From a virus, in IMG/VR virus record IMGVR_UViG_3300046168_000050: a DNA stretch of 64,000 nucleotides; one strand, given 5' to 3'. Positions 1 through 64,000 of the stretch are shown here, piece by piece; the stretch's first letter is position 1; each line of letters begins with the position of its first letter. The notes below the pieces were generated by a model. That model made no database searches, had not been told where the DNA came from, and saw only the letters and a list, made by a program, of their open reading frames with translations. The position numbers were made by a program, and so were the translations under genes.

Positions 1-917
1 AGTGTACCAGCAGCAGTTAAGCGACCTTGTTGATCTACAGTAAACGTTGGAATAGCAGAAGCAGAGCCATAAGAACCTGGAGTTACTGCTGTGTTAGATA
101 GAGTTACAATTAATTCATCAGCAGCATGAGAGGTTTCGATACCTGTGCCACCAGATAAGGTAAGAGTGTCTCCTAAGTCAACTGCCGTACCAGTACCTGC
201 ATCAGAAGCAATACCAATAGTACTATTATCAAGTTGACTGTTGCCAATTGAGTTAATAGTAACTTCACCAGTACCTGATACGTCAAAGTCAGCTGATGCA
301 AACGATGCAACACCAACCGCTGAAGTTGTAGCTAAGTCACCGCTAATAGTTACTGTATTGTTAGTAACAGTAGTTGAAATACCGCTTGTACCCAAGAAGC
401 TAAGATCAGAATCAGCGATATTAACTACATCAGTACCAGTATCACCCGCAATGTCAATAGTCTTGGCACCAGCAATAAAGTCAACATATTCTTTTGTGGT
501 AAGAGAGTTTGTGCCAAAGCCTGATCTATCTTTATATCCAGCTGGAACGTTAACTGCGCCTGTACCGTTGGGGGTTAGGGTAAGAGCAGTGTCAGCAGCT
601 GTAATGGAGATAGTTGATCCGTCAATGTCAATATTATCAACTTTTAAGTTATCTATTTTACTGTTAGCGTCAACTAAAAGTGCACTCGAGGCTGTAAGTA
701 CACCTAAAGCATGATCTAGTTTATCAGTAAAATATGAACCGCCAATAACTTCAATATTGGCTGCTACACCTGCCGTTTCAGTTCCTGTGCCGATATATAG
801 TCTATCACCACCGGATACAACTGAATGGTCAGCATAGCTGTATGCCATTTCTCCGTTTCGTAAAGCCGATGGGGCGCCACTAGTACCCGATCTTTTTATC
901 TTAATTATAGATGCCAT
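1..917 (-). CDS. Tail fibre protein, 5' part (runs off the window; missing from the ORF track)
   Basis: ATG at 917-915 overlaps the upstream TAA (TAATG). Reads MASIIKIKRSGTSGAPSALRNGEMAYS..., a common phage fibre N-terminus, then repeats shared with the 5200..9228 fibre (GVASF.S.DFDV...VTINSIGN.Q.DNS; TAVTPGSYGS...IPTFTVD..GRLT). Open to position 1. Confidence 0.85.
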   Translation of the reverse strand, partial: MASIIKIKRSGTSGAPSALRNGEMAYSYADHSVVSGGDRLYIGTGTETAGVAANIEVIGGSYFTDKLDHALGVLTASSALLVDANSKIDNLKVDNIDIDGSTISITAADTALTLTPNGTGAVNVPAGYKDRSGFGTNSLTTKEYVDFIAGAKTIDIAGDTGTDVVNIADSDLSFLGTSGISTTVTNNTVTISGDLATTSAVGVASFASADFDVSGTGEVTINSIGNSQLDNSTIGIASDAGTGTAVDLGDTLTLSGGTGIETSHAADELIVTLSNTAVTPGSYGSASAIPTFTVDQQGRLTAAGT

Positions 918-1225
918 TAATAAAAGCCCCCGTCTTGACTTATTTCTACATTACCCAGTTCATTTCCTGCTGCCCATTTGTCACTCGCCGAATCATAGAT
1001 AATTAATGAACCATCTGCTAAACTTGTAAAGTCTACATTTAAATTTTCAAACCTAACCTTACTAAAGGATAGGTTCCCTGCGCCATCTGTTGTCATTACA
1101 GATCCCGCTGAGTCTGCATCTACAGTCGGATAACTTAACTCTCCAACTTGCAGCGAACCGCGAAATACTGCAGAGTCCGTGACATCTAAACCGGTTTTTA
1201 TGACAAACTTTTGTTTAATCGCCAT
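917..1225 (-). CDS. Small virion/fibre-associated protein
   Basis: YPTVD..AGSVMTTDGAGNLSF fibre motif and C-terminal DGGFY. Preceded by a late promoter and SD AGGAG. Confidence 0.7.
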   Translation of the reverse strand: MAIKQKFVIKTGLDVTDSAVFRGSLQVGELSYPTVDADSAGSVMTTDGAGNLSFSKVRFENLNVDFTSLADGSLIIYDSASDKWAAGNELGNVEISQDGGFY

Positions 1226-1262
1226 ATGCTTAGAGACTCCTATTCATGACAAATATTACCTT

Positions 1263-1270
1263 TATTTATA
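1263..1270 (-). promoter_or_regulatory. T4-type late promoter TATAAATA
   Basis: Exact TATAAATA on the minus strand in the gap upstream of 917..1225. Confidence 0.8.
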
Positions 1271-1281
1271 TGTTTTTTCTT

Positions 1282-2199
1282 TTATGCTTCAATGTTTATT
1301 CTTTTTGCCTTGACTATTGTATTAACGTAATACGGTGTAACAATTAACTCAAATTGCTCATCTTGTATCCGCGCATCAATTATTCCTAAATCAGAGTCAG
1401 TTTGCAGCACGCCATATTCAGTCATATAAACATTAGTATTATCATGTGTAAATAAAACTTCAGAAGAATAATACTTATTGTTATCAGTTTCATGAAGCGA
1501 TATTAAATATTTAAGTGACCTATATTGGTCTGCAGAAAAAGTATCAACTACATAGTCAGCAGTAGTTAATCCTGGTTCTGGCATATCTGCATCTAATTCA
1601 AATAAAGACGCTCCTTTAGCCCTCTCCAAAACATATGCCGAATCAAAAAAGTTTTCTAATCCTGGCGCCGTCTGAGTAGAATCATAAATATAATTATCAC
1701 CTCGAATCCAGTCATTAATTGTGTCAATAGTTCTGGCTGAATCAAATTTAGATAAAGGAACTAATTGGCTTGAATCCACTGGCTGGCCAGGAACAGGTGC
1801 GGGCCCTACAGAAAGTGTTCCACCGCCTCCATCTGCTAGGACGGTTCCTCCTAAGAAGATTGTCTCACCAGCTAGAAATAATTCTTTAAATCTTTTTGTA
1901 GGAGAACCTAAATTGTAAGCAATGTCAGTATCAGGTACCATATTACCGGTAACAATAGTACCACCAGAATCTACATTATCAGTGATTCCTGACAAAACAA
2001 TATTTGTAGGCTTATTAGTGAGGTTTTCATAGTTTCGATAAAACCCCGGAGAATCTCCACCTAAGGTAGCCGCGTCATAAAAAACCTGATCAACAGATTT
2101 TATAGGAGTACCAACCATCACCTTTTTTACAATGGTAGTGCTTTCAGATACTCTTATCTCGGGGTTTTGATTTACCTTTACTACATATTTGTCAGACAT
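1282..2199 (-). CDS. Virion structural (fibre/baseplate-associated) protein
   Basis: GNMVPDTDIAYNLGSPTKRFKELFL motif and a C-terminal DTF...YRSLKYLI...SEVL..HD...YMTEYG beta domain typical of marine T4-like structural proteins. Confidence 0.7.
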   Translation of the reverse strand: MSDKYVVKVNQNPEIRVSESTTIVKKVMVGTPIKSVDQVFYDAATLGGDSPGFYRNYENLTNKPTNIVLSGITDNVDSGGTIVTGNMVPDTDIAYNLGSPTKRFKELFLAGETIFLGGTVLADGGGGTLSVGPAPVPGQPVDSSQLVPLSKFDSARTIDTINDWIRGDNYIYDSTQTAPGLENFFDSAYVLERAKGASLFELDADMPEPGLTTADYVVDTFSADQYRSLKYLISLHETDNNKYYSSEVLFTHDNTNVYMTEYGVLQTDSDLGIIDARIQDEQFELIVTPYYVNTIVKAKRINIEA

Positions 2200-2203
2200 T
2201 CAC

Positions 2204-2557
2204 TCACCTAGTTACAGAAGGAGTCACTTGGGCTCTTCCTTCTAATATCCGCTCGATAATTGTATTATTGTCTGAATCCTGATATTGTAGCTCCACATCA
2301 TAAACATAGCGACCGGCTTTCAATGCATCTGTTTGAGTGTTTGAAAGACTTAAAGTAATTTTGCCATCAGTAGCAGGGGTAGCTACAATACCTGTAAAGT
2401 CTACCGTGTCTGCACTATCACTGTTATAGGATTTTTTGAGTTTAGCGGATACTGTATGATTAGTCAGGTCCTTTGTCGAACCATCTAATGCAACTAGATG
2501 TACTTCTATTGCTACATCGGCCCCTTGGTCGATGGTAAATTCTTCATACTGGGCCAT
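2204..2557 (-). CDS. BppU-N/Ig-like baseplate-associated protein
   Basis: IDQGAD...DLT......K......G.I.LSL...QT..L..GRYVYDVE......R..EG...V.P.VT signature. Confidence 0.7.
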   Translation of the reverse strand: MAQYEEFTIDQGADVAIEVHLVALDGSTKDLTNHTVSAKLKKSYNSDSADTVDFTGIVATPATDGKITLSLSNTQTDALKAGRYVYDVELQYQDSDNNTIIERILEGRAQVTPSVTR

Positions 2558-2615
2558 AGAATTCCTCGCTGATTCATTTGTCGGTACACTATCGCACCCT
2601 GCCGCTATTTGATGT

Positions 2616-2623
2616 TATTTATA
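2616..2623 (-). promoter_or_regulatory. T4-type late promoter TATAAATA
   Basis: Exact match upstream of 2204..2557. Confidence 0.8.
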
Positions 2624-2627
2624 CTTT

Positions 2628-3092
2628 TTAAATGTTGAAGGGTCTAACTATTTTAAAATGAGTACCTAACGTTTCTAAGGTTAACTCAGTGCCACAATAT
2701 CTTAACCAATATGCTAAAAATGTTCTGTTATCGAAAAAAGGTACAGCTGCTTCTATATTAGAGCATTTAGTCTGCCAAACATTATTTACAAAAATAGAAA
2801 CCATTATGTCATCTTTTTTAGCAAACAAAACATCGTAATTTTGAGCTGCATTTATCGAATATTCAATACTAGTATATCCATACTGCTCTTCTACAGTAGC
2901 GCCTCTGATAAAAGATTGCATGACATCTCTAAATCCATCGACTGTGGTAGCACCCGATCTTTCAAATTCCTTTTTCATATTTTGTGTATTATTAAACCTC
3001 TCCTCAAGCCTTATAAAAAAATCAATCATAGTATGATCAAAATTTGTACTTGGGGTATTTAAAAAATTATTAACGTCATTCTCTAAAGACAT
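2628..3092 (-). CDS. Hypothetical protein
   Basis: 154-aa ORF in the operon with SD AGGT; no recognisable motif. Confidence 0.6.
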   Translation of the reverse strand: MSLENDVNNFLNTPSTNFDHTMIDFFIRLEERFNNTQNMKKEFERSGATTVDGFRDVMQSFIRGATVEEQYGYTSIEYSINAAQNYDVLFAKKDDIMVSIFVNNVWQTKCSNIEAAVPFFDNRTFLAYWLRYCGTELTLETLGTHFKIVRPFNI

Positions 3093-3102
3093 TATCTACC
3101 TA

Positions 3103-4854
3103 CTATGCTTGGTTAAAAGAAAACTCTACTGTAACATCTTGTCCTGTGTCTCCACTAGCAAATCTATCCCCAGTATAAGTAACTGGACCTGATACACTTG
3201 AGGAAGAGGATGTTGCAGCATCTCTAAAGATATACGCATGAACTTCCGGAGACCATGCGAAACTTTGTACTGTATAAGAATCACTAGTATGAGAGCTTAA
3301 AGGAAAAGTAAAAATCCCTTGTTTATTAGACCACTTAAGTTTAAAAACAATGTTACCTAAAGCGTTGGGTTTAAGTGTCGGTTGTGATTGCCGGCCTCCA
3401 ATCATGTCTCCAGAAGATGTGTACCCTCCATTAGAATTTTCATTGTAAAGGCTTATAAAAAAATAAAAACTCGCGCCGGTGACCCAGGTGGTAGGGTCTG
3501 TTCCGGAAGGTACGCTGGTACTTTGAGATAAATTTACTCTATTAGTAATTGCAGATAAGTTTATTTCCGGTCTCCACCCCTCATATATTCCTGCTCCTGA
3601 TCCTAATCTAGGCAACTGAGATTGATAGTTTTCTCTATACGGTATAATAGTTTTAACTGCAAGTAAATCAGTTGTAGAGGTATCAAATCTAATAGTGCGA
3701 GATCCATTATATTTCATGGAATATATGTCTGATGATGTTGTATTAGTAATTTTCATAGGAGTTTGTCCTAAGAATCCCCAAGGATCAGGATTATCAGCTG
3801 GATAGAATGTATACGGGTAATTACCTACTGGAATGCCTCCAGAAGCTGCTCCATAAAACTCAGAAAAACTAGATTGCGCTTCAGAGGCTTTATTTATTAA
3901 TGCTCTTACATCTTCATCATTTATAGTTACTGTAGTTTCGCCGACACCTTCATCTAAATACGCTATTATGACTGCTCCTGAGTGCCCCGAACCGCTATAG
4001 TTTGTACCACCTTCAGCGGCAACTCCCCCTCCACCGGCACCATAAGCTAGCCCAGGCGAAGCTGACCCGGCCTGTCCGCTACTATGTTGAACGCCGCGAC
4101 CTCCTTGGAAAGTATTAGATACTGCTACTTGGCCATTTTTTAAAGTAAATTCATTAGGAAAAGCTGGTGCAGATGAGTATTGACCAAAGTGCGGACCTCC
4201 AGCCCCTCCGATCTCTATACCATTTAATCCAGACACAGATTGACCAACTAAGTTTGCAGAACCTCCACCTTTTGCGCCTGATCCATCACCACCTCTAGTT
4301 AAAAGAGTGGATCCTCCACCAGTATAATTATCCATACCGCCTGATCCAACTCCTCCGTTACTCTCATGAGCATAACCCCAACCATTTACATAAACATCGC
4401 TGTTGTCACCGTTAGCTGGATCTGTAGCAGATCCATAACCACGCTCTCCTCCAGATGCGCTAATAGTTGTTCCAACATTAGGATCAAAAGTTGTAGTACC
4501 ACCAGACCGGCCTGATCTTCTACCTCCACCACCGGCGGCAGATACACTAGCACCTCCAGAACCAATAGTAACAGAAAAACTTGATATACCAGAAGATCTA
4601 TAATAAGTTCTTACTGCAGTACCTCCAGCACCGCCTCCTGTAGCAACCTTTTCTCTACCGGCATCTGTACTAGCTGCCCCACCACTACCGCCACCTCCAA
4701 TAGCAAAGACTTTAATGGACGTCCAATCATTATTAGTTCTTAAGTTATAAGAGCCGCTAGCAGAGAATATTCCAACCGCTACCGCACCAGTAAATCCTGC
4801 TGCTTCTTGATGTATGTTATTAAGAGAGATAGGTCCAGATTCTTGTAAAGCCAT
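3103..4854 (-). CDS. Glycine-rich fibre-tip/adhesin-like protein
   Basis: MALQESGPISLNNIH N-terminus and a Gly-rich GGGGSGG/GGGAGG domain. Lies two genes after the S74 fibre. Confidence 0.7.
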   Translation of the reverse strand: MALQESGPISLNNIHQEAAGFTGAVAVGIFSASGSYNLRTNNDWTSIKVFAIGGGGSGGAASTDAGREKVATGGGAGGTAVRTYYRSSGISSFSVTIGSGGASVSAAGGGGRRSGRSGGTTTFDPNVGTTISASGGERGYGSATDPANGDNSDVYVNGWGYAHESNGGVGSGGMDNYTGGGSTLLTRGGDGSGAKGGGSANLVGQSVSGLNGIEIGGAGGPHFGQYSSAPAFPNEFTLKNGQVAVSNTFQGGRGVQHSSGQAGSASPGLAYGAGGGGVAAEGGTNYSGSGHSGAVIIAYLDEGVGETTVTINDEDVRALINKASEAQSSFSEFYGAASGGIPVGNYPYTFYPADNPDPWGFLGQTPMKITNTTSSDIYSMKYNGSRTIRFDTSTTDLLAVKTIIPYRENYQSQLPRLGSGAGIYEGWRPEINLSAITNRVNLSQSTSVPSGTDPTTWVTGASFYFFISLYNENSNGGYTSSGDMIGGRQSQPTLKPNALGNIVFKLKWSNKQGIFTFPLSSHTSDSYTVQSFAWSPEVHAYIFRDAATSSSSSVSGPVTYTGDRFASGDTGQDVTVEFSFNQA

Positions 4855-5198
4855 TACACATACCTCATATATTCTTCATCTGAATCCCAAACTCTACTCA
4901 ACGCCCAAGAAGTAGACGAACTATCCCAGATATAATCTTCTGTTGCTGTTCCCGGATAAGCAACAGGAGCAATATACTCATAAGTAGATGAATCTAATAT
5001 ATAGCCCCCTACAGGAGAGGTTGCCCAATATACAGCTTGTAAGTTAGTATCATAATACTTACCTATTTCACCTGATCCTTGTACATCAGAGTCTAAGACT
5101 GCCCAATCTATAAACGATGCAACAGATCCTAAAGAATCTACATCAATAATATTTTCAATAATATTAGTATGAGTGTTAATAACTAAAGCAGTTTTCAC
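4854..5198 (-). CDS. Small fibre-associated protein
   Basis: GTG start; resembles the small acidic Trp/Tyr-rich ORFs beside Gly-rich fibres (IG..YD...., APVAYP....Y.WD). Confidence 0.6.
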   Translation of the reverse strand: MKTALVINTHTNIIENIIDVDSLGSVASFIDWAVLDSDVQGSGEIGKYYDTNLQAVYWATSPVGGYILDSSTYEYIAPVAYPGTATEDYIWDSSSTSWALSRVWDSDEEYMRYV

Positions 5199-5199
5199 G

Positions 5200-8100
5200 T
5201 TATCTACCTTGCAATTCTTTTTTTAGTTTATCTATCTGAACTTGTTGATCTTTAATAGCTTCAATTAGTAAAGGAACTATTCTTTCGTATCTAACCGTCA
5301 GGTAATCTTCACCTGACTTAGAGTTACCATCTTCATCTGTATCAAATGGAGCTGAAGTTACAGCATCCGGAATTACTTTTTGGATTTCTTGAGCAATAAC
5401 ACCATGTTCATCTTTTGATTCCGGAGTAAAGCCTACAGCTGTTGCAGCTTCCTCGTTCCAGGTATAACTATAACCACCAATGCTTTTTAATTTTCTAATA
5501 GGATCAGAAATAACTGCTATATTTTCTTTTAATCTCTCATCTGAAGAATAAGCTGTAATATTACCTGTAGCAGAGAAAGAACCGGTATATGAGCCGGACA
5601 TTTTTACTTCATCGGCTGCTACAGTAATACCATTTCCTGCTCCTACATTAATAGTTCTATTAACGTTTAGTGTGCCTCCGCCGGTTAATCCATTACCGGC
5701 AGTAACTCCTGTATTAGTCTCAAACGTTAAATCAAACGGATCTGTATTAGAACCTGGATTAGTGTCCGTCCAGATAATCCTAACTCCGCCACCTTCTCTA
5801 AATTTCCACTCTTTATTGTGTGAAATAGTAACTTCAGTACCATCATGATCTTCAACTTGAAATGTAGTTAATTGGTTTGTGTCCGTTACAGTTTCTGTGG
5901 CAGTACTAATACCAGTAACATGTCCATATGTATCTAACATAATATCTTGAATATATGTTCTACCACTATTATTCGAAGATCCTTGGTCGGATGTATCTGT
6001 GTGACTGATAGTCATTCTGTCACTAGCAGCATCAGAAGCAAGAGTAATACCTCCTCCTGCTCTAATATAGAAAATATCATCATTAACACCCGCTGTAATA
6101 ACGTCTAGATCAGAGCCATCAGCTGCTTCCGGTATAATTCTTTTAAATATACTCTGAAGAGAACCTCTATCTACATTAGTAAAAGTAAGCTGATCATCAG
6201 CTGTCTTTTCTATTTGCATCCCCGTCCCTTGCTCAAAATGCAAGGTGTCGCCAGAAGTTATAGTACCTGTTTCGCCTCCATTACCTTCTAAAAACGACCA
6301 TGAAACATAGTTATCAAAAGTGCCTAGTGCAGGAATCATAACTGTTTTTGTATTAACACCTGTAACATGCCCTCTTGCGTTTGAAGTAAGACTGTCAATA
6401 GCCGTAAACGTACCTCCAAATGCAGGAGCACTTGCATTATTTGTATTAGTTCTTGTTATATTATCATGGTCGATAGTTAATGTTTGATTAGTACTCTGAT
6501 TAGTTGTAAATGTCCTATCTGTTTCATCAAAGTGAAGGTCACTGCCAGCTGCTAATGTAATAGTAGCATCACCTACAGTCACTGAACCCGAAACTATATC
6601 AGTAATGTGACCGTATGTGTCTAAAGAGATATCTTGAATAAAGCTGTTGCCTGTATTATTAACTGATCCTTGAGAAGAAGTGTCGGTATGAGCAAATTCA
6701 CCTGTAGAGCTATTATATGATAATCCCCCGCCCGCATTTAACCAACCAGCGGTTGCTACTCTTGTATAAACAGGGTCGTTACCTTCACCAACCTGCCAGT
6801 AATCATTAGCTTCATTCCACCTTAATTGTACGTTGGTACTATTACCTCTTTCAATCTCAATACCACCGTTCTGTGTTGGAGTATTAGCTGCATTAGAGTT
6901 AAGCAAAATAATATTGTCAGCAATAGCTACAGTCTCAGTGTTAACTGTAGTAGTGGTGCCAGATATTGTTAGATTTCCATCAATAACCGCATTACCAGTA
7001 ACATCTAAGTTACGGCCTACAAATACATCTTGACCTGTGGTAAGGTCTGTAGTTACAGTAACACTGCTTGGTAAACCCACGGTGGCAGAAGATCCTTCAC
7101 CTGGCGTGTGACTTACTTCTATTTCATTGGCAGTACCTGAGATACCAGACATATAATTACCGGTAGTTTCAGTACCTAGAATTACACCATTATCTTTAAT
7201 GGTAACAACTCCGTTAGATACAGAGAAGTTATCAGTACTAAATGAAGCTACACCTTTATTAGTGCTTGTCGCAAGCTCTGCTGATATAGTTACTTTATTA
7301 TTAGTTACTGCAGCGTTAATACCTTCACCTTCAGAAAACCTAAGTTTGTCATTTAAAAGATCAACTGCATCAGAATCTAAACTATCATCGCTTATAGTAA
7401 GTGTAGTAGCAATACTTACCGGAGTTACGTTAGTAAGTCTACCTTTACCATCTACAGTAAATGATGGAATAGAAGTTGTAGATCCATATGAACCAGCTGT
7501 TACTGTTGTATCATCTAATACAAAATCAAGAGTGCCATCTCCGTCTTGATATGTGACTGTAATATCTGTTTCAGTATTACCGGTAACCATGGCGCCAACC
7601 ATGTCCTGAATAGCTTCATCGCTAATAGTGATAGTAGCTCCAGTGGTAAAATCAGTAGTGTCTAGATTAGCGTATGCAACTAATCGGCTTGGAGTTGCAG
7701 CGTTGTTATAAGACGCTTCCCAATAATCGCTAGTTTCATTCCATTGGATTACGGCGCTATCTTGTGTACCTCTATCAATGGAAATACCAGCATTGGCCGA
7801 AGGAGCTCCAGTTGTACCATCTAAAAGTTCAACAAAAGCTGAAGCCAATTTTTGAGCGCCAGTTATAATAAAATCACCGCCGATTGTAAAGTTTCCACCT
7901 ATTCCAAGATCATTAGTTATAGTAACATTATTAGGTAAACCTACGGTCACTGTCCCGTTAGTTCTAGAAACCTCTACTTCATTAGTTGTTCCGTCTATTC
8001 CTAAAACCGCGCCGGTTGTAAGGTTAGCCAGGGTTACATTGCCATTAGATACAGCAAAATCTCCGTTATCAAACTTGGCAGCGCCTATATTAGTATCAGA

Positions 8101-9228
8101 CGCAAGTTCTCCGGCAATAGTAATAGTATTATTTGCTACAGTAGTATTAATACCTTCACCTGCAGCCAGGGTAAGTGTTTCTCCTAAATTAACGGCATTA
8201 GTAGTACCGGCTTCTGATGCTATGTTAATAAAACTATTATCAATTTGGTTATTGCCAATTGAATTAATAGTAACAACACCAGTATTAACGTCAAAGTCGC
8301 TTGAAGAAAATGATGCAATACCTATATTGCTATTGGTAGCATGTTCCCCGGCTATAGTAATTTGGTTATTTGATACGGTTGTATTAATACCTTCTCCAGC
8401 AGAGAAAGTAATAGTATTACCTAGTGATATTTCGTCAGTTGTCCCGCTCTCAGCCGCAATTTTTAATGCCCATCCAGTTGATGTTGCATTACCAGTGATA
8501 TCTAAGTCTCCACCAATATCAAAATTGCCTGTAATATAGGCACTATCTTCTACTGTAAGGGCATCAGTCATTAAGGTGGGAGCATTAACGGTCAGCTGGC
8601 TGTCAATAGTAGTTACATCTAATGTAGTAACACCATCTACGTCTAGGTTACCTACGACAGCAGCATTATTTGCAATTGTAGCAGAATCCGCTAATAGATT
8701 ATCAGTATTTAATGTGCCATCAAAATAACCGTGTCTCCACTGCTGCGTGGAGCTACCTAAATCAAATGCATTAGTTGTGTTCGGAATAACATTCGAGTTA
8801 ATATCTGCATCAAATACAACGTTATCGGTATTATCATCACCTAATGTAACAGTACCAGATGAGCCAGCTTTCATATTCACTACGCCGTCAACGGTAAGAG
8901 TGCCATCTATTTGAAGGTTACCTCCAATGTCAACATTACTTTGCATGTAAACATCACCGGCAAATATATTATCATACGTGCTATCAAATGCTCTAATACG
9001 TGGAGTAACTACTTCAATAATATCAGCAGAATCGAGTCTTGCTTCATGCTCCTTCAAAGCTTCAGCTACTGTAGGATAAGTTCCAGTAAATGTGCTTCTT
9101 CCGGCTGTCTGATTTACATTAGTAAGACTGACACTTCCTACTGAGTCGATAAGTTGGTTAAACCTAAGACGCTGCGTGTTAATAGTATCTGTGGCTAGAT
9201 TAACTTTTGCTATTTTAGCATTAGGCAT
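5200..9228 (-). CDS. Long tail fibre with C-terminal peptidase S74 intramolecular chaperone
   Basis: 1342 aa of Thr/Gly/Asn-rich repeats. C-terminus reads SDERLKENI...GYSYTW...GVIAQEIQKVIPDAV...YLTVRYERIVPLLIEAIK (S74 signature). Confidence 0.92.
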   Translation of the reverse strand: MPNAKIAKVNLATDTINTQRLRFNQLIDSVGSVSLTNVNQTAGRSTFTGTYPTVAEALKEHEARLDSADIIEVVTPRIRAFDSTYDNIFAGDVYMQSNVDIGGNLQIDGTLTVDGVVNMKAGSSGTVTLGDDNTDNVVFDADINSNVIPNTTNAFDLGSSTQQWRHGYFDGTLNTDNLLADSATIANNAAVVGNLDVDGVTTLDVTTIDSQLTVNAPTLMTDALTVEDSAYITGNFDIGGDLDITGNATSTGWALKIAAESGTTDEISLGNTITFSAGEGINTTVSNNQITIAGEHATNSNIGIASFSSSDFDVNTGVVTINSIGNNQIDNSFINIASEAGTTNAVNLGETLTLAAGEGINTTVANNTITIAGELASDTNIGAAKFDNGDFAVSNGNVTLANLTTGAVLGIDGTTNEVEVSRTNGTVTVGLPNNVTITNDLGIGGNFTIGGDFIITGAQKLASAFVELLDGTTGAPSANAGISIDRGTQDSAVIQWNETSDYWEASYNNAATPSRLVAYANLDTTDFTTGATITISDEAIQDMVGAMVTGNTETDITVTYQDGDGTLDFVLDDTTVTAGSYGSTTSIPSFTVDGKGRLTNVTPVSIATTLTISDDSLDSDAVDLLNDKLRFSEGEGINAAVTNNKVTISAELATSTNKGVASFSTDNFSVSNGVVTIKDNGVILGTETTGNYMSGISGTANEIEVSHTPGEGSSATVGLPSSVTVTTDLTTGQDVFVGRNLDVTGNAVIDGNLTISGTTTTVNTETVAIADNIILLNSNAANTPTQNGGIEIERGNSTNVQLRWNEANDYWQVGEGNDPVYTRVATAGWLNAGGGLSYNSSTGEFAHTDTSSQGSVNNTGNSFIQDISLDTYGHITDIVSGSVTVGDATITLAAGSDLHFDETDRTFTTNQSTNQTLTIDHDNITRTNTNNASAPAFGGTFTAIDSLTSNARGHVTGVNTKTVMIPALGTFDNYVSWSFLEGNGGETGTITSGDTLHFEQGTGMQIEKTADDQLTFTNVDRGSLQSIFKRIIPEAADGSDLDVITAGVNDDIFYIRAGGGITLASDAASDRMTISHTDTSDQGSSNNSGRTYIQDIMLDTYGHVTGISTATETVTDTNQLTTFQVEDHDGTEVTISHNKEWKFREGGGVRIIWTDTNPGSNTDPFDLTFETNTGVTAGNGLTGGGTLNVNRTINVGAGNGITVAADEVKMSGSYTGSFSATGNITAYSSDERLKENIAVISDPIRKLKSIGGYSYTWNEEAATAVGFTPESKDEHGVIAQEIQKVIPDAVTSAPFDTDEDGNSKSGEDYLTVRYERIVPLLIEAIKDQQVQIDKLKKELQGR

Positions 9229-9436
9229 TTGCGAAACTTTCTGTTAATTTTTGTAGCATCATCTTTATATCCTGTACGTCTGATTTTAGAGCTTCAATCT
9301 CTTGGCGCTGCTGTAATTCACGATCTCTTTTTTCAATAAACGCATTAGTATTATCTTTATTTATATTCAAAATCATACCAGTACTTTTATCTCTTGCAAG
9401 ATCTGGATAACCATCTACAGAAATATAACCACTCAT
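9221..9436 (-). CDS. Conserved small coiled-coil protein following DUF4815
   Basis: V.GYPDLARD..TG.I.N....LKSDV.DIK.ML..L pattern common in marine T4-likes. Confidence 0.7.
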   Translation of the reverse strand: MSGYISVDGYPDLARDKSTGMILNINKDNTNAFIEKRDRELQQRQEIEALKSDVQDIKMMLQKLTESFANA

Positions 9437-11094
9437 TATACAGTTGCAATAGTTCTAAGATTTTTAAATAGCGGAATATGAGTAGATTTACTACTGTTCA
9501 TTGTAATTTTAATCTGATATTTGCTAAATAAAGGTAAATCATACTTATTAAACTCATAGGTTCTTGGCATATTGTCTCTTGGCTGGTCTGCATAATTAGA
9601 CACGTCCGGAGTATTAATAGTCTTACTAAACTCTACCCAATTATTAGCTTCAATATTGGTATCATCTCCACTTGTTCTGTACCAAACAGAAAAATCACTG
9701 AATTGCGGCCTAATAGCATCTATTAGCACTCGCAATGATGTTGCTGCAAGCTCAAGACTATAAACAATAGAAAGATGTTTTGCCGCCGTAGTTCCGCCGT
9801 TTGGTTCCGTTTCAAGAGTAAATGGTACAGTAGAGATAAGGTTTCTATTGGGAGTAGTTGTAGCAGCTTGGTAGTCAATAAAATTACTAGTAATACGCAT
9901 TGCTGCAGCGTGCTCATTAATATAAGGAGACGTGTATTTATGTTGAGTAGTAAAGCCAACTCTAATTTTAGTAGAGGGATTACCTGAATTATGATCTGTT
10001 TCAGATTGCGCGCTAGCAATCACTGCCGGGTTTTTAAATCCTTGAACATAATTCTTTTTAATTCTAACATCTGCAATATTAGAATATGCGGTTTCATTAC
10101 CACCGAAAGATTTAGATGCTAAAAAATCACCTACTGCAAACATGTTTGTTTTAGGAGGAGTAACTGCAGGTAAAATTGTTTGAAACTGATCGACAACATA
10201 TTGCTCAGTTGCTAGTACTCCAGCTCCGCCGGCTCTAATGGACGCAGTAGCATTAGCAGATCCACCACAATTAAATGTGTAACCATAAGGATCAGCCGCA
10301 GTAATAGTTTTAGTGCCATACAAATTAGATCCGGTTATACCATTAATAGTATCACTGCTGTCAAATCCATTTGACCCTTTAGATAAGACTACTTTATCAC
10401 CAACTTGAAATCCATGAGCAGGATGAACTACATCTACTAATTTACTTCCCGCCGTAAAAATAAAAGGGTCTGCCGGATATTTAGTGTTATCATCAATTAG
10501 TGTCTGTTCAGTTAATCTTTTTGCTGGTGGAGCGTCTGCGTGAAAAACGGCAAAACTATTTTGCTGAGTAAATTCAGCTCTGTAAACTTTATATGCTAAA
10601 TCTTTCTCATTGTCTGGCCGCCAAGAAGTACCGTTTGATGACTCGTAAAATGCGCCGCGTTCAATGGTAGACGAAAAGAATTCTGTTGTCGAGTTAGTAA
10701 GATGTTCGCCGTTTTTACCTACCCAAATTTTATACTGATCTGCAGAAGCGCCGGTACTAATAACAAGCGCAAGTAATGTATTACCTGCTATATAGACAGG
10801 CTCTCTAAAACTAAATTTAACTTCAGCAGCAGAGGCAAAGTTTGTATTAGCAGCCGCAGCAACAGTTGAGGCTGCAACCGTTACCTTTGTACCTTGAATA
10901 AATTTCTTAGCACTTGGCGCTCCTGATTCGGCACAAGGTCTCAATTCAATAGAAACTGGTTGAGCAGAAGAGCCTGTTGGAGCTTGAGCAAAGAAAAGAC
11001 CTACTCCAGTAAGAACTGATCCGACAGGCTCATCAACCACAAACGTCTGTGCTGATGGGTTGAGCTGTTCACTTAATTGTAATTTACCTGACAT
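9436..11094 (-). CDS. DUF4815/VrlC-like virion protein, C-terminal part
   Basis: P.AQTF.V, F.F.EPVY, S.NG.SW...DL.YKVYRAEF, and the ending F.KYQIKI.M.S...P.FKNLRTIA. Confidence 0.8.
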   Translation of the reverse strand: MSGKLQLSEQLNPSAQTFVVDEPVGSVLTGVGLFFAQAPTGSSAQPVSIELRPCAESGAPSAKKFIQGTKVTVAASTVAAAANTNFASAAEVKFSFREPVYIAGNTLLALVISTGASADQYKIWVGKNGEHLTNSTTEFFSSTIERGAFYESSNGTSWRPDNEKDLAYKVYRAEFTQQNSFAVFHADAPPAKRLTEQTLIDDNTKYPADPFIFTAGSKLVDVVHPAHGFQVGDKVVLSKGSNGFDSSDTINGITGSNLYGTKTITAADPYGYTFNCGGSANATASIRAGGAGVLATEQYVVDQFQTILPAVTPPKTNMFAVGDFLASKSFGGNETAYSNIADVRIKKNYVQGFKNPAVIASAQSETDHNSGNPSTKIRVGFTTQHKYTSPYINEHAAAMRITSNFIDYQAATTTPNRNLISTVPFTLETEPNGGTTAAKHLSIVYSLELAATSLRVLIDAIRPQFSDFSVWYRTSGDDTNIEANNWVEFSKTINTPDVSNYADQPRDNMPRTYEFNKYDLPLFSKYQIKITMNSSKSTHIPLFKNLRTIATV

Positions 11095-11118
11095 TTAAAT
11101 TTCTTTCTATATAGTAAG

Positions 11119-11934
11119 TTAGAACCAACTATTGGTATCCATCCAACTGCTAGTAGTAGTAGTAGTAGTAGTTGGTCTAGCACTAGGTCTAGCGGATGAG
11201 GTCCAAGTGTCTCCAAAAAAACCACCGGCGCCGGCATCCGAAATGCTTGGACCTGTATCAGTAGAACCAAAAAAATACTCATAATCCGTGCTTATACTCG
11301 GACCTGTATCATTATCATTACCTGAAGTAATTGTTGGGCCTGGCGCTGGGGGCGGATCATCTTCCCACACTTCATATTCTACTTCTACGTCAACACTATA
11401 AGTTTCCATTGAATAATTAATAAACTGGCCAATCGAAGAGTATTCTGCCGTAGCATGAGATAGGGCCGCCGCTTTATCAGTTGTAGAAATATTAATAGCT
11501 AAAAGAGGAATACTGTTATCACCCCCATTGTAGCTATAATTTGTTGATCCTGTACCACATCTCCAGCTGTAAGTTGAATTACTTTGTAAAAAAAGCACTC
11601 CTTCCAATTCACCTGAAGCAGTAGTAGTAAGAGGAGTGCCAGAAGGTCCTCCGAGATCTGAAGGAAACTGCGTCTCAAACAAATATTTATCGCCTGGATT
11701 TCTAAACACAGAACTACGAGCTGAAGCATTAAAATCATTAATACTAAAACTTGTATTAGCAAATGCTGTCACGTCTCTATTTTGTAAAAATAACCAATGA
11801 TTATCATTAGGTCTTAAACCTGAAAACTTAAAGTAAATAAAACGAGATCTAAATGCAGGATTAAAATCATATCCGTTATCTAATTCTCTTACTCTAGATT
11901 CTTGTTCTATTTTTGTTGCTGTTACCCAGGGCAT
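11119..11934 (-). CDS. DUF4815/VrlC-like virion protein, middle part, with low-complexity tail
   Basis: FRSR.I.F...GLRPN.....F....V...L.T...G.L.G motif; Pro/Thr/Ser-rich C-tail. Confidence 0.7.
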   Translation of the reverse strand: MPWVTATKIEQESRVRELDNGYDFNPAFRSRFIYFKFSGLRPNDNHWLFLQNRDVTAFANTSFSINDFNASARSSVFRNPGDKYLFETQFPSDLGGPSGTPLTTTASGELEGVLFLQSNSTYSWRCGTGSTNYSYNGGDNSIPLLAINISTTDKAAALSHATAEYSSIGQFINYSMETYSVDVEVEYEVWEDDPPPAPGPTITSGNDNDTGPSISTDYEYFFGSTDTGPSISDAGAGGFFGDTWTSSARPSARPTTTTTTTSSWMDTNSWF

Positions 11935-14867
11935 TATGCTTCCTCGTTCTGATTACCTTGAGAAAGAACAACCGTATCACCTTGTGTAGTGAGCGATTCA
12001 TTATGCTCTCCTACATGGTTAACGTCAACTTCTCTTCTCATTTCATATGTATCAACTGCCGGCTCAACGAATCCTGAACCAATAAACTTAACAAGTTCAA
12101 ATCTATTTACACTTTGATATCCAGTTGCCTTGTCCTGATTGACCATAACAGTTTCAGTAAAGTTTGGCCAAATAGTACTACCATGCAGAGCCACTCCGCT
12201 TGATGCAGCAGAATCATATTTAAGGCCAATATCTCTCCAGTATCTCATCGGCGCTAGGACGCCAGATTTCTTACGAATAGCAGCCTTGTAATCATTATCT
12301 GTTACTTTAGATTGAATGTTATTAGTAAACGTGTCTCCTGTCATTCCTTGTTTCACACGATCAGGTATAACTGTCCGTTCTAGTTCAATTTCAGCAAGTG
12401 AAAGCGAAGTTAACTCTTCTACATTTTCCACACGTCTTTCAATCTTGCGGATATCTGACATTTTATAACCACGGTTATCATACTTAGACTGCATAAGGTC
12501 GCGCTCATTAAGATGATAAGGAGCCAACATAATTCTATGTAATCTCATAGACGAAGAAGGAACTCCTTCAGGATCACTGGGAGATAAGCTTGTTACTCCC
12601 GTATGCACTTCAAGATTACCATTATTATTAATAGCTACTATATCTACTCTAGGCTCCCATATAGACACCTCACCAATATCAATCGTATCAGTATTTCTTG
12701 GAACATATTGAATTACTGCTCCTGTACCAGCAAAATCGTCACCGGTATTATCTTTTACAGATCTTAGATCCATAACGTCTGATAGCCTTACAGTAGCACC
12801 TGTTTCAGTATTATAATATGGAATCTTATCGTATTCTAAATCTGGATAAGATGCGCCGCCAGCAAAATAATCTCCGGTAGTATGATCAAAGCTATCAAAG
12901 GTAACGACTACATTACCTGAAGGGGCAGCGGCACCACCTTTAAGTTTACCAGATCCTACAGTATAGAAATTATCGCGCTGGCCGTTATCGAAAATAAATC
13001 TATGAGTAATGTCCTCACTTGTCGTGCTATCTACGACGCTTTTAAATTTATAAATGTCATGATGAGAAAGTGTAAATTTACCCCCAGAAAGCGCTAGCGT
13101 TTGAGTTCGGTCAACAACAAGAGTTTTAGTTTTTCTTACTGCAGTTTTTCTTTCATATCCAAACAATCTAACTGATCCATTAGTAAGGCCAGTAATAGTT
13201 GCTGAAGACGTAGGAGTACCTGATACTGTAGGAGGAGAAATAAGATTATTATTATTTGCCACTTCTTCTACAATCCATTGCTCTTGATCAGCAAATGTAT
13301 TTCCGCCTGTAGAGAACGTAGCTGAATTATTGGACGCAGTGGCTGTATATACTTTACCTATATTTAAAGTTACAGATCCATCTTTAACTGTATTAATTCT
13401 TCCAGGTAAAGGAAATAATAGATTATTTTCTAACTTATCAATAATATCATAGTTGCTATTAATAGCCACAATGTTACCATAGCTATTAGCACTAGTACCT
13501 ACGCTACGAGCATTTCTTAGTGAGTTAGAGCCGTACATTTCAACATCAAAAACGTGTAATCTAAAATCATTATCGAACTCATCAATATTTCTAATTCTAG
13601 CTCTACCTATAGAACTACCGCTTGTTGCAGTGCCGCTATAGATTCCTACAGAATCATATCCGTTAATTACATCAAGAAGACCTTTAGTATTAGCACCATC
13701 AGTTAAAAAGTAATTACCATATCTCGCTGAAATAAATTCATTATTTTTAGTTGTTATGTCGTCTACAAGATTTCTTGGTTTAGCTACTTTAATAGGAGCT
13801 AAGTTTTGCTTGTCATATCTCTTTCCGTTAACAAAGGCTGTACCATCTGAAACTTGGTACCAAAGATAATCTGAACTATCTGGCTTAGTTGAGATAGTAA
13901 GGTCAAGGGAACCAAGCCTTTCATCCACAATAAAGTTGCCATTAGTATCATTAGCTCTGTTGTATATAATACCACCTAGAGTTGATAACACATTATCCGC
14001 GGTTTGTACATTGGTGACATAACCTTGATTAAGTTTCATAAGCGGATAAAATGTTTTACCGGCAGTTTTATCTGCTTCTTTTTTTAGCGTAAGGGTAATT
14101 CTTAGTCTATCAGCTCCCGGAGAAGTTAAGTTAGGAGTAGCGCCGGAGTTGTCATATAATGCAACATTATCAGATGTGTTGTAAATTTCTTGTGTAACTT
14201 CAAAACCCACAGTACCATTAAACTGAGGGTTAAACTTGTCTAGTACCAGTGACTGTTTTTCTACGAACAAAATATGTCCGGCGGCAAAGGTATTAAATTC
14301 AGGAACTTCTAAGAATGAGGCATTACCAATAGCATCTTGCACCTGTTCATCCGTAGATACACTCAGCTCGTAAGAAGTGGATCTAATGGTAGCTGTTAAT
14401 GTATCAGCTGGATTAAATTTAACAGAAACTGTAGTATCTTCAGAGGTAGTAGAATTAGCGTCGATATATTTTACTAGTAAAGTATTATAAACATCTGTAC
14501 CAACAGAGCTATTTACAGAAGTAGAAGGAATAACAGCTTTTATTATAGCCTTTACGCCATTTTGATTAGAGAATGTTTCCCCGACAAATACATCATAGCC
14601 CACTGGAAGTGTAGATACCCGTACGAAACCAATAGGATCGTTTGCACTGTTTGATGTGCCGTAAGAAGTATTAAATAACCCACCAGGAGTAAAAATAAAT
14701 TTAGCAATACGCTCAATTTCTTTTTGAATAATCGTCTGAGATTGAGTTAATTCTCTTGCCTGCAGAGCTCTTCCGTTATTAAAAAGAATTCTATGATAGT
14801 GATCGCTATCACGATAATCATCGTTGTAGGAGCCAAGAAATGTATTTTCGTTTACCGTAGTTGCCAT
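11934..14867 (-). CDS. DUF4815/VrlC-like virion protein, N-terminal part
   Basis: Y.DDY....YHRILF..GRALQARELTQ.Q.I.Q, L.DN..G.PN..SPGADRL, and Y.MSDI.K.E.R..N.E..TSLSL.E motifs. Confidence 0.88.
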   Translation of the reverse strand: MATTVNENTFLGSYNDDYRDSDHYHRILFNNGRALQARELTQSQTIIQKEIERIAKFIFTPGGLFNTSYGTSNSANDPIGFVRVSTLPVGYDVFVGETFSNQNGVKAIIKAVIPSTSVNSSVGTDVYNTLLVKYIDANSTTSEDTTVSVKFNPADTLTATIRSTSYELSVSTDEQVQDAIGNASFLEVPEFNTFAAGHILFVEKQSLVLDKFNPQFNGTVGFEVTQEIYNTSDNVALYDNSGATPNLTSPGADRLRITLTLKKEADKTAGKTFYPLMKLNQGYVTNVQTADNVLSTLGGIIYNRANDTNGNFIVDERLGSLDLTISTKPDSSDYLWYQVSDGTAFVNGKRYDKQNLAPIKVAKPRNLVDDITTKNNEFISARYGNYFLTDGANTKGLLDVINGYDSVGIYSGTATSGSSIGRARIRNIDEFDNDFRLHVFDVEMYGSNSLRNARSVGTSANSYGNIVAINSNYDIIDKLENNLLFPLPGRINTVKDGSVTLNIGKVYTATASNNSATFSTGGNTFADQEQWIVEEVANNNNLISPPTVSGTPTSSATITGLTNGSVRLFGYERKTAVRKTKTLVVDRTQTLALSGGKFTLSHHDIYKFKSVVDSTTSEDITHRFIFDNGQRDNFYTVGSGKLKGGAAAPSGNVVVTFDSFDHTTGDYFAGGASYPDLEYDKIPYYNTETGATVRLSDVMDLRSVKDNTGDDFAGTGAVIQYVPRNTDTIDIGEVSIWEPRVDIVAINNNGNLEVHTGVTSLSPSDPEGVPSSSMRLHRIMLAPYHLNERDLMQSKYDNRGYKMSDIRKIERRVENVEELTSLSLAEIELERTVIPDRVKQGMTGDTFTNNIQSKVTDNDYKAAIRKKSGVLAPMRYWRDIGLKYDSAASSGVALHGSTIWPNFTETVMVNQDKATGYQSVNRFELVKFIGSGFVEPAVDTYEMRREVDVNHVGEHNESLTTQGDTVVLSQGNQNEEA

Positions 14868-14876
14868 GATTTATCC

Positions 14877-16376
14877 TTATAGTCTTACTACAACTTTAAT
14901 ATCTTCTGTTTGCTGAGGATCCCGGGCAGTAGCTGATTGATTGCTAACAAACAAAACTTCACCAGAAAATCTATCAACATCTGGAGCAATGTTAGCGGAA
15001 TCAATAGTTAAACTACCTGATATTTTGCCAGGAACAGTAACAGCTTCACCATCTACAAACGCGGTAAATCCAGTTTCTTCTGTCTGATGATACCAAATAG
15101 TAGCGCTGTCGTCGTTCCATGCCATGTAACCTTGGGCGTTACTATCTGTACCAAATATAATAGGATCATCATCAAATTCTAACTGATATTCGCCTGACGC
15201 CTGTAGATAATCTCCATCACCAAACGCCAAGTTAGCTCTCATTTTCTTAAGAGCTGTTCCTGCTTCTGCAGTAAATAATGTGCCATTAGCACTGTCTTTA
15301 ATATTCTTGATTAATCCGATTTGCCTATAGTCCTGATCAACCGGCCATGTGGGGCTGTTATTAACATTAACGCCACCAACAGGCTTAATATTGAACATCA
15401 GAGATGTTGACCTGAGATCTTTTCTTGCATCAGCTCCAGTTCCTGCTATGGGGCCAAAAACAGGAGCAATAACAGCATCGGTACCACCAGCTTGTAGATT
15501 AGTAGCACTTACGTTTATATTAGCATAATCATAACCAGATCCCTGATCTGCTACAAAGGAAATAGCTCCAGCATCTGGGCTATCACCAACTTCTACGGCT
15601 GCAATTGAATTATTAATTGGATTTAAAATAGCATAAGCTTTTGCGTTAACACCATTTCCCACGACAGTAAGAGCCGGGCCTACCTTTTGCCCGGAAGAAT
15701 GAACAGTGCCCGTGTAAGGTCCGCCAGGAGTGATTACTCGATATCCTATAATTTGTCCAGGTACTGCAGCATTTTGAACTGAAAGCTGAGAGAATCTAGG
15801 GTCTGTTAATTCAGCTGAATCTACGAACTCTACAGGCATAAAATTAGTTGTTAAAAAATTATTAGCAGCTGCAGTCGTAATAGTATACATGTATTTCCAC
15901 ACATAACCATCTGTTTCAGGTGCAAGAGTTATATTAGTATGATCCGGTTTTACTGTAGAAGTTTTAGGAGTACCGTCACTGTTTTTACCTTTGCGCAAAC
16001 AAATGTAAACTTTGTTTTCATCTGTTCTTATATAGTAAGTATTTTGAGGCTGGCCTGATATAGCATCGCTGTACTGATAATATTCTTTATTAGGCGACCA
16101 GTCATAGTCTGGCCCACCTGGAATTACGAATGAAAGATTTTCTGCAGCTTTGACTGATTGTAAATTATATCTAAATAATCTTTCTTCTCTGTCGTGGTTG
16201 TCAGCAGCTGTAGTATTAGGTACTACATCGGTTTGAGCCTCTGCTTGCCATTGTTGCGATCTACCTACTCCAATATAATAGTAATTATTGGAGTCACCAA
16301 TATTAGCTGTGTTAAACTCGTCAAAAATAGTTTGAGCTAATTGTAATTTAATTTTATCTGTAATTATCGCTGCCAT
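14877..16376 (-). CDS. gp8: Baseplate wedge subunit gp8
   Basis: MAAIITDK, YY.GVGRS..W, VY.CL, DGYVWKYMYTI, DYRQIGLIKN, SGEVLF..N....R...Q.EDIKVV. Confidence 0.9.
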   Translation of the reverse strand: MAAIITDKIKLQLAQTIFDEFNTANIGDSNNYYYIGVGRSQQWQAEAQTDVVPNTTAADNHDREERLFRYNLQSVKAAENLSFVIPGGPDYDWSPNKEYYQYSDAISGQPQNTYYIRTDENKVYICLRKGKNSDGTPKTSTVKPDHTNITLAPETDGYVWKYMYTITTAAANNFLTTNFMPVEFVDSAELTDPRFSQLSVQNAAVPGQIIGYRVITPGGPYTGTVHSSGQKVGPALTVVGNGVNAKAYAILNPINNSIAAVEVGDSPDAGAISFVADQGSGYDYANINVSATNLQAGGTDAVIAPVFGPIAGTGADARKDLRSTSLMFNIKPVGGVNVNNSPTWPVDQDYRQIGLIKNIKDSANGTLFTAEAGTALKKMRANLAFGDGDYLQASGEYQLEFDDDPIIFGTDSNAQGYMAWNDDSATIWYHQTEETGFTAFVDGEAVTVPGKISGSLTIDSANIAPDVDRFSGEVLFVSNQSATARDPQQTEDIKVVVRL

Positions 16377-16388
16377 TGTTATACCCTA

Positions 16389-17348
16389 TTAAGAAATTGT
16401 ATAGCCTTCACCACCAATAACGCTCCACTGAGAGCCATTCCAAATAATCATAACCGTATCATTTGGTGATAGTGCAATACTAGTTCCTTGAGAAAAATTA
16501 GTTGGAGTAACCGTTGTGGTATTAGCTCCGTCATGGGTAAATACCTTTACTTCACCCGTTGTTAATCCATTATCTACTGTAGCAACAATATTAGCTGTTG
16601 CTGTACTTTGAATATAACTTATATTTTGAGCTACAGTGCCTGTTGAGCTAATAGTACCTGAAGAATAAGCAAGTTTACTAACTCTTACTGAACCAGCTCC
16701 TTTGGGATTAAGCTCTAAATTAATATTAGTGTCTGCAGATCCCTCTGTAGAAATAATAGGAGAATCAGGAGAAGCTTTGCTCTCAATCCTTAATCTATTT
16801 CTAGCATTTACTGTATCAGTAAACGATATGACTGGATGCCCATTCGAATCTGCTAACCATTCATGAACGTTAGCTCTTTTTAGCGTAGGTAGATTTAAAG
16901 TTTTATTTGTAAGAGACTGTGTATCAGTAGTACCGACAACTACCCCGGCTGGAATAGTTTTACGACTGGCTGCCCCATCAATAATTCCTGAAGCATTAGA
17001 TAGAATAAAACTAGAAGTAGCAAGTCCAGATAATGTATTATCATCAGCGCTAATGGTTTTGTTCGTAAGTGTTTGAGTGGCCGTATCAACTACTACGTTA
17101 CCAGCTGAATCAGGAAAATCAATATTAATTGTCGAAGCCGGATCAGCAGCTCCTACCTGCGTAATAAAGCTGCTTCCTACGATAGAAATACCGCTGTCCG
17201 TAAGTCGTGTAACATTACCTAAAGTTGCACCACCAAACTGGTTGTACAACTCTGTAAAATTATTATTAATTTTATTGCCAGCAGCTCTAAGGGTATCGCC
17301 TGTACCATCATTAGCCGCCGAGCCAACATTAATTGCTTCTTGAACCAT
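16389..17348 (-). CDS. gp9/gp10-like baseplate tail-fibre connector
   Basis: N-terminal INVGSAANDGTGDTLRAAGNKINNNFTELY, the T4 gp9/gp10 motif; TQTLTNKT repeats. Confidence 0.8.
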   Translation of the reverse strand: MVQEAINVGSAANDGTGDTLRAAGNKINNNFTELYNQFGGATLGNVTRLTDSGISIVGSSFITQVGAADPASTINIDFPDSAGNVVVDTATQTLTNKTISADDNTLSGLATSSFILSNASGIIDGAASRKTIPAGVVVGTTDTQSLTNKTLNLPTLKRANVHEWLADSNGHPVISFTDTVNARNRLRIESKASPDSPIISTEGSADTNINLELNPKGAGSVRVSKLAYSSGTISSTGTVAQNISYIQSTATANIVATVDNGLTTGEVKVFTHDGANTTTVTPTNFSQGTSIALSPNDTVMIIWNGSQWSVIGGEGYTIS

Positions 17349-17372
17349 ATCTGTGCCTTAATTGATTAACAT

Positions 17373-17380
17373 TATTTATA
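17373..17380 (-). promoter_or_regulatory. T4-type late promoter TATAAATA
   Basis: Exact match upstream of 16389..17348. Confidence 0.8.
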
Positions 17381-17392
17381 TAGGTAATTAGT

Positions 17393-18428
17393 CTAATTCG
17401 CTGAATCATATTGAGTATCGTATATACCTTTATCAAATGTTTGTGTATATGTTTTAAGTTTAGTAGCACTTGAATCCTCGTCAAAGCTAACAAGAGTAAC
17501 GACATCAGAGTCATCCATAGTAAGTGAGTTAGGTGACAACAATTCAGCAAACGTATAATTATCAATATCGCCTAGTACCACATCTTTTGCAATGGATACA
17601 AATGTATCAACATCTTGGCGATGTACGGTGAATGTTGCATCACCATGATTAAGTAGAGTAATATCTTTATCAGCTCTAATATCAAACGATGCTACAACCT
17701 GAATAGAAATAAATTCTGCTGGTTTTTCACCGACATCATCTTGTAATACTGGCAGAGGATTTATATTAGCCGCTTCTATTACTAATTCTGAGCCAATAAA
17801 AAATCCAGCAGGGTGTACAAATAATTTATATGTATCTATCCACTTACCTACAGGAATTGTGCTGCGAAGAAGTATTGAAAGAGTTTGATATAATTTATCA
17901 TTTGTTATATAGCGTAAAGATTCCGGGCCAAGATTTGAAGCCCTCTCTTTAACTTGTTCGCCCCGCAGTGTTAACGCTGTCTTTCTCGAGGTCAATGGCC
18001 GGGCCAACTCTAAAAACATTTTCTTTAGGATAAATTACTTCTGGATCTACGCCAAAAAAACCTCTAAAAAATTGCTCGATACTATACTTAGTGCCTTTAG
18101 ACCTATATAGTGTATTAGAAAACTTTACTGCTTCTCTTTTATTAATAAATCCACCAAAATATGCTTCCCCTAAGAGCAGTTCATCTTCAAGAAAAGGAAG
18201 TTGCATCTTAGGAATAGAAGTAGCATCTCGAGTAGAATAAATTCTATTTAAAATACCATTAGGATTTGAATCTTTTTCCATCCATTCATAGTAAGATTCA
18301 AACAATTCTATAAGATTAGGATTGTCCTGAACTATATGGTCAGGTAATACTTTTTTAACCTCAGCCCTATGAAAAGGAAGAGCCTTGCGATTATTGTCAA
18401 GTAATGTAAGATCTCTTTTATGTGACAT
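17393..18428 (-). CDS. gp7: Baseplate wedge initiator gp7-like, split by a one-base frameshift near 17961-17964
   Basis: 5' ORF has LP......PN...L.E.YYEWME and YRSKGTKYSI..FFR.FFG...E..YP. 3' ORF has Y.TLS..........W.D.YK.FVHPAGF. Removing one G from GCGGGGCG joins them (..NTAG-EQVKER..). Confidence 0.75.
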
Positions 18429-20437
18429 TAGTTAAGAGCATTCGTTGATACGGCTTTAGATGTTGATGCATCAGCATCATATACTAAAAGGTCGTTTCTG
18501 GTTGGAGTAATAGCACTTTGATTTGCAGGAACGGCTGCTAGTTTTACATACTCAAATCCTCCGATAATAGCTTGAGGATTAAAATAATTTACTGTTACTG
18601 TACCTAATACTGAATCAAACGACCCAATGTTATCGACAATAACTTCTGTACCAGATGCTTGTACAATTTCTAAATTATTGGTAGATAATTTGTTGCGAAT
18701 AATACAAGTTTTATTATTGTATATAAAAGCGCTACTTGTAATAATATATTCATCGTCATCCTTAGTGGCAATAGAAACTGGAAATTTCATTGTCTGTGAT
18801 GTTGATATAGAAGCACTTAGGAGCTCTGATCTTACAGTATTAAAATTAGAAGAAGTAGCATATTCATTATTAATAAGAAATGTAGTGGCCTTATCATATT
18901 GGCCAGAAGTTACTAATTTTACTATATAATTTAATGTATTAGAATCATTAGAAATTCTGTTTGTTGTTATATTATTAATAACAGCTATAAGATTAGGAGA
19001 AGAAGGAATAAACCTTTGCTGCATTCGAACGTTAGCTCTACTTGATAGCACCGCTGTACTAACATCGTCTACTAATGTTAATAGGTTAGATCTTCTAAAT
19101 GATTGCCCAAATCCTCCTACCGTATCAGCAAAATAAGCGGCAATTGTAGAAGTAACATTAGAAGTTATAGAATTTAAAGTTTGTTCTGTAAGAGATGAGT
19201 TAAACTGGAAAAATGTATCAAGTTCAATAAATGTAGTGACAGGATCAGCAAACCTAATATTAAACCCTGCGATCGCAAGTTGTTCTGCTAATGTTTCAAT
19301 ACTTATTTTAGTGTTAGCTTTTGTAGAAGCATCAACATCATCTTCAAATAGTATAGAGGTAAACACTGCACCGAATTCAGGCTCAATAGCATCTTGGCCA
19401 CCAAACGTGGTAATATCTTTAATAAGTGTAGAATATTGTTTTAAAATTAACGAAGTATAATCAGATGCGGTAACCATTCTATTCTGGGTCGCATACTGAA
19501 AAGGCGCATTTTTTTTAATAGAAGAAATACTTTCTTTTGCGTCACCACCAGTTGAAGCTGTAAAGGTCGTGGTATTTAAAGTGGTGGTAATACCTCCAGC
19601 CGTAAGCTGAGACACGGGTGAAAACGTTGCCGCACCATTTGCTATTTTTCCATTTGTTGACACATACTGAATTTCAATTCTATTACCAGCCACTGGCGCA
19701 ATACCAAATGTTTCTCCATCACCAAAAGAAAGCTCAAAGTTTCCATTAGGGGATTCTCTAAGAATGTAAATAGTAGTTCTAGCTGATATCGTTCTAGTAT
19801 TAATAATATTTGTATATGTAGAAAAATCATTACCAGTGGTATCGGTATATACTTTTACGATAGCAGTATCAGCATCTAAATTAGCATCTGGAATAACGTA
19901 AACAGGATTATCAATTACTTCACCTACAAGGAAAGTTTTAGTTTTTATATCACCCTCATATATTGTAATTTGGTTGGACCCTGATGAAGTTTTAAACTCA
20001 TAAAATCCAGTACCATCATCTTCAGCTTCTATTGTTTCAATAGTTGAAAATGTATAGGTTACATTATCAACTTCGCTTGTAAACTTGGTATATGCCGGTA
20101 AATTAATCTTTTTGCTTCTTGTCGTTTCAGTATTTGTAAAATAGATTCTTATTTTAGCTTGAGAAGATGTCTTAGTATCCGGAACATAACCAATACCTTC
20201 TGATAAAGACACGGCAGAGCTTCTAAGTTGTGCAGTACTTAAGTAAGATTCATTTAATGCAAAGTTAGCAATAAGTCCATTAATATGTGTATTATACGCT
20301 AACACGTCAAGAATATTAGATAGCGCAGCACCTTCAAAATTATAGTCACTGAATTCATCTTGATTCGCAAGATAAGATTTTAAATTATTTTTAATATTAT
20401 TAAAATCTAATGCTGTTGATTTAATAGTTGTTGCCAT
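18428..20437 (-). CDS. gp6: Baseplate wedge subunit gp6
   Basis: LDF.NIK.NLK.YL....F.DYNFEG..L..LDVLAYNTH, FGDG..G..P, ES..SIK.NAP..Y..QNRMVT..DY. Confidence 0.95.
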   Translation of the reverse strand: MATTIKSTALDFNNIKNNLKSYLANQDEFSDYNFEGAALSNILDVLAYNTHINGLIANFALNESYLSTAQLRSSAVSLSEGIGYVPDTKTSSQAKIRIYFTNTETTRSKKINLPAYTKFTSEVDNVTYTFSTIETIEAEDDGTGFYEFKTSSGSNQITIYEGDIKTKTFLVGEVIDNPVYVIPDANLDADTAIVKVYTDTTGNDFSTYTNIINTRTISARTTIYILRESPNGNFELSFGDGETFGIAPVAGNRIEIQYVSTNGKIANGAATFSPVSQLTAGGITTTLNTTTFTASTGGDAKESISSIKKNAPFQYATQNRMVTASDYTSLILKQYSTLIKDITTFGGQDAIEPEFGAVFTSILFEDDVDASTKANTKISIETLAEQLAIAGFNIRFADPVTTFIELDTFFQFNSSLTEQTLNSITSNVTSTIAAYFADTVGGFGQSFRRSNLLTLVDDVSTAVLSSRANVRMQQRFIPSSPNLIAVINNITTNRISNDSNTLNYIVKLVTSGQYDKATTFLINNEYATSSNFNTVRSELLSASISTSQTMKFPVSIATKDDDEYIITSSAFIYNNKTCIIRNKLSTNNLEIVQASGTEVIVDNIGSFDSVLGTVTVNYFNPQAIIGGFEYVKLAAVPANQSAITPTRNDLLVYDADASTSKAVSTNALN

Positions 20438-20878
20438 TTATCTTAACCTTGAAAGTGTTGTAGATAGAGTAACTTGCTCTCTTGAATTTACTACTTGGAA
20501 TACTATAGTAGTACTAACGCTATTTCGATCTGAATTAGATACAACTTTAATATCTAATATCAAAGCTCTAGGTTCATATGCTTCTATAGCTTCTTTTATT
20601 GTTCTTTTTATTGCTGATGTTGTTGTACCATCTGCCATTTCAAATAACATAGCCGAAACATTACCGCCAAAATATGGCTGAAATGGTTTTTCATAGTGAT
20701 TAGTTAAAACAATATTCTTTACTGATTGTTTCACCGCTGCCGCATCAATCTTTTTATATATCTCACCATTAGGTTTTGCGGTAAAGGAAATATCAATATC
20801 AGAAAACTTCTTTGATCTAGATACAATAATACTTGCATCTAGATTTCTGTCTTCAACTGATAAAACTCTATTAGTCAT
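20438..20878 (-). CDS. gp25: Baseplate wedge subunit gp25
   Basis: AVKQSVKNIVLTNHYEKPFQPYFG...I..YEPR; adjacent to gp6. Confidence 0.93.
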   Translation of the reverse strand: MTNRVLSVEDRNLDASIIVSRSKKFSDIDISFTAKPNGEIYKKIDAAAVKQSVKNIVLTNHYEKPFQPYFGGNVSAMLFEMADGTTTSAIKRTIKEAIEAYEPRALILDIKVVSNSDRNSVSTTIVFQVVNSREQVTLSTTLSRLR

Positions 20879-20896
20879 TTTAGCCCGTTTTTTCTT

Positions 20897-20904
20897 TATT
20901 TATA
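20897..20904 (-). promoter_or_regulatory. T4-type late promoter TATAAATA
   Basis: Exact match upstream of gp25. Confidence 0.8.
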
Positions 20905-20907
20905 CGT

Positions 20908-23418
20908 CTAAGGGGCGGCATTTGCTCGAACATAATTAAACCAATAACCATCTTGCTGACGAATACTTCCAACCTCACGCCCCGCAAAATGGGTGTTATC
21001 GTAACTCCATACTCTTCTAGCACCAATATCAACGTGTAGAATGGTATTACCGAATCCAAAGCCTTTAAATCCTGCTTTAGTTGCAGCTGCTACTAGCTTA
21101 TCTTTTTGTGCATTACTCATTCCTGTAATACTAATATCTAATGCCTTTCCGAACCAGTGCTGATTATATCCATTATCTACTTTGGCAACTTTTCTTGAGG
21201 TGTTAGCTTTAGGCAACGCATCATTGATAATAAGCTTGCCACCATAATATTGCTGCATAAGTGTGTATTGATTGGCAAGTAGTGCTGCCATATTATCTAC
21301 CGCACCCGGCGATATACTTGGATGGGTTTTATCGCCTTGCCTAGTTATATAAGGATTATTAGCCGGACTTAAATTAATACCATAATCGCCACCTTTCGAA
21401 AGAACTCCATCAAATTCTGATTTAAATCTGCTCTGAGATAAAACTTCTACCAGGTCTCCGGATGTAAGATCGTTATTATTAAATTCTGTTTTAACTTTGC
21501 GATTAAATGTGCCGATCCAGTTCTTATCAATTTCAGGGAGAGTTATAATAATTCTGCTAGACAATAACTCTTTACCTGAATCTGGATTAATATCAATGGT
21601 ATCATATGACAATATAAGTTCATCATAAACCGCATTGTCTTTTAAGAATACAGCAATATCAAACGTTCTTTGTATGCTTGATTTGCCACTATTATCGACC
21701 ACATTATATACAACTGTACGGCCTTTGAGCTTAAGATCATTTAAAGAATCTGGAGTGATTGTTTCAGAAGGACCTGGCTTGTATATACTTTCTGCAACTT
21801 CTAAAGTTACATCTTTAAATTCACTATCATTATCCCGTACTAATTTTATGATCCGCGCATGAATGTACAAATACTTTGCTATTTCTACTCTTACGGCTTG
21901 ATCTCTAATAAAGTCAATGTTAGTAGGATCATCTGTACCTAAAAATTTAGAAAGAGTAATACCTTCTGCTAATTTAGTAGAGGCACTAATAGATTTTTGT
22001 CTATAAGGATTATAAACTTCTTCAGGTAATACATGAGGATTAGCTCTCTTCGGAAGAAACGCTGACAATTTATTATTTGTCTGAGAACCAATTCTATCTA
22101 ATTCAGAGTGAGATGAAACAGGGGTAGCATCGCTTGAAAGAATTCTTCCTGTACCCTTTGGAATAGGTGAGTTCCACTCACCGCATATTATTCCTTCTGC
22201 CAAAAGATATGATACAAATGAGCTATTAGACCTGTTGGCCGGATCTCTTAATCGCGATCTAGCCTTGTCAGCATTGATATTAGAATTAGATATGCCTCCA
22301 GTATCAACACTTCTATCTAGATAATTTTTAATAAAGTCTCCTACATCAATCTTTACTCTGTTTATACCGCCCGCTGACTTAGTGAGATAATCGTCAATGA
22401 TAGAGTCGCTAGGTTTAGTAATGGCAGGGGTTGCTGTATTCGTAATAGTTCCTGCTGACCCAACACCTCCTCCAGTACTTGGATCCGCATAGTTCTGAGA
22501 CTGTGCTACTGTAGCTGTAGTAGCGGTGCCATCTAAGTCTCCATGAAATGTTGGTGCTGTTACTCCTGCTTCAAACACAGCTCCTTTACCTGAGAATACC
22601 ATGTTAGGATTACCAATAGTACCTGACTTAGCAGTAACTGCCATAGAGTTAGCAAACTGGTTCATATTGTTAGAAGATACAGTAAGCTTATCTTCTGCAG
22701 TAATTTTGGTATCATCGCTTGTAGAATATCTTGCAGAGCCTTCTACTCTGTTGATATATTCGCCTTTAATACTTTGCTTCTTACCAGCAAGAAAAGTATT
22801 AGTGACAGCTTGAGTAACTGCTTTTACATAAGAACCGCCAACAAGCTTTTCAATATTGCCTGCAATAGATTCTTTTATATGACCTAGAATCTTTTCTGTT
22901 TTATTACCTCTTACAGTAACATTATAGTTTAAACAGTCAATATTATAGTCACCCGTAACTTTAAGATTAAGATTGCCCTTGTATATAATTTGTCCTTCAC
23001 CTTCTACAATAGTAACTTGATCTCCGCCTGTTACATTAATTTGGTTATCTAATGCCGATATCTTAATGCTACCATCTTTGGTGAGCTCTATACCTGCTCC
23101 AGTGTTATGTTTTATTAGCACCCGCTCAGCACCTGGTGTATCATCAGTTTCAATGATATGCCCTGAAATAGTTTCTTGAATTTGGCATAAAGGATATTCG
23201 GAGGCAATTATTTCATCTGACTCGGATTCTAATACAGCAGCAGCGGCTTTGCCTTTAAAAAACAATTCGTGTTTTCTAGAACCAGTCGCCCCATAGTTAA
23301 CACTAGAGGAATTAAAATATTCGGCTTTAGGATATTCACCACGAGGATCCTCATGCTGAACTTGAGAACGATCTTCTATTTCTTTTTCAATATCGCTTTC
23401 CGTATAAATCTCAGGCAT
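20908..23418 (-). CDS. gp5: gp5 C-terminal part (hub spike beta-helix) fused to a C-terminal M15-type Zn peptidase
   Basis: YP...I.ET.SGHIIE.DDTPG.ER....H.TG..IE...DG and VxG repeats of the gp5 spike. C-terminal R...NQHWFGKALDI...GF.GFG....LHVD is an M15 motif. Confidence 0.85.
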   Translation of the reverse strand: MPEIYTESDIEKEIEDRSQVQHEDPRGEYPKAEYFNSSSVNYGATGSRKHELFFKGKAAAAVLESESDEIIASEYPLCQIQETISGHIIETDDTPGAERVLIKHNTGAGIELTKDGSIKISALDNQINVTGGDQVTIVEGEGQIIYKGNLNLKVTGDYNIDCLNYNVTVRGNKTEKILGHIKESIAGNIEKLVGGSYVKAVTQAVTNTFLAGKKQSIKGEYINRVEGSARYSTSDDTKITAEDKLTVSSNNMNQFANSMAVTAKSGTIGNPNMVFSGKGAVFEAGVTAPTFHGDLDGTATTATVAQSQNYADPSTGGGVGSAGTITNTATPAITKPSDSIIDDYLTKSAGGINRVKIDVGDFIKNYLDRSVDTGGISNSNINADKARSRLRDPANRSNSSFVSYLLAEGIICGEWNSPIPKGTGRILSSDATPVSSHSELDRIGSQTNNKLSAFLPKRANPHVLPEEVYNPYRQKSISASTKLAEGITLSKFLGTDDPTNIDFIRDQAVRVEIAKYLYIHARIIKLVRDNDSEFKDVTLEVAESIYKPGPSETITPDSLNDLKLKGRTVVYNVVDNSGKSSIQRTFDIAVFLKDNAVYDELILSYDTIDINPDSGKELLSSRIIITLPEIDKNWIGTFNRKVKTEFNNNDLTSGDLVEVLSQSRFKSEFDGVLSKGGDYGINLSPANNPYITRQGDKTHPSISPGAVDNMAALLANQYTLMQQYYGGKLIINDALPKANTSRKVAKVDNGYNQHWFGKALDISITGMSNAQKDKLVAAATKAGFKGFGFGNTILHVDIGARRVWSYDNTHFAGREVGSIRQQDGYWFNYVRANAAP

Positions 23419-24980
23419 TATATTATATCTTTTCTTTCTAGGGGAGGATTAACACTAGGATCATAGTCTAGATTATTTTGTCTTTTAAACGAATTTTTAA
23501 TAAAAGAATCTACATCAAAATGTGGACCAGGCTGATTAACGTTTATTTGACTTATACCAAATACTTGCACTCCAGGCTTTACGAGATATAAGCTTTTTAA
23601 GAATTTTTTAAGAGTTTTCATTTGTTGATCGGTGTAAGAATTTGAGCTATAATAATCTCTATAGTTTATTCCTCTACCAGCTTCTCTATCTATACCTCCG
23701 ACTAAACCAATAACAATAGATCTCTTATGGTGATCGTTGACTAGTAGCCTATTAGGTGGAGTTTCATTATCAGCAGGAAGACCTCTCTGTAAATCACCGG
23801 ATCTTGTAAATACATAATGATATCCTATACCATTTCTACCAGCATCGATTGCTTTTTGGTGTAAGCTATACGCATTTGCTAATACGTCGGTCGTAGTATT
23901 GGTGCTAATAATGATTACTTCAGTAATATCTCTATCAATATTACTTACTTCATTAAGTATCTCTCTTTCACTGAACATATTATTTTTAAAATAAGAATTC
24001 GGAGTATCTCTTCCTTTCCACTCATTTTTAAGTTTAGACAAGTCAATGCCAGGAACTGAACTAACAGGAATATTTTCTACTAGATTTTTACTTGCAGAAA
24101 CGTCTATGATAATTAAAGCTTTATATATTTCATCCGCGGTTTTATTACTCATCGATGATATTAGATCAACAGCTTTAATATAATTTTTATTGGCTATTAG
24201 GGATATAATTTTTACTTTGTTATTTTCGAAAGATCTACTAAATTCCGGAGAGGTGAGCTGTAAAACAGCATTTTCAGTTATCTTAAGATTATCCTCTACT
24301 ATGTTATCCATAATAGAATTATAGCCGGCAGTATTCTTTGCAATAACTTTTCCTGCGGACGATAAAAACTCGGAAACTGCATTAGATTTTAATGCACTTA
24401 AAGAATTAGTAACAGAAAAAATATTATTAAAAGAAGAAGTAAGAAAGTTCTGTGCATAAATCTCATAATCATCCATAGGATTAAGAGATCCTGTAGAGCT
24501 AAGGGGGCTTGAGAGATCTATATTTCTTCCTACTATTGCCTTTATTTGATCGCTAGTTGCTCCTACAGCAGTAGTAAGTGCCTGAGCCATCGCTTCAGGG
24601 GATCCTGATGAAACAACGTCATCTAATAGACTACCTGTTGTTAAATCATTGCTTCCTGTTATTGTAGTAAGATCACTTTGGCTTCCTACTTCTTTGACTA
24701 AAGTCGAAGACAATTCAGAATTGTTAACCGAAGTAAGCTCTGTTAAAACTAGATTAGTAGTAACCTGAGTAGGAGTAGAGCCGGCAACATTACTAACAAC
24801 ATCATTAATACCAGTAAGAGAAGAGAATCCATTAAAATTATCTCCAGGATTAACACCAGCCTTTGAGACTTTACTAATGGCTGCCTGTGTTTGTAGCTGA
24901 TTAAGAATTGTGTTAGTATTCTCAATATTTTGAGCTCTTCTAAGATTTGAAAATATGCTATGAATAAATTCAGATGACAT
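23418..24980 (-). CDS. Baseplate-associated protein with C-terminal T7-lysozyme/PGRP-like amidase_2 fold (probably non-catalytic)
   Basis: GIGYHYVF.RSG.LQRG.P, SI.IGLVGG, YT.QQ..TL..F, VFG, PHFDV. The expected Zn ligands appear substituted. Confidence 0.75.
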   Translation of the reverse strand: MSSEFIHSIFSNLRRAQNIENTNTILNQLQTQAAISKVSKAGVNPGDNFNGFSSLTGINDVVSNVAGSTPTQVTTNLVLTELTSVNNSELSSTLVKEVGSQSDLTTITGSNDLTTGSLLDDVVSSGSPEAMAQALTTAVGATSDQIKAIVGRNIDLSSPLSSTGSLNPMDDYEIYAQNFLTSSFNNIFSVTNSLSALKSNAVSEFLSSAGKVIAKNTAGYNSIMDNIVEDNLKITENAVLQLTSPEFSRSFENNKVKIISLIANKNYIKAVDLISSMSNKTADEIYKALIIIDVSASKNLVENIPVSSVPGIDLSKLKNEWKGRDTPNSYFKNNMFSEREILNEVSNIDRDITEVIIISTNTTTDVLANAYSLHQKAIDAGRNGIGYHYVFTRSGDLQRGLPADNETPPNRLLVNDHHKRSIVIGLVGGIDREAGRGINYRDYYSSNSYTDQQMKTLKKFLKSLYLVKPGVQVFGISQINVNQPGPHFDVDSFIKNSFKRQNNLDYDPSVNPPLERKDII

Positions 24981-24982
24981 TA

Positions 24983-25915
24983 TTATAATCCACTAATTGA
25001 ATTGTTGAGCGCGTTATTATAGTCTTCATACGCAAGCCTGGCGAGCTCTTCTCGTTTTTTTAACTTCTTAGTTTTTTGTGCTGGATTCTCATACTTATCT
25101 AAAAACACCCACGTAGAATTTCTATTGCTAATACCGCCTTCAAAAGTAGTTGTATTAATAAGTTTTGAATAAGTACTAGCAAATGCTGCACCATTAGTTG
25201 CTGTGTCTTTTTGGCCTCTAAGCTCGTGTAAAATAAACTCTAGTTGTAGAAAGAAGTCATCTGGCTGCTTGTGGCTTAACTCTGCAAAGGCTCTTAATTT
25301 ATCCTGACGATAGCCTGCATTTGCTGAATTATTCCATTGTGCAAGTCCCCATGAATTTTCACCTACTACGTCAGTAGGCCTTGAAGGATCAAGCGCGCTT
25401 TCAGCCTGCAGATTACCAACGATACCAGCTGCAGCTATAGGTGATAGCCGATTAGCCACAAAAAACTGAGTAATAATAACTCTTTTTTGTGCTATACTAG
25501 TATCGTCTCTATAGCTTTGTTTTAATTCAATAGGAATAAATACGCCATCTCTACCGACATTATTGTCAGCAAGACTCGCAGCATTACCTGATAGTCCTGC
25601 AAGCTTTTGTTGTATCTTTGATGGTCTTTCAAATTTATTTAATGATCCGAGTATAATAGGTGACTGTGATAAAGCACCGTCAGCAAATATCCCAAAAACT
25701 GTACTTGATGGAAGTATCTGAGGTATTTTACCCATACCTGATATTGCGGCTTCAGTAGTAGGTAGCATGCAATCAGCCCATGGAAGATCTTCAAAAGCAA
25801 CATTAGGACCATGGATACCATGTATTCTAATTTTAGCTTTGCCTACAGCGGCACGTTGAGAACTAACGCCAACGACTGTTCCTAGAAACCATCTTATATT
25901 ATCGCCGTAATACAT
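24983..25915 (-). CDS. gp5 N-terminal OB-fold fused to a phage tail lysozyme (Phage_lysozyme2-like)
   Basis: WFLGTV...G.AKIRIHGIH.....DLPWA....P.T...VFG.F.DG...Q.PIILGS (gp5 OB), then AAAGIVGNLQAES...GLAQW...QL.FI.HEL...YENP. Confidence 0.85.
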   Translation of the reverse strand: MYYGDNIRWFLGTVVGVSSQRAAVGKAKIRIHGIHGPNVAFEDLPWADCMLPTTEAAISGMGKIPQILPSSTVFGIFADGALSQSPIILGSLNKFERPSKIQQKLAGLSGNAASLADNNVGRDGVFIPIELKQSYRDDTSIAQKRVIITQFFVANRLSPIAAAGIVGNLQAESALDPSRPTDVVGENSWGLAQWNNSANAGYRQDKLRAFAELSHKQPDDFFLQLEFILHELRGQKDTATNGAAFASTYSKLINTTTFEGGISNRNSTWVFLDKYENPAQKTKKLKKREELARLAYEDYNNALNNSISGL

Positions 25916-25917
25916 TT

Positions 25918-27327
25918 TTATCCTTTAATAAAATTCGGTCTAGATATTCTGGCGCATTGAATAGAAATATTATGCGTCCTTTCTGGAATATCAAGAATAT
26001 GTCTTTTTGCAAGCATTACGTGCCTACCCGAATTAGTGGTGCTTTTCTTTACTATTGTATTTAGTGAAGATGGAGATTCGCCTAAAATAGTAACAGAAAG
26101 TTGATTACCTACACTTAGCAATACATTCTCAGATGAATTAGTTTTAGGTAAAAACAAAAACCCTGGCATTTCTAGGTTATAGATATTTTTAGTAAGATAT
26201 AATAAAAGCGCATTTCTAAATTCTGGTAGGACTGCTTCAAAATAAGTTGACTCTTGGTTAAAGCTATTTACCGGAGTTAAAGGGTAGTTAGATGTAGAAA
26301 TGGTTGAAATTATTTTTGAATTCATTTCTCCCAATGTTTTTTCTGTTGCCCCACTAGGATCTACAATAAAGTTTTCATCGATAAGTTTAGTAAATTCTTT
26401 TTCGTCAATAATATTATTATTCTCAAGCATAGTTATAACAGAGTTAACTATAGAATAATGTCTTGTGTCATCTTTTGATTCATCACCTAAAACTACATAG
26501 TTATGTAATATACCACCTGCTCCCTGTTCTACGAGGCTAAGTGTATCTTCTAATGCAGATCCAGAATAGCTTTTTAGTGCAGAAGATATTGCCGCAAAGT
26601 TATTTAAAGGAGCATTCGTCTGCCCTTGAGAATATACGAATGGCAAGCTTTCGTTAAACGACTGCCTTGTTAATATGGACTCAAGGTCTGCCAATATAAG
26701 TTTATCTGAATATAAAGAAGAATAAAGAAAATATGGACAACCAGTAGTAGTAGTCATTTTACTTAAAACTGTCAAACATGCCTGCATAGGAGAAAGGTAT
26801 GGCACTACGTATTTAAAAGCAGATTGATGTGAAGGTTTACTAAAGTTAGTATCCAATTCTATTCCAAGATTATCTTGTAGAATAGACTGGATTATTTGCT
26901 CACCTGTACCGGTATATCCTTTGCTTATCTTTTGAACTTTATCATAATAACCTATGTCTTCAATTAAATCGAACACGAAAACGTTAGTAAAGTCGTTATA
27001 AGTTTCAGCAGAAGCAATAGATCTAATAATAAATGTCTTTGTTATATTTTTAATATACGATGCTGGATATCCAAATTCAATAACTATTTTTTCTGAGCCT
27101 TTAATGCCAGGAAAATCAAGCAAGCCGAAGTCATCAACAAGTACTAATTTACCTGTGAGGTACGGCATTGAGATGTGCTCAAACATACTAAGTTCGACTG
27201 ACGTTTGAATAATATCAATCTCATCAGTAACAGTGCCTGAATTTATTTTAAAATTATAGCCAGGTATTTTTAACGAGAGCTTTGTTAAATCAAAGGTTTC
27301 TGGCGTAAAGTTGGTGTTTGGATTCAT
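25918..27327 (-). CDS. Baseplate hub protein (gp27-like)
   Basis: MFE.I..PYLTG.L...D, I.G.E.I.I, IS..Y.G....I...I, P.L.P..A; located between gp5 and gp53. Confidence 0.65.
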   Translation of the reverse strand: MNPNTNFTPETFDLTKLSLKIPGYNFKINSGTVTDEIDIIQTSVELSMFEHISMPYLTGKLVLVDDFGLLDFPGIKGSEKIVIEFGYPASYIKNITKTFIIRSIASAETYNDFTNVFVFDLIEDIGYYDKVQKISKGYTGTGEQIIQSILQDNLGIELDTNFSKPSHQSAFKYVVPYLSPMQACLTVLSKMTTTTGCPYFLYSSLYSDKLILADLESILTRQSFNESLPFVYSQGQTNAPLNNFAAISSALKSYSGSALEDTLSLVEQGAGGILHNYVVLGDESKDDTRHYSIVNSVITMLENNNIIDEKEFTKLIDENFIVDPSGATEKTLGEMNSKIISTISTSNYPLTPVNSFNQESTYFEAVLPEFRNALLLYLTKNIYNLEMPGFLFLPKTNSSENVLLSVGNQLSVTILGESPSSLNTIVKKSTTNSGRHVMLAKRHILDIPERTHNISIQCARISRPNFIKG

Positions 27328-28388
27328 TGAACAAGAAGCCTCTGGTATTCGTCTTGAATTCGCCTTGCAACCTCTGGCGTAAATATTTTAATTTGTGACA
27401 GATTATCATTGTTTTCTATAAAGAGTTGTTGTATAGTTTTACCAGTATATCCAAGATTATTTAAAGTAAAGGGAAGATTATCTACGCCTCCATCAATTTG
27501 CCTTGGAAGATCTACTATATTACCATTAGCGTCTTCATAATGATGCACGCTTTCATACTGCGCAAATGATTGTTGAGCCACAATCCCAAAACTATCCGGA
27601 TCTGCAGCGGGAGAACCTGTCCAAAGTCCTATGTCTTTTTCGCCCTTTTGAGACCAAAGTTCTTGAGAGCCTCCTGGCAATCCGTAGCTAGATAGAGTGA
27701 CAATACCAGTGGCTCTAACTCCTCGTGCTAATTCAGGAGCAGAGAAAGTTATAGTAGGAGCAGATTTATAATCATCTCCGCCATCAATAACTGCTACGCC
27801 TGACACTTCTCCATCTTCATTTAACTCTGGCACCGCTACAGCTCCACCGCCGCCTCCACCCGAAAATGAAATAGTAGGAATATCTGTATAACCAGATCCT
27901 CCATTAGTAATAGCTATAGAAGCAACTTCAACAATAGGCTTAACAATAAGATGCCCAAGGTCTAAGTCCTTTTTAATAATTTTACCCTTGAAAGGTGGAT
28001 TATCAAATGTCCCATCAATATCTTTTTTTGCAATAAGATCATTAACAAAAAACTCTGACTGAAGATTCGAATTTGTTTTAATTGTAGTATTAGGATAATA
28101 TAACTTAAGATAATCATATACTTCAGATGGAGTAAACGGCCAACCTTGCGTTCTTAATTTTTCATTTAATAAATAGAACTGCCAATAATAATCGGTAGTT
28201 CCATATAAGTTTTGAGATAATACATCGGGTCTCTCGCCGTTCGGAATAACTATTTCGGTATATACCCCTATTTGATCAGACAGTTGATCTATAATATCAA
28301 TATAAGTCGTTAAATTTTGAAACGCTGCTTGCGAATTCTCGTTACCGAAATTATAAGCAACAAGTGGAAAGTTCGTAAAAAAAGTCAT
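27324..28388 (-). CDS. gp53: Baseplate wedge subunit gp53
   Basis: FF.NFP...Y.F, I.NGERPD.LS..LYG...YYW...L.N......WP, HHYED; carries inserted GGSGY repeats. Confidence 0.88.
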   Translation of the reverse strand: MTFFTNFPLVAYNFGNENSQAAFQNLTTYIDIIDQLSDQIGVYTEIVIPNGERPDVLSQNLYGTTDYYWQFYLLNEKLRTQGWPFTPSEVYDYLKLYYPNTTIKTNSNLQSEFFVNDLIAKKDIDGTFDNPPFKGKIIKKDLDLGHLIVKPIVEVASIAITNGGSGYTDIPTISFSGGGGGGAVAVPELNEDGEVSGVAVIDGGDDYKSAPTITFSAPELARGVRATGIVTLSSYGLPGGSQELWSQKGEKDIGLWTGSPAADPDSFGIVAQQSFAQYESVHHYEDANGNIVDLPRQIDGGVDNLPFTLNNLGYTGKTIQQLFIENNDNLSQIKIFTPEVARRIQDEYQRLLVQ

Positions 28389-29443
28389 TATCCAGCTCCT
28401 GCACCTGTTAAGTAATCATTATAATCGTGACCATCATTTTCAACATCGTTTCTATTAAGAGTTCTTTCTTCAACAAAATTTAGACTAATATCTACTTCTT
28501 GAGGATTTCCATCTGTATGAAATGCCATTGCATTAGGGTTATAAACTGCATCAAAGCCTTGAAGAAAACATGGCAACAAACCAGTTGCTACTTGCTTAGT
28601 TTCTCCTGGTATCCCAGCATTTAAAAAGTTTCCATATTCCATTGTTATATTAAATTTAGATGGATATTTTAAAGTAAGACTTGTTCCTTGAGCCTGGCTT
28701 ATCGGCACGCCTATGTCTGGGTACATTGCAACTCTAAACCATTTTATCATTTTTTTAATAACTTCTGACTCTTTTGCTGAAGTAGGAATTAATTTAAATT
28801 GAAACCTAAACGTTCTAAGCCCCACACCGTTTAAAATATTTCTATTATTTGGATTGATGGTCACTCCAGTAGAAGTAGCAATCGCCCCTGCTATTTGAGG
28901 CGCACCAAATCTTTTAGCTGTTCTTTGCACCGCCGCGGCAGCGCCGGCGTCACCTAGATCACCAAATGCCGCTGCTGCAATATCACTCATGATACTTTTA
29001 AGAGCTTCTCCACCTAAAGCAACGGCACCAGTCCCGGCAGCAACACCTTGCATAGCAGTAGCACCAATTGCACCTAATTCTAAAGAACCGTACTGAATAT
29101 TATCCTGAACTTGAATTGATTGCGGTAGATAGAGAATAGCCTCACCTTTATTAATAGTTTTATTGGATTTTCCTTTTACGGTTTGATGTTCACTTCCAGT
29201 AAGACCAGATGTTAATATATCTTGTATAGAATTAAATTCATCTGCTGCAGCAATTCCCGCAATAGGAGCCGCGTCTACTCCTAAGGAAGCTAGGCCCTGA
29301 TTAGCAAGACTCGACAAACTCTGATAGTCTTCATCAAAGGCTTCGAACCGAATAAAACCTCTATAATCATCTTTATTTTCTAGAGGAAAAACAAATTGTG
29401 GACTATATGTATTGATAGTAAATGGATATGGATCATTGGGCAT
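28388..29443 (-). CDS. gp48: Baseplate tail-tube cap gp48
   Basis: LYLPQSI...D...Y, NPN....F/L.G..LRTF.FQFKL.P.S..E...I..I..FR.AM.P, L.F.E. Confidence 0.85.
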   Translation of the reverse strand: MPNDPYPFTINTYSPQFVFPLENKDDYRGFIRFEAFDEDYQSLSSLANQGLASLGVDAAPIAGIAAADEFNSIQDILTSGLTGSEHQTVKGKSNKTINKGEAILYLPQSIQVQDNIQYGSLELGAIGATAMQGVAAGTGAVALGGEALKSIMSDIAAAAFGDLGDAGAAAAVQRTAKRFGAPQIAGAIATSTGVTINPNNRNILNGVGLRTFRFQFKLIPTSAKESEVIKKMIKWFRVAMYPDIGVPISQAQGTSLTLKYPSKFNITMEYGNFLNAGIPGETKQVATGLLPCFLQGFDAVYNPNAMAFHTDGNPQEVDISLNFVEERTLNRNDVENDGHDYNDYLTGAGAG

Positions 29444-29454
29444 ATTTGCAAGCC

Positions 29455-29484
29455 TATAAATAGAATTTTATGAGATTATTTATA
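29455..29484. promoter_or_regulatory. Pair of opposed late promoters: + TATAAATA 29455-29462 and - TATAAATA 29477-29484
   Basis: Two exact motifs at the 40-bp gap between divergent gp48 and gp4. Confidence 0.8.
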
Positions 29485-29996
29485 TGGCTTATTCAGGTAA
29501 ATACATAGTAAAACATAGAACTAAATATAAGGGTGATCCAGACAAGGTAACCTTTAGATCCATGTGGGAAAGATATTGTTTTGTATGGTGCGATAATAAT
29601 CCTAACATAAAAAATTGGTCTTCAGAAGAAGTAGTTGTACCATATTTATGGGAAGTAGATAAAAAATACCATCGCTATTTTACTGATTTAAAAATAACCT
29701 TTAAAGACAATAGGACTATACTTGTAGAAATAAAGCCAGATAAAGAAACGAAACCACCTAAGCGGCCTGATAAATCAAAACGCTATATAGGTGAGGCAAT
29801 GACTTACGTTAAAAATATGAACAAGTGGAAAGCAGCAAATGAGTATGCCAAAGATCGTGGATGGGAATTCCAAATATGGACTGAAAAGACTCTTACTGAA
29901 ATGGGTATCATGCCTTCGCAGAGTAAAAAAGGTGCGTTGAAGCCCCTTAGGCCGATAAAGCCTATCAGTAGAAAAAAAGTCTTAAAAAAGAGATAA
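29484..29996 (+). CDS. gp4: Head completion protein gp4 (TnsA-like nuclease fold)
   Basis: MAYSGKY......KYKGDP....FRS.WE...W.SEE..VPY....HRYF.D....LVEIKP...KW.AA. Confidence 0.93.
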   Translation: MAYSGKYIVKHRTKYKGDPDKVTFRSMWERYCFVWCDNNPNIKNWSSEEVVVPYLWEVDKKYHRYFTDLKITFKDNRTILVEIKPDKETKPPKRPDKSKRYIGEAMTYVKNMNKWKAANEYAKDRGWEFQIWTEKTLTEMGIMPSQSKKGALKPLRPIKPISRKKVLKKR

Positions 29997-30005
29997 ATAA
30001 GCTAC

Positions 30006-30590
30006 ATGAGCAACTTATTTCAAAAAATAGAACAAGACGCCTTTAGGGCAGGTATTACGCCACGCACAAGTCAGTCGCGTGACTGGTTTCGTCGTAAGGT
30101 ACAAGGTATCAGACGAATCAATAGAAATCAATTAATGAAAGATGAGCAACTATCTCTCGGCAGCAGACGTCTTATTGGATCAATGCAGATGTTTTTCTAT
30201 GATCCTAAGCATAAAGATAAACTCCCGTTCTATGATAGCTTTCCGCTTACTATTGTATTAAGCCCTGCACCAAAAGGATTTATGGGACTTAATTTGCATT
30301 ATATACCACCTACGCTGAGAGCAAAGTTTTTAGACTCTTTATTGGATATTACAAATAATAATAAGTATGACGAGACAACTAAATTTAACGTTACATATAA
30401 TACATTAAAGAGAGCATCTAAGTTTAAATATTTTAAGCCGTGTATCAAACATTATCTTGCGGGAAACGTGAGAAGTAGATTTGCTGAAGTACACGCGCCC
30501 GAGTGGGAGATCGCAGCGTTTCTTCCAACCGCTGATTGGCAAAAAACAAGTGCTGCAGCTGTTTATTCTTCTTCAAGGAAAATGATCTAA
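30006..30590 (+). CDS. gp2: DNA end protector gp2
   Basis: FFYDPKHK.KLPFYD.FPL.....GF.GLNLHY.PP..R, KPC.KHYL, W..A.FLP. Confidence 0.93.
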   Translation: MSNLFQKIEQDAFRAGITPRTSQSRDWFRRKVQGIRRINRNQLMKDEQLSLGSRRLIGSMQMFFYDPKHKDKLPFYDSFPLTIVLSPAPKGFMGLNLHYIPPTLRAKFLDSLLDITNNNKYDETTKFNVTYNTLKRASKFKYFKPCIKHYLAGNVRSRFAEVHAPEWEIAAFLPTADWQKTSAAAVYSSSRKMI

Positions 30591-31303
30591 TGATAGATAA
30601 ATTTAAAGGGCTTATATCTAAAAGAGATGGCATGGCTAGGTCAAGTGTATTCCAGGTCATACTTCCTTCTATCAACGGAGTAAGAGGAGAAGAAGTAAAC
30701 CTCTTATGCAAAGATGTACAGTTACCAGGCAGACAGATACTAACTAGTGAGCGGCGGATCGGCATGCAAGTTGAGAAAGTTCCGTACGGGTATGCAATAA
30801 CAGATACAAGTATGACATTCCACGTGATGAATGACTATGGTATTAGAAAGTATTTTGAGACATGGCAAAACTTGGCAGTTAATCAAGAAACAAAGGAAGT
30901 AGGATACCAAAGAGGGAAAGAGGGTTATGCCAAACCTGTTCTAATTAAGCAACTTAAAAAGGGATTTGGTCTTCCAGTGTATTCTACACCACTTGGGCTA
31001 CCAAAACTGCCGGCAGAAATTCAAAGCCGATTGCCTAAAATCGGACCATTTGATTTTGCACAAGGTGAACTTGATTTAGATTTTGTTACAAAAGATCAAG
31101 TCGTTTATAGTTGCAGACTCATAGATGCTTTCCCGACATCAATGAATGCTATACAATTAAATAACGAGTTAGACGGTTTAGTTGAGCTTAACGTTCAGTT
31201 ATCTTATACTAACTGGGAACCAGTAGAATTTGGCGTTCAAAATGCCACTGAGAAATTTATTAAAACACAAATAGGGACCGCACTTAGCAGAGCATTTTCG
31301 TAA
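30590..31303 (+). CDS. gp54: Baseplate tail-tube initiator gp54 (gp19-like fold)
   Basis: Start moved to ATG 30590 (TAATG overlap). G.AR...F.V, LC..V.LPG, YF..WQ, L..AFP........L......L.V..SY. Confidence 0.75.
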   Translation: MIDKFKGLISKRDGMARSSVFQVILPSINGVRGEEVNLLCKDVQLPGRQILTSERRIGMQVEKVPYGYAITDTSMTFHVMNDYGIRKYFETWQNLAVNQETKEVGYQRGKEGYAKPVLIKQLKKGFGLPVYSTPLGLPKLPAEIQSRLPKIGPFDFAQGELDLDFVTKDQVVYSCRLIDAFPTSMNAIQLNNELDGLVELNVQLSYTNWEPVEFGVQNATEKFIKTQIGTALSRAFS

Positions 31304-31315
31304 AGGATGAAATGA

Positions 31316-32020
31316 ATGGCACTACCCAAATTAAATGATGTACCAAAGTATGAAATCACTATTCCATCAACAGACAAAAAGGTATATTTTAGACCGTTTT
31401 TAGTTAAAGAACAAAAGGTTCTGCTAATAGCATTAGAGTCTCAAGATGAAAAACAGATATTACAGGCAGTAGTAGATACTATTAAGGCCTGTATATATGA
31501 AGATATTGAAATCGATAAGTTAGCAATATTTGATCTTGAATATATTTTTCTACAAATCAGGGGAAAAAGTGTAGGTGAGAGCGCTGATCTTATAATGAAG
31601 TGCAGAGAATGCGACCACGAAAATAAAGTTAAAGTAGATCTAGAAGATATAAAAATTAAAAAGGGACCTGACAAAAAATTTGTTCTTAATGACCAGTTTA
31701 CTATAGAAATGAAATATCCATCCTATGAGATTATTTTAAGAGAAGATATGAATACAGATTCGGCTGTAGAAAATATTTACAACACTGTTTTGTTATGCAT
31801 GAGTTGTCTCTATACGGAAGATGATATTATTAGGTTTGAGGAATATACTGATGAAGATAAAAAAGAATTTATGGAAAGTCTTACGTCTGAACAATTTGAT
31901 AAAATTGTAACATTTGTTAGTAATCTTCCTGCAATAACATATGATTTAGAGTATGACTGTGAATCGTGCGAACATAGTAATAAAGAAATATTAAGAGGAA
32001 TACAAGATTTTTTATCCTAG
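31316..32020 (+). CDS. gp26: Baseplate hub assembly protein gp26
   Basis: MALPK...P.Y...IPST...V.FRPFLVKE.K.LL.A, D.EYIFL.IR.KSVGE, two CxxC motifs, terminal L.G..DF. Confidence 0.93.
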   Translation: MALPKLNDVPKYEITIPSTDKKVYFRPFLVKEQKVLLIALESQDEKQILQAVVDTIKACIYEDIEIDKLAIFDLEYIFLQIRGKSVGESADLIMKCRECDHENKVKVDLEDIKIKKGPDKKFVLNDQFTIEMKYPSYEIILREDMNTDSAVENIYNTVLLCMSCLYTEDDIIRFEEYTDEDKKEFMESLTSEQFDKIVTFVSNLPAITYDLEYDCESCEHSNKEILRGIQDFLS

Positions 32021-32205
32021 GCCTCTCTCATGATAGTTTAATAAACTATTTCAGGGTAAACTATCAGTTAATACAAAATCATAAGTATTCATTAACTGAC
32101 GTAGACCAAATGATACCGTGGGAGAGGGAGATTTATGTTAGTATGCTTATTGATGATATTAAAAAAATGAATGAAGAAAACCAAAGACAAAATATGCAGA
32201 GGTAA
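32011..32205 (+). CDS. gp51: gp51 baseplate hub assembly domain, with no own start; probably reached by a -1 frameshift from gp26
   Basis: The -1 frame reads FILGLSHDSLINYFRVNYQLIQNHKYSLTDVDQMIPWEREIYVSMLI..., the gp51 motif HKYSL....M.PWER.IY. The first in-frame ATG lies inside the motif. Stop at 32203-32205. Confidence 0.85.
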   Translation, partial: FILGLSHDSLINYFRVNYQLIQNHKYSLTDVDQMIPWEREIYVSMLIDDIKKMNEENQRQNMQR

Positions 32206-32207
32206 CT

Positions 32208-34121
32208 ATGGCAAATTTAAAAGCAGTAGTAGAACAATTAAAAGAGCAAAACGGTGTTCTCACTAGTGTAAATGAGAACATTTCTGCTATGCTTAAAGGC
32301 CAGATTCAAGAATCTTTGGATAACCAAAGAAAAGCCGGCGATGAAGAAGAAGAAAAAAGAGAAGCTCGCAAAAGTAGGATTAAAGATAGGGATAAGCCAA
32401 CTCCAAAATCGTTTAGCGGAGGGTTTGTTGCAGGAGCTGGATTAGGAGGCTTATTAGACGGGTTTAAAAATGCGCTGGGCGGTACCGCCGGCGGCTTGGG
32501 CATAGGGGCTTTACTGGGCATGGGAGCAGGGAGATTGTTTATGCCTGCTTTAGGCGCTTTACTCGGAGTTAAATATCTAGATAAATGGGTTGATCCCATT
32601 ATTGATAAGATCACTGGTGATGATGCAACTTGGTCAATGTTTGGCAAGCAAATAGATGCATCTAAAATTGTATCAGGATTTGCTGGAGGTCTGGCTCTTA
32701 TTTTCGGCCCTAAGTTAATTAGTACAGCTGTTAGTAGTTTACTGTCAGGAGGGGGAAGAGGTCCTAACAGTAATGGCCCAGGACTAAGAAAAACATTTTT
32801 AAGTAGATTAGGAATCGGAGGCATAGCTATAGCTGTAGCAGATTCTGTAGGAGACTTTGCTAAAACTTTAACCGGGTCAAAAGATTTTGCTGACACCGTA
32901 TCTAATGCGATGGCGGCTACAGGGGTAGGGTTTATGGTCGGAGGGCCAGTTGGTGCTCTTGTGGCCGCCGGAGCTTATATAGCTTACGAGTCAGTGTCAG
33001 CTATCGCCGCTTGGATGAAAGGCAAAGGCGATAGAATGAAGCAAAAGCAACTTGAAGAATTAGATAAGTTGCAATTAGATGTCGACAGGCTTATTCAAGA
33101 AGGTAAAGATGAAGCTGCAGGCGAAGTAGCAAAGTCCATGATTGCAAGTCAACGCTCTTTCATGTCTGGAATATTTCAAGGCCAACTAGCAGCAGATGAA
33201 GCATCGTATTTTGCTGATAAATCTAGAACAGCATTTGAAGGCGCGAAGGCTGCAGGAGATACTTCTGCGATGGCCGCCGCGACTGAACTAGAAGCAGATG
33301 TATTGGGTAGAAGCGATGTTGGTTATGATGAAGGATTAGATCAATTTCGTAGATTAACTAATCAGCTTATTGAATCAGGAGCAGATGCTACAGCTGCAGC
33401 AACTCAAATTGCTGTTTCGGCTTCATCTATAGGAGGAGCCTTTACTGATGCCGCGGAGGCAGCTAATGATTTAGCTGCTAAAAATATTATATTAGAAGGT
33501 GAAAGAACTCATCGTATACAACAGGCAGGAAGAAGAATTGGCAGATCTAGATTTGGAGATGCTGAAGCCAGAGTAGGAACCACTCAAGAAGTCTTTTTAA
33601 GGGATTTATTAAGAAGAGCTAGTACTGAAGCAAATGCAGAACGGTTAGCTGGCATAGTATCTCCTATGGATAGTCCGTTTGGAGCTGCAGTAACGCTATC
33701 AGATGCTGCGGCTATGTTTGCAGTTGAATATAAAAAGATATCTAATGAACAAGCCCTAGAAAATTATTACAAAAATAATCCAGAAGCCGCTGAAAAGTCT
33801 GTTCTTAATTTATTCTCAGGCATCTTAAATAATATGGGATTAAGAGCGTATAAAAATAGCCAAGATAGTTCACCAAATCTTATGCCGGCAACAGACAGTA
33901 GAGAAACTAATTTTGATATACTTGACTCATTTGGTGCTCTAGCTGCAGCCGGTAAGTCTGCGCCAATTGTTGTAAATGAAGGTGACATTATTACAAATAA
34001 CAATAATGCTGGAACTAGTATGCCAAAACCTGCTCCTAAGTCTGCAGTTGATGCTGTTGCAACGACTAAGCAAATGATCAGAGGTTTTGCCGGTGCTCAT
34101 AATAAGTGGATGATGGATTAG
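32208..34121 (+). CDS. Tape measure / gp29-like protein
   Basis: 637 aa, helical and Ala/Gly-rich with hydrophobic segments; follows gp26/gp51; C-terminal PIVV....NNN motif. Confidence 0.7.
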   Translation: MANLKAVVEQLKEQNGVLTSVNENISAMLKGQIQESLDNQRKAGDEEEEKREARKSRIKDRDKPTPKSFSGGFVAGAGLGGLLDGFKNALGGTAGGLGIGALLGMGAGRLFMPALGALLGVKYLDKWVDPIIDKITGDDATWSMFGKQIDASKIVSGFAGGLALIFGPKLISTAVSSLLSGGGRGPNSNGPGLRKTFLSRLGIGGIAIAVADSVGDFAKTLTGSKDFADTVSNAMAATGVGFMVGGPVGALVAAGAYIAYESVSAIAAWMKGKGDRMKQKQLEELDKLQLDVDRLIQEGKDEAAGEVAKSMIASQRSFMSGIFQGQLAADEASYFADKSRTAFEGAKAAGDTSAMAAATELEADVLGRSDVGYDEGLDQFRRLTNQLIESGADATAAATQIAVSASSIGGAFTDAAEAANDLAAKNIILEGERTHRIQQAGRRIGRSRFGDAEARVGTTQEVFLRDLLRRASTEANAERLAGIVSPMDSPFGAAVTLSDAAAMFAVEYKKISNEQALENYYKNNPEAAEKSVLNLFSGILNNMGLRAYKNSQDSSPNLMPATDSRETNFDILDSFGALAAAGKSAPIVVNEGDIITNNNNAGTSMPKPAPKSAVDAVATTKQMIRGFAGAHNKWMMD

Positions 34122-34143
34122 GGGCGACGCTAGCCGCCCCCAA
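34118..34143 (-). terminator. GC-rich hairpin between convergent gp29-like and gp32
   Basis: Minus-strand GGGGCGGC-UAGC-GUCGCCCC stem-loop; weak U tail. Confidence 0.6.
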
Positions 34144-34147
34144 TATA

Positions 34148-35071
34148 TTAGTCTTCTGCTGCTAGTTTAGCAAAATACGACATGGTGTCATCATCATCCA
34201 TAGATGAACTTTCTGCCGTAGCTGCAGGTGCTGATGGCATTGCAGGCTCAGGAGCGGCTGTTACCGGAGAACTATAAGACTCTGTAGTATCTAATGATAC
34301 CTGCTCGCGGACAGTTCGTGGTACAGACTCTCCAAGGACTAGAGCAAGACGTGACTTAAGTTCGTCATATGTCTTATAGCTTTTTGGATCAGTCCATTCA
34401 GTCATTTCATGTTGTTTTTCATAAATGACTTCTTTTTTCTCATCGTCTCCGGCAAGTAATTCCGAAGCTGACTTAAACGAAGAAGCATCATAGTTTGGAT
34501 AACCTTCGACCTTACGAATCTTAAGCGTAAAGTCTGCACCTTCCCACATATCAAATGGATTAACCGGAGCTTCATCAGGAAACTGAGGCTGCATGCTATC
34601 CATAATCTTGTCAAAGATTTTCTTGCCGAAGCGATAAAGTTTAACTTGACCTTCGTTCTCTGGATTTGCAGGATCTGAAATAACTAGTACGTTTGCAATA
34701 TATCGTAAGTTACGTTTGCGCTCACGTACAGTACGTTTGGCTTCGTCAGAGCCATCTTCATTCCACAGCTTACTGTTACTTTCAGCTAATGGATCTGGTT
34801 GACCAATAGATGTAAGAGACTTCTCTACATACCATTGACCTGTTGGGCCTTTGAAGAAGTGATCCCAGTACCGAACCCATGGTGTTGGGGCTTCTGCGTC
34901 TCCTGGTAGGAAACGGATTACAGCGTAACCATTGCCAGCCTTATCTCGTGTTGGTGTCCAGAAGCGTGGATCTTCTGATTGACGTTGAGATTGTTGACCT
35001 GTGTTTTCTTGAGCCTGATTAATCAAGCTATTAAGATCAGTACGATTACGTTTTAGTGCTGCAAAACTCAT
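34148..35071 (-). CDS. gp32: Single-stranded DNA-binding protein gp32
   Basis: D.RFW.P..DK.GNGYAVIRFLP, GKKIFDKI, NPFD.W.GADF.LK, Y.NYD.S.F, acidic tail SYFAKLA. Confidence 0.96.
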   Translation of the reverse strand: MSFAALKRNRTDLNSLINQAQENTGQQSQRQSEDPRFWTPTRDKAGNGYAVIRFLPGDAEAPTPWVRYWDHFFKGPTGQWYVEKSLTSIGQPDPLAESNSKLWNEDGSDEAKRTVRERKRNLRYIANVLVISDPANPENEGQVKLYRFGKKIFDKIMDSMQPQFPDEAPVNPFDMWEGADFTLKIRKVEGYPNYDASSFKSASELLAGDDEKKEVIYEKQHEMTEWTDPKSYKTYDELKSRLALVLGESVPRTVREQVSLDTTESYSSPVTAAPEPAMPSAPAATAESSSMDDDDTMSYFAKLAAED

Positions 35072-35121
35072 ATATATTTTCCTTGTATGTTACAATATGT
35101 TTTAATGTTTATAGTATGAAC

Positions 35122-35151
35122 ATTATATATCAATTTACTCAAAAGGTAAAC
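35122..35151 (-). promoter_or_regulatory. Sigma70-type promoter for gp32 (GTTTACC-N17-TATAAT)
   Basis: -35 TTTACC at 35150-35145, 17-nt spacer, -10 TATAAT at 35127-35122; AU-rich leader. Confidence 0.6.
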
Positions 35152-35368
35152 TGTTTTGTCGAGGCAGAAAATTTAAATTCATTGCTTCTGCCTCCAACTT
35201 CGTTTTGATGATCGGTGATATAAACTTTTTTACATCCTCCAATTCAACGTTATTATCTTCACACAACCAGATGATTGCGTCCATATAAGATGATCTATGC
35301 GACTTAACAGTCTTTTCAATTAACTTTGCGAACTCGCTTTTTGTTAGAAATTTTTCTTTGTCTTGCAT
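35135..35368 (-). CDS. gp33: Late transcription coactivator gp33
   Basis: F...IE..V......YMDAI...C....E.E...K.IS..IK.KLE.EA..LNFLP; start moved to MQDKEK; adjacent to gp32. Confidence 0.9.
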   Translation of the reverse strand: MQDKEKFLTKSEFAKLIEKTVKSHRSSYMDAIIWLCEDNNVELEDVKKFISPIIKTKLEAEAMNLNFLPRQNSLPFE

Positions 35369-35909
35369 AGTCTTCAGCTGCCATTTCGTTTGTATACTCT
35401 CCGCCGATATCAGCATAAAATACTCCTGGAGTTCTTTTAACTGTACCATCAGGATAGTATGCCATTACTGTACAGCTATGTTTAATTTTACTTTGCTTCT
35501 CGGCACCATACCGAAAATCACGATAGACACCATCAGTCAGATAGCGCTGCAGATTAAATACGTATGTTTCAGTATCATAATACTGTTTACGCATTGCAGA
35601 ATCTTTACTATCTTTCTGATGTTTTAAGGCTTTCAGCATTTCTTTCTGCTGCTTAAGCCATTCTTTTACTTTCTTTGGGGAAAGCAAATGATCGTCAGGC
35701 AAGTTACGAATCGACTCGTCAATTGACATATGCTTAGCCGGTCCTCTAGCTTCTCTTGCCTTTGCCATACGTTCAACTAATACAGCCTTCTGTTCGGGCG
35801 TTAATACTCGTTTTTTACGTGGTTTTTTAACAGGCTTTACAGTAGATGTTTTTGCCAATTCTTCACGAATCTGATTGAGTTTAGACTTACGAGCCATGAT
35901 GATCTCCAT
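35316..35909 (-). CDS. Conserved hypothetical basic protein
   Basis: Lys/Arg-rich with a K..LT.EQK....ER..KAR motif; SD GGAG; early promoter upstream. True start may be 35897. Confidence 0.65.
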   Translation of the reverse strand: MEIIMARKSKLNQIREELAKTSTVKPVKKPRKKRVLTPEQKAVLVERMAKAREARGPAKHMSIDESIRNLPDDHLLSPKKVKEWLKQQKEMLKALKHQKDSKDSAMRKQYYDTETYVFNLQRYLTDGVYRDFRYGAEKQSKIKHSCTVMAYYPDGTVKRTPGVFYADIGGEYTNEMAAEDYARQRKISNKKRVRKVN

Positions 35910-35924
35910 TCATAATATAATACT

Positions 35925-35984
35925 ATTCTATCACAGTTTTGCTGTAATGTACATAAAAACTTTTTATTAGAAATCAATCAGTTA
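35925..35984 (-). promoter_or_regulatory. Early-type promoter TGTACA-N17-TAGAAT with IHF-like box
   Basis: -10 at 35930-35925, -35 at 35953-35948; AATCAAtcagTTA at 35972-35984. Confidence 0.75.
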
Positions 35985-36188
35985 TAATTTTTTTTCGTCA
36001 TACTCATATAGTTCATATTCACCATCAACTAATTTAGCTCTTACAAATCGCTTTTTGATTAGCGCCACAATTGTGGCTTCAATAACTTCTTCTGTCTCAT
36101 GGCGTGACATGTCGCGACCAAATAAAAAACCGACTATAGCTACACCACCAAGAAGAAGCCACTGAATAATAGAAAGTGTAGTAAACAT
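35982..36188 (-). CDS. Small membrane protein
   Basis: N-terminal TM helix; late promoter TATAAATA at 36220-36213. Confidence 0.6.
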   Translation of the reverse strand: MFTTLSIIQWLLLGGVAIVGFLFGRDMSRHETEEVIEATIVALIKKRFVRAKLVDGEYELYEYDEKKL

Positions 36189-36220
36189 ATGGTTTCCTTA
36201 ATTATGAATGACTATTTATA

Positions 36221-36481
36221 CTATGTGAAAGAGATGACATTTGCAACGCGAAAAGAACGAAAACCGCCCTTTAATGTATCAAATGCTACGATTGTTTCTT
36301 CATTAATATCACGAACCTTTTTTTGCGTAATAGGTTCATTCTTCTTAGCGTCAGGCAGAACATCTTCAATTAGCGTGCACATCATATCACGCTCTTCACC
36401 ATTTACTTTTTTAAAAATGACACGGCAGACACGTTTCTGCAATTCATTAATCATATATTCGCGAGAGCTTGAGTCAATCAT
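36221..36481 (-). CDS. WYL_2 / Sm-like SH3 protein
   Basis: L......V.F.KVNGE.R.M.CTL....AFD....GFRSFR motif. Confidence 0.75.
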   Translation of the reverse strand: MIDSSSREYMINELQKRVCRVIFKKVNGEERDMMCTLIEDVLPDAKKNEPITQKKVRDINEETIVAFDTLKGGFRSFRVANVISFT

Positions 36482-36672
36482 TTATAGGGATCCTTTACTT
36501 TGTAAGTTAAATCGATATTCGGGTTCTGGTTCTTTTTTAATTCTTTTACGCCAAGTGTGTGCATAAAAGTAGGATCAGCCATTAGTATGTCAATGACCTT
36601 TTCCCAATCTTGAATTTTACCTTCTAGATATTGCACACGTCGATCGAGATGTGCAACCTGATAGTCTGACAT
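36478..36672 (-). CDS. Hypothetical protein
   Basis: Coupled ORF with SD GAGGAG. Confidence 0.55.
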   Translation of the reverse strand: MSDYQVAHLDRRVQYLEGKIQDWEKVIDILMADPTFMHTLGVKELKKNQNPNIDLTYKVKDPYK

Positions 36673-36673
36673 A

Positions 36674-37015
36674 TTATCTCCTCATCGATGCAGCATCTAT
36701 CGCTGCTTGTTTGTTATCTTTACGGACTGGCATTAGATTTGATTTATGTGTAACTACAATACCAGCGATTTCATCACCTGTATAGCGACTACGTTCTTTT
36801 GCAAGACCATTGCCTGCTATACGATCACTCGTCATACGAGGACCACAATTATAGTCAGGTAAGTCAGGCCTATAACTTGACTTACCTGAAACAAGTTTAT
36901 CTAGAAACTTTTGATGTTCGGCTTCCGCCTTTAATAATTTATTCGATTTTCGTTTCGCCTTACGGCGTTTCCCTACACCATGGACTTGAACTCCTCTAAT
37001 CATATGCATAGACAT
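36674..37015 (-). CDS. Conserved hypothetical protein
   Basis: YTG..I.GI...HKSNL.PV......D...MRR C-terminus typical of T4-like early ORFs. Confidence 0.7.
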   Translation of the reverse strand: MSMHMIRGVQVHGVGKRRKAKRKSNKLLKAEAEHQKFLDKLVSGKSSYRPDLPDYNCGPRMTSDRIAGNGLAKERSRYTGDEIAGIVVTHKSNLMPVRKDNKQAAIDAASMRR

Positions 37016-37221
37016 TAAGCTGCCTCCTTATAATGTTGATCGAATGTGCCATAGATACGTAACTTAACATTACGAATATGGTTACATGGTTTACGTGGCG
37101 CTTTTTTACAAGAACAACTGAAACCCTCAGGATGCATGGTGACAGTACCTTTGGCATAAATCCATTCAGTACCGACCATCCAATGGTCCTGAGTATCAAT
37201 GAGACTAGTACTAAAAATCAA
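37015..37221 (-). CDS. SWIM zinc-finger-like small protein
   Basis: CSC......PCNH (CxCxnCxH); ATGA and TAATG couplings. Confidence 0.65.
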   Translation of the reverse strand: MIFSTSLIDTQDHWMVGTEWIYAKGTVTMHPEGFSCSCKKAPRKPCNHIRNVKLRIYGTFDQHYKEAA

Positions 37222-37424
37222 TCTGTGTACCTCCTATCAACTGCAGATGCATCCCATACATACTTGTGCATTCTAGGATCACCTACTATAACAACATCAC
37301 TATCACCAACTTCGCTATAGACACGAGCGTCCATATATTTGTGATAGTAGGCAGGACCACCGAAAACCCTGCGAGCTGCCTCATAACGAGCCTCACTCAT
37401 ACCAACATAGTGTACAGTTCTCAT
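37218..37424 (-). CDS. Hypothetical protein
   Basis: 68 aa; its SD AGGAG lies inside the upstream RNA stem. Confidence 0.65.
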   Translation of the reverse strand: MRTVHYVGMSEARYEAARRVFGGPAYYHKYMDARVYSEVGDSDVVIVGDPRMHKYVWDASAVDRRYTD

Positions 37425-37427
37425 AAT

Positions 37428-37620
37428 AAACTCCTTTCCTCATACGCCCCTAGTATATCCAATCACTTCCGCACGGCCTTATTGACGTTGCCGCTCTAGT
37501 TTGATTGAAACTAATATCTCCACGTTTTCACGACACTGATATTTCACAGGCGAATTATTCTCGCGAGATTGTGTTTTCAGGTGGCCTGCCCTCTGCACGG
37601 ACGTATGAGGAAAAGAGTCT
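37428..37620 (-). ncRNA. Candidate structured RNA / cis-regulatory element (193 nt)
   Basis: 22-bp closing helix (37620-37599 with 37449-37428, 3 G-U pairs, no mismatches on the minus strand); internal hairpins with GNRA loops; fills the intergenic gap. Confidence 0.7.
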
Positions 37621-37625
37621 AAGAC

Positions 37626-37895
37626 TCAATCCCAATCGTTGTCGTAACGAGTTGTTTCAAACATTGTTTCGCCATAGTATTCTTTGGCGTATTTAGATGC
37701 ATCAGTCCAGTGATACATGTTAGACTCTTTAGGAATGTCAAGATCTTTTTTCTTACGAGAAACAGGCTTGGCGCGAGAGATAACTGATGCAGACTGTTTA
37801 CGGATCTTAGACATTTTTTTCTTACGCTCAGCGATTTCTTTGATGAGAGCAAGACGATCAGATTGAGTAGTTGCAGTTTTCATAGTATTCTCCAT
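37626..37895 (-). CDS. Hypothetical early protein
   Basis: Follows an early promoter; SD GGAG precedes MKTATT (start 37883 or 37895). Confidence 0.6.
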   Translation of the reverse strand: MENTMKTATTQSDRLALIKEIAERKKKMSKIRKQSASVISRAKPVSRKKKDLDIPKESNMYHWTDASKYAKEYYGETMFETTRYDNDWD

Positions 37896-37908
37896 AATTA
37901 ATAAAACC

Positions 37909-37968
37909 ATTCTACACTATTAAAAACGGTTTGTACACCTTTTTGTTTTGTTTAAAATCAATAACTTA
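37909..37968 (-). promoter_or_regulatory. Early-type promoter TGTACA-N17-TAGAAT with IHF-like box
   Basis: -10 at 37914-37909, -35 at 37937-37932; AATCAAtaacTTA at 37956-37968. Confidence 0.75.
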
Positions 37969-38196
37969 TCATTTTTTTTCTAAAATAAATGCACCTTCCG
38001 GTGAAGTCCATGCTGACATTAATTTTAGATACATCATATCAGTCAAAGCTATAACTTGAAATCTGTCATCCTTTTCATTCCACTGGCGAATATAAACTAC
38101 ATCGTCATAAAGAAAAACCGAAACGTCATCGTATTTTCCTTTATCGTCTAAGATTGTAATGAGTGTTTCGTCCTCATCAAATTCAACTGTATACAT
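37969..38196 (-). CDS. Hypothetical acidic protein
   Basis: MYTVEFD.DET.IT.LD....DV.......VYIRQW pattern seen in marine phages. Confidence 0.6.
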   Translation of the reverse strand: MYTVEFDEDETLITILDDKGKYDDVSVFLYDDVVYIRQWNEKDDRFQVIALTDMMYLKLMSAWTSPEGAFILEKK

Positions 38197-38290
38197 TCCA
38201 CACCACTGCTATATAGTGAGCATCAAGGTGATCTCGATACTCAATTGCTTTGTAAAGACAATCAAAGATTTTATCGTTAACCTTTATCAT
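38183..38290 (-). CDS. 35-aa hypothetical peptide (not in ORF track)
   Basis: ATG overlaps the upstream TGA; MIKVNDKIFDCLYKAIEYRDHLDAHYIAVVWNVYS; fills the gap. Confidence 0.45.
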   Translation of the reverse strand: MIKVNDKIFDCLYKAIEYRDHLDAHYIAVVWNVYS

Positions 38291-38517
38291 CCCCAATCTT
38301 TTCTATCTTCTTCGTTATCATAACCATACATGTAGGCTTCGATCTCACCTACAGTCATGTTATCTTTTCCAACACGTTCAGATTGATATGTAGAACCAAC
38401 ATAATAATGAGGATCTTCTGGCCGGCCGTAATAGGCATCTGCACTACCACGATCTTGAGGTGAACCGTGACGAGGAAGTTTATTCCAACCTTTTACAATT
38501 ACATCTAGATCATACAT
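38287..38517 (-). CDS. Conserved hypothetical protein
   Basis: RHGSP.DRG.AD.YY.R...PHYY.G....EI..Y..GY....D.KDWG family. Confidence 0.7.
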   Translation of the reverse strand: MYDLDVIVKGWNKLPRHGSPQDRGSADAYYGRPEDPHYYVGSTYQSERVGKDNMTVGEIEAYMYGYDNEEDRKDWG

Positions 38518-38936
38518 TATGCTGCCTCCTTATAATCGACAACGGCAGCTAAATCTTTAACTAGCTGTTTACCATATTGAGTAAACAAAATACCTTGTTC
38601 CCACACAAAGTGTTCAACATCTTGAATGTGATAGAAGGTTTCAGTACTAGTCATCCACAAAAGAGCGTTGGTACGATTACCGGCACCAAGCTCGATAACA
38701 TCTTTAAGACGAGCTTCGAACTTTTCGATAGCAACTACTTCAGCCGATTGCTCGGCTTTAGTATTTTCTTCAAGTTGCTCACACAGAGCATCCCAAAGAT
38801 TTTGCTTTGTTTCATCATCAAACGCTAGAAGGTTTTTCATGAAAATTGCAGAAGGACGGAAGCCATGAACATCTTTATGAAGGTCTGACCAAAGATCATC
38901 TGAGTAAGTAAATTCCATTGTGTTTCTCCTTATCAT
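38517..38936 (-). CDS. Hypothetical early protein
   Basis: SDLHKD.HGFRP motif; SD AGGAG before MEFTY (start probably 38918). Confidence 0.65.
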   Translation of the reverse strand: MIRRNTMEFTYSDDLWSDLHKDVHGFRPSAIFMKNLLAFDDETKQNLWDALCEQLEENTKAEQSAEVVAIEKFEARLKDVIELGAGNRTNALLWMTSTETFYHIQDVEHFVWEQGILFTQYGKQLVKDLAAVVDYKEAA

Positions 38937-38942
38937 ATATAC

Positions 38943-38999
38943 ATCCTACACTATTACGAATCGTTTGTACATAAAAAAATGCGGAAAATCAAAACTTTG
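38943..38999 (-). promoter_or_regulatory. Early-type promoter TGTACA-N17-TAGGAT with IHF-like box
   Basis: -10 at 38948-38943, -35 at 38971-38966; AATCAAaactTTG at 38987-38999. Confidence 0.7.
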
Positions 39000-39011
39000 T
39001 TTTCAATGAAA

Positions 39012-39584
39012 TCAACTAGTTAGCATTTTCTCAGAAAACCATTCCGGAACATCACGCTTAGACCATACCATTTTAAACCGATCTTGCTTTGTTTGATAGT
39101 ATTCTTTATAGGATCTAACAGGATCATCTTTATGAATACACTGTGGTTCATGCTGCATGGCAAGAGCAAATGGAGTATAGAGATTTGACCATGTTGTGCC
39201 ACTCGGCGGTTTTCGTAATGTTTTTCGAAGCAGAATATCAGTGGCATGAACTTTACCATAGCGATATTTGTACTCATCGCATAAAGCTACGAAGTGTTTG
39301 TAATGCCATTCATAGTTAGCATTTGTCTGCATAGTCCATACCGTACACGGGTGCCCGTGGTGTACAGCTTTATATAGGGTATTTTCCAGTGATAATTTAG
39401 GATGCACCCAATATTTGACCATGCGCTTGCCTGACTTAGATGGACGTAACTCCATATAACCATCGAGCATCCTGTGCGCTGTGGATAGCATCTGTGCTGA
39501 TTCTACAATCATTTTGACTACATGCTTGTCGCATTGTAGTACTGCGGCTTCTACGGGGTCTGTTGACAATATAAAAATATTCAT
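39012..39584 (-). CDS. Pyrimidine-dimer DNA glycosylase (DenV/Pyr_excise)-like protein
   Basis: MNIF.L..DP..AA...CDKHVVKM..E.AQ.LST.H, H..HPC..W, L..EY..RYGK.H, P.W. Confidence 0.75.
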   Translation of the reverse strand: MNIFILSTDPVEAAVLQCDKHVVKMIVESAQMLSTAHRMLDGYMELRPSKSGKRMVKYWVHPKLSLENTLYKAVHHGHPCTVWTMQTNANYEWHYKHFVALCDEYKYRYGKVHATDILLRKTLRKPPSGTTWSNLYTPFALAMQHEPQCIHKDDPVRSYKEYYQTKQDRFKMVWSKRDVPEWFSEKMLTS

Positions 39585-39590
39585 AAAATT

Positions 39591-39619
39591 ATTCTACACT
39601 ATTTTTTTATTATTGTACA
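39591..39619 (-). promoter_or_regulatory. Early-type promoter TGTACA-N17-TAGAAT
   Basis: -10 at 39596-39591, -35 at 39619-39614. Confidence 0.7.
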
Positions 39620-39815
39620 TATTAAAATGTCTTGCGCAAGCTAAATTAGTTTGCTTATCAGACCAATTAAAAAACTTAGATACCTCAGATAGTATCTTCT
39701 TTTTGCTTGGTTCTTTCCCGTTCCACTTTGAAATCTTTTCCCATAGTATCTTGTCTATGTCTATCCAGTTCATTTCTTTCACGTTCTTCTTTGAGTTTCC
39801 TCTTGATATATTCAT
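39594..39815 (-). CDS. Hypothetical protein
   Basis: 73 aa with SD GGAGAG. Confidence 0.45.
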   Translation of the reverse strand: MNISRGNSKKNVKEMNWIDIDKILWEKISKWNGKEPSKKKILSEVSKFFNWSDKQTNLACARHFNMYNNKKIV

Positions 39816-39844
39816 GATATCTCTCCTGCATAATGTCTCTTTCT

Positions 39845-39852
39845 TATAAATA
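39845..39852 (+). promoter_or_regulatory. T4-type late promoter TATAAATA
   Basis: Exact match just before the lone plus-strand gene 39866..40249. Confidence 0.8.
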
Positions 39853-39865
39853 CAAATGAAAAGGA

Positions 39866-40249
39866 ATGGGGGATAATATGGCTAAAGCTAAAATGATGGA
39901 AGCAGATTCCATCTACGCACATCTAGACACCGACGGTGATGGAATTATTACTGACGAAGAAATGGCTCGCGCAAAAGAAATTGCAGAGTGGGAACATAAA
40001 AAGAAAATGCAAGAGAACGAAGATGCTAAGGAAGACCAAATAAGGTCTATGGCTTGGTTTGCTTTATGGGGCATGCTTCTTTATCCTGTGCTTATTCTAC
40101 TTACTAGTATATTAGGCGTCGACAGTGCTGCTAAAATAGTAGGTGATATTGCTCCTACATACTTTGTAGCAATTGCCGGTCTTGTAGCTGCGTTCTTTGG
40201 AGCCCAAGCCTATTCAAAAGGAAAAGGCCCCAAAGAAGATAAGAAGTAA
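39866..40249 (+). CDS. EF-hand plus two-TM membrane protein (holin-like candidate)
   Basis: DTDGDGIITDEE EF-hand loop, two hydrophobic helices and a basic C-tail. Start may be 39878. Confidence 0.7.
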   Translation: MGDNMAKAKMMEADSIYAHLDTDGDGIITDEEMARAKEIAEWEHKKKMQENEDAKEDQIRSMAWFALWGMLLYPVLILLTSILGVDSAAKIVGDIAPTYFVAIAGLVAAFFGAQAYSKGKGPKEDKK

Positions 40250-40744
40250 TTACTTTTTCTTTTTATCCATTTTAGCCTGAGCAGCATCAACATCGGCCTG
40301 AGAGATTACGCCTTCAGCTATAAGGCGTGCTCTATTCACCATATGAGCTGCTTGGGTTTCTTCTTTACTGCCACCGAAGTATGGCACGCAATGGCCTTCT
40401 AATTCCATAATCTCTGTCACGCGTTTCATTTCACCGTGGTAGTCTACTTCAAAATCTCCAAGAATGCGGCCAAACTTACCCTTCATGTCTTCGCCATGCT
40501 TATCTTCCGTCGTGATAAGTTTTCCGCCGTGCTTCATAAGCTCCTTTAAACGTGCTTTAGCAGCTTCACCAAATAAGTCTTCAACTTTATCAGACGTACG
40601 AGACTCAGGCGTATCAATACCCATTACTCTCACGCGCTCATCTTTTAAGCAAATACCAAAACCTAGATCAATATCCACATCAACGGTATCACCATCAACA
40701 ACTTTTATTACAGTTACATCGTACTTATTCTGATTCATTTTCAT
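40250..40744 (-). CDS. Thermonuclease (SNase-like) family protein
   Basis: KVVDGDTVD..IDLGF......RVR..GIDTPESRT...GKFGRILG. Confidence 0.88.
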   Translation of the reverse strand: MKMNQNKYDVTVIKVVDGDTVDVDIDLGFGICLKDERVRVMGIDTPESRTSDKVEDLFGEAAKARLKELMKHGGKLITTEDKHGEDMKGKFGRILGDFEVDYHGEMKRVTEIMELEGHCVPYFGGSKEETQAAHMVNRARLIAEGVISQADVDAAQAKMDKKKK

Positions 40745-40786
40745 AGTTTAACCTATCTTTATTATTATGATTAAACTATATTTATC

Positions 40787-40812
40787 AAAAAGGGGGCTTC
40801 TGCAGAGCCCCC
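40787..40812 (-). terminator. Rho-independent terminator
   Basis: GGGGGC-UCUGCAGAA-GCCCCC followed by UUUUU. Confidence 0.8.
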
Positions 40813-40948
40813 CTTCCTATCTGCATTTAACGTATGCAGCAACCGTCTGGGTTTCCTGGTACCAGATCGTATACCAACCTAAACACCGCTCGAGCGTTTA
40901 ACGTGAATAGGGTTTAGTTGAGTACGTTTGCGATATTGCAGGCTTTCC
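40813..40948 (-). ncRNA. Candidate structured small RNA downstream of the tRNA
   Basis: ORF-free and GC-richer; several nested helices (CAAC/GUUG, CUAAAC/GUUUAG, UCUGG/CCAGA, CUGCAU/AUGCAG) ending at the terminator. Confidence 0.45.
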
Positions 40949-41182
40949 TCATTCGCCTTCCAGCAGTTGGATTCTCTCTTGGAGACTCTCCTGCTGAACT
41001 ACTTGACGAGCTCTGAATGCAGCATAAGCTACTGCTAGATCTACATGCTGCTCGTCTATTCTATTCATTTCCTCATCGACACGGGCGATATATGCACCAA
41101 GAGCTTTGTTGTGGTTATCCACTTTCTTGATGTACTCACCCATACCGTACATAGACAAAAACCAAATTATTGCTACTTCCAT
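40949..41182 (-). CDS. Hypothetical protein (signal/TM plus coiled coil)
   Basis: SD AAGGAG immediately after the tRNA CCA. Confidence 0.55.
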   Translation of the reverse strand: MEVAIIWFLSMYGMGEYIKKVDNHNKALGAYIARVDEEMNRIDEQHVDLAVAYAAFRARQVVQQESLQERIQLLEGE

Positions 41183-41197
41183 TTAGTTTCTCCTTAT

Positions 41198-41274
41198 TGG
41201 CGAACACGGAAGGATTCGAACCCTCGACCTAGTGCTTAGAAGGCACTTGCTCTATCCAGCTGAGCTACGTGTCC
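41198..41274 (-). tRNA. tRNA-Arg (anticodon UCU)
   Basis: GGACACG acceptor, D arm AGCTCAGCTGGATAGAGC, anticodon arm AGTGC-CTTCTAA-GCACT, T loop GGTTCGAATCC, encoded CCA; 77 nt. Confidence 0.97.
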
Positions 41275-41280
41275 ATTATA

Positions 41281-41472
41281 TTATTCAGTTGGCTTTACGA
41301 GCTGCCAACAAACATTACCATCTCCATCTACAAGAGCTAGAGTTCCTTCACCAGGAGGACGACAATTTGGATTAATCATCTCCCACTGATAACCTTCTTG
41401 TTGCTGCTGATGAGAAAGAGCAAAGAACTCTTGGTTATCATGAGCAAACAACGCTAAAATTATTACAATCAT
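41281..41472 (-). CDS. Small secreted-type hypothetical protein
   Basis: Hydrophobic N-terminus and two Cys. Confidence 0.5.
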   Translation of the reverse strand: MIVIILALFAHDNQEFFALSHQQQQEGYQWEMINPNCRPPGEGTLALVDGDGNVCWQLVKPTE

Positions 41473-41480
41473 TTTCTACC

Positions 41481-41921
41481 TTACCTTTCAAACGGCACTA
41501 CATATCGTTTGCCGTCAATATAAAATCTTATAGTCGAGTGACTATATACACTTACATTAGAATTCTGATACACGACAACATCACTACATTGTCTTTGAAG
41601 TTCATATCCAGTTACCTTAGCACCTTTAGCCGATTCGTTGGCTACGATAGCACCACCAAGAGCACCAATCGCAGCACCACTGTCTTTACCAGATGCAGTA
41701 CCACCAATAAGACCACCTAAGATTGCGCCAAGTAATACATCACCCCCAGAGGCTTGACCGCCTTGCTGATAAATAGGAACTTGCACATCTTGGCATCGCC
41801 GTTCAGATACAGGAACGGATTGCGTTACAGTTTTTTTATGGTCAAAGACTTTAATATTAGTTACTTCTGCAGAAACAGAAGTAGCAGCTAAAACCGCTGC
41901 AGCAGTAATTAAATATTTCAT
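41481..41921 (-). CDS. Glycine-zipper 2TM (YcfJ-like) exported protein
   Basis: Signal peptide, C....VP.Y, LLGAILGGLIG.....GAAIGALGGA, GY....QC. Confidence 0.8.
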   Translation of the reverse strand: MKYLITAAAVLAATSVSAEVTNIKVFDHKKTVTQSVPVSERRCQDVQVPIYQQGGQASGGDVLLGAILGGLIGGTASGKDSGAAIGALGGAIVANESAKGAKVTGYELQRQCSDVVVYQNSNVSVYSHSTIRFYIDGKRYVVPFER

Positions 41922-42106
41922 CTATTATATTCCTCATTAAGAGATGTTACAAGTTCAATTGCCACATCTACGTCAGTTGAATTAAGAGCAGGTAAATCGC
42001 CCGCATACAGTTGAACAGTAAGACATTCATGAATATCTTCGGCAGTGATATGCTGCTTATCATACAACGAAGCAAATATTTGCATAGCTATCTCAGATGG
42101 TCTCAT
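41918..42106 (-). CDS. Hypothetical protein
   Basis: Start moved to MRPSEIA (SD GGAG). Confidence 0.5.
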   Translation of the reverse strand: MRPSEIAMQIFASLYDKQHITAEDIHECLTVQLYAGDLPALNSTDVDVAIELVTSLNEEYNR

Positions 42107-42332
42107 CTGCAATCTCCATTCCAGTAAATCCTTCTTGAGTCCAGCCACGATGCCTAGCATGTGCATCAACGATATGCGTATATTGTGACATAGGCCACAT
42201 ACCTTCTTTTTGAGCCCATTGCTTCATGTCTCTTTGAACCATGCAAGACTGATCACCTTGAACAGGTGAGGCTTCAAGGCGATTGATTTCTTCTTCGGCA
42301 ATATCAAAGCCATTACGAGTTGATTGAATCAT
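42093..42332 (-). CDS. Hypothetical protein
   Basis: Coupled ORF (TAATG). Confidence 0.55.
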   Translation of the reverse strand: MIQSTRNGFDIAEEEINRLEASPVQGDQSCMVQRDMKQWAQKEGMWPMSQYTHIVDAHARHRGWTQEGFTGMEIADETI

Positions 42333-42532
42333 TACACTGCCCTCTTAGCTGCAAGAAATTGATCTGCCATATCGTCAAAGAACGAATTAAAGTTTTCACC
42401 TAATTTTTCTATCCAGCCATCCAAAGCTAAATCAGACTCAACATAGTTCCATATAACCGTTCCGTCTTCAGTCTGGTTAACATAGTTATTACATGCTTTT
42501 TCAAAGGCGGTTACAAATTCAGAATCAAACAT
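42332..42532 (-). CDS. Hypothetical protein
   Basis: N...DG...WN.VE.D motif; coupled ORF. Confidence 0.6.
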   Translation of the reverse strand: MFDSEFVTAFEKACNNYVNQTEDGTVIWNYVESDLALDGWIEKLGENFNSFFDDMADQFLAAKRAV

Positions 42533-42606
42533 TATAAGATAGCTCCTATTGCAAAGAAAAGACCGGCAATGGTCATGCCATTAAGAAGTGTATTGAGGCT
42601 AAACAT
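42532..42606 (-). CDS. 24-aa hydrophobic peptide (not in ORF track)
   Basis: MFSLNTLLNGMTIAGLFFAIGAIL; TAATG overlaps at both ends; SD GAGG. Confidence 0.55.
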   Translation of the reverse strand: MFSLNTLLNGMTIAGLFFAIGAIL

Positions 42607-42863
42607 TAAGCCGCCTCACATACGTTGTTCATGATACGGTTAAAAAGCTTTTTAGCTCCATCGTCATCAGCGAAACCTTCATCAGATGCAAAATCCATAT
42701 CTGAAGAAAAATAACAATCAGAAGCAATACCGTAACGCTCTACCAAATATACACCATCAGCAGTATCATCTGCACGACGTTCGATTTCACCTTCAGCGGT
42801 TTGAATACGAAAGCTAAGACCAGCGTTACAAGCATTTACAAAGTTGATTCCGAATTTTGACAT
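42606..42863 (-). CDS. Hypothetical early protein
   Basis: SD GGAG; directly after an early promoter; SS.MDFA...GF motif. Confidence 0.65.
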   Translation of the reverse strand: MSKFGINFVNACNAGLSFRIQTAEGEIERRADDTADGVYLVERYGIASDCYFSSDMDFASDEGFADDDGAKKLFNRIMNNVCEAA

Positions 42864-42887
42864 TGTTTTTCTCCATTTGATATAACC

Positions 42888-42967
42888 ATACTACACTATT
42901 CCAAATCATTTGTACACAGTTAATTTAGCTTTTTTCAAACTTTGTTTCGTTTGTTTTCAATAACTTA
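42888..42967 (-). promoter_or_regulatory. Early-type promoter TGTACA-N17-TAGTAT with IHF-like box
   Basis: -10 at 42893-42888, -35 at 42916-42911; TTTCAAtaacTTA at 42955-42967. Confidence 0.7.
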
Positions 42968-43108
42968 TCCGTGCTCAAAACGGGCATATGAAAGTGGTAC
43001 AATCTCTTTTTTATTTTTTTCCTTTTTAGTGTTGGAGTTATCGCTTTTAATCCATCCAGTCAAGCTTGCTGCTTCAATGCCATCACAAGGATCGTCGCTA
43101 TCTGCCAT
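42965..43108 (-). CDS. 47-aa hypothetical protein (not in ORF track)
   Basis: MADSDDPCDGIE...; SD GAGGT; overlaps the upstream stop. Confidence 0.45.
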   Translation of the reverse strand: MADSDDPCDGIEAASLTGWIKSDNSNTKKEKNKKEIVPLSYARFEHG

Positions 43109-43406
43109 CTTTACCTCTTAAATCCGCTAATGCATATTTAACCCGGCTGGGATACTCTCCTAAAAAAGTGCCTGCTTCTAACATATCTTTACTTATAAGC
43201 TCTTTATGCATATGTTCTACTTTATCCCAATCTTTTAGCATTTTATTTGCCAGTCTGTCAAAATAGCTATCTGATAATATAGGACGATCTTGTTCATAAT
43301 ATGCATATGCAGCCATAAGGTACCATGGTACTGTCATATTAATATTATCGTCAATTAGATCTCCACAATGTTTATCAAATATTTCATTCTTTTTACGTGC
43401 GGCCAT
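43098..43406 (-). CDS. Stand-alone NAD-dependent DNA ligase domain Ia-like protein
   Basis: AYAYYEQDRPILSDSYFDRL matches the LigA Ia motif YY..D.P..SD..(Y/F)D.L. Confidence 0.7.
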   Translation of the reverse strand: MAARKKNEIFDKHCGDLIDDNINMTVPWYLMAAYAYYEQDRPILSDSYFDRLANKMLKDWDKVEHMHKELISKDMLEAGTFLGEYPSRVKYALADLRGKDGR

Positions 43407-43770
43407 AGTAAGCCTCCGTTAGTTGTTTCTCCTTCGCAAGCGCTTCAATTTCATGTGGTCTTTCATCATATGGCAAATCATAGTACATCTCTTCTTTATG
43501 AAGATATTGTTTGACATGAACGAGTTCATGTAAAAGTGTTGCTACGATTTCATTTTGGGGAAGGGTTGTATCAAAGCGAATCGTAAAGTCACGATCATCT
43601 TCATACATGCAGTCGCCATATACTCCTCTATTGCGCATTGCAATAATATTTATATAAACGTGCTTATGACGAGGAAATAATTTTTTTCGACCGAACTCTA
43701 GTACGTCACAGATTAGATCCTGAAATTTTACGGATTTTATATTTTGGAATTCAACTATCATCATAGGCAT
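43393..43770 (-). CDS. HExxH zinc metallopeptidase-like protein
   Basis: TLLHELVHVKQY...Y..RP.EIEA. Confidence 0.75.
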   Translation of the reverse strand: MPMMIVEFQNIKSVKFQDLICDVLEFGRKKLFPRHKHVYINIIAMRNRGVYGDCMYEDDRDFTIRFDTTLPQNEIVATLLHELVHVKQYLHKEEMYYDLPYDERPHEIEALAKEKQLTEAYYGRT

Positions 43771-43771
43771 A

Positions 43772-43800
43772 ATTCTACACTACCTAACAATATTTGTACA
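43772..43800 (-). promoter_or_regulatory. Early-type promoter TGTACA-N17-TAGAAT
   Basis: -10 at 43777-43772, -35 at 43800-43795. Confidence 0.7.
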
Positions 43801-43803
43801 CCA

Positions 43804-44400
43804 TTATTTTGTTACAATCTCAACATTTTCGCCTTTAGGAAATTTAAGTTTATCATGATTGTGGTGAAGTACAAATTGCGTGTCCTTAAATTCTTCAAAG
43901 ATTTTTTGCCAAATAGGCCTCCAGTTATCATTGAGCCGCACGTTATTTGTAGTGCCGCGGTCTGATCCAAGATAAAAGTCCGTACAGCTTCTTAGATTCA
44001 TATCAAATAACGAATCGAACCCATATAGATGTATCTCTTTTGCCTGTAGTCTGTTTGCCGTGTAATGCGCTGCGAAATGCCCACAATTAAGATTAGTGTA
44101 ATTACCTGCATATTTTGGTAATACGGTATAAAACTCTTTTATGTGATGCCCAAACCTCATACGAAAATTATCTTTATTTTTGTCATACCAAATCTTAGGT
44201 CTAAACCCAAGCACCCAATCGCCAGGTACGGTAACAGAACCGTCAGTGATAGCCATGCACATTTTAAAATCTACTATGCAAGTTGTATAGCAGTTTTCTA
44301 CCGTAAATGGAGGAAGATTGCACGTAATTTTAAGGCCCTTGGCTGGTTTGTACATAGGAGCATTATCACCGTTACCAATAATATGAGCAACTCTAGTCAT
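43804..44400 (-). CDS. Maf/DUF115/CstII-like glycosyltransferase-fold protein
   Basis: HIIGNG...ITCN...VD...N.G..A......KEIHLYGFD pattern. Confidence 0.55.
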   Translation of the reverse strand: MTRVAHIIGNGDNAPMYKPAKGLKITCNLPPFTVENCYTTCIVDFKMCMAITDGSVTVPGDWVLGFRPKIWYDKNKDNFRMRFGHHIKEFYTVLPKYAGNYTNLNCGHFAAHYTANRLQAKEIHLYGFDSLFDMNLRSCTDFYLGSDRGTTNNVRLNDNWRPIWQKIFEEFKDTQFVLHHNHDKLKFPKGENVEIVTK

Positions 44401-45047
44401 CTAATTGTCTCTCTAATTATTTTTTTAATTTCTTCATTACCCTTAGCGCCTGTCCAGTGCATAACTTTTATTTTGTCTGGAGTAGTGCCATCTAAAACAT
44501 CTAATCTTAATACATTAAACGCTCTAGGTAGGTCTTTTATATATCTCATTCTATTAAGAGCTTGTCCAACTATAGTGTGAAGTACTTCCTGATCTCCTAC
44601 TATAGGCTTATATGCTACTTCTGTTGCCCATTTGCCTAAAATTGATGGCGTACCTTGAAAAGCTATTACTCCGGAGTTATGCCAGGTTTCACCACGCCTT
44701 TTAGACCACGGAATATCTTCTACCATGCATAGCTTTTCTGGTTCAGTAAAGTTAAATATATTTTCAATGTTTTCTTGAACGTGGCAGTCAGTATCCAACC
44801 AACAAACCTTGTTAGCTGCTAAAGCTGCTTTCATCATAGCAGATGGTTTTTTAAACCACCCTCGATCATTACTATTAAGATGCACACTTAATTCCGGATA
44901 TGGATTATTTTTCATGCCGAAATCATATATCATTAACTCAGCATTTGGATTATGCATTTTAAAATTATTTACAAACCATGGCAATTGCCATTCAGTGATG
45001 TGATCACACCCTGTAATAAAAAGATTAGACGATTTTGTAGCTACCAT
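44397..45047 (-). CDS. GT-A glycosyltransferase (GT8-like)
   Basis: WFKKP, WLDTD (DxD), NSGV, GDQEVL, MHWTG.K. Confidence 0.8.
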   Translation of the reverse strand: MVATKSSNLFITGCDHITEWQLPWFVNNFKMHNPNAELMIYDFGMKNNPYPELSVHLNSNDRGWFKKPSAMMKAALAANKVCWLDTDCHVQENIENIFNFTEPEKLCMVEDIPWSKRRGETWHNSGVIAFQGTPSILGKWATEVAYKPIVGDQEVLHTIVGQALNRMRYIKDLPRAFNVLRLDVLDGTTPDKIKVMHWTGAKGNEEIKKIIRETIR

Positions 45048-45666
45048 TATAATTATGCTTTGCTAGGCATCCCTCTGTTTTTTGTATAGTTGTAAATGTA
45101 TCCCTTGCTTCTACAGGCCAAGGATAATACTCTTCTAGCCACGGAAATACGTCAAGATGTAAAAACACATCTGTTGGCTTTGCTTTTCGCTTAGATTCAT
45201 CAATAAGTCGCTGTGCACCCCACGGGCTCACACGGTAGGCGTGGGCACCAGGGAAATATCTTTTAGATACTAATTTATTTTTACCGAGGAGAGGTGGAAC
45301 ATTAAATCTGCCATAAGAAGGCTTTCCAAAATTTATGCACCCATTAAAAGGCATATTAGGGATATAATCAACCAATACTGCATCATGCTCAAATATAGTA
45401 ACTTCTTCTTTTATTTCTGTACAATGCTTCCATAACGACCAATGCGAGTGAAAAGCAGCCATGCAGTTATCTAAACGCGAATATTTTTCTTTAAATCCTT
45501 CTGGTTCAATACCTGCATCAAAAAGAAATCCATATAGAAGTTCATTAGGAGTTGTAGCTTCCCAATTTTGTATTTCAAAGCCATATCTTTTTCCAGATGT
45601 AATACACCGTGCCGCCGCCTCAACAGACTTTGGCATTTGGGACATAGTAATAACATAATTTTTCAT
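45025..45666 (-). CDS. Glycosyltransferase family 25-like
   Basis: YVIT, SHWSLW..C, IFEHDA, GAHAY.VSP.GA..L.....P.D. Confidence 0.8.
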   Translation of the reverse strand: MKNYVITMSQMPKSVEAAARCITSGKRYGFEIQNWEATTPNELLYGFLFDAGIEPEGFKEKYSRLDNCMAAFHSHWSLWKHCTEIKEEVTIFEHDAVLVDYIPNMPFNGCINFGKPSYGRFNVPPLLGKNKLVSKRYFPGAHAYRVSPWGAQRLIDESKRKAKPTDVFLHLDVFPWLEEYYPWPVEARDTFTTIQKTEGCLAKHNYNGSYKIV

Positions 45667-46355
45667 TGAGTCGTGGTACTCTTTAAATTTTGAATAGTAG
45701 TATAGAATTTACGGGTGACATATAAGTCAGGAAATAATTGTCTGCACATTATGGCATCGTTTGGCCAAAGGCCAAATTCCTCTACAAGCTTAAGCATTCT
45801 AATTGCGCCGCTTGGTTTAATTATATATGCACTATTTCCAGCTAACCCCTGTGGAACATTTTCATTATCTACCTTAGGAGCTAATTGAAACATGTTTTGG
45901 CTGTCAATTACTTTCTGATAAAACACTCTAGCCTTACGTGTACAGCCAAGTGGATTATTAATTCCAATAATATTTCCTTTACATTCACTCGGATTAATAT
46001 TTAGTTTATAAGTAAAACAGGCATCGTGTTCTAATATTAATATTGTTTCGTTGCTTGTGGCGGCTTCAAGCCACAGTGAATAGTGGCTCAGCGCGGCTGC
46101 AACCCTAGCCTTAGGTCTTGCCGTTACATACGCGCGTTTAATTAAGCCTGACGCAAAATCAGTAACTTCTCCGGTCCATGGATAATTCCATTGTAACTTA
46201 AATTTTGAAAGAAGTACATCAGTATTTTCAGGTACTATAGCATTGAATCGATTTATTTCAAAATCGTTCTTGACCCTAAAAGAACTAGTCACCAGGTTTT
46301 TATACCCGTGCTCAGATATATCGTGGTCTCTAATTACTATAGCATAGGCTTTCAT
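45663..46355 (-). CDS. Glycosyltransferase family 25-like
   Basis: SHYSLW, ILEHDA, G.SAYIIKP.GA..ML.......PND. Confidence 0.8.
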   Translation of the reverse strand: MKAYAIVIRDHDISEHGYKNLVTSSFRVKNDFEINRFNAIVPENTDVLLSKFKLQWNYPWTGEVTDFASGLIKRAYVTARPKARVAAALSHYSLWLEAATSNETILILEHDACFTYKLNINPSECKGNIIGINNPLGCTRKARVFYQKVIDSQNMFQLAPKVDNENVPQGLAGNSAYIIKPSGAIRMLKLVEEFGLWPNDAIMCRQLFPDLYVTRKFYTTIQNLKSTTTQ

Positions 46356-46933
46356 GATACTCTTTCTAGTAAAGTATATCCTTCTGCGACTTCATTACGT
46401 TCAATGACTTTAAACGGATACTGATCACAAAACCTAACTAAAGTTTCATACAAAGAACTATTCTGACGACCATTAATAATACTAGTGTCGTGTGCCAAAA
46501 TATATTTTTTAATATTAACTTGATGTGTCATAAGTTCTCTTGACATGTGTTGAGGATGATGATAGCTATCAATTAAAAGAAAATCCACAGGGCCACCAGA
46601 AGATTTTAGATGTGTAGAATCTTGTTCAATTTCTTTTAAAATGATTTTATGTTTCAAGCAAAACTCTTCTGCAATAGGCTGTAAGAATTTTCTATATCTT
46701 GACATATCGTTATCGACTAATACGATTTTCTTTGGTTTAGTAAGTAGGGCCGCAGAAGCCGTACCACCTTGGTGTGTACCTAGCTCCATATAAGAATCGC
46801 ACTCTTTCATTCTTTCTTTAATAACCTCATGGTGATCACAATAATGTTCGCCATGTGCTTCTGTCTGCTGTCTTACAATTTCCTTATGAAACTGCTTTAG
46901 AGTTTTTACGTGCCCTAGTTCAGAATTTATCAT
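46352..46933 (-). CDS. Class I SAM-dependent methyltransferase (Methyltransf_24-like)
   Basis: MELGT.QG.T, VD, DS, DFLLIDS.H....EL....I.AHD. Confidence 0.8.
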   Translation of the reverse strand: MINSELGHVKTLKQFHKEIVRQQTEAHGEHYCDHHEVIKERMKECDSYMELGTHQGGTASAALLTKPKKIVLVDNDMSRYRKFLQPIAEEFCLKHKIILKEIEQDSTHLKSSGGPVDFLLIDSYHHPQHMSRELMTHQVNIKKYILAHDTSIINGRQNSSLYETLVRFCDQYPFKVIERNEVAEGYTLLERVS

Positions 46934-46934
46934 T

Positions 46935-47792
46935 TTATACCTCGTATTTTATAGCGTCAATGCACATATCTTCTAATGATTTATTTTGTTTAAAATATTT
47001 AGATTTGGTAGGAACAGTTGATATGGCAATATCACCGGCTCTGCGAGGCCCTTCAACTACTTCAAAATTAACTCTCGAAACATTGGCCATTGCATCTACA
47101 ACTTCTTTTACTGAATGCCCTTCAGGAGAACCTAAACAATCGATTTCATTTGTAGGTTCGTTCTCGGTTATTCTCATTAAGGAATCGACTATATCTTTGA
47201 CATGCGTATAGTTTCTGACACACGTACCGTCTCTTGTTTCAAAGTCAGTTCCATGAATATACAGCTTATCAAATTTACCATTAACTACAGCAGCTGCTCT
47301 TCTAATGAGATGGCTATATTCATCATCATATTTTGCCATACCATCATTGCCACTTACATTATAGAATCTCACAATACTGCATTTGGGTTTAAATTGTTTT
47401 GCTATTAATTCACCTGCATGTTTTGATCCTGCATATGGATTACTTTGTGGTTCGAAAGCACTGCCAGTTGAACAATAAACAAAATGATCGCATGCTGCAG
47501 CATCGATTACATTCTTAGTTCCGATGACATTAGTCATATAATAGTTATAAGGATCTTTTACTGAATTAGGAACTTTTGTTTGCGCAGCAATATGAATTAC
47601 TTTATCATATGTATCATTATTATTCAGCAGTTTATTTCGAATATCCCAAGGATAAAATTTGTGACAGTACTTAAAAATATCATTCTGTTTAGTATTAAAA
47701 TCTGCAGCTGAAATTGTATGTCCAGCCTCTGCAGCGGTTTTTACAAAATGAGCACCTATATAACCCGTGGCGCCTGTCACAAATAATCTCAT
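46935..47792 (-). CDS. galE: UDP-glucose 4-epimerase
   Basis: VTGATGYIGAH, VP.SV..P..YY..NV.GT, YAGSK (YxxxK), RFYNV.G, T.DGTCVR.Y.HV.D, RRAGD. Confidence 0.9.
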   Translation of the reverse strand: MRLFVTGATGYIGAHFVKTAAEAGHTISAADFNTKQNDIFKYCHKFYPWDIRNKLLNNNDTYDKVIHIAAQTKVPNSVKDPYNYYMTNVIGTKNVIDAAACDHFVYCSTGSAFEPQSNPYAGSKHAGELIAKQFKPKCSIVRFYNVSGNDGMAKYDDEYSHLIRRAAAVVNGKFDKLYIHGTDFETRDGTCVRNYTHVKDIVDSLMRITENEPTNEIDCLGSPEGHSVKEVVDAMANVSRVNFEVVEGPRRAGDIAISTVPTKSKYFKQNKSLEDMCIDAIKYEV

Positions 47793-47795
47793 AGT

Positions 47796-48614
47796 TTATC
47801 CTTCATTAGGCCAGTTTTTATTTACTGGCAAATTCCATTCATTAACAGGACTATTAGTAATCTGCCATAGAGCTTCTTCTGGCCAGTCATCGGCTGTGCG
47901 GAACATAATATGTACTAGCTTTGCATTATCTGGCCTGTTATCACCAATTTTGGCCACAGGATGAGACCCTACTTTGTGCATATAACAATTCCATTCGTTA
48001 GGCATACGCATTAACTTAAAATTAGGAAGATGAATAAAGGCTGAAAAGTAATCTTGAAAGAGCCTATAGAACCTAGGAAATTGGCCCATTTTATCTACGT
48101 AGTCTTGAAATGACGGCCAATCCTTTTTCATCTTTTGCAATCCAGCTTTTGATATTACTACTACGCCAGTATTAAATACTTCTGGTCTACCTTCTTTATC
48201 ATAAGAATATTTTATGCCCCAAGTGTCTGCGCAGGTTCTAGCCCATACTTTATCTACTGCGCTTGTAATTCCACCAGAATTATAAATTGTTCTAAAGAAA
48301 GGTTGCTTAGGTTCAGTGCAAATACCCGCGTCTTCGCCATTAAGCATAAACAAATTATCTGATAATCCTTCTACAGGAAACACATCAATATCTATTAATG
48401 CCACATTATCATACTGATCAAATTCAGCGCTCACTAATGGATTAGCAGGTTCATAATATATTGGTACATTTACTACTTTACTGGCGATAGTAACATTATG
48501 GTCAAACTTATATGCAGCTCCAATTTTATCTGCATATGCTTTCATTAGTTTAGTACTAGCTAATACCCCAGGTTTTAAAGGTCCTTGCCAATATTGGTAA
48601 ATCATGTTTTTCAT
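47796..48614 (-). CDS. GT-A glycosyltransferase
   Basis: IYQY, YA..IGA.Y, IDID (DxD), FNTGVV, Q..F, WN, H. Confidence 0.7.
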   Translation of the reverse strand: MKNMIYQYWQGPLKPGVLASTKLMKAYADKIGAAYKFDHNVTIASKVVNVPIYYEPANPLVSAEFDQYDNVALIDIDVFPVEGLSDNLFMLNGEDAGICTEPKQPFFRTIYNSGGITSAVDKVWARTCADTWGIKYSYDKEGRPEVFNTGVVVISKAGLQKMKKDWPSFQDYVDKMGQFPRFYRLFQDYFSAFIHLPNFKLMRMPNEWNCYMHKVGSHPVAKIGDNRPDNAKLVHIMFRTADDWPEEALWQITNSPVNEWNLPVNKNWPNEG

Positions 48615-49618
48615 TTTTTATCCTTAAATCGTTTTGCTATAGCCAATGAAGAATTTATAGCTTGATGCATATCTAAGTATGCATATAATCCACAGCGACC
48701 TATAAATGTCATATTCTTAGATTGAAGTTTTTTATATTTTTCGTAAATCTTTTTATTTTTATTATCAGCATCTTTTACTGGATAATATCTTTCTAAATTA
48801 TTTTCAAGATAATCACATGGCTCTTCAAACGTAAGCGTTGTCATATACTTATTGTCACCATGACATGGTATATTTTTCCATTCTGTAACTCTGGTCTTAG
48901 GTCCGTGATGAGTAAAATTGACAACTGCAGTTGGTAATGCTTTTGGTATAGGTAGACTTATTGTCTCAAATTTAATAGAACGATAAGGTAGCTTTCCATA
49001 TTTAAATTCATAATACTCATCTATGGGCATAGAGTTAAACACATGATCATATTCTTTCTCTAATGATTTATTAAAATGCACTTTAAGATCAACTGTGATA
49101 TTATGGTGATAAAGAATATTCTTAACCATTTCTGTATAGCCAAGCCGAGGCATATACTGTATTTTATCATCTGGAAAGTATAATTCGTTGTCGTCATCTC
49201 TTATAGGTACACGATTAATAATATCCGGATTAAGTTTATCTAACTCTACTCCCCACATCTTTTTAGTATAAGGTCTGAAGAATACATCTAAGACGTTTTC
49301 TTCACCTACTATATCTTTTGTTTCTTTATTAACAGGCAACGTTACGTATTGGCCGTCTGCTAATTGGGCCTTTACTTTGTGTCTATATTCAACCCAATCG
49401 GTAAATCTAGACAGCCATTCAAAAACTGTTTTATTATTAGTATGAAATAGGTGTGGACCGTACTTATGAACTCTTATACCGTGTTCGTTATTGTAATCAT
49501 AGGCGTTGCCGGCAACGTGATCACGGCGGTCAATTACGTGAACACTGTGGCCGCTATCAGCCAGTTCTCTAGCTATAGTAACTCCAGATAATCCAGCACC
49601 TACCACTAATATTTTCAT
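48611..49618 (-). CDS. glf: UDP-galactopyranose mutase
   Basis: VGAGLSG, GNAYD, HKYGPHLFHTN, YT.K.WG, LPYRS, RYYPV, GR.G.Y.Y.DM. Confidence 0.93.
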   Translation of the reverse strand: MKILVVGAGLSGVTIARELADSGHSVHVIDRRDHVAGNAYDYNNEHGIRVHKYGPHLFHTNNKTVFEWLSRFTDWVEYRHKVKAQLADGQYVTLPVNKETKDIVGEENVLDVFFRPYTKKMWGVELDKLNPDIINRVPIRDDDNELYFPDDKIQYMPRLGYTEMVKNILYHHNITVDLKVHFNKSLEKEYDHVFNSMPIDEYYEFKYGKLPYRSIKFETISLPIPKALPTAVVNFTHHGPKTRVTEWKNIPCHGDNKYMTTLTFEEPCDYLENNLERYYPVKDADNKNKKIYEKYKKLQSKNMTFIGRCGLYAYLDMHQAINSSLAIAKRFKDKK

Positions 49619-50286
49619 AATATACCTTTGTCAACCAGTGCCTGATAGTTTTCTATTTTCTCGCGTTTTGGCCCCTGGGGTGTAATCTTAGTTCTTACAT
49701 GAATAAACCCTGCGGTTTGAGGGCTAGGAAGGAAACTGCACTGACACCATCTTCTGTGAAGATAAGGTTTCTTTGGAGTAAAGCCAGACTTAACGGCTAA
49801 AGTGTGAATGATGCCTTCATCTTCATAATTATAAAGTTTATTATATGGATGCATCCAAGCTTCATTGCCGCCTAATTCAGATCTAAGCTTAACTCTCATA
49901 TCCTTTGAAAATTTGTAAATAGCTCCACCCCAATAAGGATATAAAAGACTAGCGTACATGGGATATGAAGCAGCCAGTCTATGGTGTAGCCTATGCTGCA
50001 CCTCTTCATATAGGCCAATACCAGATTCTTCAAATATATTAGTAGTCATATTCTTCGGGGCAAACATATCAATGTCAAGCATTAGCACATCATCATAGTC
50101 ATCAAACTCTTCATGAAGCATATGAACTTTTTGACAAGGTGATGTAAGATGCTTTCGAAAAGGTTTACCTGTGATTAGTTTATAATCTGCATTTACTAGC
50201 TTAGCATATTCCTGAATATTAGCCATAGACAGTTTATCGAGCTCTCTTAACTCACCGTCAAAATGCTGTAGAATAATATTTACCAT
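49615..50286 (-). CDS. GT-A glycosyltransferase
   Basis: YA....ADY, QK, LMLDID (DxD), DEG..H, H.R. Confidence 0.7.
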   Translation of the reverse strand: MVNIILQHFDGELRELDKLSMANIQEYAKLVNADYKLITGKPFRKHLTSPCQKVHMLHEEFDDYDDVLMLDIDMFAPKNMTTNIFEESGIGLYEEVQHRLHHRLAASYPMYASLLYPYWGGAIYKFSKDMRVKLRSELGGNEAWMHPYNKLYNYEDEGIIHTLAVKSGFTPKKPYLHRRWCQCSFLPSPQTAGFIHVRTKITPQGPKREKIENYQALVDKGIL

Positions 50287-50885
50287 GGTTTTGAAGCTTC
50301 TACTACTGCAGAATGAAATGCTCTAACTGTACCAGGCGTGTCGATATTATTAAATGGAGCTAATCCACTTTTTTGATATAGACATTCCTTAACGTTAATG
50401 TATCCTAGTTCTTTTAAAGATTCAATAAGTTCGGTCTTACGCCAAATGTGTTTATGTTCACCATTTTGCCACATAATACCTTCTGCGCACTGATCTTGTA
50501 TGCGCATGCTCCGTGTATTTTTAGGTGCAAAGTTATGTTTGACAACATAGAAGTTATAATAGTGTTGAACCCAAGAATGATTTTCTAAACTATTTTCTTG
50601 TCTTAGCCATTCTACAAATTCCATAGGTGGCCAGATAGATCTAATAATTCCACCTGGTTTCATTATACGAAACATTTCTTTGAAGTAATTTATGCCTTCT
50701 TCTTTTGTGAGATGTTCAATAAAGTGTTCGCTATAAACGCCATTATACGTATTATCTGAAATACCTCTCATAGGCAGATCTGTTAGATCATATTTTTCTA
50801 CACCATTAGCAGGATCTGCAACGTCTCTAACTGCATCCCAATTTAAATCACGTTTACGACTAGCAGCAATTTCTAAAAATCTCAT
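50280..50885 (-). CDS. SAM-dependent methyltransferase (Methyltransf_11-like)
   Basis: YSEHFIEHL......F.E..R.MKPGG.IR...P. Confidence 0.8.
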   Translation of the reverse strand: MRFLEIAASRKRDLNWDAVRDVADPANGVEKYDLTDLPMRGISDNTYNGVYSEHFIEHLTKEEGINYFKEMFRIMKPGGIIRSIWPPMEFVEWLRQENSLENHSWVQHYYNFYVVKHNFAPKNTRSMRIQDQCAEGIMWQNGEHKHIWRKTELIESLKELGYINVKECLYQKSGLAPFNNIDTPGTVRAFHSAVVEASKPW

Positions 50886-50886
50886 A

Positions 50887-51681
50887 CTATATCCCTACTA
50901 ATTTTGCTAGTTCTTCAATGTTCTCGCCTTCCATAGGCAGAACAGTTTTATGAAAGAAGTGAATAAAGTGCGCTTCATGGAGTTTATCGTTAGGAACAGC
51001 ATTATACAGTCCGTTCCATTTCCAATCTAAATTCTTAGTACGCATTTTTTCTTCTTTAATCCATGTATTAAGAAGAGTCTGGTCTGTTGACCATTTCCAT
51101 GCGCCGATTCCATCGATGAACGGCTTAAATCGTGGTCGTCTTAAAAACTGTGCAGGTGTTTCTCCGTTTAGATATTTACCCATAGATTTATTCATGAGCA
51201 TCATTCCCATATTGTAGAATTCAGCACCTTTGTTATTCCATTTCCAATCTACGTTTTTAATATTACCATACTGCATACGAGAATAATTAGTTATTTTAGA
51301 AACATAACGATCATTAAGAGGCATTTCTCTTTCAACAACGCCGGCAAAATCATAGTCATTATTAATTTCATTAAAAATATCAGGCGCTGAATCCCTAATA
51401 AAAATATCGCCATCAATTAATGCTATTTTGTCATACGATTTAAAATATGCAAATGCGTTTTCTTTCTCATAAATGGGAAGAAAGCCGCCATATTTCATAT
51501 ATGATTCATTTGATCTATTTGTTTGAAAAACATCTGGCTTAATCATGAGTATAGGTTGCCGCTGCACAATATAATCAGCGCCAATTCTATCAGCATATTT
51601 TTTTACTGAAGCAGTACAAAAATCATATAATTTTTTACGTTTGCCGGTATACACCTGGTAAATTAGTTTTTTCATTTTCAT
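50887..51681 (-). CDS. GT-A glycosyltransferase (GT8-like)
   Basis: IYQVY, YA.RIGADY, EK, IDGD (DxD), YN.G, DQ.LLN, WN, FIHF. Confidence 0.8.
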   Translation of the reverse strand: MKMKKLIYQVYTGKRKKLYDFCTASVKKYADRIGADYIVQRQPILMIKPDVFQTNRSNESYMKYGGFLPIYEKENAFAYFKSYDKIALIDGDIFIRDSAPDIFNEINNDYDFAGVVEREMPLNDRYVSKITNYSRMQYGNIKNVDWKWNNKGAEFYNMGMMLMNKSMGKYLNGETPAQFLRRPRFKPFIDGIGAWKWSTDQTLLNTWIKEEKMRTKNLDWKWNGLYNAVPNDKLHEAHFIHFFHKTVLPMEGENIEELAKLVGI

Positions 51682-51892
51682 AACTCTCTAAAATCTTTTT
51701 AGCTAGATCCATAGCTTCATCAAATCGTTTTCTAAATCGATTCTTTTTAGCACTATGATTCACAAAATAATATAAACTATCTATATCACCAGTATATGTG
51801 GGTAAATCATAGGTCTTCCTAAAACCTACTATTTCTTCATACTGGTATCGATCGGAAAGAAGTTCAGCCAACGATATATTCATACAGATCAC
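51635..51892 (-). CDS. Hypothetical protein
   Basis: Overlapping operonic ORF. Confidence 0.55.
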   Translation of the reverse strand: MICMNISLAELLSDRYQYEEIVGFRKTYDLPTYTGDIDSLYYFVNHSAKKNRFRKRFDEAMDLAKKILESYENEKTNLPGVYRQT

Positions 51893-52451
51893 TCCAGCTA
51901 GCCATTAAAGGGAATTTACTATTTGTCATATTATGACCGTGTTCAATCAAAACACTTTCTAAACCAAGCGTATCGCCGAGTTCAGCGTTTTCAACTTTGT
52001 CTTCTATCCACAAAAGACCAGAAGCTCTGTAAGGTTCTAGAACCTCGTCTTTATCAGCTCCAGTATCACAGAAGATAAACTTTTCGAATGCAGTTTCACC
52101 GAATAGCTTTTTAGTATTTTGAATACGAAGAGCTTGAGCGTTATGATCAAGCGATAGAGAAGTAATCATATGAAAGACATAACCATGCTTACGATGTAGC
52201 AGGTCAACATAATGCATAGCATCACGTAATGGAGGAAGAAATCCAATAGCAGCTGATTCATTAAAAAACTTAACTAGTCTTTTCTTTTCAGCATTAGTTA
52301 GTCCGTAACGATCACCCATATCATAATGGCCTGGACCGCTTGCAGTCATTTCATAGCCATGAGCTTGCATCCACGTATTAAATGCATATTCCCAATTCAT
52401 CAGTACTCCGTCACAATCTGTGAGGATTACTTTATTCAAATTATCAATCAT
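51864..52451 (-). CDS. HAD-family phosphatase (T4 gp30.2-like 5'-nucleotidase)
   Basis: ILTDCDGVL (DxDGV), ITS, K, WIEDK..N. Confidence 0.85.
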   Translation of the reverse strand: MIDNLNKVILTDCDGVLMNWEYAFNTWMQAHGYEMTASGPGHYDMGDRYGLTNAEKKRLVKFFNESAAIGFLPPLRDAMHYVDLLHRKHGYVFHMITSLSLDHNAQALRIQNTKKLFGETAFEKFIFCDTGADKDEVLEPYRASGLLWIEDKVENAELGDTLGLESVLIEHGHNMTNSKFPLMASWSDLYEYIVG

Positions 52452-52475
52452 ATATTTCTCCTTAATTATAGTATT

Positions 52476-52535
52476 ATTCTACACTATAATTAAGGAAATG
52501 TACATCTTTTTGTTTGCAATAAAAACAATAACTTA
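52476..52535 (-). promoter_or_regulatory. Early-type promoter TGTACA-N17-TAGAAT with IHF-like box
   Basis: -10 at 52481-52476, -35 at 52504-52499; AAACAAtaacTTA at 52523-52535. Confidence 0.75.
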
Positions 52536-52715
52536 GCCATTTAATTGTTGAGGCTCGTCATCAATATAATCGTCTTCATATAAAACTTCGCGCAATAGTA
52601 CTTGCGAATCGTCCATTTGATCAGTTTCACGGATTCTGTTATCTTTATTAAGCGAATGCTTTTTATTACGATCTTTCTTTTTATTGCGAGGATCGTATCT
52701 CCCAAATTTAGCCAT
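52533..52715 (-). CDS. Hypothetical protein (basic N-half, acidic C-half)
   Basis: MAKFGRYDPRNKKK; SD GGAGG. Confidence 0.6.
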   Translation of the reverse strand: MAKFGRYDPRNKKKDRNKKHSLNKDNRIRETDQMDDSQVLLREVLYEDDYIDDEPQQLNG

Positions 52716-52990
52716 TAGAAACCTCCTTGGCCATATTCTCTACTGTTTTCAATTGCAGTGATTAAATCACTATAACCACCAATGTGTTTACCATTCCACC
52801 AAATTTGAGGAACAGTCTTAATAGCAACATTATCTTTTATTGCTAATTCTTGTAATTCTGCATAGGCATCCTGGCCAGAAAATCTATCGTCAAGGCTTTT
52901 GTAAATATACGCTAATTCATACTGAGTGCATACTTCTACGGCTCTGTCGCACCAGTTGCAAAATTCTTTTCCATATATTACTACGCTCAT
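52715..52990 (-). CDS. Glutaredoxin
   Basis: IYGK..CNWC, TVPQI, IGGY. Confidence 0.9.
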   Translation of the reverse strand: MSVVIYGKEFCNWCDRAVEVCTQYELAYIYKSLDDRFSGQDAYAELQELAIKDNVAIKTVPQIWWNGKHIGGYSDLITAIENSREYGQGGF

Positions 52991-53689
52991 TTAATATCCT
53001 AACATTTCTTTTGTCATTATATAGTCTCGCACAAAGTCACTTCTGACAATGTCTTCCCAGCCAAAGTTTACCATAGTAAAATTTTTGAGTTGTTCTACAA
53101 TATTTAAAAAACTCATGATGCCATCACGCTCATCTTGAAATTTAAAGTCCGATTGTTTATAATCACCACAAAATATAATCTTGCTATTTTTTCCAACTCT
53201 AGTTATGATAGAGTCTAATTCATGAAAAGTCAAGTTTTGCATTTCATCTACAAGCATAATACAATTATCAAACGTTGAGCCTCTAATAAACGAGGTTGAC
53301 ATAAATTCTATTTGTTTACCTGTAACCATTTTGTTATATGATGCCACATCACCAAAGAACTCATTTGCGATTGCTTTATATGGTAGTATGTATGATTGTT
53401 CTTTTTCCTCTTTAGACCCCGGTAGAAATCCCATGTCTCTGGTCGGCACCATAGATCTTATAATAAACAATTTATCGTATTCTGTTTCTTTATCTAACAC
53501 ATCTTCTAGAGCCAGATACATTCCAATAAAAGTTTTACCGGTACCGGCAGATCCAGATAATACTAAATTATCCCCTTCATCCCACGCCTGATATGCGATT
53601 TCTTGGTTCTTGGTTACCGGCTCAAATTGGAGAAGATCGTCCAAGCGAACCGTCATGGAATTATTTCCAGATTTGCTGCGAGCTCTCAT
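52991..53689 (-). CDS. phoH: PhoH-like ATPase
   Basis: GSAGTGKT, GFLPG, RG.TF, VDE.QN, TRVG, GD..Q.D, DIVRS. Confidence 0.95.
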   Translation of the reverse strand: MRARSKSGNNSMTVRLDDLLQFEPVTKNQEIAYQAWDEGDNLVLSGSAGTGKTFIGMYLALEDVLDKETEYDKLFIIRSMVPTRDMGFLPGSKEEKEQSYILPYKAIANEFFGDVASYNKMVTGKQIEFMSTSFIRGSTFDNCIMLVDEMQNLTFHELDSIITRVGKNSKIIFCGDYKQSDFKFQDERDGIMSFLNIVEQLKNFTMVNFGWEDIVRSDFVRDYIMTKEMLGY

Positions 53690-53919
53690 TATACGTTAAT
53701 AGTATTACTTTTTGCAGACCCGGCTTTAACCCTCCTAAGAGTATCTTTCCAGCCGTCGTCCGTTTTACTCAACGTACTTCCTGACTGTGATACAATTCTT
53801 GGAGTAATAAGTTTTTGTTTGTATTTACCGTCTTTAAGAAATTCATCTCTTTCAGACAGGCTCATAACAGAAGTAGTTTCTTCTTCTGTTTCTACATTAA
53901 TAAAGGTATATGTTGGCAT
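53689..53919 (-). CDS. FmdB-like small protein (Cys-less)
   Basis: MPTY.F....T.E......S..E......P.......G..D.L..VK. Confidence 0.65.
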   Translation of the reverse strand: MPTYTFINVETEEETTSVMSLSERDEFLKDGKYKQKLITPRIVSQSGSTLSKTDDGWKDTLRRVKAGSAKSNTINV

Positions 53920-53956
53920 GGTATATTTGGGGGGGACACAGTCCCCCCGATCCTTT

Positions 53957-54109
53957 CTACGAAGCTGCTTGTAATCTTGATTCTAAAAATTGTTGTTTAC
54001 GTTTGAGTTTTGATACGAGGTCTATATTACCCTTCTTTTTAACTTTATTAATATAATTTGTCAGTTCTGCCAAATCGTTACGAAGTCTATCAAATTGGAT
54101 TTTACTCAA
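53957..54109 (-). CDS. 50-aa hypothetical protein (not in ORF track)
   Basis: TTG start with SD AAGGAG; MSKIQFDRLRNDL...KLKRKQQFLESRLQAAS. Confidence 0.55.
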   Translation of the reverse strand: MSKIQFDRLRNDLAELTNYINKVKKKGNIDLVSKLKRKQQFLESRLQAAS

Positions 54110-54126
54110 ATCGTTCTCCTTATATT

Positions 54127-54561
54127 TTATTTACTCACAATCAAATCAGGAAATGCCGCCTCCACTGTTTTCTTGGTGACACCCTTAATGCTTGTCTTGT
54201 TAATCATTCCAAGCATTAACTCTGCATCTTTTGGATGCACGGTTTCTATAATATCTAAAAAGATTTTTTCTCGTTTAACTGCAGGTAATTGATCTCCTTG
54301 AAGACCTTTTACAAAGTACATAAACTTTTTATTGTGCTGGGTTAAACTGGTTGGATGTGTTTCTTCATCTGCAGGATCATAAGGAGGTTTTCCTTTTGGT
54401 AAATTCCATTGTATGACGTCATCATAGGTACCTCTTAAAATATCTCTAAGAGCCCAGTTGTTTTTATGCTGCTTGAGAATTTGTACCTTCTCATTTTGTT
54501 TTTTGGCTGCAGCAGTCTTTTCAATGATTTCATACACCATTAACGTAACTTGGTTTACCAT
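54127..54561 (-). CDS. Conserved T4-like protein next to rnh
   Basis: W.LP.G.PPY, F..G......KRE..F...LE..HP.DAE.......K...G.T......AFP. Confidence 0.75.
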   Translation of the reverse strand: MVNQVTLMVYEIIEKTAAAKKQNEKVQILKQHKNNWALRDILRGTYDDVIQWNLPKGKPPYDPADEETHPTSLTQHNKKFMYFVKGLQGDQLPAVKREKIFLDIIETVHPKDAELMLGMINKTSIKGVTKKTVEAAFPDLIVSK

Positions 54562-54562
54562 A

Positions 54563-55405
54563 TTAAATAAAATCCTTTACATCTTCTAATAATCTACGAC
54601 AGCGTTTGTCGACAAGATATGGAAATACTTTTCCTTTATTGCCTGCTTTATTTTGGCCGTCATAACTATATATAATTTTTTCTCTTAGAGCTGCCGGAGT
54701 TGACTCAAGATCTATAAGTTTTCTATTACGTTGTATATTACGTAACACTGTTTCTCCCTGCGATGAGGGGTCATGCATTAACGCTTCAATAATAGGCTTA
54801 CGTAATGGAGTCTGCCGTCCGCCATTCACAAAAACATTATCATCGCTTAGAACATTAGGTACTCCATCAGCGGTATCGCCTTTTAGTACAAGTTCTAATA
54901 GCTGCTTTCGTGGATGATCTTCTTTAATAAACTTTTTAGTCATAGGAGAAAACTGAGAAACATTTTTGTATTTCTGAAGCTGTGCAAAATCTTTGTCCGC
55001 AGAAATAATTATTACTGGCTCATGCTGGCCAAATTCTTGTGTTTGTTCTACAAGAACACCGATGACATCGTCTGCTTCACAGCCATCAATTTTAATAGTC
55101 TTATAAGGAAAGTGTTCGCCTAGTTCTTCCCATACTAAATTAATAATACGGAATGCTTCTTTCCAATCCATCTTAGACTCCTTGCGAGTCTTTTTACGAG
55201 CAGCCTTATATTGAGGAAATTCATTATAACGCCAGTTGTTACCAGCATCACCTGCCATAACGACCTCACCAAACTTATCTCTAAACCTAGAACGGTACAT
55301 ACGAATAGAATTAAGAATCATATGTCTGATCATATCCTCTTGTATGTCAAGTCTTTGTGTCACGATATTGCTAACTGCGATTGCCGAATAGTCAATAATA
55401 ATCAT
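54563..55405 (-). CDS. rnh: RNase H / 5'-3' exonuclease (T4 rnh)
   Basis: IID, WR...FP.YK..R, EADD.I, IS.DKDF.QL, GD..DG.PN.LS.D. Confidence 0.93.
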   Translation of the reverse strand: MIIIDYSAIAVSNIVTQRLDIQEDMIRHMILNSIRMYRSRFRDKFGEVVMAGDAGNNWRYNEFPQYKAARKKTRKESKMDWKEAFRIINLVWEELGEHFPYKTIKIDGCEADDVIGVLVEQTQEFGQHEPVIIISADKDFAQLQKYKNVSQFSPMTKKFIKEDHPRKQLLELVLKGDTADGVPNVLSDDNVFVNGGRQTPLRKPIIEALMHDPSSQGETVLRNIQRNRKLIDLESTPAALREKIIYSYDGQNKAGNKGKVFPYLVDKRCRRLLEDVKDFI

Positions 55406-55427
55406 AATAATCTCCTAATTGTTAGGT

Positions 55428-55859
55428 TTATTCTAACACACTTTCATCATCATGTACACCTAAAATATGCTTTCTATGTATTTTTCCGCCAATAAAGGCA
55501 TTATAATATTCTTCAGGCTTTAGCAGTACATCATACTCAAATTGAAATTTCATTTCATAATATGAGCATTGCCCTTTGGTTTTACATAATTTTAAGATTT
55601 CTCTATAGTAATTATCTTCACCCTTTTCTTCAACTAGCTGTTGCACTTCTTTACTAGATCCAAAATAAGTACGCCAGTCAGAATCCACTCTTGTTCTGAC
55701 CCGGCGCTTTCTTTTTGAGTTTTTTGGTAGGACCTTAGGCTTCCAGAAAAATTTCTTGCCAATGTATTTCATACCCGTATCTTTTTCGGTTATGCGATAT
55801 ACAAATCCTTGATATTCTTCTGGTGTCTCATCAAATTCATTTTTGTTATAATACCACAT
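55428..55859 (-). CDS. GIY-YIG (Seg-like) nuclease-family protein
   Basis: GFVY.IT....G.KYIGKK, W..Y.GS, REIL, E, YYN. Confidence 0.75.
   Translation of the reverse strand: MWYYNKNEFDETPEEYQGFVYRITEKDTGMKYIGKKFFWKPKVLPKNSKRKRRVRTRVDSDWRTYFGSSKEVQQLVEEKGEDNYYREILKLCKTKGQCSYYEMKFQFEYDVLLKPEEYYNAFIGGKIHRKHILGVHDDESVLE
55430..55458 (-). promoter_or_regulatory. Early-type promoter TGTACA-N17-TAGAAT for rnh
   Basis: -10 at 55435-55430, -35 at 55458-55453, inside the 3' end of the GIY-YIG gene. Confidence 0.65.
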
Positions 55860-55897
55860 AATAAACAGCTTCTTTATGATTAATAAAAAGCTATTTA

Positions 55898-56035
55898 TTA
55901 ATCGTCTTCAAGCGCCTCGAATTCCATAGGAGAACCACACATAGGGCAGTACTGGGGAGTTTCCTCACTATCGACTACCATTACTTGTGATTCAGTATCA
56001 CACGCTACACACTCTGTCCAGTATTCTTCTTCCAT
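55898..56035 (-). CDS. 45-aa zinc-ribbon protein (not in ORF track)
   Basis: MEEEYWTECVACD...YCPMCGS (two CxxC); directly after nrdA. Confidence 0.7.
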   Translation of the reverse strand: MEEEYWTECVACDTESQVMVVDSEETPQYCPMCGSPMEFEALEDD

Positions 56036-57694
56036 TTATGCCTCGCACGATGCACAAGACATAATATCTCTTACGAGCTCTTGTGCTGGGTTTGCTGATC
56101 GTTGATAATAAAATGTTTTGACACCTAATCTCCAGCCTTCAATTAATAATGCATTCACATCCTTTGTAGATACTTCTGGATGAATCATAAGGTTAAGAGA
56201 CTGTGCCTGATCTATATATTTCTGTCTTGAAGCCGCTTGTTGCACAATAGACAGCGGAGTTATTTCACTGAACGTTTTAAATACTGATTTTTCTTCATCA
56301 GACAAAAAGTCTAAATGCTGCACTGAGCCACCACGAATAAGAATAGTCTCCCATGTTTCAAAGTCATCTTTGCCTTTATCAGCTAATAGCTGCTTTAAGA
56401 ATGGATTTTTATACGTAAACTTACCTTTGGCTAAATCCTTTGTAAAGTAGTTAGAGGCAAGAGGTTCAATTGATGGAGACACTTGACCGAGAATAAATGA
56501 CGATGATGTAGTCGGAGCAACAGCAGAACGAGTAAGATTACGCTCTCCATATCCTAACATTCCGACTGGTTCACCATATTCTTCTGCCAGTTCTTTTGTA
56601 GCAGCAAGTGACTTATCATCAATAAATTTAGCAAGCTTAATTGTTTCCATCTGAGCCTGTAGACCCTCGAACGGAATCATTTTAGATTGTAGATATGAAT
56701 GCCAACCAAGAATACCAAGACCAAGAGCTCTCCACGTCTTAGCAAAATTATGTGATGATTCCATAAATTGGATTCCAGATGTTTTGTCAATGTACTCTTC
56801 CATGACAGCATCTAAGAAATAAATCATAGTTTCTACTGCATCAGTATGCTGCCATTCATCAAATGTTAGTGCATTCATCGATGCAAGATTGCACACAAAT
56901 GATTCGTCTGATGATGACGGAAGGGCGATTTCAGAACACAGATTTGATGCCCAGATGCGTTTACCAGTCTCGCGCAGAGCGCGTGGTGCATTGTTATTTA
57001 CAGTATCGCTAAAAAAGATATACGGGTAACCAGACTCGCGCCTCTTGCGCAAAACCCTGGCCCATACTTCTCTTTTTGCTGTATCACCTTCAATCATTTC
57101 CGACATAAATTTATCTGAGACACAGACGCCCAATGATAAATTATGAATAGAAGATCCTTCTTCACGGCATTCTAAGAATTCCATAACATCAGGTGATTCA
57201 ATATCCAAGTAGACCGCCATTGATCCGCGACGTACGTTGCCCTGTGATATGATATCAACGGTTGTTTCAAACATATTGGCATAGTGCACAGGGCCGTCAG
57301 CAGATCCGCCTGATTTAATTTCGGTTCCACGTGGGCGTATGGATCCAAGATAAGCAGATGTACCAGCGCCCATCTTAGTTTGCATTCCTACTTCACCAAC
57401 TTTAGTGAGAATAGAATTAATTGAGTCTTCAATATAAACTCCATTACAAGAAATTGGCAAACCTTTTTTTGTACCAAAGTTTGACCAAACAGGTGAAGAC
57501 AATGAATAATATCCTCGACTCATATAGCCATAAAACTTATCAGAGAACCCTTCAATGTCAAGAATATTTTCTGCAGATTTTGCAATCTCACGTACTCTTT
57601 CTTCAAGAGTCATATTGCCATCAATATATCCGCGGCTTAAAAATAAGCGCGAGTCTTCATTTGCCCACCACCAGTTCTGTGTTGTATCAATCAT
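56036..57694 (-). CDS. nrdA: Ribonucleotide reductase class I alpha subunit (compact, no ATP cone)
   Basis: PISC, SNLCSE, CNL.S.N, R.LGLG..G, APT.SSS, TFYY.R, C-terminal CASCE. Confidence 0.95.
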   Translation of the reverse strand: MIDTTQNWWWANEDSRLFLSRGYIDGNMTLEERVREIAKSAENILDIEGFSDKFYGYMSRGYYSLSSPVWSNFGTKKGLPISCNGVYIEDSINSILTKVGEVGMQTKMGAGTSAYLGSIRPRGTEIKSGGSADGPVHYANMFETTVDIISQGNVRRGSMAVYLDIESPDVMEFLECREEGSSIHNLSLGVCVSDKFMSEMIEGDTAKREVWARVLRKRRESGYPYIFFSDTVNNNAPRALRETGKRIWASNLCSEIALPSSSDESFVCNLASMNALTFDEWQHTDAVETMIYFLDAVMEEYIDKTSGIQFMESSHNFAKTWRALGLGILGWHSYLQSKMIPFEGLQAQMETIKLAKFIDDKSLAATKELAEEYGEPVGMLGYGERNLTRSAVAPTTSSSFILGQVSPSIEPLASNYFTKDLAKGKFTYKNPFLKQLLADKGKDDFETWETILIRGGSVQHLDFLSDEEKSVFKTFSEITPLSIVQQAASRQKYIDQAQSLNLMIHPEVSTKDVNALLIEGWRLGVKTFYYQRSANPAQELVRDIMSCASCEA

Positions 57695-57705
57695 TCTTTA
57701 TCCTC

Positions 57706-58678
57706 CTAAAACAAATCGTCAGCTGTAATACCTTTTCCTTTTGCGTATTCAACTGGCCGCTTTTGGAAGAAGTCTGTCATGTTAGCACCAAGTAGTTCTT
57801 CATCAAACCAATAAGTCTGATCGATGTGGTGCTGGTTATAGTAGATCTCGCTTGAATCAAATCCTATTTGATCAAGTGAGTCTTTCATGCGTTTCGCGAT
57901 AAACGATTTAAGGATATTAGCGTCCAATCCTTCAACGGAATATTCGCCCATGATCCAATCAATCACGGCGCTTTCAGCTTTTAATGAGTCTACACATTCT
58001 TCACGAATACGAGATTCCATTTCATCGTCAAATAAATCTGGATATTCTTCACGCATTGTGTTAATAAGCTTGATGCCAACTTGTGCATGCAGCATTTCTT
58101 CGTTGCGTGTATACTGCACTTGCTGAGCACAATCTTTAAGTACAGCTTTATTACGGTTAAAATGCATAATAATATAGAACTGGCTGAATAAGCTTACATT
58201 CTCTACGAAGAGCGTGAACAAGATAATAGAATAAATGTACTGTTTCTTTTCATCTTTATATTCACGCTTTAAATATTTACGTAGATAGTCCACACGGCCT
58301 TTGATTACCTTCTCTTCAAGGTTCTTTTCAAAGACGTCAGTCAAATGTAAAATATCCAGTAGTTTTTCGTATGCCAAATTATGAATGACTTCTGAATTAG
58401 CCATAGCATATCCAAGATCACGAATAGATGGGGTGTGGCATCTTGTCGCCAATGTTTGCCCAGAACGTTTTCACTGCAACCTCAATTTGGCCAATAGCCG
58501 AAAGTGCACGGACAACTACTTCTTGTTCCTCTTCTGTTAAATCGCTTTTAAACTGCGAATAGTCTGATCTAAAATTAAATTCATCAGGCGTCCAGAAGCC
58601 TTGCCAAATGGCGTCGACAAACTGTTTTGTCCATGGGTATAAATCGGGTTTACGTGAGATTTGTTCTTCGAATAGCAT
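57706..58678 (-). CDS. nrdB: Ribonucleotide reductase class I beta subunit (class Id-like), split by a one-base frameshift at 58430-58433
   Basis: 5' ORF has KP..YPW...W...E...QIEVAVK. 3' ORF has EVIH..AY, E...LFS.F, EE.LH, DFF..RP..Y. Deleting one C from CACCCCATC gives ..MPHPSIRDLG... Confidence 0.9.
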
Positions 58679-58769
58679 GCATTACTCCATATGCGTATAA
58701 AAGGCATAGCTCTAAATCGGATTATTTAGAGACTAGATTTTAGGTTGTTGTGATTGTTTAGTTGGTGCT

Positions 58770-58798
58770 ATTATATATCAAATACACGAAATTGAAAA
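58770..58798 (-). promoter_or_regulatory. Sigma70-type promoter for nrdBA (TTTTCA-N17-TATAAT)
   Basis: -10 at 58775-58770; leader hairpin CTCTAAAT-N6-ATTTAGAG at 58710-58731. Confidence 0.5.
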
Positions 58799-58841
58799 CA
58801 GTTAAATGCGCTGTTTTAAAAATAATATTTTGTTTTTAGGG

Positions 58842-58871
58842 GTTTACAAATATTAAATATCGATGTATAAT
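58842..58871 (+). promoter_or_regulatory. Sigma70/T4-early-type promoter GTTTACA-N17-TATAAT facing antisense into the spanins
   Basis: TTTACA 58843-58848, 17-nt spacer, TATAAT 58866-58871, with an AT-rich tract upstream. Confidence 0.6.
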
Positions 58872-58879
58872 AAGAAGAG

Positions 58880-59257
58880 CTATTCTGAGGGAGGTGATAC
58901 ATCTGTAGGAGTTAAAGCTTCTTCATAATATCCTATGATAGCCTGTGTATCTTTTATGTACCTACGCATCTCAGCAATACCTAACGCTAGATTTTCATAT
59001 CCTTTTGGAGTAATTGCAAAGAATACTACGTTACCAGTTTTAGCTTCGAGTTCTGCAATCTTTTCATCTAGATTTTCTTCAGTTACTACATACCAATCGA
59101 CAGGAGGAAATTGTACTGCCTTAGGTCTCTCTTGAAGAGGAACATTTTGTTTAGCGTATTCGGTTGAAACAACTACTTCTGTTTCGGGCGCTCTATTGCC
59201 CAGACACGCTGTCAGTAGAAGCAGGCTCATCACTGGGAGGAGTAGTTTCGGCTTCAA
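58880..59257 (-). CDS. o-spanin (Rz1-like lipoprotein)
   Basis: TTG start gives MKPKLLLPVMSLLLLTAC (lipobox); Pro-rich segment; YENLA.......RYI......I.YYE; overlaps the i-spanin 3' end. Confidence 0.8.
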   Translation of the reverse strand: MKPKLLLPVMSLLLLTACLGNRAPETEVVVSTEYAKQNVPLQERPKAVQFPPVDWYVVTEENLDEKIAELEAKTGNVVFFAITPKGYENLALGIAEMRRYIKDTQAIIGYYEEALTPTDVSPPSE

Positions 59258-59612
59258 TTTTTTGGAGTAATTTGCCAACGGCGTTGTCAACCCTATCTTC
59301 AAGTCCTTGTGCATTTGTTAATGCCTCCATAGTCAAATCTATCTTAGCAAATACACCTCTAAGCTTGTCAAGGTGTTGCTGTGATTGTTGCAATCTTTTT
59401 GTTAAATCTTTATTCAGCTGTTCATTCTTTTTTTGATCAGCTTGAATCTGTTCAATAGTAGCCTGTAAAGTTTCGGCTGTAGTTTTAAGCTTTACGTTAT
59501 TTTCTCTAAGAGTATTTATAGTAGCTTCAGACCAGATATAATACTGGTATCCGCCATACCCCACTCCACTGAGTAAGCTTACTACGATTAATATTAAATA
59601 TAATTTAGCCAT
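59193..59612 (-). CDS. i-spanin (Rz-like)
   Basis: N-terminal TM helix followed by a long coiled coil; overlaps the lipoprotein gene. Confidence 0.8.
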   Translation of the reverse strand: MAKLYLILIVVSLLSGVGYGGYQYYIWSEATINTLRENNVKLKTTAETLQATIEQIQADQKKNEQLNKDLTKRLQQSQQHLDKLRGVFAKIDLTMEALTNAQGLEDRVDNAVGKLLQKIEAETTPPSDEPASTDSVSGQ

Positions 59613-60045
59613 TATCTTCCATATGCCTTCTAAATCTTTTTAGCAAAACAGGCAGTTTATTTTTTTTACGTCTACGGTCTGTTACATGTATTTCTTTAGC
59701 TCTTGGGCCCATGTTAGCAGTATCTTGAGGAATTCCGGCGTCAGCAGTAGTAGTCACTTCTTCTAGTGATTCAAACTGAAATGTTTTAGAATAATCTGCC
59801 ACTTTCTTACCTCTCTTATCATATTGACCAGCATCCATGGCCTGTTGTTTAGCATAAGCTTTAGGGCTGTAAGTATCACCCCATTCCCAATCTTTATATC
59901 GTGGATCCCATTCTAAAACTTTCCACTCACTGTTTTTGTGCCGCTCGTATTCATCTAGCTGCTTCTCAATCTTAAACCGTCGGCCAGTAGGAAACTTAAT
60001 TTCTAACTCGCCACTAGGGCCAGCTTTTTTCCATCTAGGTATCAT
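59605..60045 (-). CDS. Hypothetical protein
   Basis: Coupled ORF with an LEE site and a basic C-terminus. Confidence 0.55.
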   Translation of the reverse strand: MIPRWKKAGPSGELEIKFPTGRRFKIEKQLDEYERHKNSEWKVLEWDPRYKDWEWGDTYSPKAYAKQQAMDAGQYDKRGKKVADYSKTFQFESLEEVTTTADAGIPQDTANMGPRAKEIHVTDRRRKKNKLPVLLKRFRRHMEDNG

Positions 60046-60632
60046 CTAGACAGCTCGCTTATTGCAACGTAAATATTTTTATTTGTTTTGCTATGGGTTA
60101 CTTCATAAATGTTTAATCCAAATATTTCACCGATTGGGTAACAATCTTCTGAAACTATAACTTTATCTCTTGGTTTAACAACCTCGTCGAATGTGTCATT
60201 AATAAGTTTTTCACTTAATACCTTATATGATCCTGGAGATAATTTATTATTTTCTAATACAAACCATTCTGTTTGTTCAGACATAAAATCAAGCGGATCA
60301 ATATTAAGTGATTTTTTTATTTCTTTATCGCTGACACCAAACTTTTCTTTTAGTAAGAATAGCGCTGCAGCGTAAGAAGCTATTCTAGACCCACCACCAG
60401 GCACCTTTGCCATAATTTTTTTGATATTAAATACCAGCCTATGAAAAGGAGTATAATAATTTTTATACGTATCCCTATTATCCATAGTATTAAGATCAAA
60501 TGTTTTTAATTTTTTACCGTCTTTATCGATGATACCTTTTTTGTAGGCTTCGGTATCTTCAAAACTTGTAGTAAGAAGCCTTAAGAATCTAAACGTATAG
60601 ACAAGATCACCAGCTCGTTTGACCAATCCCAT
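60042..60632 (-). CDS. Conserved T4-like (probable virion) protein
   Basis: D..Y.FRFL.LL...F....A.K.GIID.DG...YT.FHRLVFN.K......PGG....SYAAAL.LLKE. Confidence 0.75.
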   Translation of the reverse strand: MGLVKRAGDLVYTFRFLRLLTTSFEDTEAYKKGIIDKDGKKLKTFDLNTMDNRDTYKNYYTPFHRLVFNIKKIMAKVPGGGSRIASYAAALFLLKEKFGVSDKEIKKSLNIDPLDFMSEQTEWFVLENNKLSPGSYKVLSEKLINDTFDEVVKPRDKVIVSEDCYPIGEIFGLNIYEVTHSKTNKNIYVAISELSR

Positions 60633-61000
60633 TATATTTTCCTTAATTTGTCTACTACATTCTGATCCATTGTTATATCAGTATACTGATCATTTTTAAT
60701 ATAATTTAAGAAGATAAGAAACGGTTTTAAAGCTGACCAATATCTATCTTCTATTTGATACTCTAGCATTCTCAATGTCGGTTGTACATCAAATACGTTA
60801 AACAATACTATAAGATGATTAAGTATTAATCTTTCAGGCACACTACCATTATTAGCATAACGAAAAAATAAACGTTTAAGATACATAAATCTTTTCATGT
60901 CATTATAAAATTCTTCAGCATCTATACAATTAGGCTTATAGTATTGCTGCATTGCATAAAGCATAAAGTTATCTTCTGACAACTTATCAAATAATTTCAT
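60632..61000 (-). CDS. Conserved T4-like protein
   Basis: F..L...NF..YA...Y..P.C....EF..D..RF.Y.KRL......ERLILNH.I.L.NVF. Confidence 0.8.
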   Translation of the reverse strand: MKLFDKLSEDNFMLYAMQQYYKPNCIDAEEFYNDMKRFMYLKRLFFRYANNGSVPERLILNHLIVLFNVFDVQPTLRMLEYQIEDRYWSALKPFLIFLNYIKNDQYTDITMDQNVVDKLRKI

Positions 61001-61041
61001 AACACACCTAATTAGTTTTTATATACTAAATTATATATAAA

Positions 61042-61398
61042 CTATTTACTAAGTACTGTTTTCATTGCTTGTACTAAAGACTTTTTAGACTTTCTACGGT
61101 CAAGCTCAACGCCATTTTCACGCCCGAGCTCTTCAAGTTCAACTTTAGACATGTCTTCTAGTTCCATGTCCATCATAGCAGACTGAATCTTGCCTTCAGT
61201 AATCATATCTTGTACATCTTCTTGTGTTGCTTCTTGCACTATAGGAGCCGCCGCAGGAGTCACGTTGCCATGAAATGCATCGACTTCTGCTTGAGTAAAT
61301 CTAGAAGACTTATATAATTCCCCAGACTTAGGATCTACCCAACCTTTATTTTTATCTGGAACTGCGTGTGCACACCACGCCGGTGGTTTAATTGCCAT
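61042..61398 (-). CDS. Protein with C-terminal HeH/Rho-N-like domain
   Basis: Start moved to MAIKPPAW; L..MSK.ELE..GR..GVELDRR.SK..L. Confidence 0.65.
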   Translation of the reverse strand: MAIKPPAWCAHAVPDKNKGWVDPKSGELYKSSRFTQAEVDAFHGNVTPAAAPIVQEATQEDVQDMITEGKIQSAMMDMELEDMSKVELEELGRENGVELDRRKSKKSLVQAMKTVLSK

Positions 61399-61402
61399 AA
61401 TA

Positions 61403-62347
61403 TTATGCCTTTGTTGCTGATGGAATAACTTTACTGTCGCCTGCCTTATTGTCGTTGGTTCTAGCTTTTTTACTGGGTCCAGCATTAGCTGCCTTTTTAA
61501 CATCATCACCTGAAGCTTCAGGGTTATCTTTAACATCCTTTGTAGTATTTAACATATCCTGAGCACCTTTAGATGATTTAGATGCATCATTAGGTTCTTG
61601 TGCGGCTGCAGCACTTTTGTAATGCTCTCCACGCTTTTCCATGATCCGCGTATATACTGGCCATACAGTTGATTCAATTGCAGAAACCTCGTTATCACCC
61701 ATTTTAGCTTTCTTGGTTTCTTTTTTAGGATTAACTACTACTTCGTCCTCTTCGTTCTTAGACGCCTTAGGAATATCAAAAGGAGCTTTCTTCAAAGTAA
61801 CGGCTTTCTTACCCTTTTCTGACGAGGCTGAAGCCTTTGCTAACTTTTTAGCTAGTGCCATGTTTTTACTCTCTTCAACTTCTTCTTTCATAGATTTTTT
61901 ATATAGATCCAATGCCTTTGCGTACTTTGGATTCTTCATCATACGTTTTGATTCACCGTGATCTGGATCATCGTGAGCCATACGAACAGTAGGTTCATCT
62001 AAGTTATGAGTTTTCATATGCTTTTTATATGCATCAAACTTTTTAGGATCAACAGTTTTGCCAAAACTTTTACTCATAGGTCTCATGCTGCGAGAAATTT
62101 CATCCAAACTTGCTTCTTTTACGTCATCAGCAATTGCCTTAGCGGTATCTTTTTTCATAGTAACAGGATATTTTTTACCTGCAAAATTAAAGTGTGATTT
62201 ACCAGCTTTATGTGCTCCAGCCGCTGCGCCGTGGAACGCGGTGCGCTCTGCTGCTTGAATAGTTTCTGGGATCTCAAATTCGTTGAGTTTATTTTCTGCG
62301 ACCTGTTGCAGTGCGGCCGCCATTTTACTAATTGATTCTTGATTCAT
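61403..62347 (-). CDS. Putative internal head / scaffold-type protein
   Basis: Highly charged, with repeated (L/V/M)xE sites (VAE, LNE, VKE, LDE, MKEEVEE) like prohead protease gp21 targets. Confidence 0.55.
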   Translation of the reverse strand: MNQESISKMAAALQQVAENKLNEFEIPETIQAAERTAFHGAAAGAHKAGKSHFNFAGKKYPVTMKKDTAKAIADDVKEASLDEISRSMRPMSKSFGKTVDPKKFDAYKKHMKTHNLDEPTVRMAHDDPDHGESKRMMKNPKYAKALDLYKKSMKEEVEESKNMALAKKLAKASASSEKGKKAVTLKKAPFDIPKASKNEEDEVVVNPKKETKKAKMGDNEVSAIESTVWPVYTRIMEKRGEHYKSAAAAQEPNDASKSSKGAQDMLNTTKDVKDNPEASGDDVKKAANAGPSKKARTNDNKAGDSKVIPSATKA

Positions 62348-62356
62348 TTTATTTCC

Positions 62357-62641
62357 TTACATCCAAATTTGGGCTGCGATTGCACTGGCGCCAACAGCAA
62401 TGGCAATCCAGAATAATTTATTGATGACGTTAACGGTATGGGCGTTTTCATCACATTTTTTTTCGATGATATCAAGTTTTTCTGAAAACTTGTTCATTCT
62501 AGTCCAGGAGTCATCCCTATACTTATTGTATGAATCCATCTTCTCTTCAAATCTTGCAAGTGTGACTAATGCGTCTGCCATTTTGTCCATCTTATCTTCG
62601 ATCCGGTCGAGTCGGGCTTCCCAGTTAACTTCTACCATCAA
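62357..62641 (-). CDS. Coiled-coil plus C-terminal TM protein (XhlA/holin-like)
   Basis: RLDRIEDK.DK....V.LAR.EEK, C-terminal hydrophobic helix; late promoter upstream. Confidence 0.6.
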   Translation of the reverse strand: MMVEVNWEARLDRIEDKMDKMADALVTLARFEEKMDSYNKYRDDSWTRMNKFSEKLDIIEKKCDENAHTVNVINKLFWIAIAVGASAIAAQIWM

Positions 62642-62666
62642 TAGTTTCCATTTAATTTATTAGTGT

Positions 62667-62674
62667 TATTTATA
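62667..62674 (-). promoter_or_regulatory. T4-type late promoter TATAAATA
   Basis: Exact match upstream of 62357..62641. Confidence 0.8.
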
Positions 62675-62695
62675 ATATAAATTATTTACTGACAT

Positions 62696-62959
62696 CTAAC
62701 AATTCCAGCGCCTACGTGCTGCTTTACCTCTTTCACCAGTCCAACTTTTTGATCTTGCACAAAACGATTTCCTACGACCAGCCGCCTTAGATCCCTTTTT
62801 TAGTTTACTGGGTTTAGTTGTAACAGCTGTTTGTAGTTTACTACCTGGATTCGCCCGTTTAAACGCATCGACGCCTTTCTGAGTCATACCAGCACCCTTG
62901 TCGGCTGAACGAAAGTGTCCTTTAGAATCTTTTTCTAAAAATGTTTTAAACTTATCCAC
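62696..62959 (-). CDS. Conserved basic marine-phage protein, putative internal head protein
   Basis: G.T.KG.......NPGSKL.TAVT....A.RRKSFCAR......ARRRW.C; N-terminal FKTFLE. Confidence 0.7.
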   Translation of the reverse strand: MDKFKTFLEKDSKGHFRSADKGAGMTQKGVDAFKRANPGSKLQTAVTTKPSKLKKGSKAAGRRKSFCARSKSWTGERGKAARRRWNC

Positions 62960-63185
62960 CGAACTCGTGCCCCGCTACCCTACGCATTTGCTTGTTAAAT
63001 TCAGATTGTGATGGCTTAGATTTATATAGTTTAATAGAAATCTCAGGGCGTTCTTTACCTTTGATTCTCCAGTTATGGCCTTTTTCTTTATGATCAGCAC
63101 TAGTAGTTTTAACAACACGACGTTTGTATCCGGCCTCCCAGGACTCAGACTTTTTTTCTACCATAAACTGCTTAAAACTAATCAT
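62952..63185 (-). CDS. Putative internal head protein
   Basis: N-terminal MISFKQFMVE resembles a capsid targeting sequence. Confidence 0.6.
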   Translation of the reverse strand: MISFKQFMVEKKSESWEAGYKRRVVKTTSADHKEKGHNWRIKGKERPEISIKLYKSKPSQSEFNKQMRRVAGHEFGG

Positions 63186-64000
63186 TTGTTTTCTCTTTAT
63201 TCAGCATTTTACGCAGCTTAAGAAGCTTCTCTTTATTGCTATCTGATACCTTTGCTACTTTAGTTGTAGCTTCTGATTTCATAGCATTTTTTACATGCCG
63301 CAGTTTTTGTTGATACTTAGCAATCTCTTGGTCAATAGACGGATTTTTTGCACCTTTTAATTTTTTAGTTTGAAGATCACCGATTTGTCTGCTAAAACTA
63401 GCATGCTTATCTTTTAATTTATTTGCCGGATGTTTAAGATAAGGATTCATGTCTTCTTCAACTGCCTCACCATAAGGTTTTTTAGTAACTGCTTTGCGAA
63501 ACTGCTTGGCTCTCACGTTTGTAGCCATGTCCATACCTTTTTCGCGCCGGCGAATAACATCTTTTTCTTTTGAGATGTCTTTATTGCCTCTTACAATCTT
63601 TGCAGTTGCAGAGTTACGCGCACGATCACTTTGTGCTTTAGCTTTATTATGATACCTATCCATTGCTCCTGGAGTATCTAATACTTCATCAACTGATTCT
63701 TTTTTTCTTTTTATTCCTACAGCGTGTATAGCACCCTTTAAACGGTTATTTGCTTTTCTTGTACCGCTGAAAGCATCATCACCCTTTGTTTTATCTAAAT
63801 AAGATTGGGCGGTTTTTTTAGAAATTTCGTTAACTTCTTCTTTCATATCTTTAACTTTACCATTCTTTAAATGGCGCTTAATAGTTTTACCAGCTTTTGT
63901 TTGCATAGTTACAATATGACCACCATCTGGGTGAGGCTTACTATTGATGATTTTCATTTTGTCACGCTGCCCGGCATAAGTATTAGCTTCATTTTTCTTT
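63178..64000 (-). CDS. Lys/Glu-rich putative internal head protein (5' end beyond the window)
   Basis: Frame stays open from 63957 to the window end; repeated MKEEVNEIS, ESVDEV, EAVEE modules. Confidence 0.6.
   Translation of the reverse strand, partial: KKNEANTYAGQRDKMKIINSKPHPDGGHIVTMQTKAGKTIKRHLKNGKVKDMKEEVNEISKKTAQSYLDKTKGDDAFSGTRKANNRLKGAIHAVGIKRKKESVDEVLDTPGAMDRYHNKAKAQSDRARNSATAKIVRGNKDISKEKDVIRRREKGMDMATNVRAKQFRKAVTKKPYGEAVEEDMNPYLKHPANKLKDKHASFSRQIGDLQTKKLKGAKNPSIDQEIAKYQQKLRHVKNAMKSEATTKVAKVSDSNKEKLLKLRKMLNKEKTND

What the first reader, a model, noticed from the sequence alone, without database searches (positions are those of the whole stretch)
917..18428. Asp-Ser motif enrichment in fibre and baseplate proteins: candidate sequons for phage-encoded virion O-glycosylation
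Seen (hand counts of DS): 3 in 102 aa (917..1225, all DSA), 7 in 305 aa (1282..2199), 2 in 117 aa (2204..2557), 5 in 114 aa (4854..5198), about 10 in the long fibre (LDSA, ADSA, EDSA, QDSA, LDSD), 7 in gp8 (four DSA), 4 in the gp9-like protein and 5 in gp7 (ending YDSAN). For comparison: about 2 in NrdA (552 aa), 1 in gp32, none seen in RNase H and 2 in gp6. Known: D-(S/T)-(A/L/V/I/M/T) is the Bacteroidetes O-glycosylation sequon, and glycosylated virions are known in some actinophages. Inference: outward-facing virion proteins carry DS acceptor sites for the soluble glycosyltransferases at 43.8-51.7 kb, forming a sequon-directed glycan coat.
Basis: partly seen in the sequence, partly recalled or inferred. 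Interest (0 to 1): 0.82.

Follow-up and report, generated by a model that had tools for sequence, protein, structure and literature searches.

The report
Asp-Ser-Ala/Asp tag on phage fibres
The tail fibres and outer baseplate proteins of this uncultured marine T4-like phage carry the short motif Asp-Ser-(Ala/Asp) four to six times more often than chance, and the motif travels with a small flagellin-glycosylase-like enzyme, so it may mark serines for a phage-made sugar coat, although no modification has been shown.

Summary
Asp-Ser alone is a weak signal in this window: 1.43 times expectation in the chosen proteins and 1.02 over the whole virion module.

The sharper motif hydrophobic-Asp-Ser-(Ala/Asp) is a strong signal. 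There are 24 sites against 5.4 expected in 917-18428, none in the inner baseplate and hub, and no excess in enzymes. Asp-Ser-Ala is the top tripeptide. Its serine codons come from both codon families, so the signal is at the protein level.

Baseplate and fibre loci of relatives with gp8 at 34% identity or more show a median 4.6-fold excess. More distant relatives show 0.8-fold.

Thr, Glu or Asn variants and aliphatic third residues are depleted, so this is not the Bacteroidetes sequon.

The 43.8-51.7 kb cluster has a conserved core: a 198-aa protein whose best structural match is the flagellin O-glycosyltransferase Maf, plus four GT8/GT25-type enzymes. The core brackets a variable sugar cassette. 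Only the Maf-like gene recurs with the motif in two other phages, C48C1 and the unrelated siphovirus DSL-LC06.

Sequon-directed virion glycosylation is therefore credible but unproven (about 0.4). A structural motif, or a DNA or host-surface role for the transferases, remains open. The scan noted the same signal earlier in at least eight other genomes.

The parts
917..1225 (-). 102-aa fibre-associated protein with three DSA sites
   Evidence: DS[AD] 3 against 0.21 expected. A late-promoter motif lies at 1263-1270.
1282..2199 (-). 305-aa fibre/connector-like protein with 7 DS, of which 3 are DS[AD]
   Evidence: DS 7 against 1.9, shuffle p 0.001. Matches phrog_967, baseplate wedge tail fibre connector.
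2204..2557 (-). 117-aa fibre-assembly-like protein with 2 DS[AD]
   Evidence: Matches phrog_1084 and phrog_3304. DS[AD] 2 against 0.18.
4854..5198 (-). 114-aa protein with 5 DS, of which 2 are DSD, each after a hydrophobic residue
   Evidence: DS 5 against 1.4, shuffle p 0.005.
5200..9228 (-). 1342-aa long tail fibre with 4 DSA and 1 DSD in repeat-like contexts, and a C-terminal chaperone domain
   Evidence: Matches tail-fibre PHROGs. DS[AD] 5 against 1.5. Site contexts. The C-terminus matches PDB 6f45.
11934..14867 (-). 977-aa large baseplate/fibre-anchor protein (phrog_358) with 2 DS[AD]
14877..16376 (-). gp8 baseplate wedge protein with 7 DS, four of them DSA
   Evidence: phrog_438 at 1e-63. 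Weak match to PDB 9f4a and 1n7z. In the AF2 model (pLDDT 81.7), six of seven DS sites lie in loops directly after beta strands. DSA at residue 186 is conserved in the clade.
16389..17348 (-). gp9/10-like baseplate-fibre connector with 4 DS, one of them DSA
   Evidence: Pfam T4_gp9_10_N. The FP-DSA-G site is conserved in the group with about 52% gp8 identity.
17393..18428 (-). Outer baseplate protein, split here into two overlapping ORFs; 5 DS, ends YDSAN
   Evidence: Relatives have a single 344-aa ORF.
43804..44400 (-). 198-aa Maf/sialyltransferase-fold protein. It belongs to the conserved core and is the only gene that follows the motif across lineages.
   Evidence: AF2 pLDDT 91. Best match among 48,161 PDB representatives is Maf 5mu5_A (Z 11.2, 161 residues, rmsd 3.4 A); Cst-I scores Z 10.2. 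Present in 67 of 80 loci. Homologues occur in C48C1 and DSL-LC06.
44397..46355 (-). Three conserved GT-A enzymes: one GT8-like (216 aa), and two GT25 (213 and 230 aa)
   Evidence: Pfam. Present in 66, 78 and 80 of 80 loci. No transmembrane segment.
46352..50885 (-). Variable sugar cassette: methyltransferase, NAD epimerase/dehydratase, unknown, UDP-galactopyranose mutase, unknown, methyltransferase
   Evidence: Pfam. Present in only 9 to 38 of 80 related loci.
50887..51681 (-). Conserved GT8 glycosyltransferase that closes the cluster
   Evidence: Pfam PF01501, 25.6 bits. Present in 61 of 80 loci.

Best explanation
Hydrophobic-Asp-Ser-(Ala/Asp) is a lineage-specific tag written into tail fibres and outer baseplate proteins (gp8, gp9/10-like, the gp7-region proteins and the fibre adaptors). 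It most likely marks serines for O-linked modification in the cytoplasm by a phage-encoded system.

The proposed reader or initiating enzyme is the 198-aa Maf/sialyltransferase-fold protein at 43804..44400. The adjacent conserved GT25 and GT8 enzymes would extend the glycan. The variable cassette (UDP-galactopyranose mutase, epimerase, methyltransferases) would supply and diversify the sugars.

Shown: the motif, its specificity, its distribution, the fold, and the co-occurrence. Inferred: that serine is modified, that the modification is a glycan, which enzyme reads the tag, and what the coat does.
For: Motif strength and level:
- DS[AD] is 24 against 5.4 in 917-18428, 0 against 2.7 in the inner baseplate and hub, and 5 against 5.2 in enzymes.
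- DSA is the top tripeptide.
- Serine is encoded by both TCN and AGY codons, so selection acts on the protein.

Motif specificity:
- DTA, DTD, ESA, NSA and DSV/L/I/M/T all fall between 0.3 and 0.8 times expectation.

Diversity of sites:
- There are 120 non-redundant contexts.
- In gp8, sites are gained at different columns in different sub-lineages, and one column is fixed in the clade but variable outside it.
- Six of seven gp8 DS sites lie in loops just after strands.

On/off distribution:
- 36 clade loci have a median 4.6x excess (range 2.0-8.8). 43 outgroup loci have a median 0.8x (range 0-2.2).

Link to the cluster:
- All 13 records that hold both the cluster core and gp8 are enriched 2.6-7.7x.
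- The core protein w43804 best matches Maf.
- Its only GenBank homologues are in C48C1, where two fibre proteins have 15 against 3.2 and 5 against 0.8, and in the unrelated siphovirus DSL-LC06. In DSL-LC06, DSA ranks 2nd of 4277 tripeptides and DSAG is 8 against 0.22, with sites in the major capsid and major tail proteins.
- The Maf-like gene is absent from the non-enriched records G013 (81% complete), G014 and G017.

Precedents:
- Maf enzymes O-glycosylate exposed Ser/Thr of flagellins (PMC11339370 abstract).
- SdgB/SdgA glycosylate Ser in Asp-Ser repeats (PMC3794999).
Against: - No modification has been observed.
- The co-occurrence rests on only two or three independent lineages, and most contigs are fragments.
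- The Maf likeness is by fold only. Cst-I sialyltransferase (Z 10.2) is effectively tied with it. No Pfam PF01973 hit or PDB sequence hit was found. The protein lacks Maf's flanking domains.
- No nonulosonic-acid genes were seen among the window proteins searched.
- The cluster lies among early genes and lacks the TATAAATA motif that precedes the virion genes.
- Several peripheral proteins carry no tag: 3103..4854, 9436..11094 and 11119..11934.
- In G008 a primase-like protein has 2 sites, so specificity is not absolute.
- Many fibre sites sit in repeat-like strand-turn-strand contexts, which a structural role could also explain.
Confidence: 0.4

Rival explanations
1. The motif is a structural or assembly element with no covalent modification. 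It could be a favoured strand-end turn or cap in beta-rich trimeric fibres and wedge proteins, or a site read by a fibre-assembly chaperone. It would be inherited and spread by module exchange within one clade. Its link to the glycosyltransferase cluster would then be shared ancestry only.
For: - Sites follow hydrophobic strand residues and precede T/V/I-rich strands.
- Fibre sites recur in repeat-like units such as L.A-DSA-T.GT.KV and Y-DSA-TGQF.
- The gp8 sites are hairpin or post-strand loops.
- Within the T4-like phages the co-occurrence is confounded by phylogeny.
Against: - The same folds in outgroup phages show no excess.
- Chemically similar turns (DTA, NSA, DSG, ESA) are not enriched.
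- The inner baseplate and hub and the portal lack the motif.
- The motif reappears on unrelated folds (HK97-type capsid and siphovirus tail tube) in DSL-LC06, which shares only the Maf-like gene.
Confidence: 0.27
2. The tag is real but is read by something else, such as another serine modification or a binding partner. The 43.8-51.7 kb transferases would then act on DNA bases or on the host envelope rather than on virion proteins.
For: - The cluster lies among replication and nucleotide genes (PhoH, RNase H, NrdAB) without late promoters.
- Phage clusters that combine several glycosyltransferases with a UDP-galactopyranose mutase glycosylate cytosine derivatives in DNA (PMC13326640).
- An earlier scan note, not tested here, reports a hydroxymethylcytosine cassette in this genome.
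- For glycosyltransferases in pelagimyophages the published proposal is modification of the host O-chain (PMC7029224).
Against: - The known DNA glycosyltransferases in that paper are GT-B-like by their structural matches, whereas these are GT-A and Maf-like.
- The cluster proteins lack membrane segments.
- The Maf-like gene tracks the protein motif in DSL-LC06 and C48C1.
Confidence: 0.2
3. The excess is a by-product of composition, hand-picking of proteins, paralogous repeats or a DNA-level word.
For: - DS alone is 1.02x over the full virion module.
- DS ranks only 5th of 400 dipeptides in the chosen interval.
- Part of the raw contrast with the enzymes is Asp and Ser content.
Against: - DSA has p 7e-9 in the window, and p 1e-70 in a set made non-redundant at 40% identity.
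- There are 120 distinct contexts.
- Codon usage at the sites is mixed.
- The outgroup shows no excess.
Confidence: 0.03
4. The sites are literal Bacteroidetes-type D-(S/T)-(A/I/L/V/M/T) sequons, read by a host general O-glycosylation system.
For: DSA fits that consensus.
Against: - Thr variants and aliphatic third residues are depleted, while DSD is enriched.
- From established knowledge, that system acts on exported proteins, whereas virions assemble in the cytoplasm.
- The host is unknown.
Confidence: 0.02

Closest known systems
Maf (motility accessory factor) flagellin O-glycosyltransferases, e.g. Magnetospirillum Maf, PDB 5mu5
   Same: It is the best structural match of the conserved core protein 43804..44400 (Z 11.2). 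Both are cytoplasmic enzymes, and Maf modifies exposed Ser/Thr of a filament-forming protein before assembly.
   Different: The phage protein has only about 198 residues and corresponds to Maf's central domain alone. There is no sequence-level family hit. No nonulosonic-acid pathway was seen. The acceptor would be virion proteins with a strict D-S-(A/D) tag, whereas no comparably strict motif is known to me for flagellin glycosylation.
SdgB/SdgA glycosylation of staphylococcal Ser-Asp repeat adhesins (PMC3794999)
   Same: Serine flanked by Asp is the acceptor. Transferases add the sugars stepwise. The coat protects surface adhesins from proteases.
   Different: The staphylococcal system acts on long tandem SD repeats and uses different enzymes. 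Here the sites are isolated, sit in loops, and usually have Ala at +1.
Mycobacteriophage virion glycosylation (Freeman et al. 2023, cited in PMC12801897; paper not held)
   Same: Phage-encoded glycosyltransferases decorate the phage's own virion proteins.
   Different: From my recollection of that paper, the transferase genes there lie beside the structural genes and the targets are capsid and tail tube. Here the tag is on fibres and outer baseplate, and the genes lie in the early region.
Bacteroidetes general O-glycosylation sequon D-(S/T)-(A/I/L/V/M/T)
   Same: A three-residue tag starting with Asp-Ser, with Ala allowed at the third position.
   Different: Thr is excluded, aliphatic third residues are depleted and Asp is accepted. 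Modification would take place in the cytoplasm rather than the periplasm.
Glycosyltransferase-rich variable regions of pelagimyophages and cyanomyophages (Zaragoza-Solas et al. 2020, PMC7029224)
   Same: Uncultured marine T4-like phages with many GT8-type transferases and LPS-like sugar genes in variable cassettes.
   Different: That work proposes host O-chain modification and does not describe a protein tag. This cluster lies outside the fibre region.
Phage DNA base glycosylation clusters (RB69, DLP3, RL38J1; PMC13326640)
   Same: Several transferases plus nucleotide-sugar enzymes, including a UDP-galactopyranose mutase, in the early region of a contractile-tail phage.
   Different: Those transferases match GT-B enzymes. 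A DNA role would not explain the protein motif.

Membership tests
Bacteroidetes O-glycosylation sequon | Ser or Thr accepted at position 2 | tested here: not met
   DTA is 0.72x, DTD 0.51x, and DTV/L/I/T 0.5-1.0x in the non-redundant clade set.
Bacteroidetes O-glycosylation sequon | Third residue A/I/L/V/M/T | tested here: not met
   Only Ala is enriched (5.5x). V, L, I, M and T are at 0.3-0.8x. Asp, which is not in the consensus, is at 3.4x.
Bacteroidetes O-glycosylation sequon | Acts on exported proteins of a Bacteroidetes host | not tested
   The host is unknown, and signal peptides in the virion proteins were not examined.
Maf flagellin glycosyltransferases | Central catalytic domain fold | tested here: met
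   5mu5_A is the top hit among 48,161 PDB representatives (Z 11.2, 161 residues aligned, rmsd 3.4 A). GT42 Cst-I at Z 10.2 is effectively tied.
Maf flagellin glycosyltransferases | Sequence membership in Pfam PF01973 (MptE-like / Maf) | tested here: inconclusive
   There is no Pfam hit for the protein or for 34 distant family members. The profile gives no hit against PDB sequences. In the ESM Atlas, the nearest named cluster has PF01973 in 13% of its members.
Maf flagellin glycosyltransferases | N- and C-terminal domains flanking the catalytic domain | tested here: not met
   The protein has 198 residues and aligns only to residues 271-506 of the 632-residue Maf.
Maf flagellin glycosyltransferases | CMP-nonulosonic acid donor pathway present | tested here: inconclusive
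   No such gene was found among the window proteins searched with Pfam or PHROGs. Not every ORF of the window was searched, and the rest of the genome was not available.
Phage virion glycosylation (mycobacteriophage type) | Phage-encoded glycosyltransferases | tested here: met
   Two GT25 proteins, one GT8 protein above the Pfam cutoff and one weak GT8-like match (15.9 bits, cutoff 24.3), and the Maf-like protein.
Phage virion glycosylation (mycobacteriophage type) | Glycan detected on virion proteins | not testable with these tools
   This needs mass spectrometry or glycan staining.
SdgA/SdgB Ser-Asp repeat glycosylation | Long tandem Ser-Asp repeats as acceptor | tested here: not met
   Sites are isolated, with 120 distinct contexts.
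Phage DNA base glycosylation cluster | GT-B-type DNA glycosyltransferases next to a thymidylate-synthase-like hydroxylase or hydroxymethylase | tested here: inconclusive
The transferases here are GT-A or Maf-like.

The most novel reading that the evidence does not exclude
A large clade of abundant, uncultured marine T4-like phages O-glycosylates its own fibres and outer baseplate. It does so at a strict hydrophobic-Asp-Ser-(Ala/Asp) sequon, using a miniature Maf-type enzyme. A hypervariable sugar cassette diversifies the glycan between strains. The same enzyme-tag pair has been taken up by at least one unrelated siphovirus, where it marks the capsid and tail tube.
Probability: 0.35. Interest if true: 0.85.

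Novelty: new variant of a known kind. Interest (0 to 1): 0.7.

Why it matters
If the tag is a sequon, it would be the first sequence-defined glycosylation code for phage virions, and it would occur in a widespread group of ocean phages. Glycosylated sites could then be predicted directly from metagenomes.

It would give the many unexplained glycosyltransferase genes of marine T4-like phages a function. It would also suggest that fibre glycans take part in host recognition, protease resistance or stability in seawater. A compact enzyme-tag pair could be useful for glyco-engineering.

If the tag turns out to be purely structural, it is still a clean lineage marker.

Tried and rejected
- DNA-level word: rejected, because the 21 DSA sites of the window use mixed Asp, Ser (TCN and AGY) and Ala codons.
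- Simple paralogy or repeats: rejected as the whole explanation. The excess persists after clustering at 40% identity and spans 120 distinct contexts.
- Full Bacteroidetes sequon D[ST][ALVIMT]: not enriched. It is 41 against 31.7 in the interval and 52 against 49.9 in the virion module.
- GT25 as the tracking enzyme: it fits inside the clade. However, no homologue exists in 50,697 GenBank phages, and C48C1 and DSL-LC06 lack it.
- UDP-galactopyranose mutase as the tracker: rejected. It is present in only 9 of 80 related loci, and absent from G008.
- A solved structure for the DSA-bearing fibre repeats: none found. Only the C-terminal chaperone domain matches the PDB.
Scans of viral contigs with three distant members found nothing, and an alignment of distant members could not be run because it had no stretch conserved enough to search with.
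- The window's own assembly is not held, so head, neck and upstream fibre genes of this phage could not be read. The complete relative G008 was used instead.

Full report
**What the window is.** It is part of an uncultured T4-like myovirus. The minus strand from 3 to 29443 encodes fibres and baseplate. These include:
- gp8 at 14877..16376 (phrog_438, 1e-63);
- gp6 at 18428..20437;
- gp25-like, gp5-like and hub proteins;
- a 1342-aa long fibre.

No GenBank phage is close. The best gp8 match is phage C48C1 at 31.7% identity. The window's own assembly is not held.

After correction for each protein's composition, DS alone is a modest signal in this window:
- 51 against 35.6 in 917-18428 (1.43x, p about 0.009, rank 5 of 400 dipeptides);
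- 1.02x over the whole virion module;
- 1.02x in the remaining proteins.

Three proteins are individually notable: 1282..2199, 4854..5198 and gp8. The long fibre and the 977-aa protein are not.

The degenerate Bacteroidetes pattern D[ST][ALVIMT] is not enriched. One tripeptide is. DSA occurs 17 times against 2.8 expected, or 6.1 under a first-order model. It is the top tripeptide, with p 7e-9. The sites use mixed codons, including both serine codon families, so the constraint acts on the protein.

With Asp also allowed at the third position, the window has:
- 24 sites against 5.4 expected in 917-18428;
- none against 2.7 in the inner baseplate, hub and tail-tip region 18428-29443;
- 5 against 5.2 in non-virion proteins.

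**Relatives.** A gp8 search gave 80 viral contigs. The DSA excess is 4.8x at 88-100% gp8 identity, 6.3x at about 52%, 3.6x at 34-40%, and 1.1x at 26-31%.

For DS[A/D], the 36 clade loci have a median 4.6x (range 2.0-8.8). The 43 outgroup loci have a median 0.8x (range 0-2.2). The two sets barely overlap.

In a set made non-redundant at 40% identity (194 proteins, 75,000 residues):
- DS is the top dipeptide (1.38x);
- DSA is the top tripeptide (179 against 32.8);
- DSD is second (117 against 34.5);
- Leu, Ile or Val is favoured before the Asp.

In the same set DT-x, ES-x, NS-x and DS-(V/L/I/M/T) are all depleted. The outgroup shows none of this.

**Sites in gp8.** One DSA column is kept through the clade but is variable outside it. 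Other DSA sites arise at different columns in different sub-lineages. In an AF2 model (pLDDT 81.7), six of the seven DS sites lie in loops directly after beta strands, and one DSA fills a hairpin turn.

**Sites in fibres.** Many sites sit in repeat-like strand-turn-strand units. Even so, 120 distinct contexts exist.

**A complete relative.** In G008 (157 kb), gp8, the fibres and the large anchor protein carry most of the sites, and the sheath has a few. Portal, terminase, polymerase and helicase have none.

**The transferase cluster.** Genes from 43804 to 51681 are tightly packed on the minus strand and encode proteins without membrane segments. By Pfam they are:
- one weak GT8-like protein (15.9 bits, below the 24.3 cutoff) and one GT8 protein;
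- two GT25 proteins;
- two methyltransferases;
- an NAD epimerase/dehydratase;
- a UDP-galactopyranose mutase;
- three proteins with no family.

Across 80 related loci the cluster has a conserved core. The core is the 198-aa unknown at 43804..44400, the GT8-like protein, both GT25 proteins and the terminal GT8. It brackets a cassette that varies from phage to phage.

The 198-aa protein folds with pLDDT 91. In a search of 48,161 PDB representatives its best match is the flagellin O-glycosyltransferase Maf (5mu5, Z 11.2). This is followed closely by Cst-I sialyltransferase, SteA and MptE. Foldseek points to the same neighbourhood, but weakly. No sequence-level family hit exists.

**Co-occurrence.**
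- All 13 viral records that hold both the cluster core and gp8 belong to the enriched group.
- The non-enriched records, including one that is 81% complete, lack both GT25 and the Maf-like gene.
- GT25 homologues are absent from all 50,697 GenBank phages.

Inside the T4-like phages this link is confounded by ancestry.

The Maf-like gene has two GenBank homologues. The first is in C48C1, which lacks GT25. There, two fibre proteins have 15 against 3.2 and 5 against 0.8 sites.

The second is in the unrelated 30-kb siphovirus DSL-LC06. There, DSA ranks second of 4277 tripeptides and DSAG occurs 8 times against 0.22 expected. The sites include the major capsid protein, the major tail protein and the distal tail proteins. 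Only the Maf-like gene is shared between these phages and the window.

**Points against a virion-glycosylation reading.**
- No modification has been seen.
- The cluster lies among PhoH, RNase H and NrdAB and lacks the TATAAATA motif found just upstream of the virion genes.
- Clusters of transferases with a galactopyranose mutase are documented for DNA base glycosylation (PMC13326640).
- Host O-chain modification is the published proposal for such genes in pelagimyophages (PMC7029224).
- Some peripheral proteins carry no tag.

**Verdict.** It is not the Bacteroidetes sequon. A serine-modification tag read by the Maf-like enzyme is the best single explanation (about 0.4). A purely structural motif (about 0.27) and a different role for the transferases (about 0.2) remain open.

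No paper in the held library describes this tag. Earlier notes of this scan report the same signal in at least eight other genomes. I tested their Maf lead here and it held. Their GT25 lead held only within the clade.

Noticed in passing
window 17393-18428: The outer baseplate gene is split into two overlapping ORFs (159 and 208 aa). In relatives, including a near-identical contig, it is a single 344-aa ORF. This is either a frameshift or an assembly error near 17950-18020.
   Followed up: partly
window 5209-5571: The long fibre ends in an intramolecular chaperone domain. It resembles the one in the phage S16 long-tail-fibre distal subunit (PDB 6f45) and in MYRF (7dc3), with the usual Ser-Asp-x-Arg-x-Lys start.
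   Followed up: partly
window 9436-14867: Three consecutive ORFs (977, 271 and 552 aa) match successive parts of one 2056-position profile (phrog_358). A giant baseplate/fibre-anchor protein therefore appears to be divided into three genes here and in relatives.
   Followed up: no
window 46352-50885: The cassette between the conserved transferases differs between close relatives: the mutase is in 9 of 80 loci and the epimerase in 19 of 80. It behaves like a hypervariable glycan-diversifying island.
   Followed up: partly
L184 (phage DSL-LC06, OR003941.1): A 30-kb freshwater siphovirus carries DSAG eight times in virion proteins, including the major capsid and major tail proteins. It also has a Maf-like gene, several transferases and FkbM-type methyltransferases.
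   Followed up: partly
window 55428-55859: A SegE-type GIY-YIG homing endonuclease gene lies between the RNase H and NrdA genes.
   Followed up: no
window 57706-58678: The NrdB ORF starts at TTG and matches only positions 76-272 of the Pfam profile. An 86-aa ORF overlaps its start. The gene may be split or mis-started.
   Followed up: no
window 3103-4854: A 583-aa glycine-rich-domain protein (Gly-Gly 30 against 17.7 expected, 77 Ser) sits among the fibre genes but has no DS[A/D] site at all.
   Followed up: no

Follow-up and report, generated by a model that had tools for sequence, protein, structure and literature searches.

A T4-like phage with a candidate programmed -1 ribosomal frameshift in its gp26-type tail assembly chaperone gene

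The gp26-type gene and its extension

The locus is part of a block of T4-type tail and baseplate genes within the window, i.e. the entire 64-kb stretch of viral DNA analysed here. A gp48-like gene (28388-29443, minus strand) is followed by a gp4-like head closure gene (from 29484), a gp2-like gene (from 30006) and a gp54/tube-like gene (from 30536), and then by a gp26-type gene on the plus strand (31316..32020), whose short product, denoted TAC-N, has 234 aa. An extension in the -1 frame (32014..32205, plus strand) comprises 63 codons and a TAA. The next gene on the plus strand (32208..34121) encodes a Gly/Ala-rich protein of 637 aa in the tape-measure position, and 3' of it lies the gene of a gp32-like SSB (34148-35071, minus strand). 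No second copy of gp26/gp51 was found within the 64-kb window, and the nearest record (G001), a fragment of 15.8 kb, contains no match to PF12322, the Pfam family to which the window gp26 belongs.

The 637-aa protein is gp29-like by synteny only. An earlier note on this DNA had described a tape-measure-like ATG 2 nt past the stop codon of the extension. The position is as described, since the ATG (32208) sits 2 nt past the -1 stop, and the gene order is syntenic in related phages. Sequence searches did not confirm the tape-measure assignment: neither Pfam nor PHROG gave a match to such a family, and BLASTP gave no similarity to T4 gp29. A language-model comparison groups the protein in a look-alike cluster with PF25671 (score 0.91), which is a lead only. 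The gene is tape-measure-like solely by its position, its size and this look-alike.

The product of the gp26-type gene matches PF12322 (T4_baseplate) with an E-value of 1.1e-56 over profile positions 2-218 of 219, as well as the PHROG family phrog_150 (E 1.9e-61). Both T4 gp26 and T4 gp51 likewise match PF12322. The protein consists of an N-terminal domain with the fold of tail assembly chaperones (TACs; about residues 1-95), followed by two CxxC pairs. These pairs, C96/C99 and C215/C218, are invariant in gp26 homologues, and a structure search with the model of the protein gave weak matches to zinc ribbons outside the N-terminal domain. The AlphaFold model has a pLDDT of 82.8. In a wide search with VIA-align against 48,161 PDB representative chains, its residues 1-96 match 3fgx (Z 8.4), 3klu (Z 7.3) and 2ob9 (Z 7.2) on ranks 1-3, with 85-86 aligned residues each; the structure on the fourth rank has a Z of 4.5. 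Foldseek, run with the model against the PDB, returned nothing at E <= 0.001 and only weak matches to 2ob9 and 3fgx. These three entries are the solved tail assembly chaperones, namely HK97 gp13 (2ob9), YqbN (3klu) and Rbstp2171 (3fgx) (PMC9603447, citing Pell et al. 2013). By homology and modelled fold, we identify the window gp26 as a TAC. The homology to the T4 pair, together with the TAC fold, suggests that the locus corresponds to the gp26/gp51 pair of T4, made here from one recoded gene.

Homologues of gp26 number at least 7,900. The best 120 of these are all 233-245 aa long and end on ..G(I/L)QDFF or ..DFLS, and there is no in-frame fusion of ~296 aa among them. The uniform length of these 120 proteins indicates that the stop codon of gp26 is conserved.

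The terminal codons of gp26 are GAT (32006), TTT (32009), TTA (32012), TCC (32015) and TAG (32018). Direct reading of these codons establishes an in-register slippery heptamer T_TTT_TTA (32008..32014, plus strand; X_XXY_YYZ register), as the earlier note had asserted, and the frame-0 stop codon TAG (32018..32020, plus strand) follows one codon past it. The heptamer U_UUU_UUA is the same as that of HIV-1 gag-pol. From 31984 up to its TAA at 32203-32205, the -1 frame has no stop codon. No ATG, GTG or TTG occurs in this frame ahead of the LSHDSL motif in the window (31984 to 32110), and its sole ATG is located at 32110, in line with the claim that the frame stays open to 32205 and lacks a start before the gp51 motif. 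The encoded peptide matches the C-terminal half of phrog_634 (baseplate hub assembly catalyst; E 2e-23, profile positions 59-118 of 121) and also positions 236-281 of phrog_150, i.e. the last 46 positions of the gp26 profile. The predicted long product, denoted TAC-NC, joins residues 1-233 of gp26 to 63 further residues and has 296 aa. Its predicted fusion junction is ..GIQDFL-ILGLSHDSL.., and the junction peptide of this gp26-gp51C fusion would read ..GIQDFLILGLSHDSL...

Conservation of the slip site and of its flanking elements

A set of related loci was assembled from 80 viral contigs, of which 78 were usable, giving 79 loci with the window included; the gp26 proteins of this set are 37-49% identical to that of the window. 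The C-terminal piece of gp51 (gp51-C) is found in the -1 frame relative to gp26 in all 79 loci. An in-register T_TTT_TTN is likewise present in 79 of 79, where N is T in 55, C in 12, A in 10 and G in 2 loci. The T-run has a length of 6 in 23 loci, 7 in 8, 8 in 47 and 9 in one, and it starts at codon position 3 throughout (79/79). The synonymous sites at the heptamer are fixed across the set. The codon ahead of the run encodes Asp, Asn or Ser, yet it has the form xxT in 79 of 79 loci, compared to a T background of ~75%, and the Phe codon in the P site is TTT in 79 of 79 loci, compared to a background of 76%. The slip signal is real and deeply conserved, far beyond chance. The conserved heptamer and the constant -1 register that the earlier note had anticipated for relatives are thus found throughout the set. 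The absence of gp51 starts, anticipated as well, holds for 59 of the 79 loci, in which no -1-frame start codon precedes the motif; in 19 loci the -1 frame begins to be open exactly at the heptamer.

The change of frame is also visible in the per-column entropy of the related sequences. Upstream of the heptamer, the most variable site is codon position 3 of frame 0; past the heptamer and up to the internal ATG, variability peaks at position 3 of the -1 frame. The coding phase flips from frame 0 to -1 at the heptamer, well upstream of the internal ATG.

The -1 layout with T_TTT_TTN extends to distant isolates, namely the Sinorhizobium phage phiN3, the Pseudomonas phage Astolliot and the Aeromonas phage Aeh1, to the Vibrio phage PVA23 (a Schizotequatrovirus) and the Rhizobium phage AF3, and to the cyanophages S-WAM1 and S-CAM1 and the Pelagibacter phage Mosig. 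The stop codon of gp26 overlaps with an ATG (TGATG or TAATG) in Rhizobium AF3, Stenotrophomonas Ps15 and Vibrio K452, the last of which lacks the heptamer. A gp51 start of their own in relatives was among the refuting conditions of the earlier note; such an ATG exists in some distant lineages, but not in the window or its nearer relatives. In the homologue from the Ackermannviridae (phage Marshall), a clean heptamer is lacking and the -1 match is weak. In the GenBank records inspected, the gp26 and -1 open reading frames are never joined; the piece carries no annotation or is annotated as starting at an ATG that is internal or overlapping.

Two elements flank the heptamer. On the 5' side, the hexamer AGAGGA (31994..31999, plus strand), an SD-like sequence and possible upstream stimulator, is present 8 nt before the heptamer, where the earlier note had placed it. 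The hexamer overlaps the codons for an Arg and an invariant Gly. An SD core (AGGA, GGAG or GAGG) occurs within 15 nt 5' of the heptamer in 45 of the 79 loci (57%), compared to 26.1 +/- 3.8 loci expected by synonymous-codon resampling and to 5.8% for other 15-nt windows of gp26. By these comparisons, the SD-like element appears to be more frequent than the encoded protein alone requires; it is not found in every locus, and part of its occurrence is accounted for by the invariant Gly.

On the 3' side, CCUCUCUCAU (32022-32031) pairs with GUGGGAGAGG (32118-32127) over 10 bp, including 2 G-U pairs. The pairing begins after a spacer of 7 nt, as had been claimed, and is contained in the MFE fold of 32015-32135 (-30.8 kcal/mol, z -3.36), in which it forms an 11-bp helix closing a three-way junction. 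Both arms have a coding role in the -1 frame: the 5' arm CCUCUCUCAUG (32022..32032, plus strand) also codes for L-S-H-D, and the 3' arm CGUGGGAGAGG (32117..32127, plus strand) for P-W-E-R. The helix closes an 84-nt multibranch loop with two inner hairpins, and a loop of this size is unusual for a bacterial -1 stimulator.

In an essentially gap-free alignment of 73 sequences, the helix corresponds to columns 45-54 and 141-150. The 7-nt spacer is constant, as the alignment has no gaps there. Standard pairs make up 86% of the helix cells; shifting the 3' partner by 1-3 columns lowers this to 48-71%. With conserved motifs (LSHD and PWER) encoded in both arms, most pairs of the helix are not free to vary. 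The stem covariation anticipated in the earlier note is found in two free pairs: pair 45/150 is CG in 36 and UA in 17 sequences (Fisher 3.7e-6), and pair 48/147 is CG in 33 and UA in 18 (Fisher 9.7e-6). These are the top two of 462 variable pyrimidine x purine column pairs, by two orders of magnitude, and both remain significant (p 6e-5 and 8e-4, respectively) once the sequences are grouped at 55% identity into 50 clusters. GC content was rejected as the cause of the C-G/U-A covariation, since 45/147 and 48/150, the crossed pairs, are not associated. A weaker association of 45/153 (p 7e-4) accompanies a linkage of 150/153. RNAalifold returned no consensus structure for the alignment of 73 sequences. 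We note that the covariation resides in two pairs and that about a quarter of the cells at each of them is unpaired. We regard the long-range helix as probably real, and as plausibly a frameshift stimulator. It offers a concrete, testable element in a very abundant group of ocean viruses.

Mechanism and rival explanations

We propose that the locus is a TAC gene of a T4-like phage in which a programmed -1 ribosomal frameshift would yield a short and a long protein, and we assign a probability of about 0.76 to this reading. In the scheme, for which we infer the slippage, its efficiency, the roles of the helix and of the SD-like element and the binding partners, most ribosomes would read gp26 through to the TAG and produce the 234-aa TAC-N. 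A minority would pause with tRNA-Phe on UUU in the P site and tRNA-Leu on UUA in the A site (32009-32014), slip one base back onto U_UUU_UU and then read the -1 frame to 32205. The slipped product would be the 296-aa TAC-NC, whose extra 63 residues represent the C-tail of gp51. The pause would probably be aided by the GC-rich helix of 10-11 bp that begins 7 nt downstream and closes the 84-nt multibranch loop, and the AGAGGA located 8 nt upstream may be a further aid. If lambda G/GT and T4 gp26/gp51 are a guide, both forms would have a role in the assembly of the hub and the tape measure and would be absent from the virion.

The same fusion could be obtained by transcriptional slippage, in which RNA polymerase adds one U at the T-run and ordinary translation then gives the gp26-gp51C protein. 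Productive slippage of polymerase on long A/T runs occurs in Thermus dnaX, IS elements and Shigella mxiE, and T-runs of 7-9 are present in 56 of the 79 loci, so that these relatives could make their long form, the same protein, in this way. The title of the paper by Vladimirov et al. (2022) counts in favour of this route as well. We nevertheless consider it unlikely. The run is no longer than T6 in the window and in 22 further loci; known bacterial polymerases would not slip efficiently on so short a run, a productive one having ~8-9 nt or more. The T8 class consists of T_TTT_TTT and then a stop codon beginning with T. Moreover, the run is in X_XXY_YYZ register in 79 of 79 loci, although this is weaker evidence against polymerase slippage because the register is partly set by the conserved D/N/S-F-F/L residues. 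A covarying helix at a fixed spacing of 7 nt would serve ribosomal frameshifting, whereas polymerase slippage needs none, and the upstream enrichment of SD-like sequences also favours the ribosome. Ribosomal -1 slippage is therefore the best fit to the combination of the window's T6 run, T8 runs with their adjoining stop codon, invariant register, helix and SD enrichment.

Independent translation would instead give a separate small gp51, started from the ATG at 32110 (31 aa), from a non-canonical codon, or by termination-reinitiation past the stop codon of gp26. GenBank records contain short open reading frames called from internal ATGs, e.g. of 31 aa in C48C1 and Mosig, and the three phages with an ATG across the gp26 stop (AF3, Ps15 and K452) likewise speak for this route; in some distant lineages a free-standing small gp51 is plausible. 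For the locus described here the explanation is improbable, as the window's -1 frame has no ATG, GTG or TTG between 31984 and 32110, and no SD-like sequence precedes the ATG at 32110. The 32 codons ahead of this internal ATG are conserved as a protein in the -1 phase and align with residues 202-232 of T4 gp51, and the loci without a start before the motif (59/79), with the frame opening at the heptamer in 19, point in the same direction. Finally, the apparent frameshift could be an artefact, i.e. a true T7 with a simple fused gene that was obscured by a homopolymer error, or reflect the decay of a broken gene. Homopolymer runs are error-prone, and other indels had been suspected in this assembly. 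However, the junction sequence gaTTTTTTatccTAG, with the same T6-A, is found unchanged in seven independent assemblies that come from different samples and runs and are ~97% identical to the window, and hence the T6 run is not an assembly error. Together with the 233-245 aa of the best homologues, these assemblies exclude the T7 alternative that the earlier note had raised. The -1 offset is kept in 79 of 79 loci, a ~296-aa in-frame fusion is absent from the best 120 homologues, and purifying selection in both frames argues against decay; the probability of either event is negligible.

Within the ribosomal -1 reading, a further proposal is more tentative, and we hold it at slightly less than an even chance. 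The long-range helix, which closes a three-way junction of 84 nt contained wholly in the coding sequence of the extension, would be a conserved stimulator, maintained through covariation at free or synonymous sites in uncultured marine phages of the T4-like type. Taken with the strict register, it would mark the single-gene form as a classical ribosomal -1 frameshift, and this form would probably be ancestral. The two genes of T4 and the versions with an overlapping ATG in AF3, Ps15 and K452 would then be derived.

Relation to the T4 and lambda chaperones

T4 gp26 (208 aa) consists of the PF12322 domain alone. T4 gp51 (249 aa) consists of the same domain (residues 1-201, E 3.9e-52) and a tail (residues 202-247), and it is this tail that the -1 peptide of the window matches (BLASTP, E 9e-7 with residues 202-247). 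Across the junction, the alignment of the predicted 296-aa fusion to T4 gp51 is colinear (..QDFLILGLSHDSL.. in the fusion versus ..VDVFKLLVNPDEI.. in T4). T4 gp26 ends on ..RGLKEFFELL, and its Phe codons are TTC TTT, such that the T-run is broken. In T4, the short and the long form each have a gene of their own, and the two genes are divergently transcribed, whereas the window would derive both forms from one gene and recoding.

The chaperone function of these proteins has been described previously. Leiman et al. 2010 (PMC3004832) list gp26 and gp51 as hub assembly chaperones and report that gp51 is not in the virion. The assignment of these genes as the tail assembly chaperones of T4-like phages goes back to Vladimirov, Gautam and Davidson (Virology 2022;566:9, doi 10.1016/j.virol.2021.11.003). 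Two further papers bear on the latter work: PMC12846349 cites it for poly-T slippery sequences in T4-like TAC-N genes, and the PRFect paper states, with reference to it, that some T4-like phages have one short gene and one long fusion gene. Other citing papers add no detail, and a literature search on gp26, gp51 and frameshift gave nothing relevant beyond Vladimirov et al. 2022 and the papers citing it. As far as these papers convey its content, the core interpretation was already published in 2022, and the window locus is a new, unannotated member. Possibly new are the long-range helix with its covariation and the argument, made here explicitly, that the mechanism is ribosomal. If the more tentative reading above holds and the helix is absent from the 2022 paper, or if a non-ribosomal route is proposed there for these phages, that reading would add to or correct the paper.

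For lambda, gpG and gpGT and the conserved -1 frameshift of TAC genes were described by Levin 1993 and by Xu, Hendrix and Duda 2004, as cited in PMC12859696. Lambda G/GT and the window (for which both products are predicted from the sequence) have in common a short and a long form with the same N-terminus. The constant register, the missing starts, the covariation in the stem, the homology to T4 gp51 and the TAC fold support the proposal of the earlier note that gp26 and a gp26-gp51 fusion would be the equivalent of G/GT. The fold of the N-terminal domain of the window gp26 matches the solved TACs, including HK97 gp13, but there is no detectable sequence similarity to lambda gpG. The window gp26 (234 aa) is also larger than lambda gpG and has a CxxC...CxxC module after the TAC domain. 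The heptamers differ, with U_UUU_UUA in the window and G_GGA_AAG in lambda. The lambda frameshift is not known to require a 3' structure, whereas the window has a covarying 3' helix.

In this respect the window resembles a different group of bacterial cassettes. In the -1 cassettes of E. coli dnaX and of IS911/IS3, an X_XXY_YYZ heptamer is preceded at ~8-10 nt by an SD-like sequence and followed, 5-9 nt on, by a 3' helix, and the window shares this three-part layout. Its helix is long-range, with a loop of 84 nt, whereas the dnaX/IS911 type has a compact hairpin or pseudoknot, and, in contrast to the layout of that type, the SD-like element is found in just 57% of the relatives of the window.

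The proposed frameshift would also account for an old oddity of annotation. According to Sullivan et al. 2010 (PMC3037559), gp51 of cyanophages and marine vibriophage has ~20% of the non-marine length and lacks the first ~200 residues, and gp51 is missing in Aeh1, observations that the paper leaves unexplained. The 'truncated' cyanophage gp51 is the same C-terminal piece as the -1 peptide of the window, and with a frameshift the ~200 N-terminal residues that it lacks would be supplied by gp26. Annotated correctly, each of these phages would have a long chaperone of full length, and gp26/gp51 of T4 hub assembly would be linked to the universal G/GT logic of long-tailed phages. In Aeh1, the 'missing' gp51 piece can be found behind T_TTT_TTC in the -1 frame, where it is unannotated.

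A gp51-C homologue in Aeh1 and a weak match in Marshall

Aeromonas phage Aeh1 has been described as the sole phage with gp51 listed as missing (Sullivan et al. 2010, PMC3037559). In its record AY266303.2 we found a homologue of the C-terminal tail of T4 gp51 (gp51-C), located at 1878-2084 of the Aeh1 sequence L096 (HMM E-value 5.7e-10). The homologue lies in the -1 frame directly 3' of gp26, is preceded by GAT TTT TTC, and carries no annotation in the record. In Salmonella phage Marshall (Ackermannviridae; L098, 1201-2162), a weak gp51-C-like match in the -1 frame (E-value 9.5e-6) lies downstream of a gp26 homologue, within some 500 nt that carry no annotated gene. A clean X_XXY_YYZ heptamer is absent at the stop of the Marshall gp26 homologue.

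Arrangements at the gp26 stop in distant phages and T4

In the distant T4-like phages Rhizobium AF3 (L100), Stenotrophomonas Ps15 (L099) and Vibrio K452 (L095), the -1 ORF begins with an ATG that shares bases with the gp26 stop codon (TGATG or TAATG); in K452, the stop region of gp26 lacks an in-register heptamer. Some lineages may therefore produce the C-terminal piece as a free small protein via translational coupling, which, if true, would constitute a third solution besides frameshifting and the two genes of T4. The 3' end of T4 gene 26 (L082, 7803-7850, minus strand) retains the C-terminal motif ..RGLKEFF.., whose two Phe codons are TTC TTT, such that the slippery run is interrupted. The interruption is as would be expected if frameshifting had been lost following gene duplication.

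gp26 and its neighbouring genes in the window

The gp26 of the window (31316-32020) contains two invariant CxxC pairs (residues 96-99 and 215-218), which suggest a zinc-ribbon module added onto the TAC-fold domain. In fold comparisons, zinc ribbons match gp26 weakly (Z about 3). The tail assembly chaperones (TACs) of solved structure are small (96-119 residues), too short for such a module.

The tape-measure position is occupied by a Gly/Ala-rich protein of 637 aa (32208-34121), which matched no Pfam or PHROG family and has no similarity to T4 gp29. As a lead, a look-alike cluster from a language-model comparison (score 0.91) carries PF25671 (T4_Tape_measure). The syntenic gene in relatives carries differing annotations (peptidase, hypothetical or internal virion protein).

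The gp54/tube-like ORF (30536-31303) has a listed TTG start that falls within the end of the gp2-like gene. Gene calls in near-identical contigs give the gp54/tube-like protein 237 aa, with a start exactly at the gp2 stop, and the true start is probably the ATG near 30590.

What the first reader, a model, noticed from the sequence alone, without database searches (positions are those of the whole stretch)
37428..37620. 193-nt structured RNA whose 22-bp closing stem hides the next gene's ribosome binding site
Seen on the minus strand: 5' AGACUCUUUUCCUCAUACGUCC (37620-37599) pairs without mismatch to GGGCGUAUGAGGAAAGGAGUUU (37449-37428). The three non-Watson-Crick positions are all G-U on this strand, which favours RNA structure over a DNA inverted repeat. 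Inside are GCGAG-AAUAA-UUCGC, CGU-GAAA-ACG, UAGUUU-CAAUC-AAACUA, GCG-GCAA-CGU, an AUCUC/GAGAU helix and two GGCC tracts that could pair. The 3' arm contains the SD AGGAG 6 nt before the ATG at 37424, and the element fills the whole gap. Inference: a riboswitch-like translational switch, an RNase III-excised small RNA (6S-sized), or a phage RNA motif.
Basis: partly seen in the sequence, partly recalled or inferred. Interest (0 to 1): 0.78.

Follow-up and report, generated by a model that had tools for sequence, protein, structure and literature searches.

The report
Self-pairing small RNA of marine phages
The 193-nt element is real and belongs to an undescribed family of structured small RNAs in uncultured marine T4-like phages. 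One hairpin loop always carries a self-complementary word, which suggests that two copies pair. Hiding the next gene's ribosome binding site is a side feature found in only about half the members.

Summary
The arms 37620-37599 and 37449-37428 (minus strand) form a 22-23 bp helix with three G-U pairs. The 3' arm covers AGGAG (37435-37431), 6 nt before the ATG at 37424.

The element is one of at least 66 distinct members, found on 103 IMG/VR contigs and more metagenome contigs. There is one copy per near-complete phage genome. It is absent from Rfam 15, GenBank phages and 185,579 prokaryote species.

Covariation strongly supports the closing helix P1 (11 of 21 pairs change on both sides), a hairpin P2 and a long-range helix P3 around an invariant core.

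The central four bases of the P2 loop are always self-complementary: GGCC, GAUC, CCGG, GUAC or wobble UCGG. Double changes keep the palindrome. This is the signature of a kissing-loop homodimer.

Only 30 of 66 members hide a Shine-Dalgarno. Ten are followed within 4-8 nt by a tRNA gene, eight have their own near-consensus promoter, and some end at a terminator. I read it as a stable small RNA gene that, in this window, sits inside an operon. It is not a riboswitch for the next gene.

Its function is unknown. First readers of this scan noted the same RNA in several other genomes.

The parts
37428..37620 (-). Whole structured RNA element (type 1 member of the family), bounded by helix P1
   Evidence: Covariance model R1 scores 242 bits on this strand; fold z = -4.8
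37599..37620 (-). P1, 5' arm (AGACUCUUUUCCUCAUACGUCC)
   Evidence: In the family, 21 pairs are 99.1% paired and 11 change on both sides. P1 is 20-26 bp in all 66 members
37428..37449 (-). P1, 3' arm (GGGCGUAUGAGGAAAGGAGUUU); holds the Shine-Dalgarno AGGAG at 37435-37431
   Evidence: The pair at alignment columns 17/259 is C-G in 30 members and A-U in 30. Read against the alignment, C-G goes with the AGGAG-bearing 3' arms and A-U with the arms that lack an SD
37615..37627 (-). P0: a small hairpin GAGUC-UUA-GACUC made of the 5' flank (overlapping stop codon 37628-37626) and the first bases of P1. It excludes the outer P1 pairs that cover the SD
   Evidence: P0 of at least 5 bp is present in 25 of 30 SD-type members and 6 of 36 others (5 of those 6 have loops of 8-10 nt and look like chance). 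It covaries: GAGUC/GACUC, AGUUA/UAACU, GAGUU/AACUC, AGUAG/CUACU
37571..37598 (-). P2 hairpin: GUG(C)...CAC base, an asymmetric internal loop (AG / GAAA), AGG/CCU, and the 8-nt loop GCAGGCCA
37583..37586 (-). Self-complementary tetramer GGCC at positions 4-7 of the P2 loop; proposed kissing-loop dimerisation site
   Evidence: Every family member has a self-complementary word here, whereas only 2 of 39 chance hits of the same loop-free pattern do
37516..37569 (-). P2.1: optional middle domain, a long irregular hairpin closed by AUCUC/GAGAU
   Evidence: Present in about a third of members, replaced by a 4-nt-loop hairpin or absent in others. Compensatory changes
37450..37514 (-). P3: long-range helix UUAGU-UUCAAUC with GAUUGGA-(UAU)-ACUAG, enclosing the invariant core
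   Evidence: 99.6-99.7% paired, with changes on both sides at five pairs
37469..37497 (-). Invariant core AGAGCGGCAACGUCAAUAAGGCCGUGCGG
   Evidence: Nearly invariant in 66 distinct sequences. The pattern finds 103 viral contigs and no prokaryote genome
37909..37937 (-). Nearest upstream promoter-like site, TGTACA-N17-TAGAAT (one of 8 in the window). It would drive the transcript that carries the upstream ORF, the RNA and the downstream ORFs
   Evidence: 8 matches against 0.1 expected. Relative L171 has the same type of site about 24 nt before its copy of the RNA
37626..37883 (-). Upstream ORF (85 aa from the ATG at 37883; function unknown). Its stop codon abuts P0 and P1
37218..37424 (-). Downstream ORF 'gene68' (68 aa, no known family). 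Its SD lies in the P1 3' arm
   Evidence: It lies near the RNA in 38 of 66 contigs

Best explanation
The element is the gene for a stable, structured small RNA of a family not described before. The family is carried once per genome by large uncultured marine T4-like phages.

The RNA is a three- or four-way junction. A 20-26 bp helix P1 joins its two ends. Hairpin P2 presents an 8-10 nt loop with a self-complementary tetramer to octamer. A middle domain is optional. Helix P3 encloses a roughly 30-nt invariant core.

Shown here: the structure, the strand, the copy number, the distribution and the varied genomic contexts.

Inferred:
- Two copies pair through the P2 loops to form a kissing-loop homodimer.
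- The invariant core binds a protein or another partner.
- The RNA is released as a discrete molecule. RNase P would cut at the following tRNA where there is one. Where the RNA lies inside an mRNA, as in this window, a double-strand-specific nuclease such as host RNase III would cut in P1.

In this window P1 also buries the SD of the next gene. On my reading this is an accommodation of the RNA cassette to an operon. Translation of gene68 then needs the RNA to be cut out, or the outer P1 pairs to open, helped by the competing hairpin P0. The biological function of the RNA is not known.
For: Structure: P1 is 99.1% paired and 11 of 21 pairs change on both sides. The whole structure beats 500 of 500 shuffles and all slid controls.

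Strand: the model scores 128-256 bits on the sense strand against about 35 bits on the antisense strand. 14.5% of P1 pairs are G-U.

Family: 103 IMG/VR contigs. One copy in each of four genomes of 178-275 kb, two of them at least 90% complete. No hit in 185,579 prokaryote species. No Rfam or GenBank-phage match.

Independent gene: eight members have TTGACA-N16/17-TATATT 10-78 nt upstream, and ten have a tRNA gene 4-8 nt downstream. Some have terminator-like hairpins downstream. The RNA sits in tRNA arrays, and two of those loci also carry a tmRNA.

Dimer signature: the tetramer at loop positions 4-7 is GGCC, GAUC, CCGG, GUAC or wobble UCGG in every member. A subtype has the 8-mers UUGAUCAG, CCGGCCGG and CCGUACGG. 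Scans that leave the loop free gave the same result, against 2 of 39 chance hits. No column outside the loop covaries with it. The loop type switches inside well-supported clades of nearly identical RNAs. Tandem paralogues carry different palindromes.

SD as a secondary feature: 30 of 66 members have it. The SD base and its partner covary with the presence of a start codon. P0 is associated with SD-type members (25 of 30 against 6 of 36, Fisher p = 6e-8, not corrected for relatedness). L101 and L102 have lost the interior but keep P0, a P1 stump, the SD and the gene.
Against: A discrete transcript, its ends and any RNase III cut are therefore all inferred.

Dimerisation is inferred from sequence alone. 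A 4-bp kissing contact is weak unless magnesium or a protein stabilises it.

The members are related, so the counts of loop switches and the Fisher test overstate independence. The tree rests on 119 columns and is poorly resolved.

In this window P0 does not lower the predicted cost of opening the SD (11.9 against 10.4 kcal/mol).

The next gene, gene68, lies near the RNA in 38 of 66 contigs, so a specific functional link to that gene is not excluded.
Confidence: 0.66

Rival explanations
1. A cis-acting translational switch (riboswitch-like or protein-responsive). The conserved core senses a ligand and toggles P1 against P0 to expose or hide the SD of gene68.
For: The SD is fully buried, with 10-12 kcal/mol to open it. 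The alternative hairpin P0 covaries and is tied to SD-type members. gene68 is the commonest neighbour. The core is invariant, as in an aptamer.
Against: 36 of 66 members have no SD or ATG at the 3' arm. Ten are followed directly by a tRNA gene, and some by terminators or a second RNA. Eight have a dedicated promoter placed so that the transcript starts at P1, with no room for P0. Where gene68 follows at 15-17 nt it has its own SD outside P1. The downstream genes of the SD-type members differ.
Confidence: 0.12
2. Mainly an mRNA processing and stability signal, like the RNase III sites between early genes of T7. The long helix is the functional part and the interior has no role in trans.
For: P1 is never shorter than 20 bp and its mode is 22-23 bp, the size of an RNase III substrate. 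After a cut, P0 would leave a 3' hairpin on the upstream mRNA. L101 and L102 survive with only the stump.
Against: A processing hairpin does not need a 30-nt invariant core, a covarying P3 or a loop kept self-complementary through double changes. The RNA also occurs as its own transcription unit with tRNAs.
Confidence: 0.1
3. A DNA-level element: a miniature mobile element with 22-bp terminal inverted repeats, or a recombination or replication site.
For: There are terminal inverted repeats. The element is present or absent between the same flanking genes in related phages. Different cassettes occupy one slot.
Against: The pairing relies on G-U pairs that become A-C on the other strand, and the model scores about 35 bits on the antisense strand against 128-256 on the sense strand. 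The arms change in sequence but keep pairing. There is one copy per genome. I did not see consistent target-site duplications.
Confidence: 0.03
4. A mimic of a cellular RNA (6S RNA, Y RNA, tRNA-like) that captures RNA polymerase, Ro or a tRNA enzyme.
For: Its size, the long helix joining the ends, its neighbourhood of tRNAs and tmRNA and early-type promoters.
Against: No match to any Rfam model even at E<=10 in the region. It has no 6S-type central bubble and no T-arm or other tRNA-like module (ARAGORN finds none in the element).
Confidence: 0.05

Closest known systems
Phage T4 stable RNAs rnaC and rnaD (species 1 and 2 RNA) in the tRNA cluster
   Same: Both are small stable RNAs of unknown function encoded by a T4-type phage. 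Both sit next to and on the same strand as tRNA genes, so RNase P cutting at the neighbouring tRNA would set one end (T4 annotation; family context).
   Different: There is no detectable homology: model R1 gives only noise on the T4 tRNA region. The T4 sequences show no 20-bp helix joining the ends and no palindromic loop. In T4 the RNAs follow the tRNAs, whereas here the RNA usually precedes them or lies between ORFs.
Retroviral dimerisation initiation site (HIV-1 DIS) and other natural RNA homodimers made by palindromic kissing loops (reviewed in PMC7357161)
   Same: Both have a hairpin loop of 8-9 nt with a central self-complementary word flanked by purines. Variants differ by paired central changes that keep the palindrome. 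From my own knowledge, HIV subtypes carry GCGCGC or GUGCAC; here the words are GGCC, GAUC and GUAC.
   Different: The context is a DNA phage small RNA, not a packaged genome. The palindrome is often only 4 nt. Dimer formation has not been shown.
RNase III processing hairpins of phage early mRNAs (T7 R sites, lambda N leader), and SD-sequestering hairpins of T4 early transcripts (gene e, soc)
   Same: All have a helix of about two turns between cistrons of an early operon, and an SD of the downstream gene locked in a helix so that translation depends on processing or on a different transcript start. This comparison rests on established knowledge, not on a test here.
   Different: Here the helix encloses a 150-nt conserved, covarying structure that also exists as a stand-alone gene. 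Cleavage is untested.
Large ornate bacterial and phage RNAs that form homo-oligomers (ROOL, GOLLD, OLE; PMC12286853)
   Same: These are structured RNAs of unknown function, some phage-borne, whose loops make intermolecular contacts.
   Different: They are three to five times larger and form cages or higher oligomers. There is no sequence or model match.

Membership tests
6S RNA (Rfam RF00013 and relatives) | Match to the covariance model | tested here: not met
   No hit at gathering score or at E<=10 in 37000-38100
6S RNA (Rfam RF00013 and relatives) | A rod with a large central bubble that mimics an open promoter | tested here: not met
   The consensus is a multi-way junction with P2, P2.1 and P3
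Riboswitch or cis-regulatory leader | Consistently placed upstream of one class of genes, with an expression platform | tested here: not met
   30 of 66 members have an SD at the 3' arm. Ten are followed by a tRNA gene, and others by terminators or a second RNA
Riboswitch or cis-regulatory leader | Ligand-dependent change of fold | not testable with these tools
   Needs in-line probing or SHAPE
T4 rnaC / rnaD stable RNAs | Sequence and structure homology | tested here: not met
   R1 with filters off on the T4 region 69000-75000 gives a best score of 11 bits, and not at rnaC or rnaD
T4 rnaC / rnaD stable RNAs | Encoded in a phage tRNA cluster on the tRNA strand | tested here: met
   Ten members have a tRNA 4-8 nt downstream, within tRNA arrays. 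In this window the nearest tRNA is 3.6 kb away
RNase III substrate (phage inter-cistronic processing site) | Helix of about 20 bp or more | tested here: met
   P1 is 20-26 bp in all 66 members and 23 bp in the window
RNase III substrate (phage inter-cistronic processing site) | Cleavage by RNase III | not testable with these tools
   No reads could be obtained
Kissing-loop RNA homodimer (DIS-like) | A loop word that is self-complementary and kept so by paired changes | tested here: met
Kissing-loop RNA homodimer (DIS-like) | A dimer observed in solution | not testable with these tools
   Needs native gels, SEC-MALS or cryo-EM
Miniature inverted-repeat mobile element | Many copies, target-site duplication, arms conserved as DNA | tested here: not met
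   One copy per genome. The pairing is strand-specific with G-U pairs

The most novel reading that the evidence does not exclude
A phage-encoded small RNA that works as a sequence-addressed homodimer. The palindromic P2 loop acts as a fast-evolving specificity code, so that each RNA pairs only with itself and not with paralogues in the same genome or with the RNAs of co-infecting phages. The dimer, not the monomer, presents the invariant core to its target. The same P1/P2 chassis carries several unrelated interiors (types 1-4), which suggests a modular RNA platform. When a cassette sits in an operon, cutting it out switches on the next gene.
Probability: 0.3. Interest if true: 0.85.

Novelty: new variant of a known kind. 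Interest (0 to 1): 0.7.

Why it matters
Structured RNAs with strong covariation and unknown function are rare starting points for new biochemistry.

It carries an unusually clear sequence signature of RNA-RNA self-association. That property has only recently been recognised in natural non-coding RNAs. It can be tested directly in vitro with short transcripts and compensatory loop mutants, without a cultured host.

It also shows how an RNA gene can be lodged inside a protein operon, with its closing helix doubling as a lock on the next gene's ribosome binding site.

For annotation, it marks a stable-RNA island (this RNA, a second RNA, tRNAs and sometimes a tmRNA) that current pipelines leave blank.

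Tried and rejected
- Rfam at gathering score and at E<=10: nothing relevant.
- GenBank phages by megablast and blastn: no match.
- The nearest held virus record, G001, did not match the 751-nt query.
- T4 rnaC/rnaD homology: rejected.
- The 2023 catalogue of about 10,000 viral structured RNAs (PMC10690425) could not be checked, because no supplements are held. Its entries are at most 151 nt, so at most a fragment could be listed there.
- One viral scan was wasted on a mis-registered pattern and returned nothing. Another pattern was too loose and returned mostly chance hits, which I then used as a control.
- Pseudoknot between the P2 loop and the second GGCC or any other column: no covariation.
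- K-turn, T-loop and GNRA-receptor readings of the P2 internal loop and the P3 hairpin: considered by eye only. None fits its consensus, and I do not claim them.
- gene68 as an RNA-binding partner: no Pfam, PHROG or atlas hit, and no PDB fold match. The one viral match is an uncharacterised protein.
- Translational coupling by a ribosome terminating at the upstream stop: with a 5-6 nt gap the ribosome would reach only the first one or two P1 pairs. I do not favour it for this window.

Full report
**What is in the window**

The window is part of an uncultured T4-like phage. It has a gp32-type single-strand DNA binding protein at 34148-35071, and its best relatives are Kyanoviridae at about 50% identity.

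On the minus strand, the 201-nt gap between the stop of a small ORF (TGA 37628-37626) and the ATG of a 68-codon ORF (37424) is filled by the element. The arms 37620-37599 and 37449-37428 pair at all 22 positions, with three G-U pairs. With one more flanking pair this is the best inverted repeat in 15 kb. The fold is far better than shuffles (z = -4.8). AGGAG (37435-37431) lies in the 3' arm, 6 nt before the ATG.

**It is a family**

Searching IMG/VR with the two flanking proteins gave 134 loci. Seventeen distinct homologues of the element were aligned and made into covariance model R1. The invariant core word found 103 viral contigs.

- R1 recovers one copy in each contig, at 128-256 bits on one strand against about 35 bits on the other.
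- Four genomes of 178-275 kb, two of them at least 90% complete, have exactly one copy each.
- The cultured Kyanoviridae phage C48C1 has none.
- 185,579 prokaryote species have none.
- GenBank phages and Rfam 15 give nothing.
- Most relatives that share the two flanking genes lack the element, so it is an optional cassette.

**Structure**

All counts below are on 66 distinct sequences.

- P1 has 21 aligned pairs, 99.1% paired, and 11 change on both sides. Measured on each sequence it is 20-26 bp (mode 22-23) and 14.5% G-U.
- One U-G pair near the junction is invariant.
- P2 follows P1 directly.
- A middle domain, P2.1, is present in about a third of the members, including the window. Elsewhere it is a short hairpin or absent.
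- P3 is a long-range helix, 99.6% paired, with five pairs that change on both sides. It encloses the invariant AGAGCGGCAAYGUCAAUAAGGCCGUGCGG.

The whole structure beats every shuffle and every slid control.

- UAGUUU/AAACUA is pairable but shows no compensatory change, and it competes with P3.
- GCGAG/UUCGC and CGU-GAAA-ACG are not conserved.

**The self-complementary loop**

The P2 loop is the most variable part of the molecule, yet positions 4-7 of the loop always form a self-complementary tetramer: GGCC, GAUC, CCGG, GUAC, or UCGG with wobble. A subtype with a 10-nt loop carries UUGAUCAG, CCGGCCGG or CCGUACGG. Going from GGCC to GAUC or to GUAC needs two simultaneous central changes.

- No column elsewhere in the RNA covaries with the loop, and the second GGCC tract is invariant. 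An intramolecular partner is therefore unlikely.
- Two scans whose patterns leave the loop free gave the same result. All true members have the palindrome. Among chance hits of the same pattern, only 2 of 39 have one at that position.
- On a tree built without the loop columns, the loop type switches within supported clades of nearly identical RNAs. The tree is poorly resolved, so I claim only several switches.
- Three contigs carry two chassis RNAs in tandem. In each, the two palindromes differ. This fits self-only pairing, but three cases are not significant.

The simplest reading is that the loop pairs with the same loop of a second molecule.

**Genomic contexts**

Thirty of 66 members have AAGGAGUU followed by an ATG, as in the window. 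In the other 36 the arm reads AAGUAG, AAAUAG or similar, and the 5' arm compensates (C-G against A-U at columns 17/259).

- Eight members have an 11-of-12 promoter, TTGACA-N16/17-TATATT, 10-78 nt upstream.
- Ten are followed by a tRNA gene after 4-8 nt. Six have both.
- Others are followed by hairpin-plus-U terminators, or by a second, shorter RNA with the same P1 and P2.
- The neighbourhoods are tRNA arrays. Two loci also encode an alphaproteobacterial-type permuted tmRNA, which hints at an alphaproteobacterial host.
- A second conserved RNA, at 40787-40948 in this window, often abuts the element in relatives.

This is the pattern of a stable RNA gene, as with rnaC and rnaD of T4. Those two RNAs do not match the model.

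**The SD lock in this window**

The nearest promoter-like site is TGTACA-N17-TAGAAT at 37937-37909, one of eight in the window against 0.1 expected. The RNA is therefore probably made as part of an mRNA that runs through the upstream ORF, the RNA and gene68.

- The predicted cost of freeing AGGAG is 10-12 kcal/mol. That should block initiation on the intact transcript.
- SD-type members nearly always carry P0, a 5-8 bp hairpin between the 5' flank and the first bases of P1. P0 excludes exactly the P1 pairs that cover the SD. It is found in 25 of 30 SD-type members against 6 of 36 others, and it covaries.
- P0 lowers the opening cost by 3-6 kcal/mol in members with a long P0, but not in this window.

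I infer that release of the RNA by a cut in P1 frees the SD. P0 would then cap the upstream mRNA and hold the 5' arm. This step is inference only.

Contigs L101 and L102 have lost the interior between two TGCA words but keep P0, a P1 stump, the SD and the gene. The outer helix and the gene can therefore persist without the RNA.

**What it is not**

- Not a riboswitch for gene68, because the contexts differ.
- Not 6S RNA, Y RNA or any other Rfam family.
- Not a DNA transposon-like element, because the pairing is strand-specific and there is one copy per genome.

gene68 is highly conserved but matches no known family or solved fold.

**Novelty and limits**

I found no description in Rfam 15 or in the papers searched. 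A 2023 catalogue of viral candidate RNAs could not be checked. First readers of this scan flagged the same RNA in several other genomes, next to tRNA-Pro, tRNA-Trp and mazG. Those notes agree with what I saw, but they are not independent evidence.

No expression data could be obtained. The discrete transcript, the processing, the dimer and the function all remain to be shown.

Noticed in passing
window 40787-40948 (-): A second conserved non-coding stretch ('RNA-B') that ends in a G+C-rich hairpin and a U run. nhmmer finds homologues in 34 fetched loci. They often abut the element (L237 6228-6353, L169 9979-10079) or follow the element plus a tRNA (L143, L178). There is no Rfam match.
   Followed up: partly
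L140 9451-9796; L206 6599-6949: Relatives carry an alphaproteobacterial-type two-piece (permuted) tmRNA in the same stable-RNA island (Rfam RF01849 and RF04321, 105-122 bits). This hints at an alphaproteobacterial host.
   Followed up: no
L150 5895-5993 (-); L120 845-937; L103 2811-2902; L145 418-528 (-); L240 and L273: Shorter or different RNAs share the same P1 and P2 chassis, including a palindromic loop (CCGG or GUAC), but have other interiors (types 2-4). Some sit in tandem with the type-1 RNA and some hide the SD of the next gene.
   Followed up: partly
L013 about 3395-3540; L113; L125: Yet another RNA is clamped by a 16-bp helix (AAACUUCUUAAUACUG / CAGUAUUAAGAAGUUU) and lacks the P2 motif. 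It occupies the same slot between the homologues of the two flanking genes.
   Followed up: no
L101 about 636-688; L102 551-603: A deletion derivative. The interior of the element is missing between two TGCA words, leaving P0, a roughly 10-bp P1 stump, the SD and the gene68 homologue.
   Followed up: partly
window 35925-55458 (-), eight sites: The promoter-like family TGTACA-N17-TAGNAT, with 8 exact matches against 0.1 expected. One site (37937-37909) overlaps the longest reading of the upstream ORF, so that ORF probably starts at ATG 37883.
   Followed up: partly
window 37218-37424 (-): gene68 is a 68-aa protein with 25 invariant positions across 27 homologues. The AlphaFold model has pLDDT 82. 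It matches no Pfam or PHROG family and no solved fold. It lies within 2 kb of the RNA in 38 of 66 contigs.
   Followed up: partly
L225 and L161, 60-100 nt upstream of the element; L185, L236 and L147 upstream: Further conserved sequences that look structured lie between a promoter and the element (for example GGGUGAGAGCGANAAAUAUCUCCG, and a G-rich stretch ending GCCGGGGCGGGGGGCGUG). I did not analyse them.
   Followed up: no
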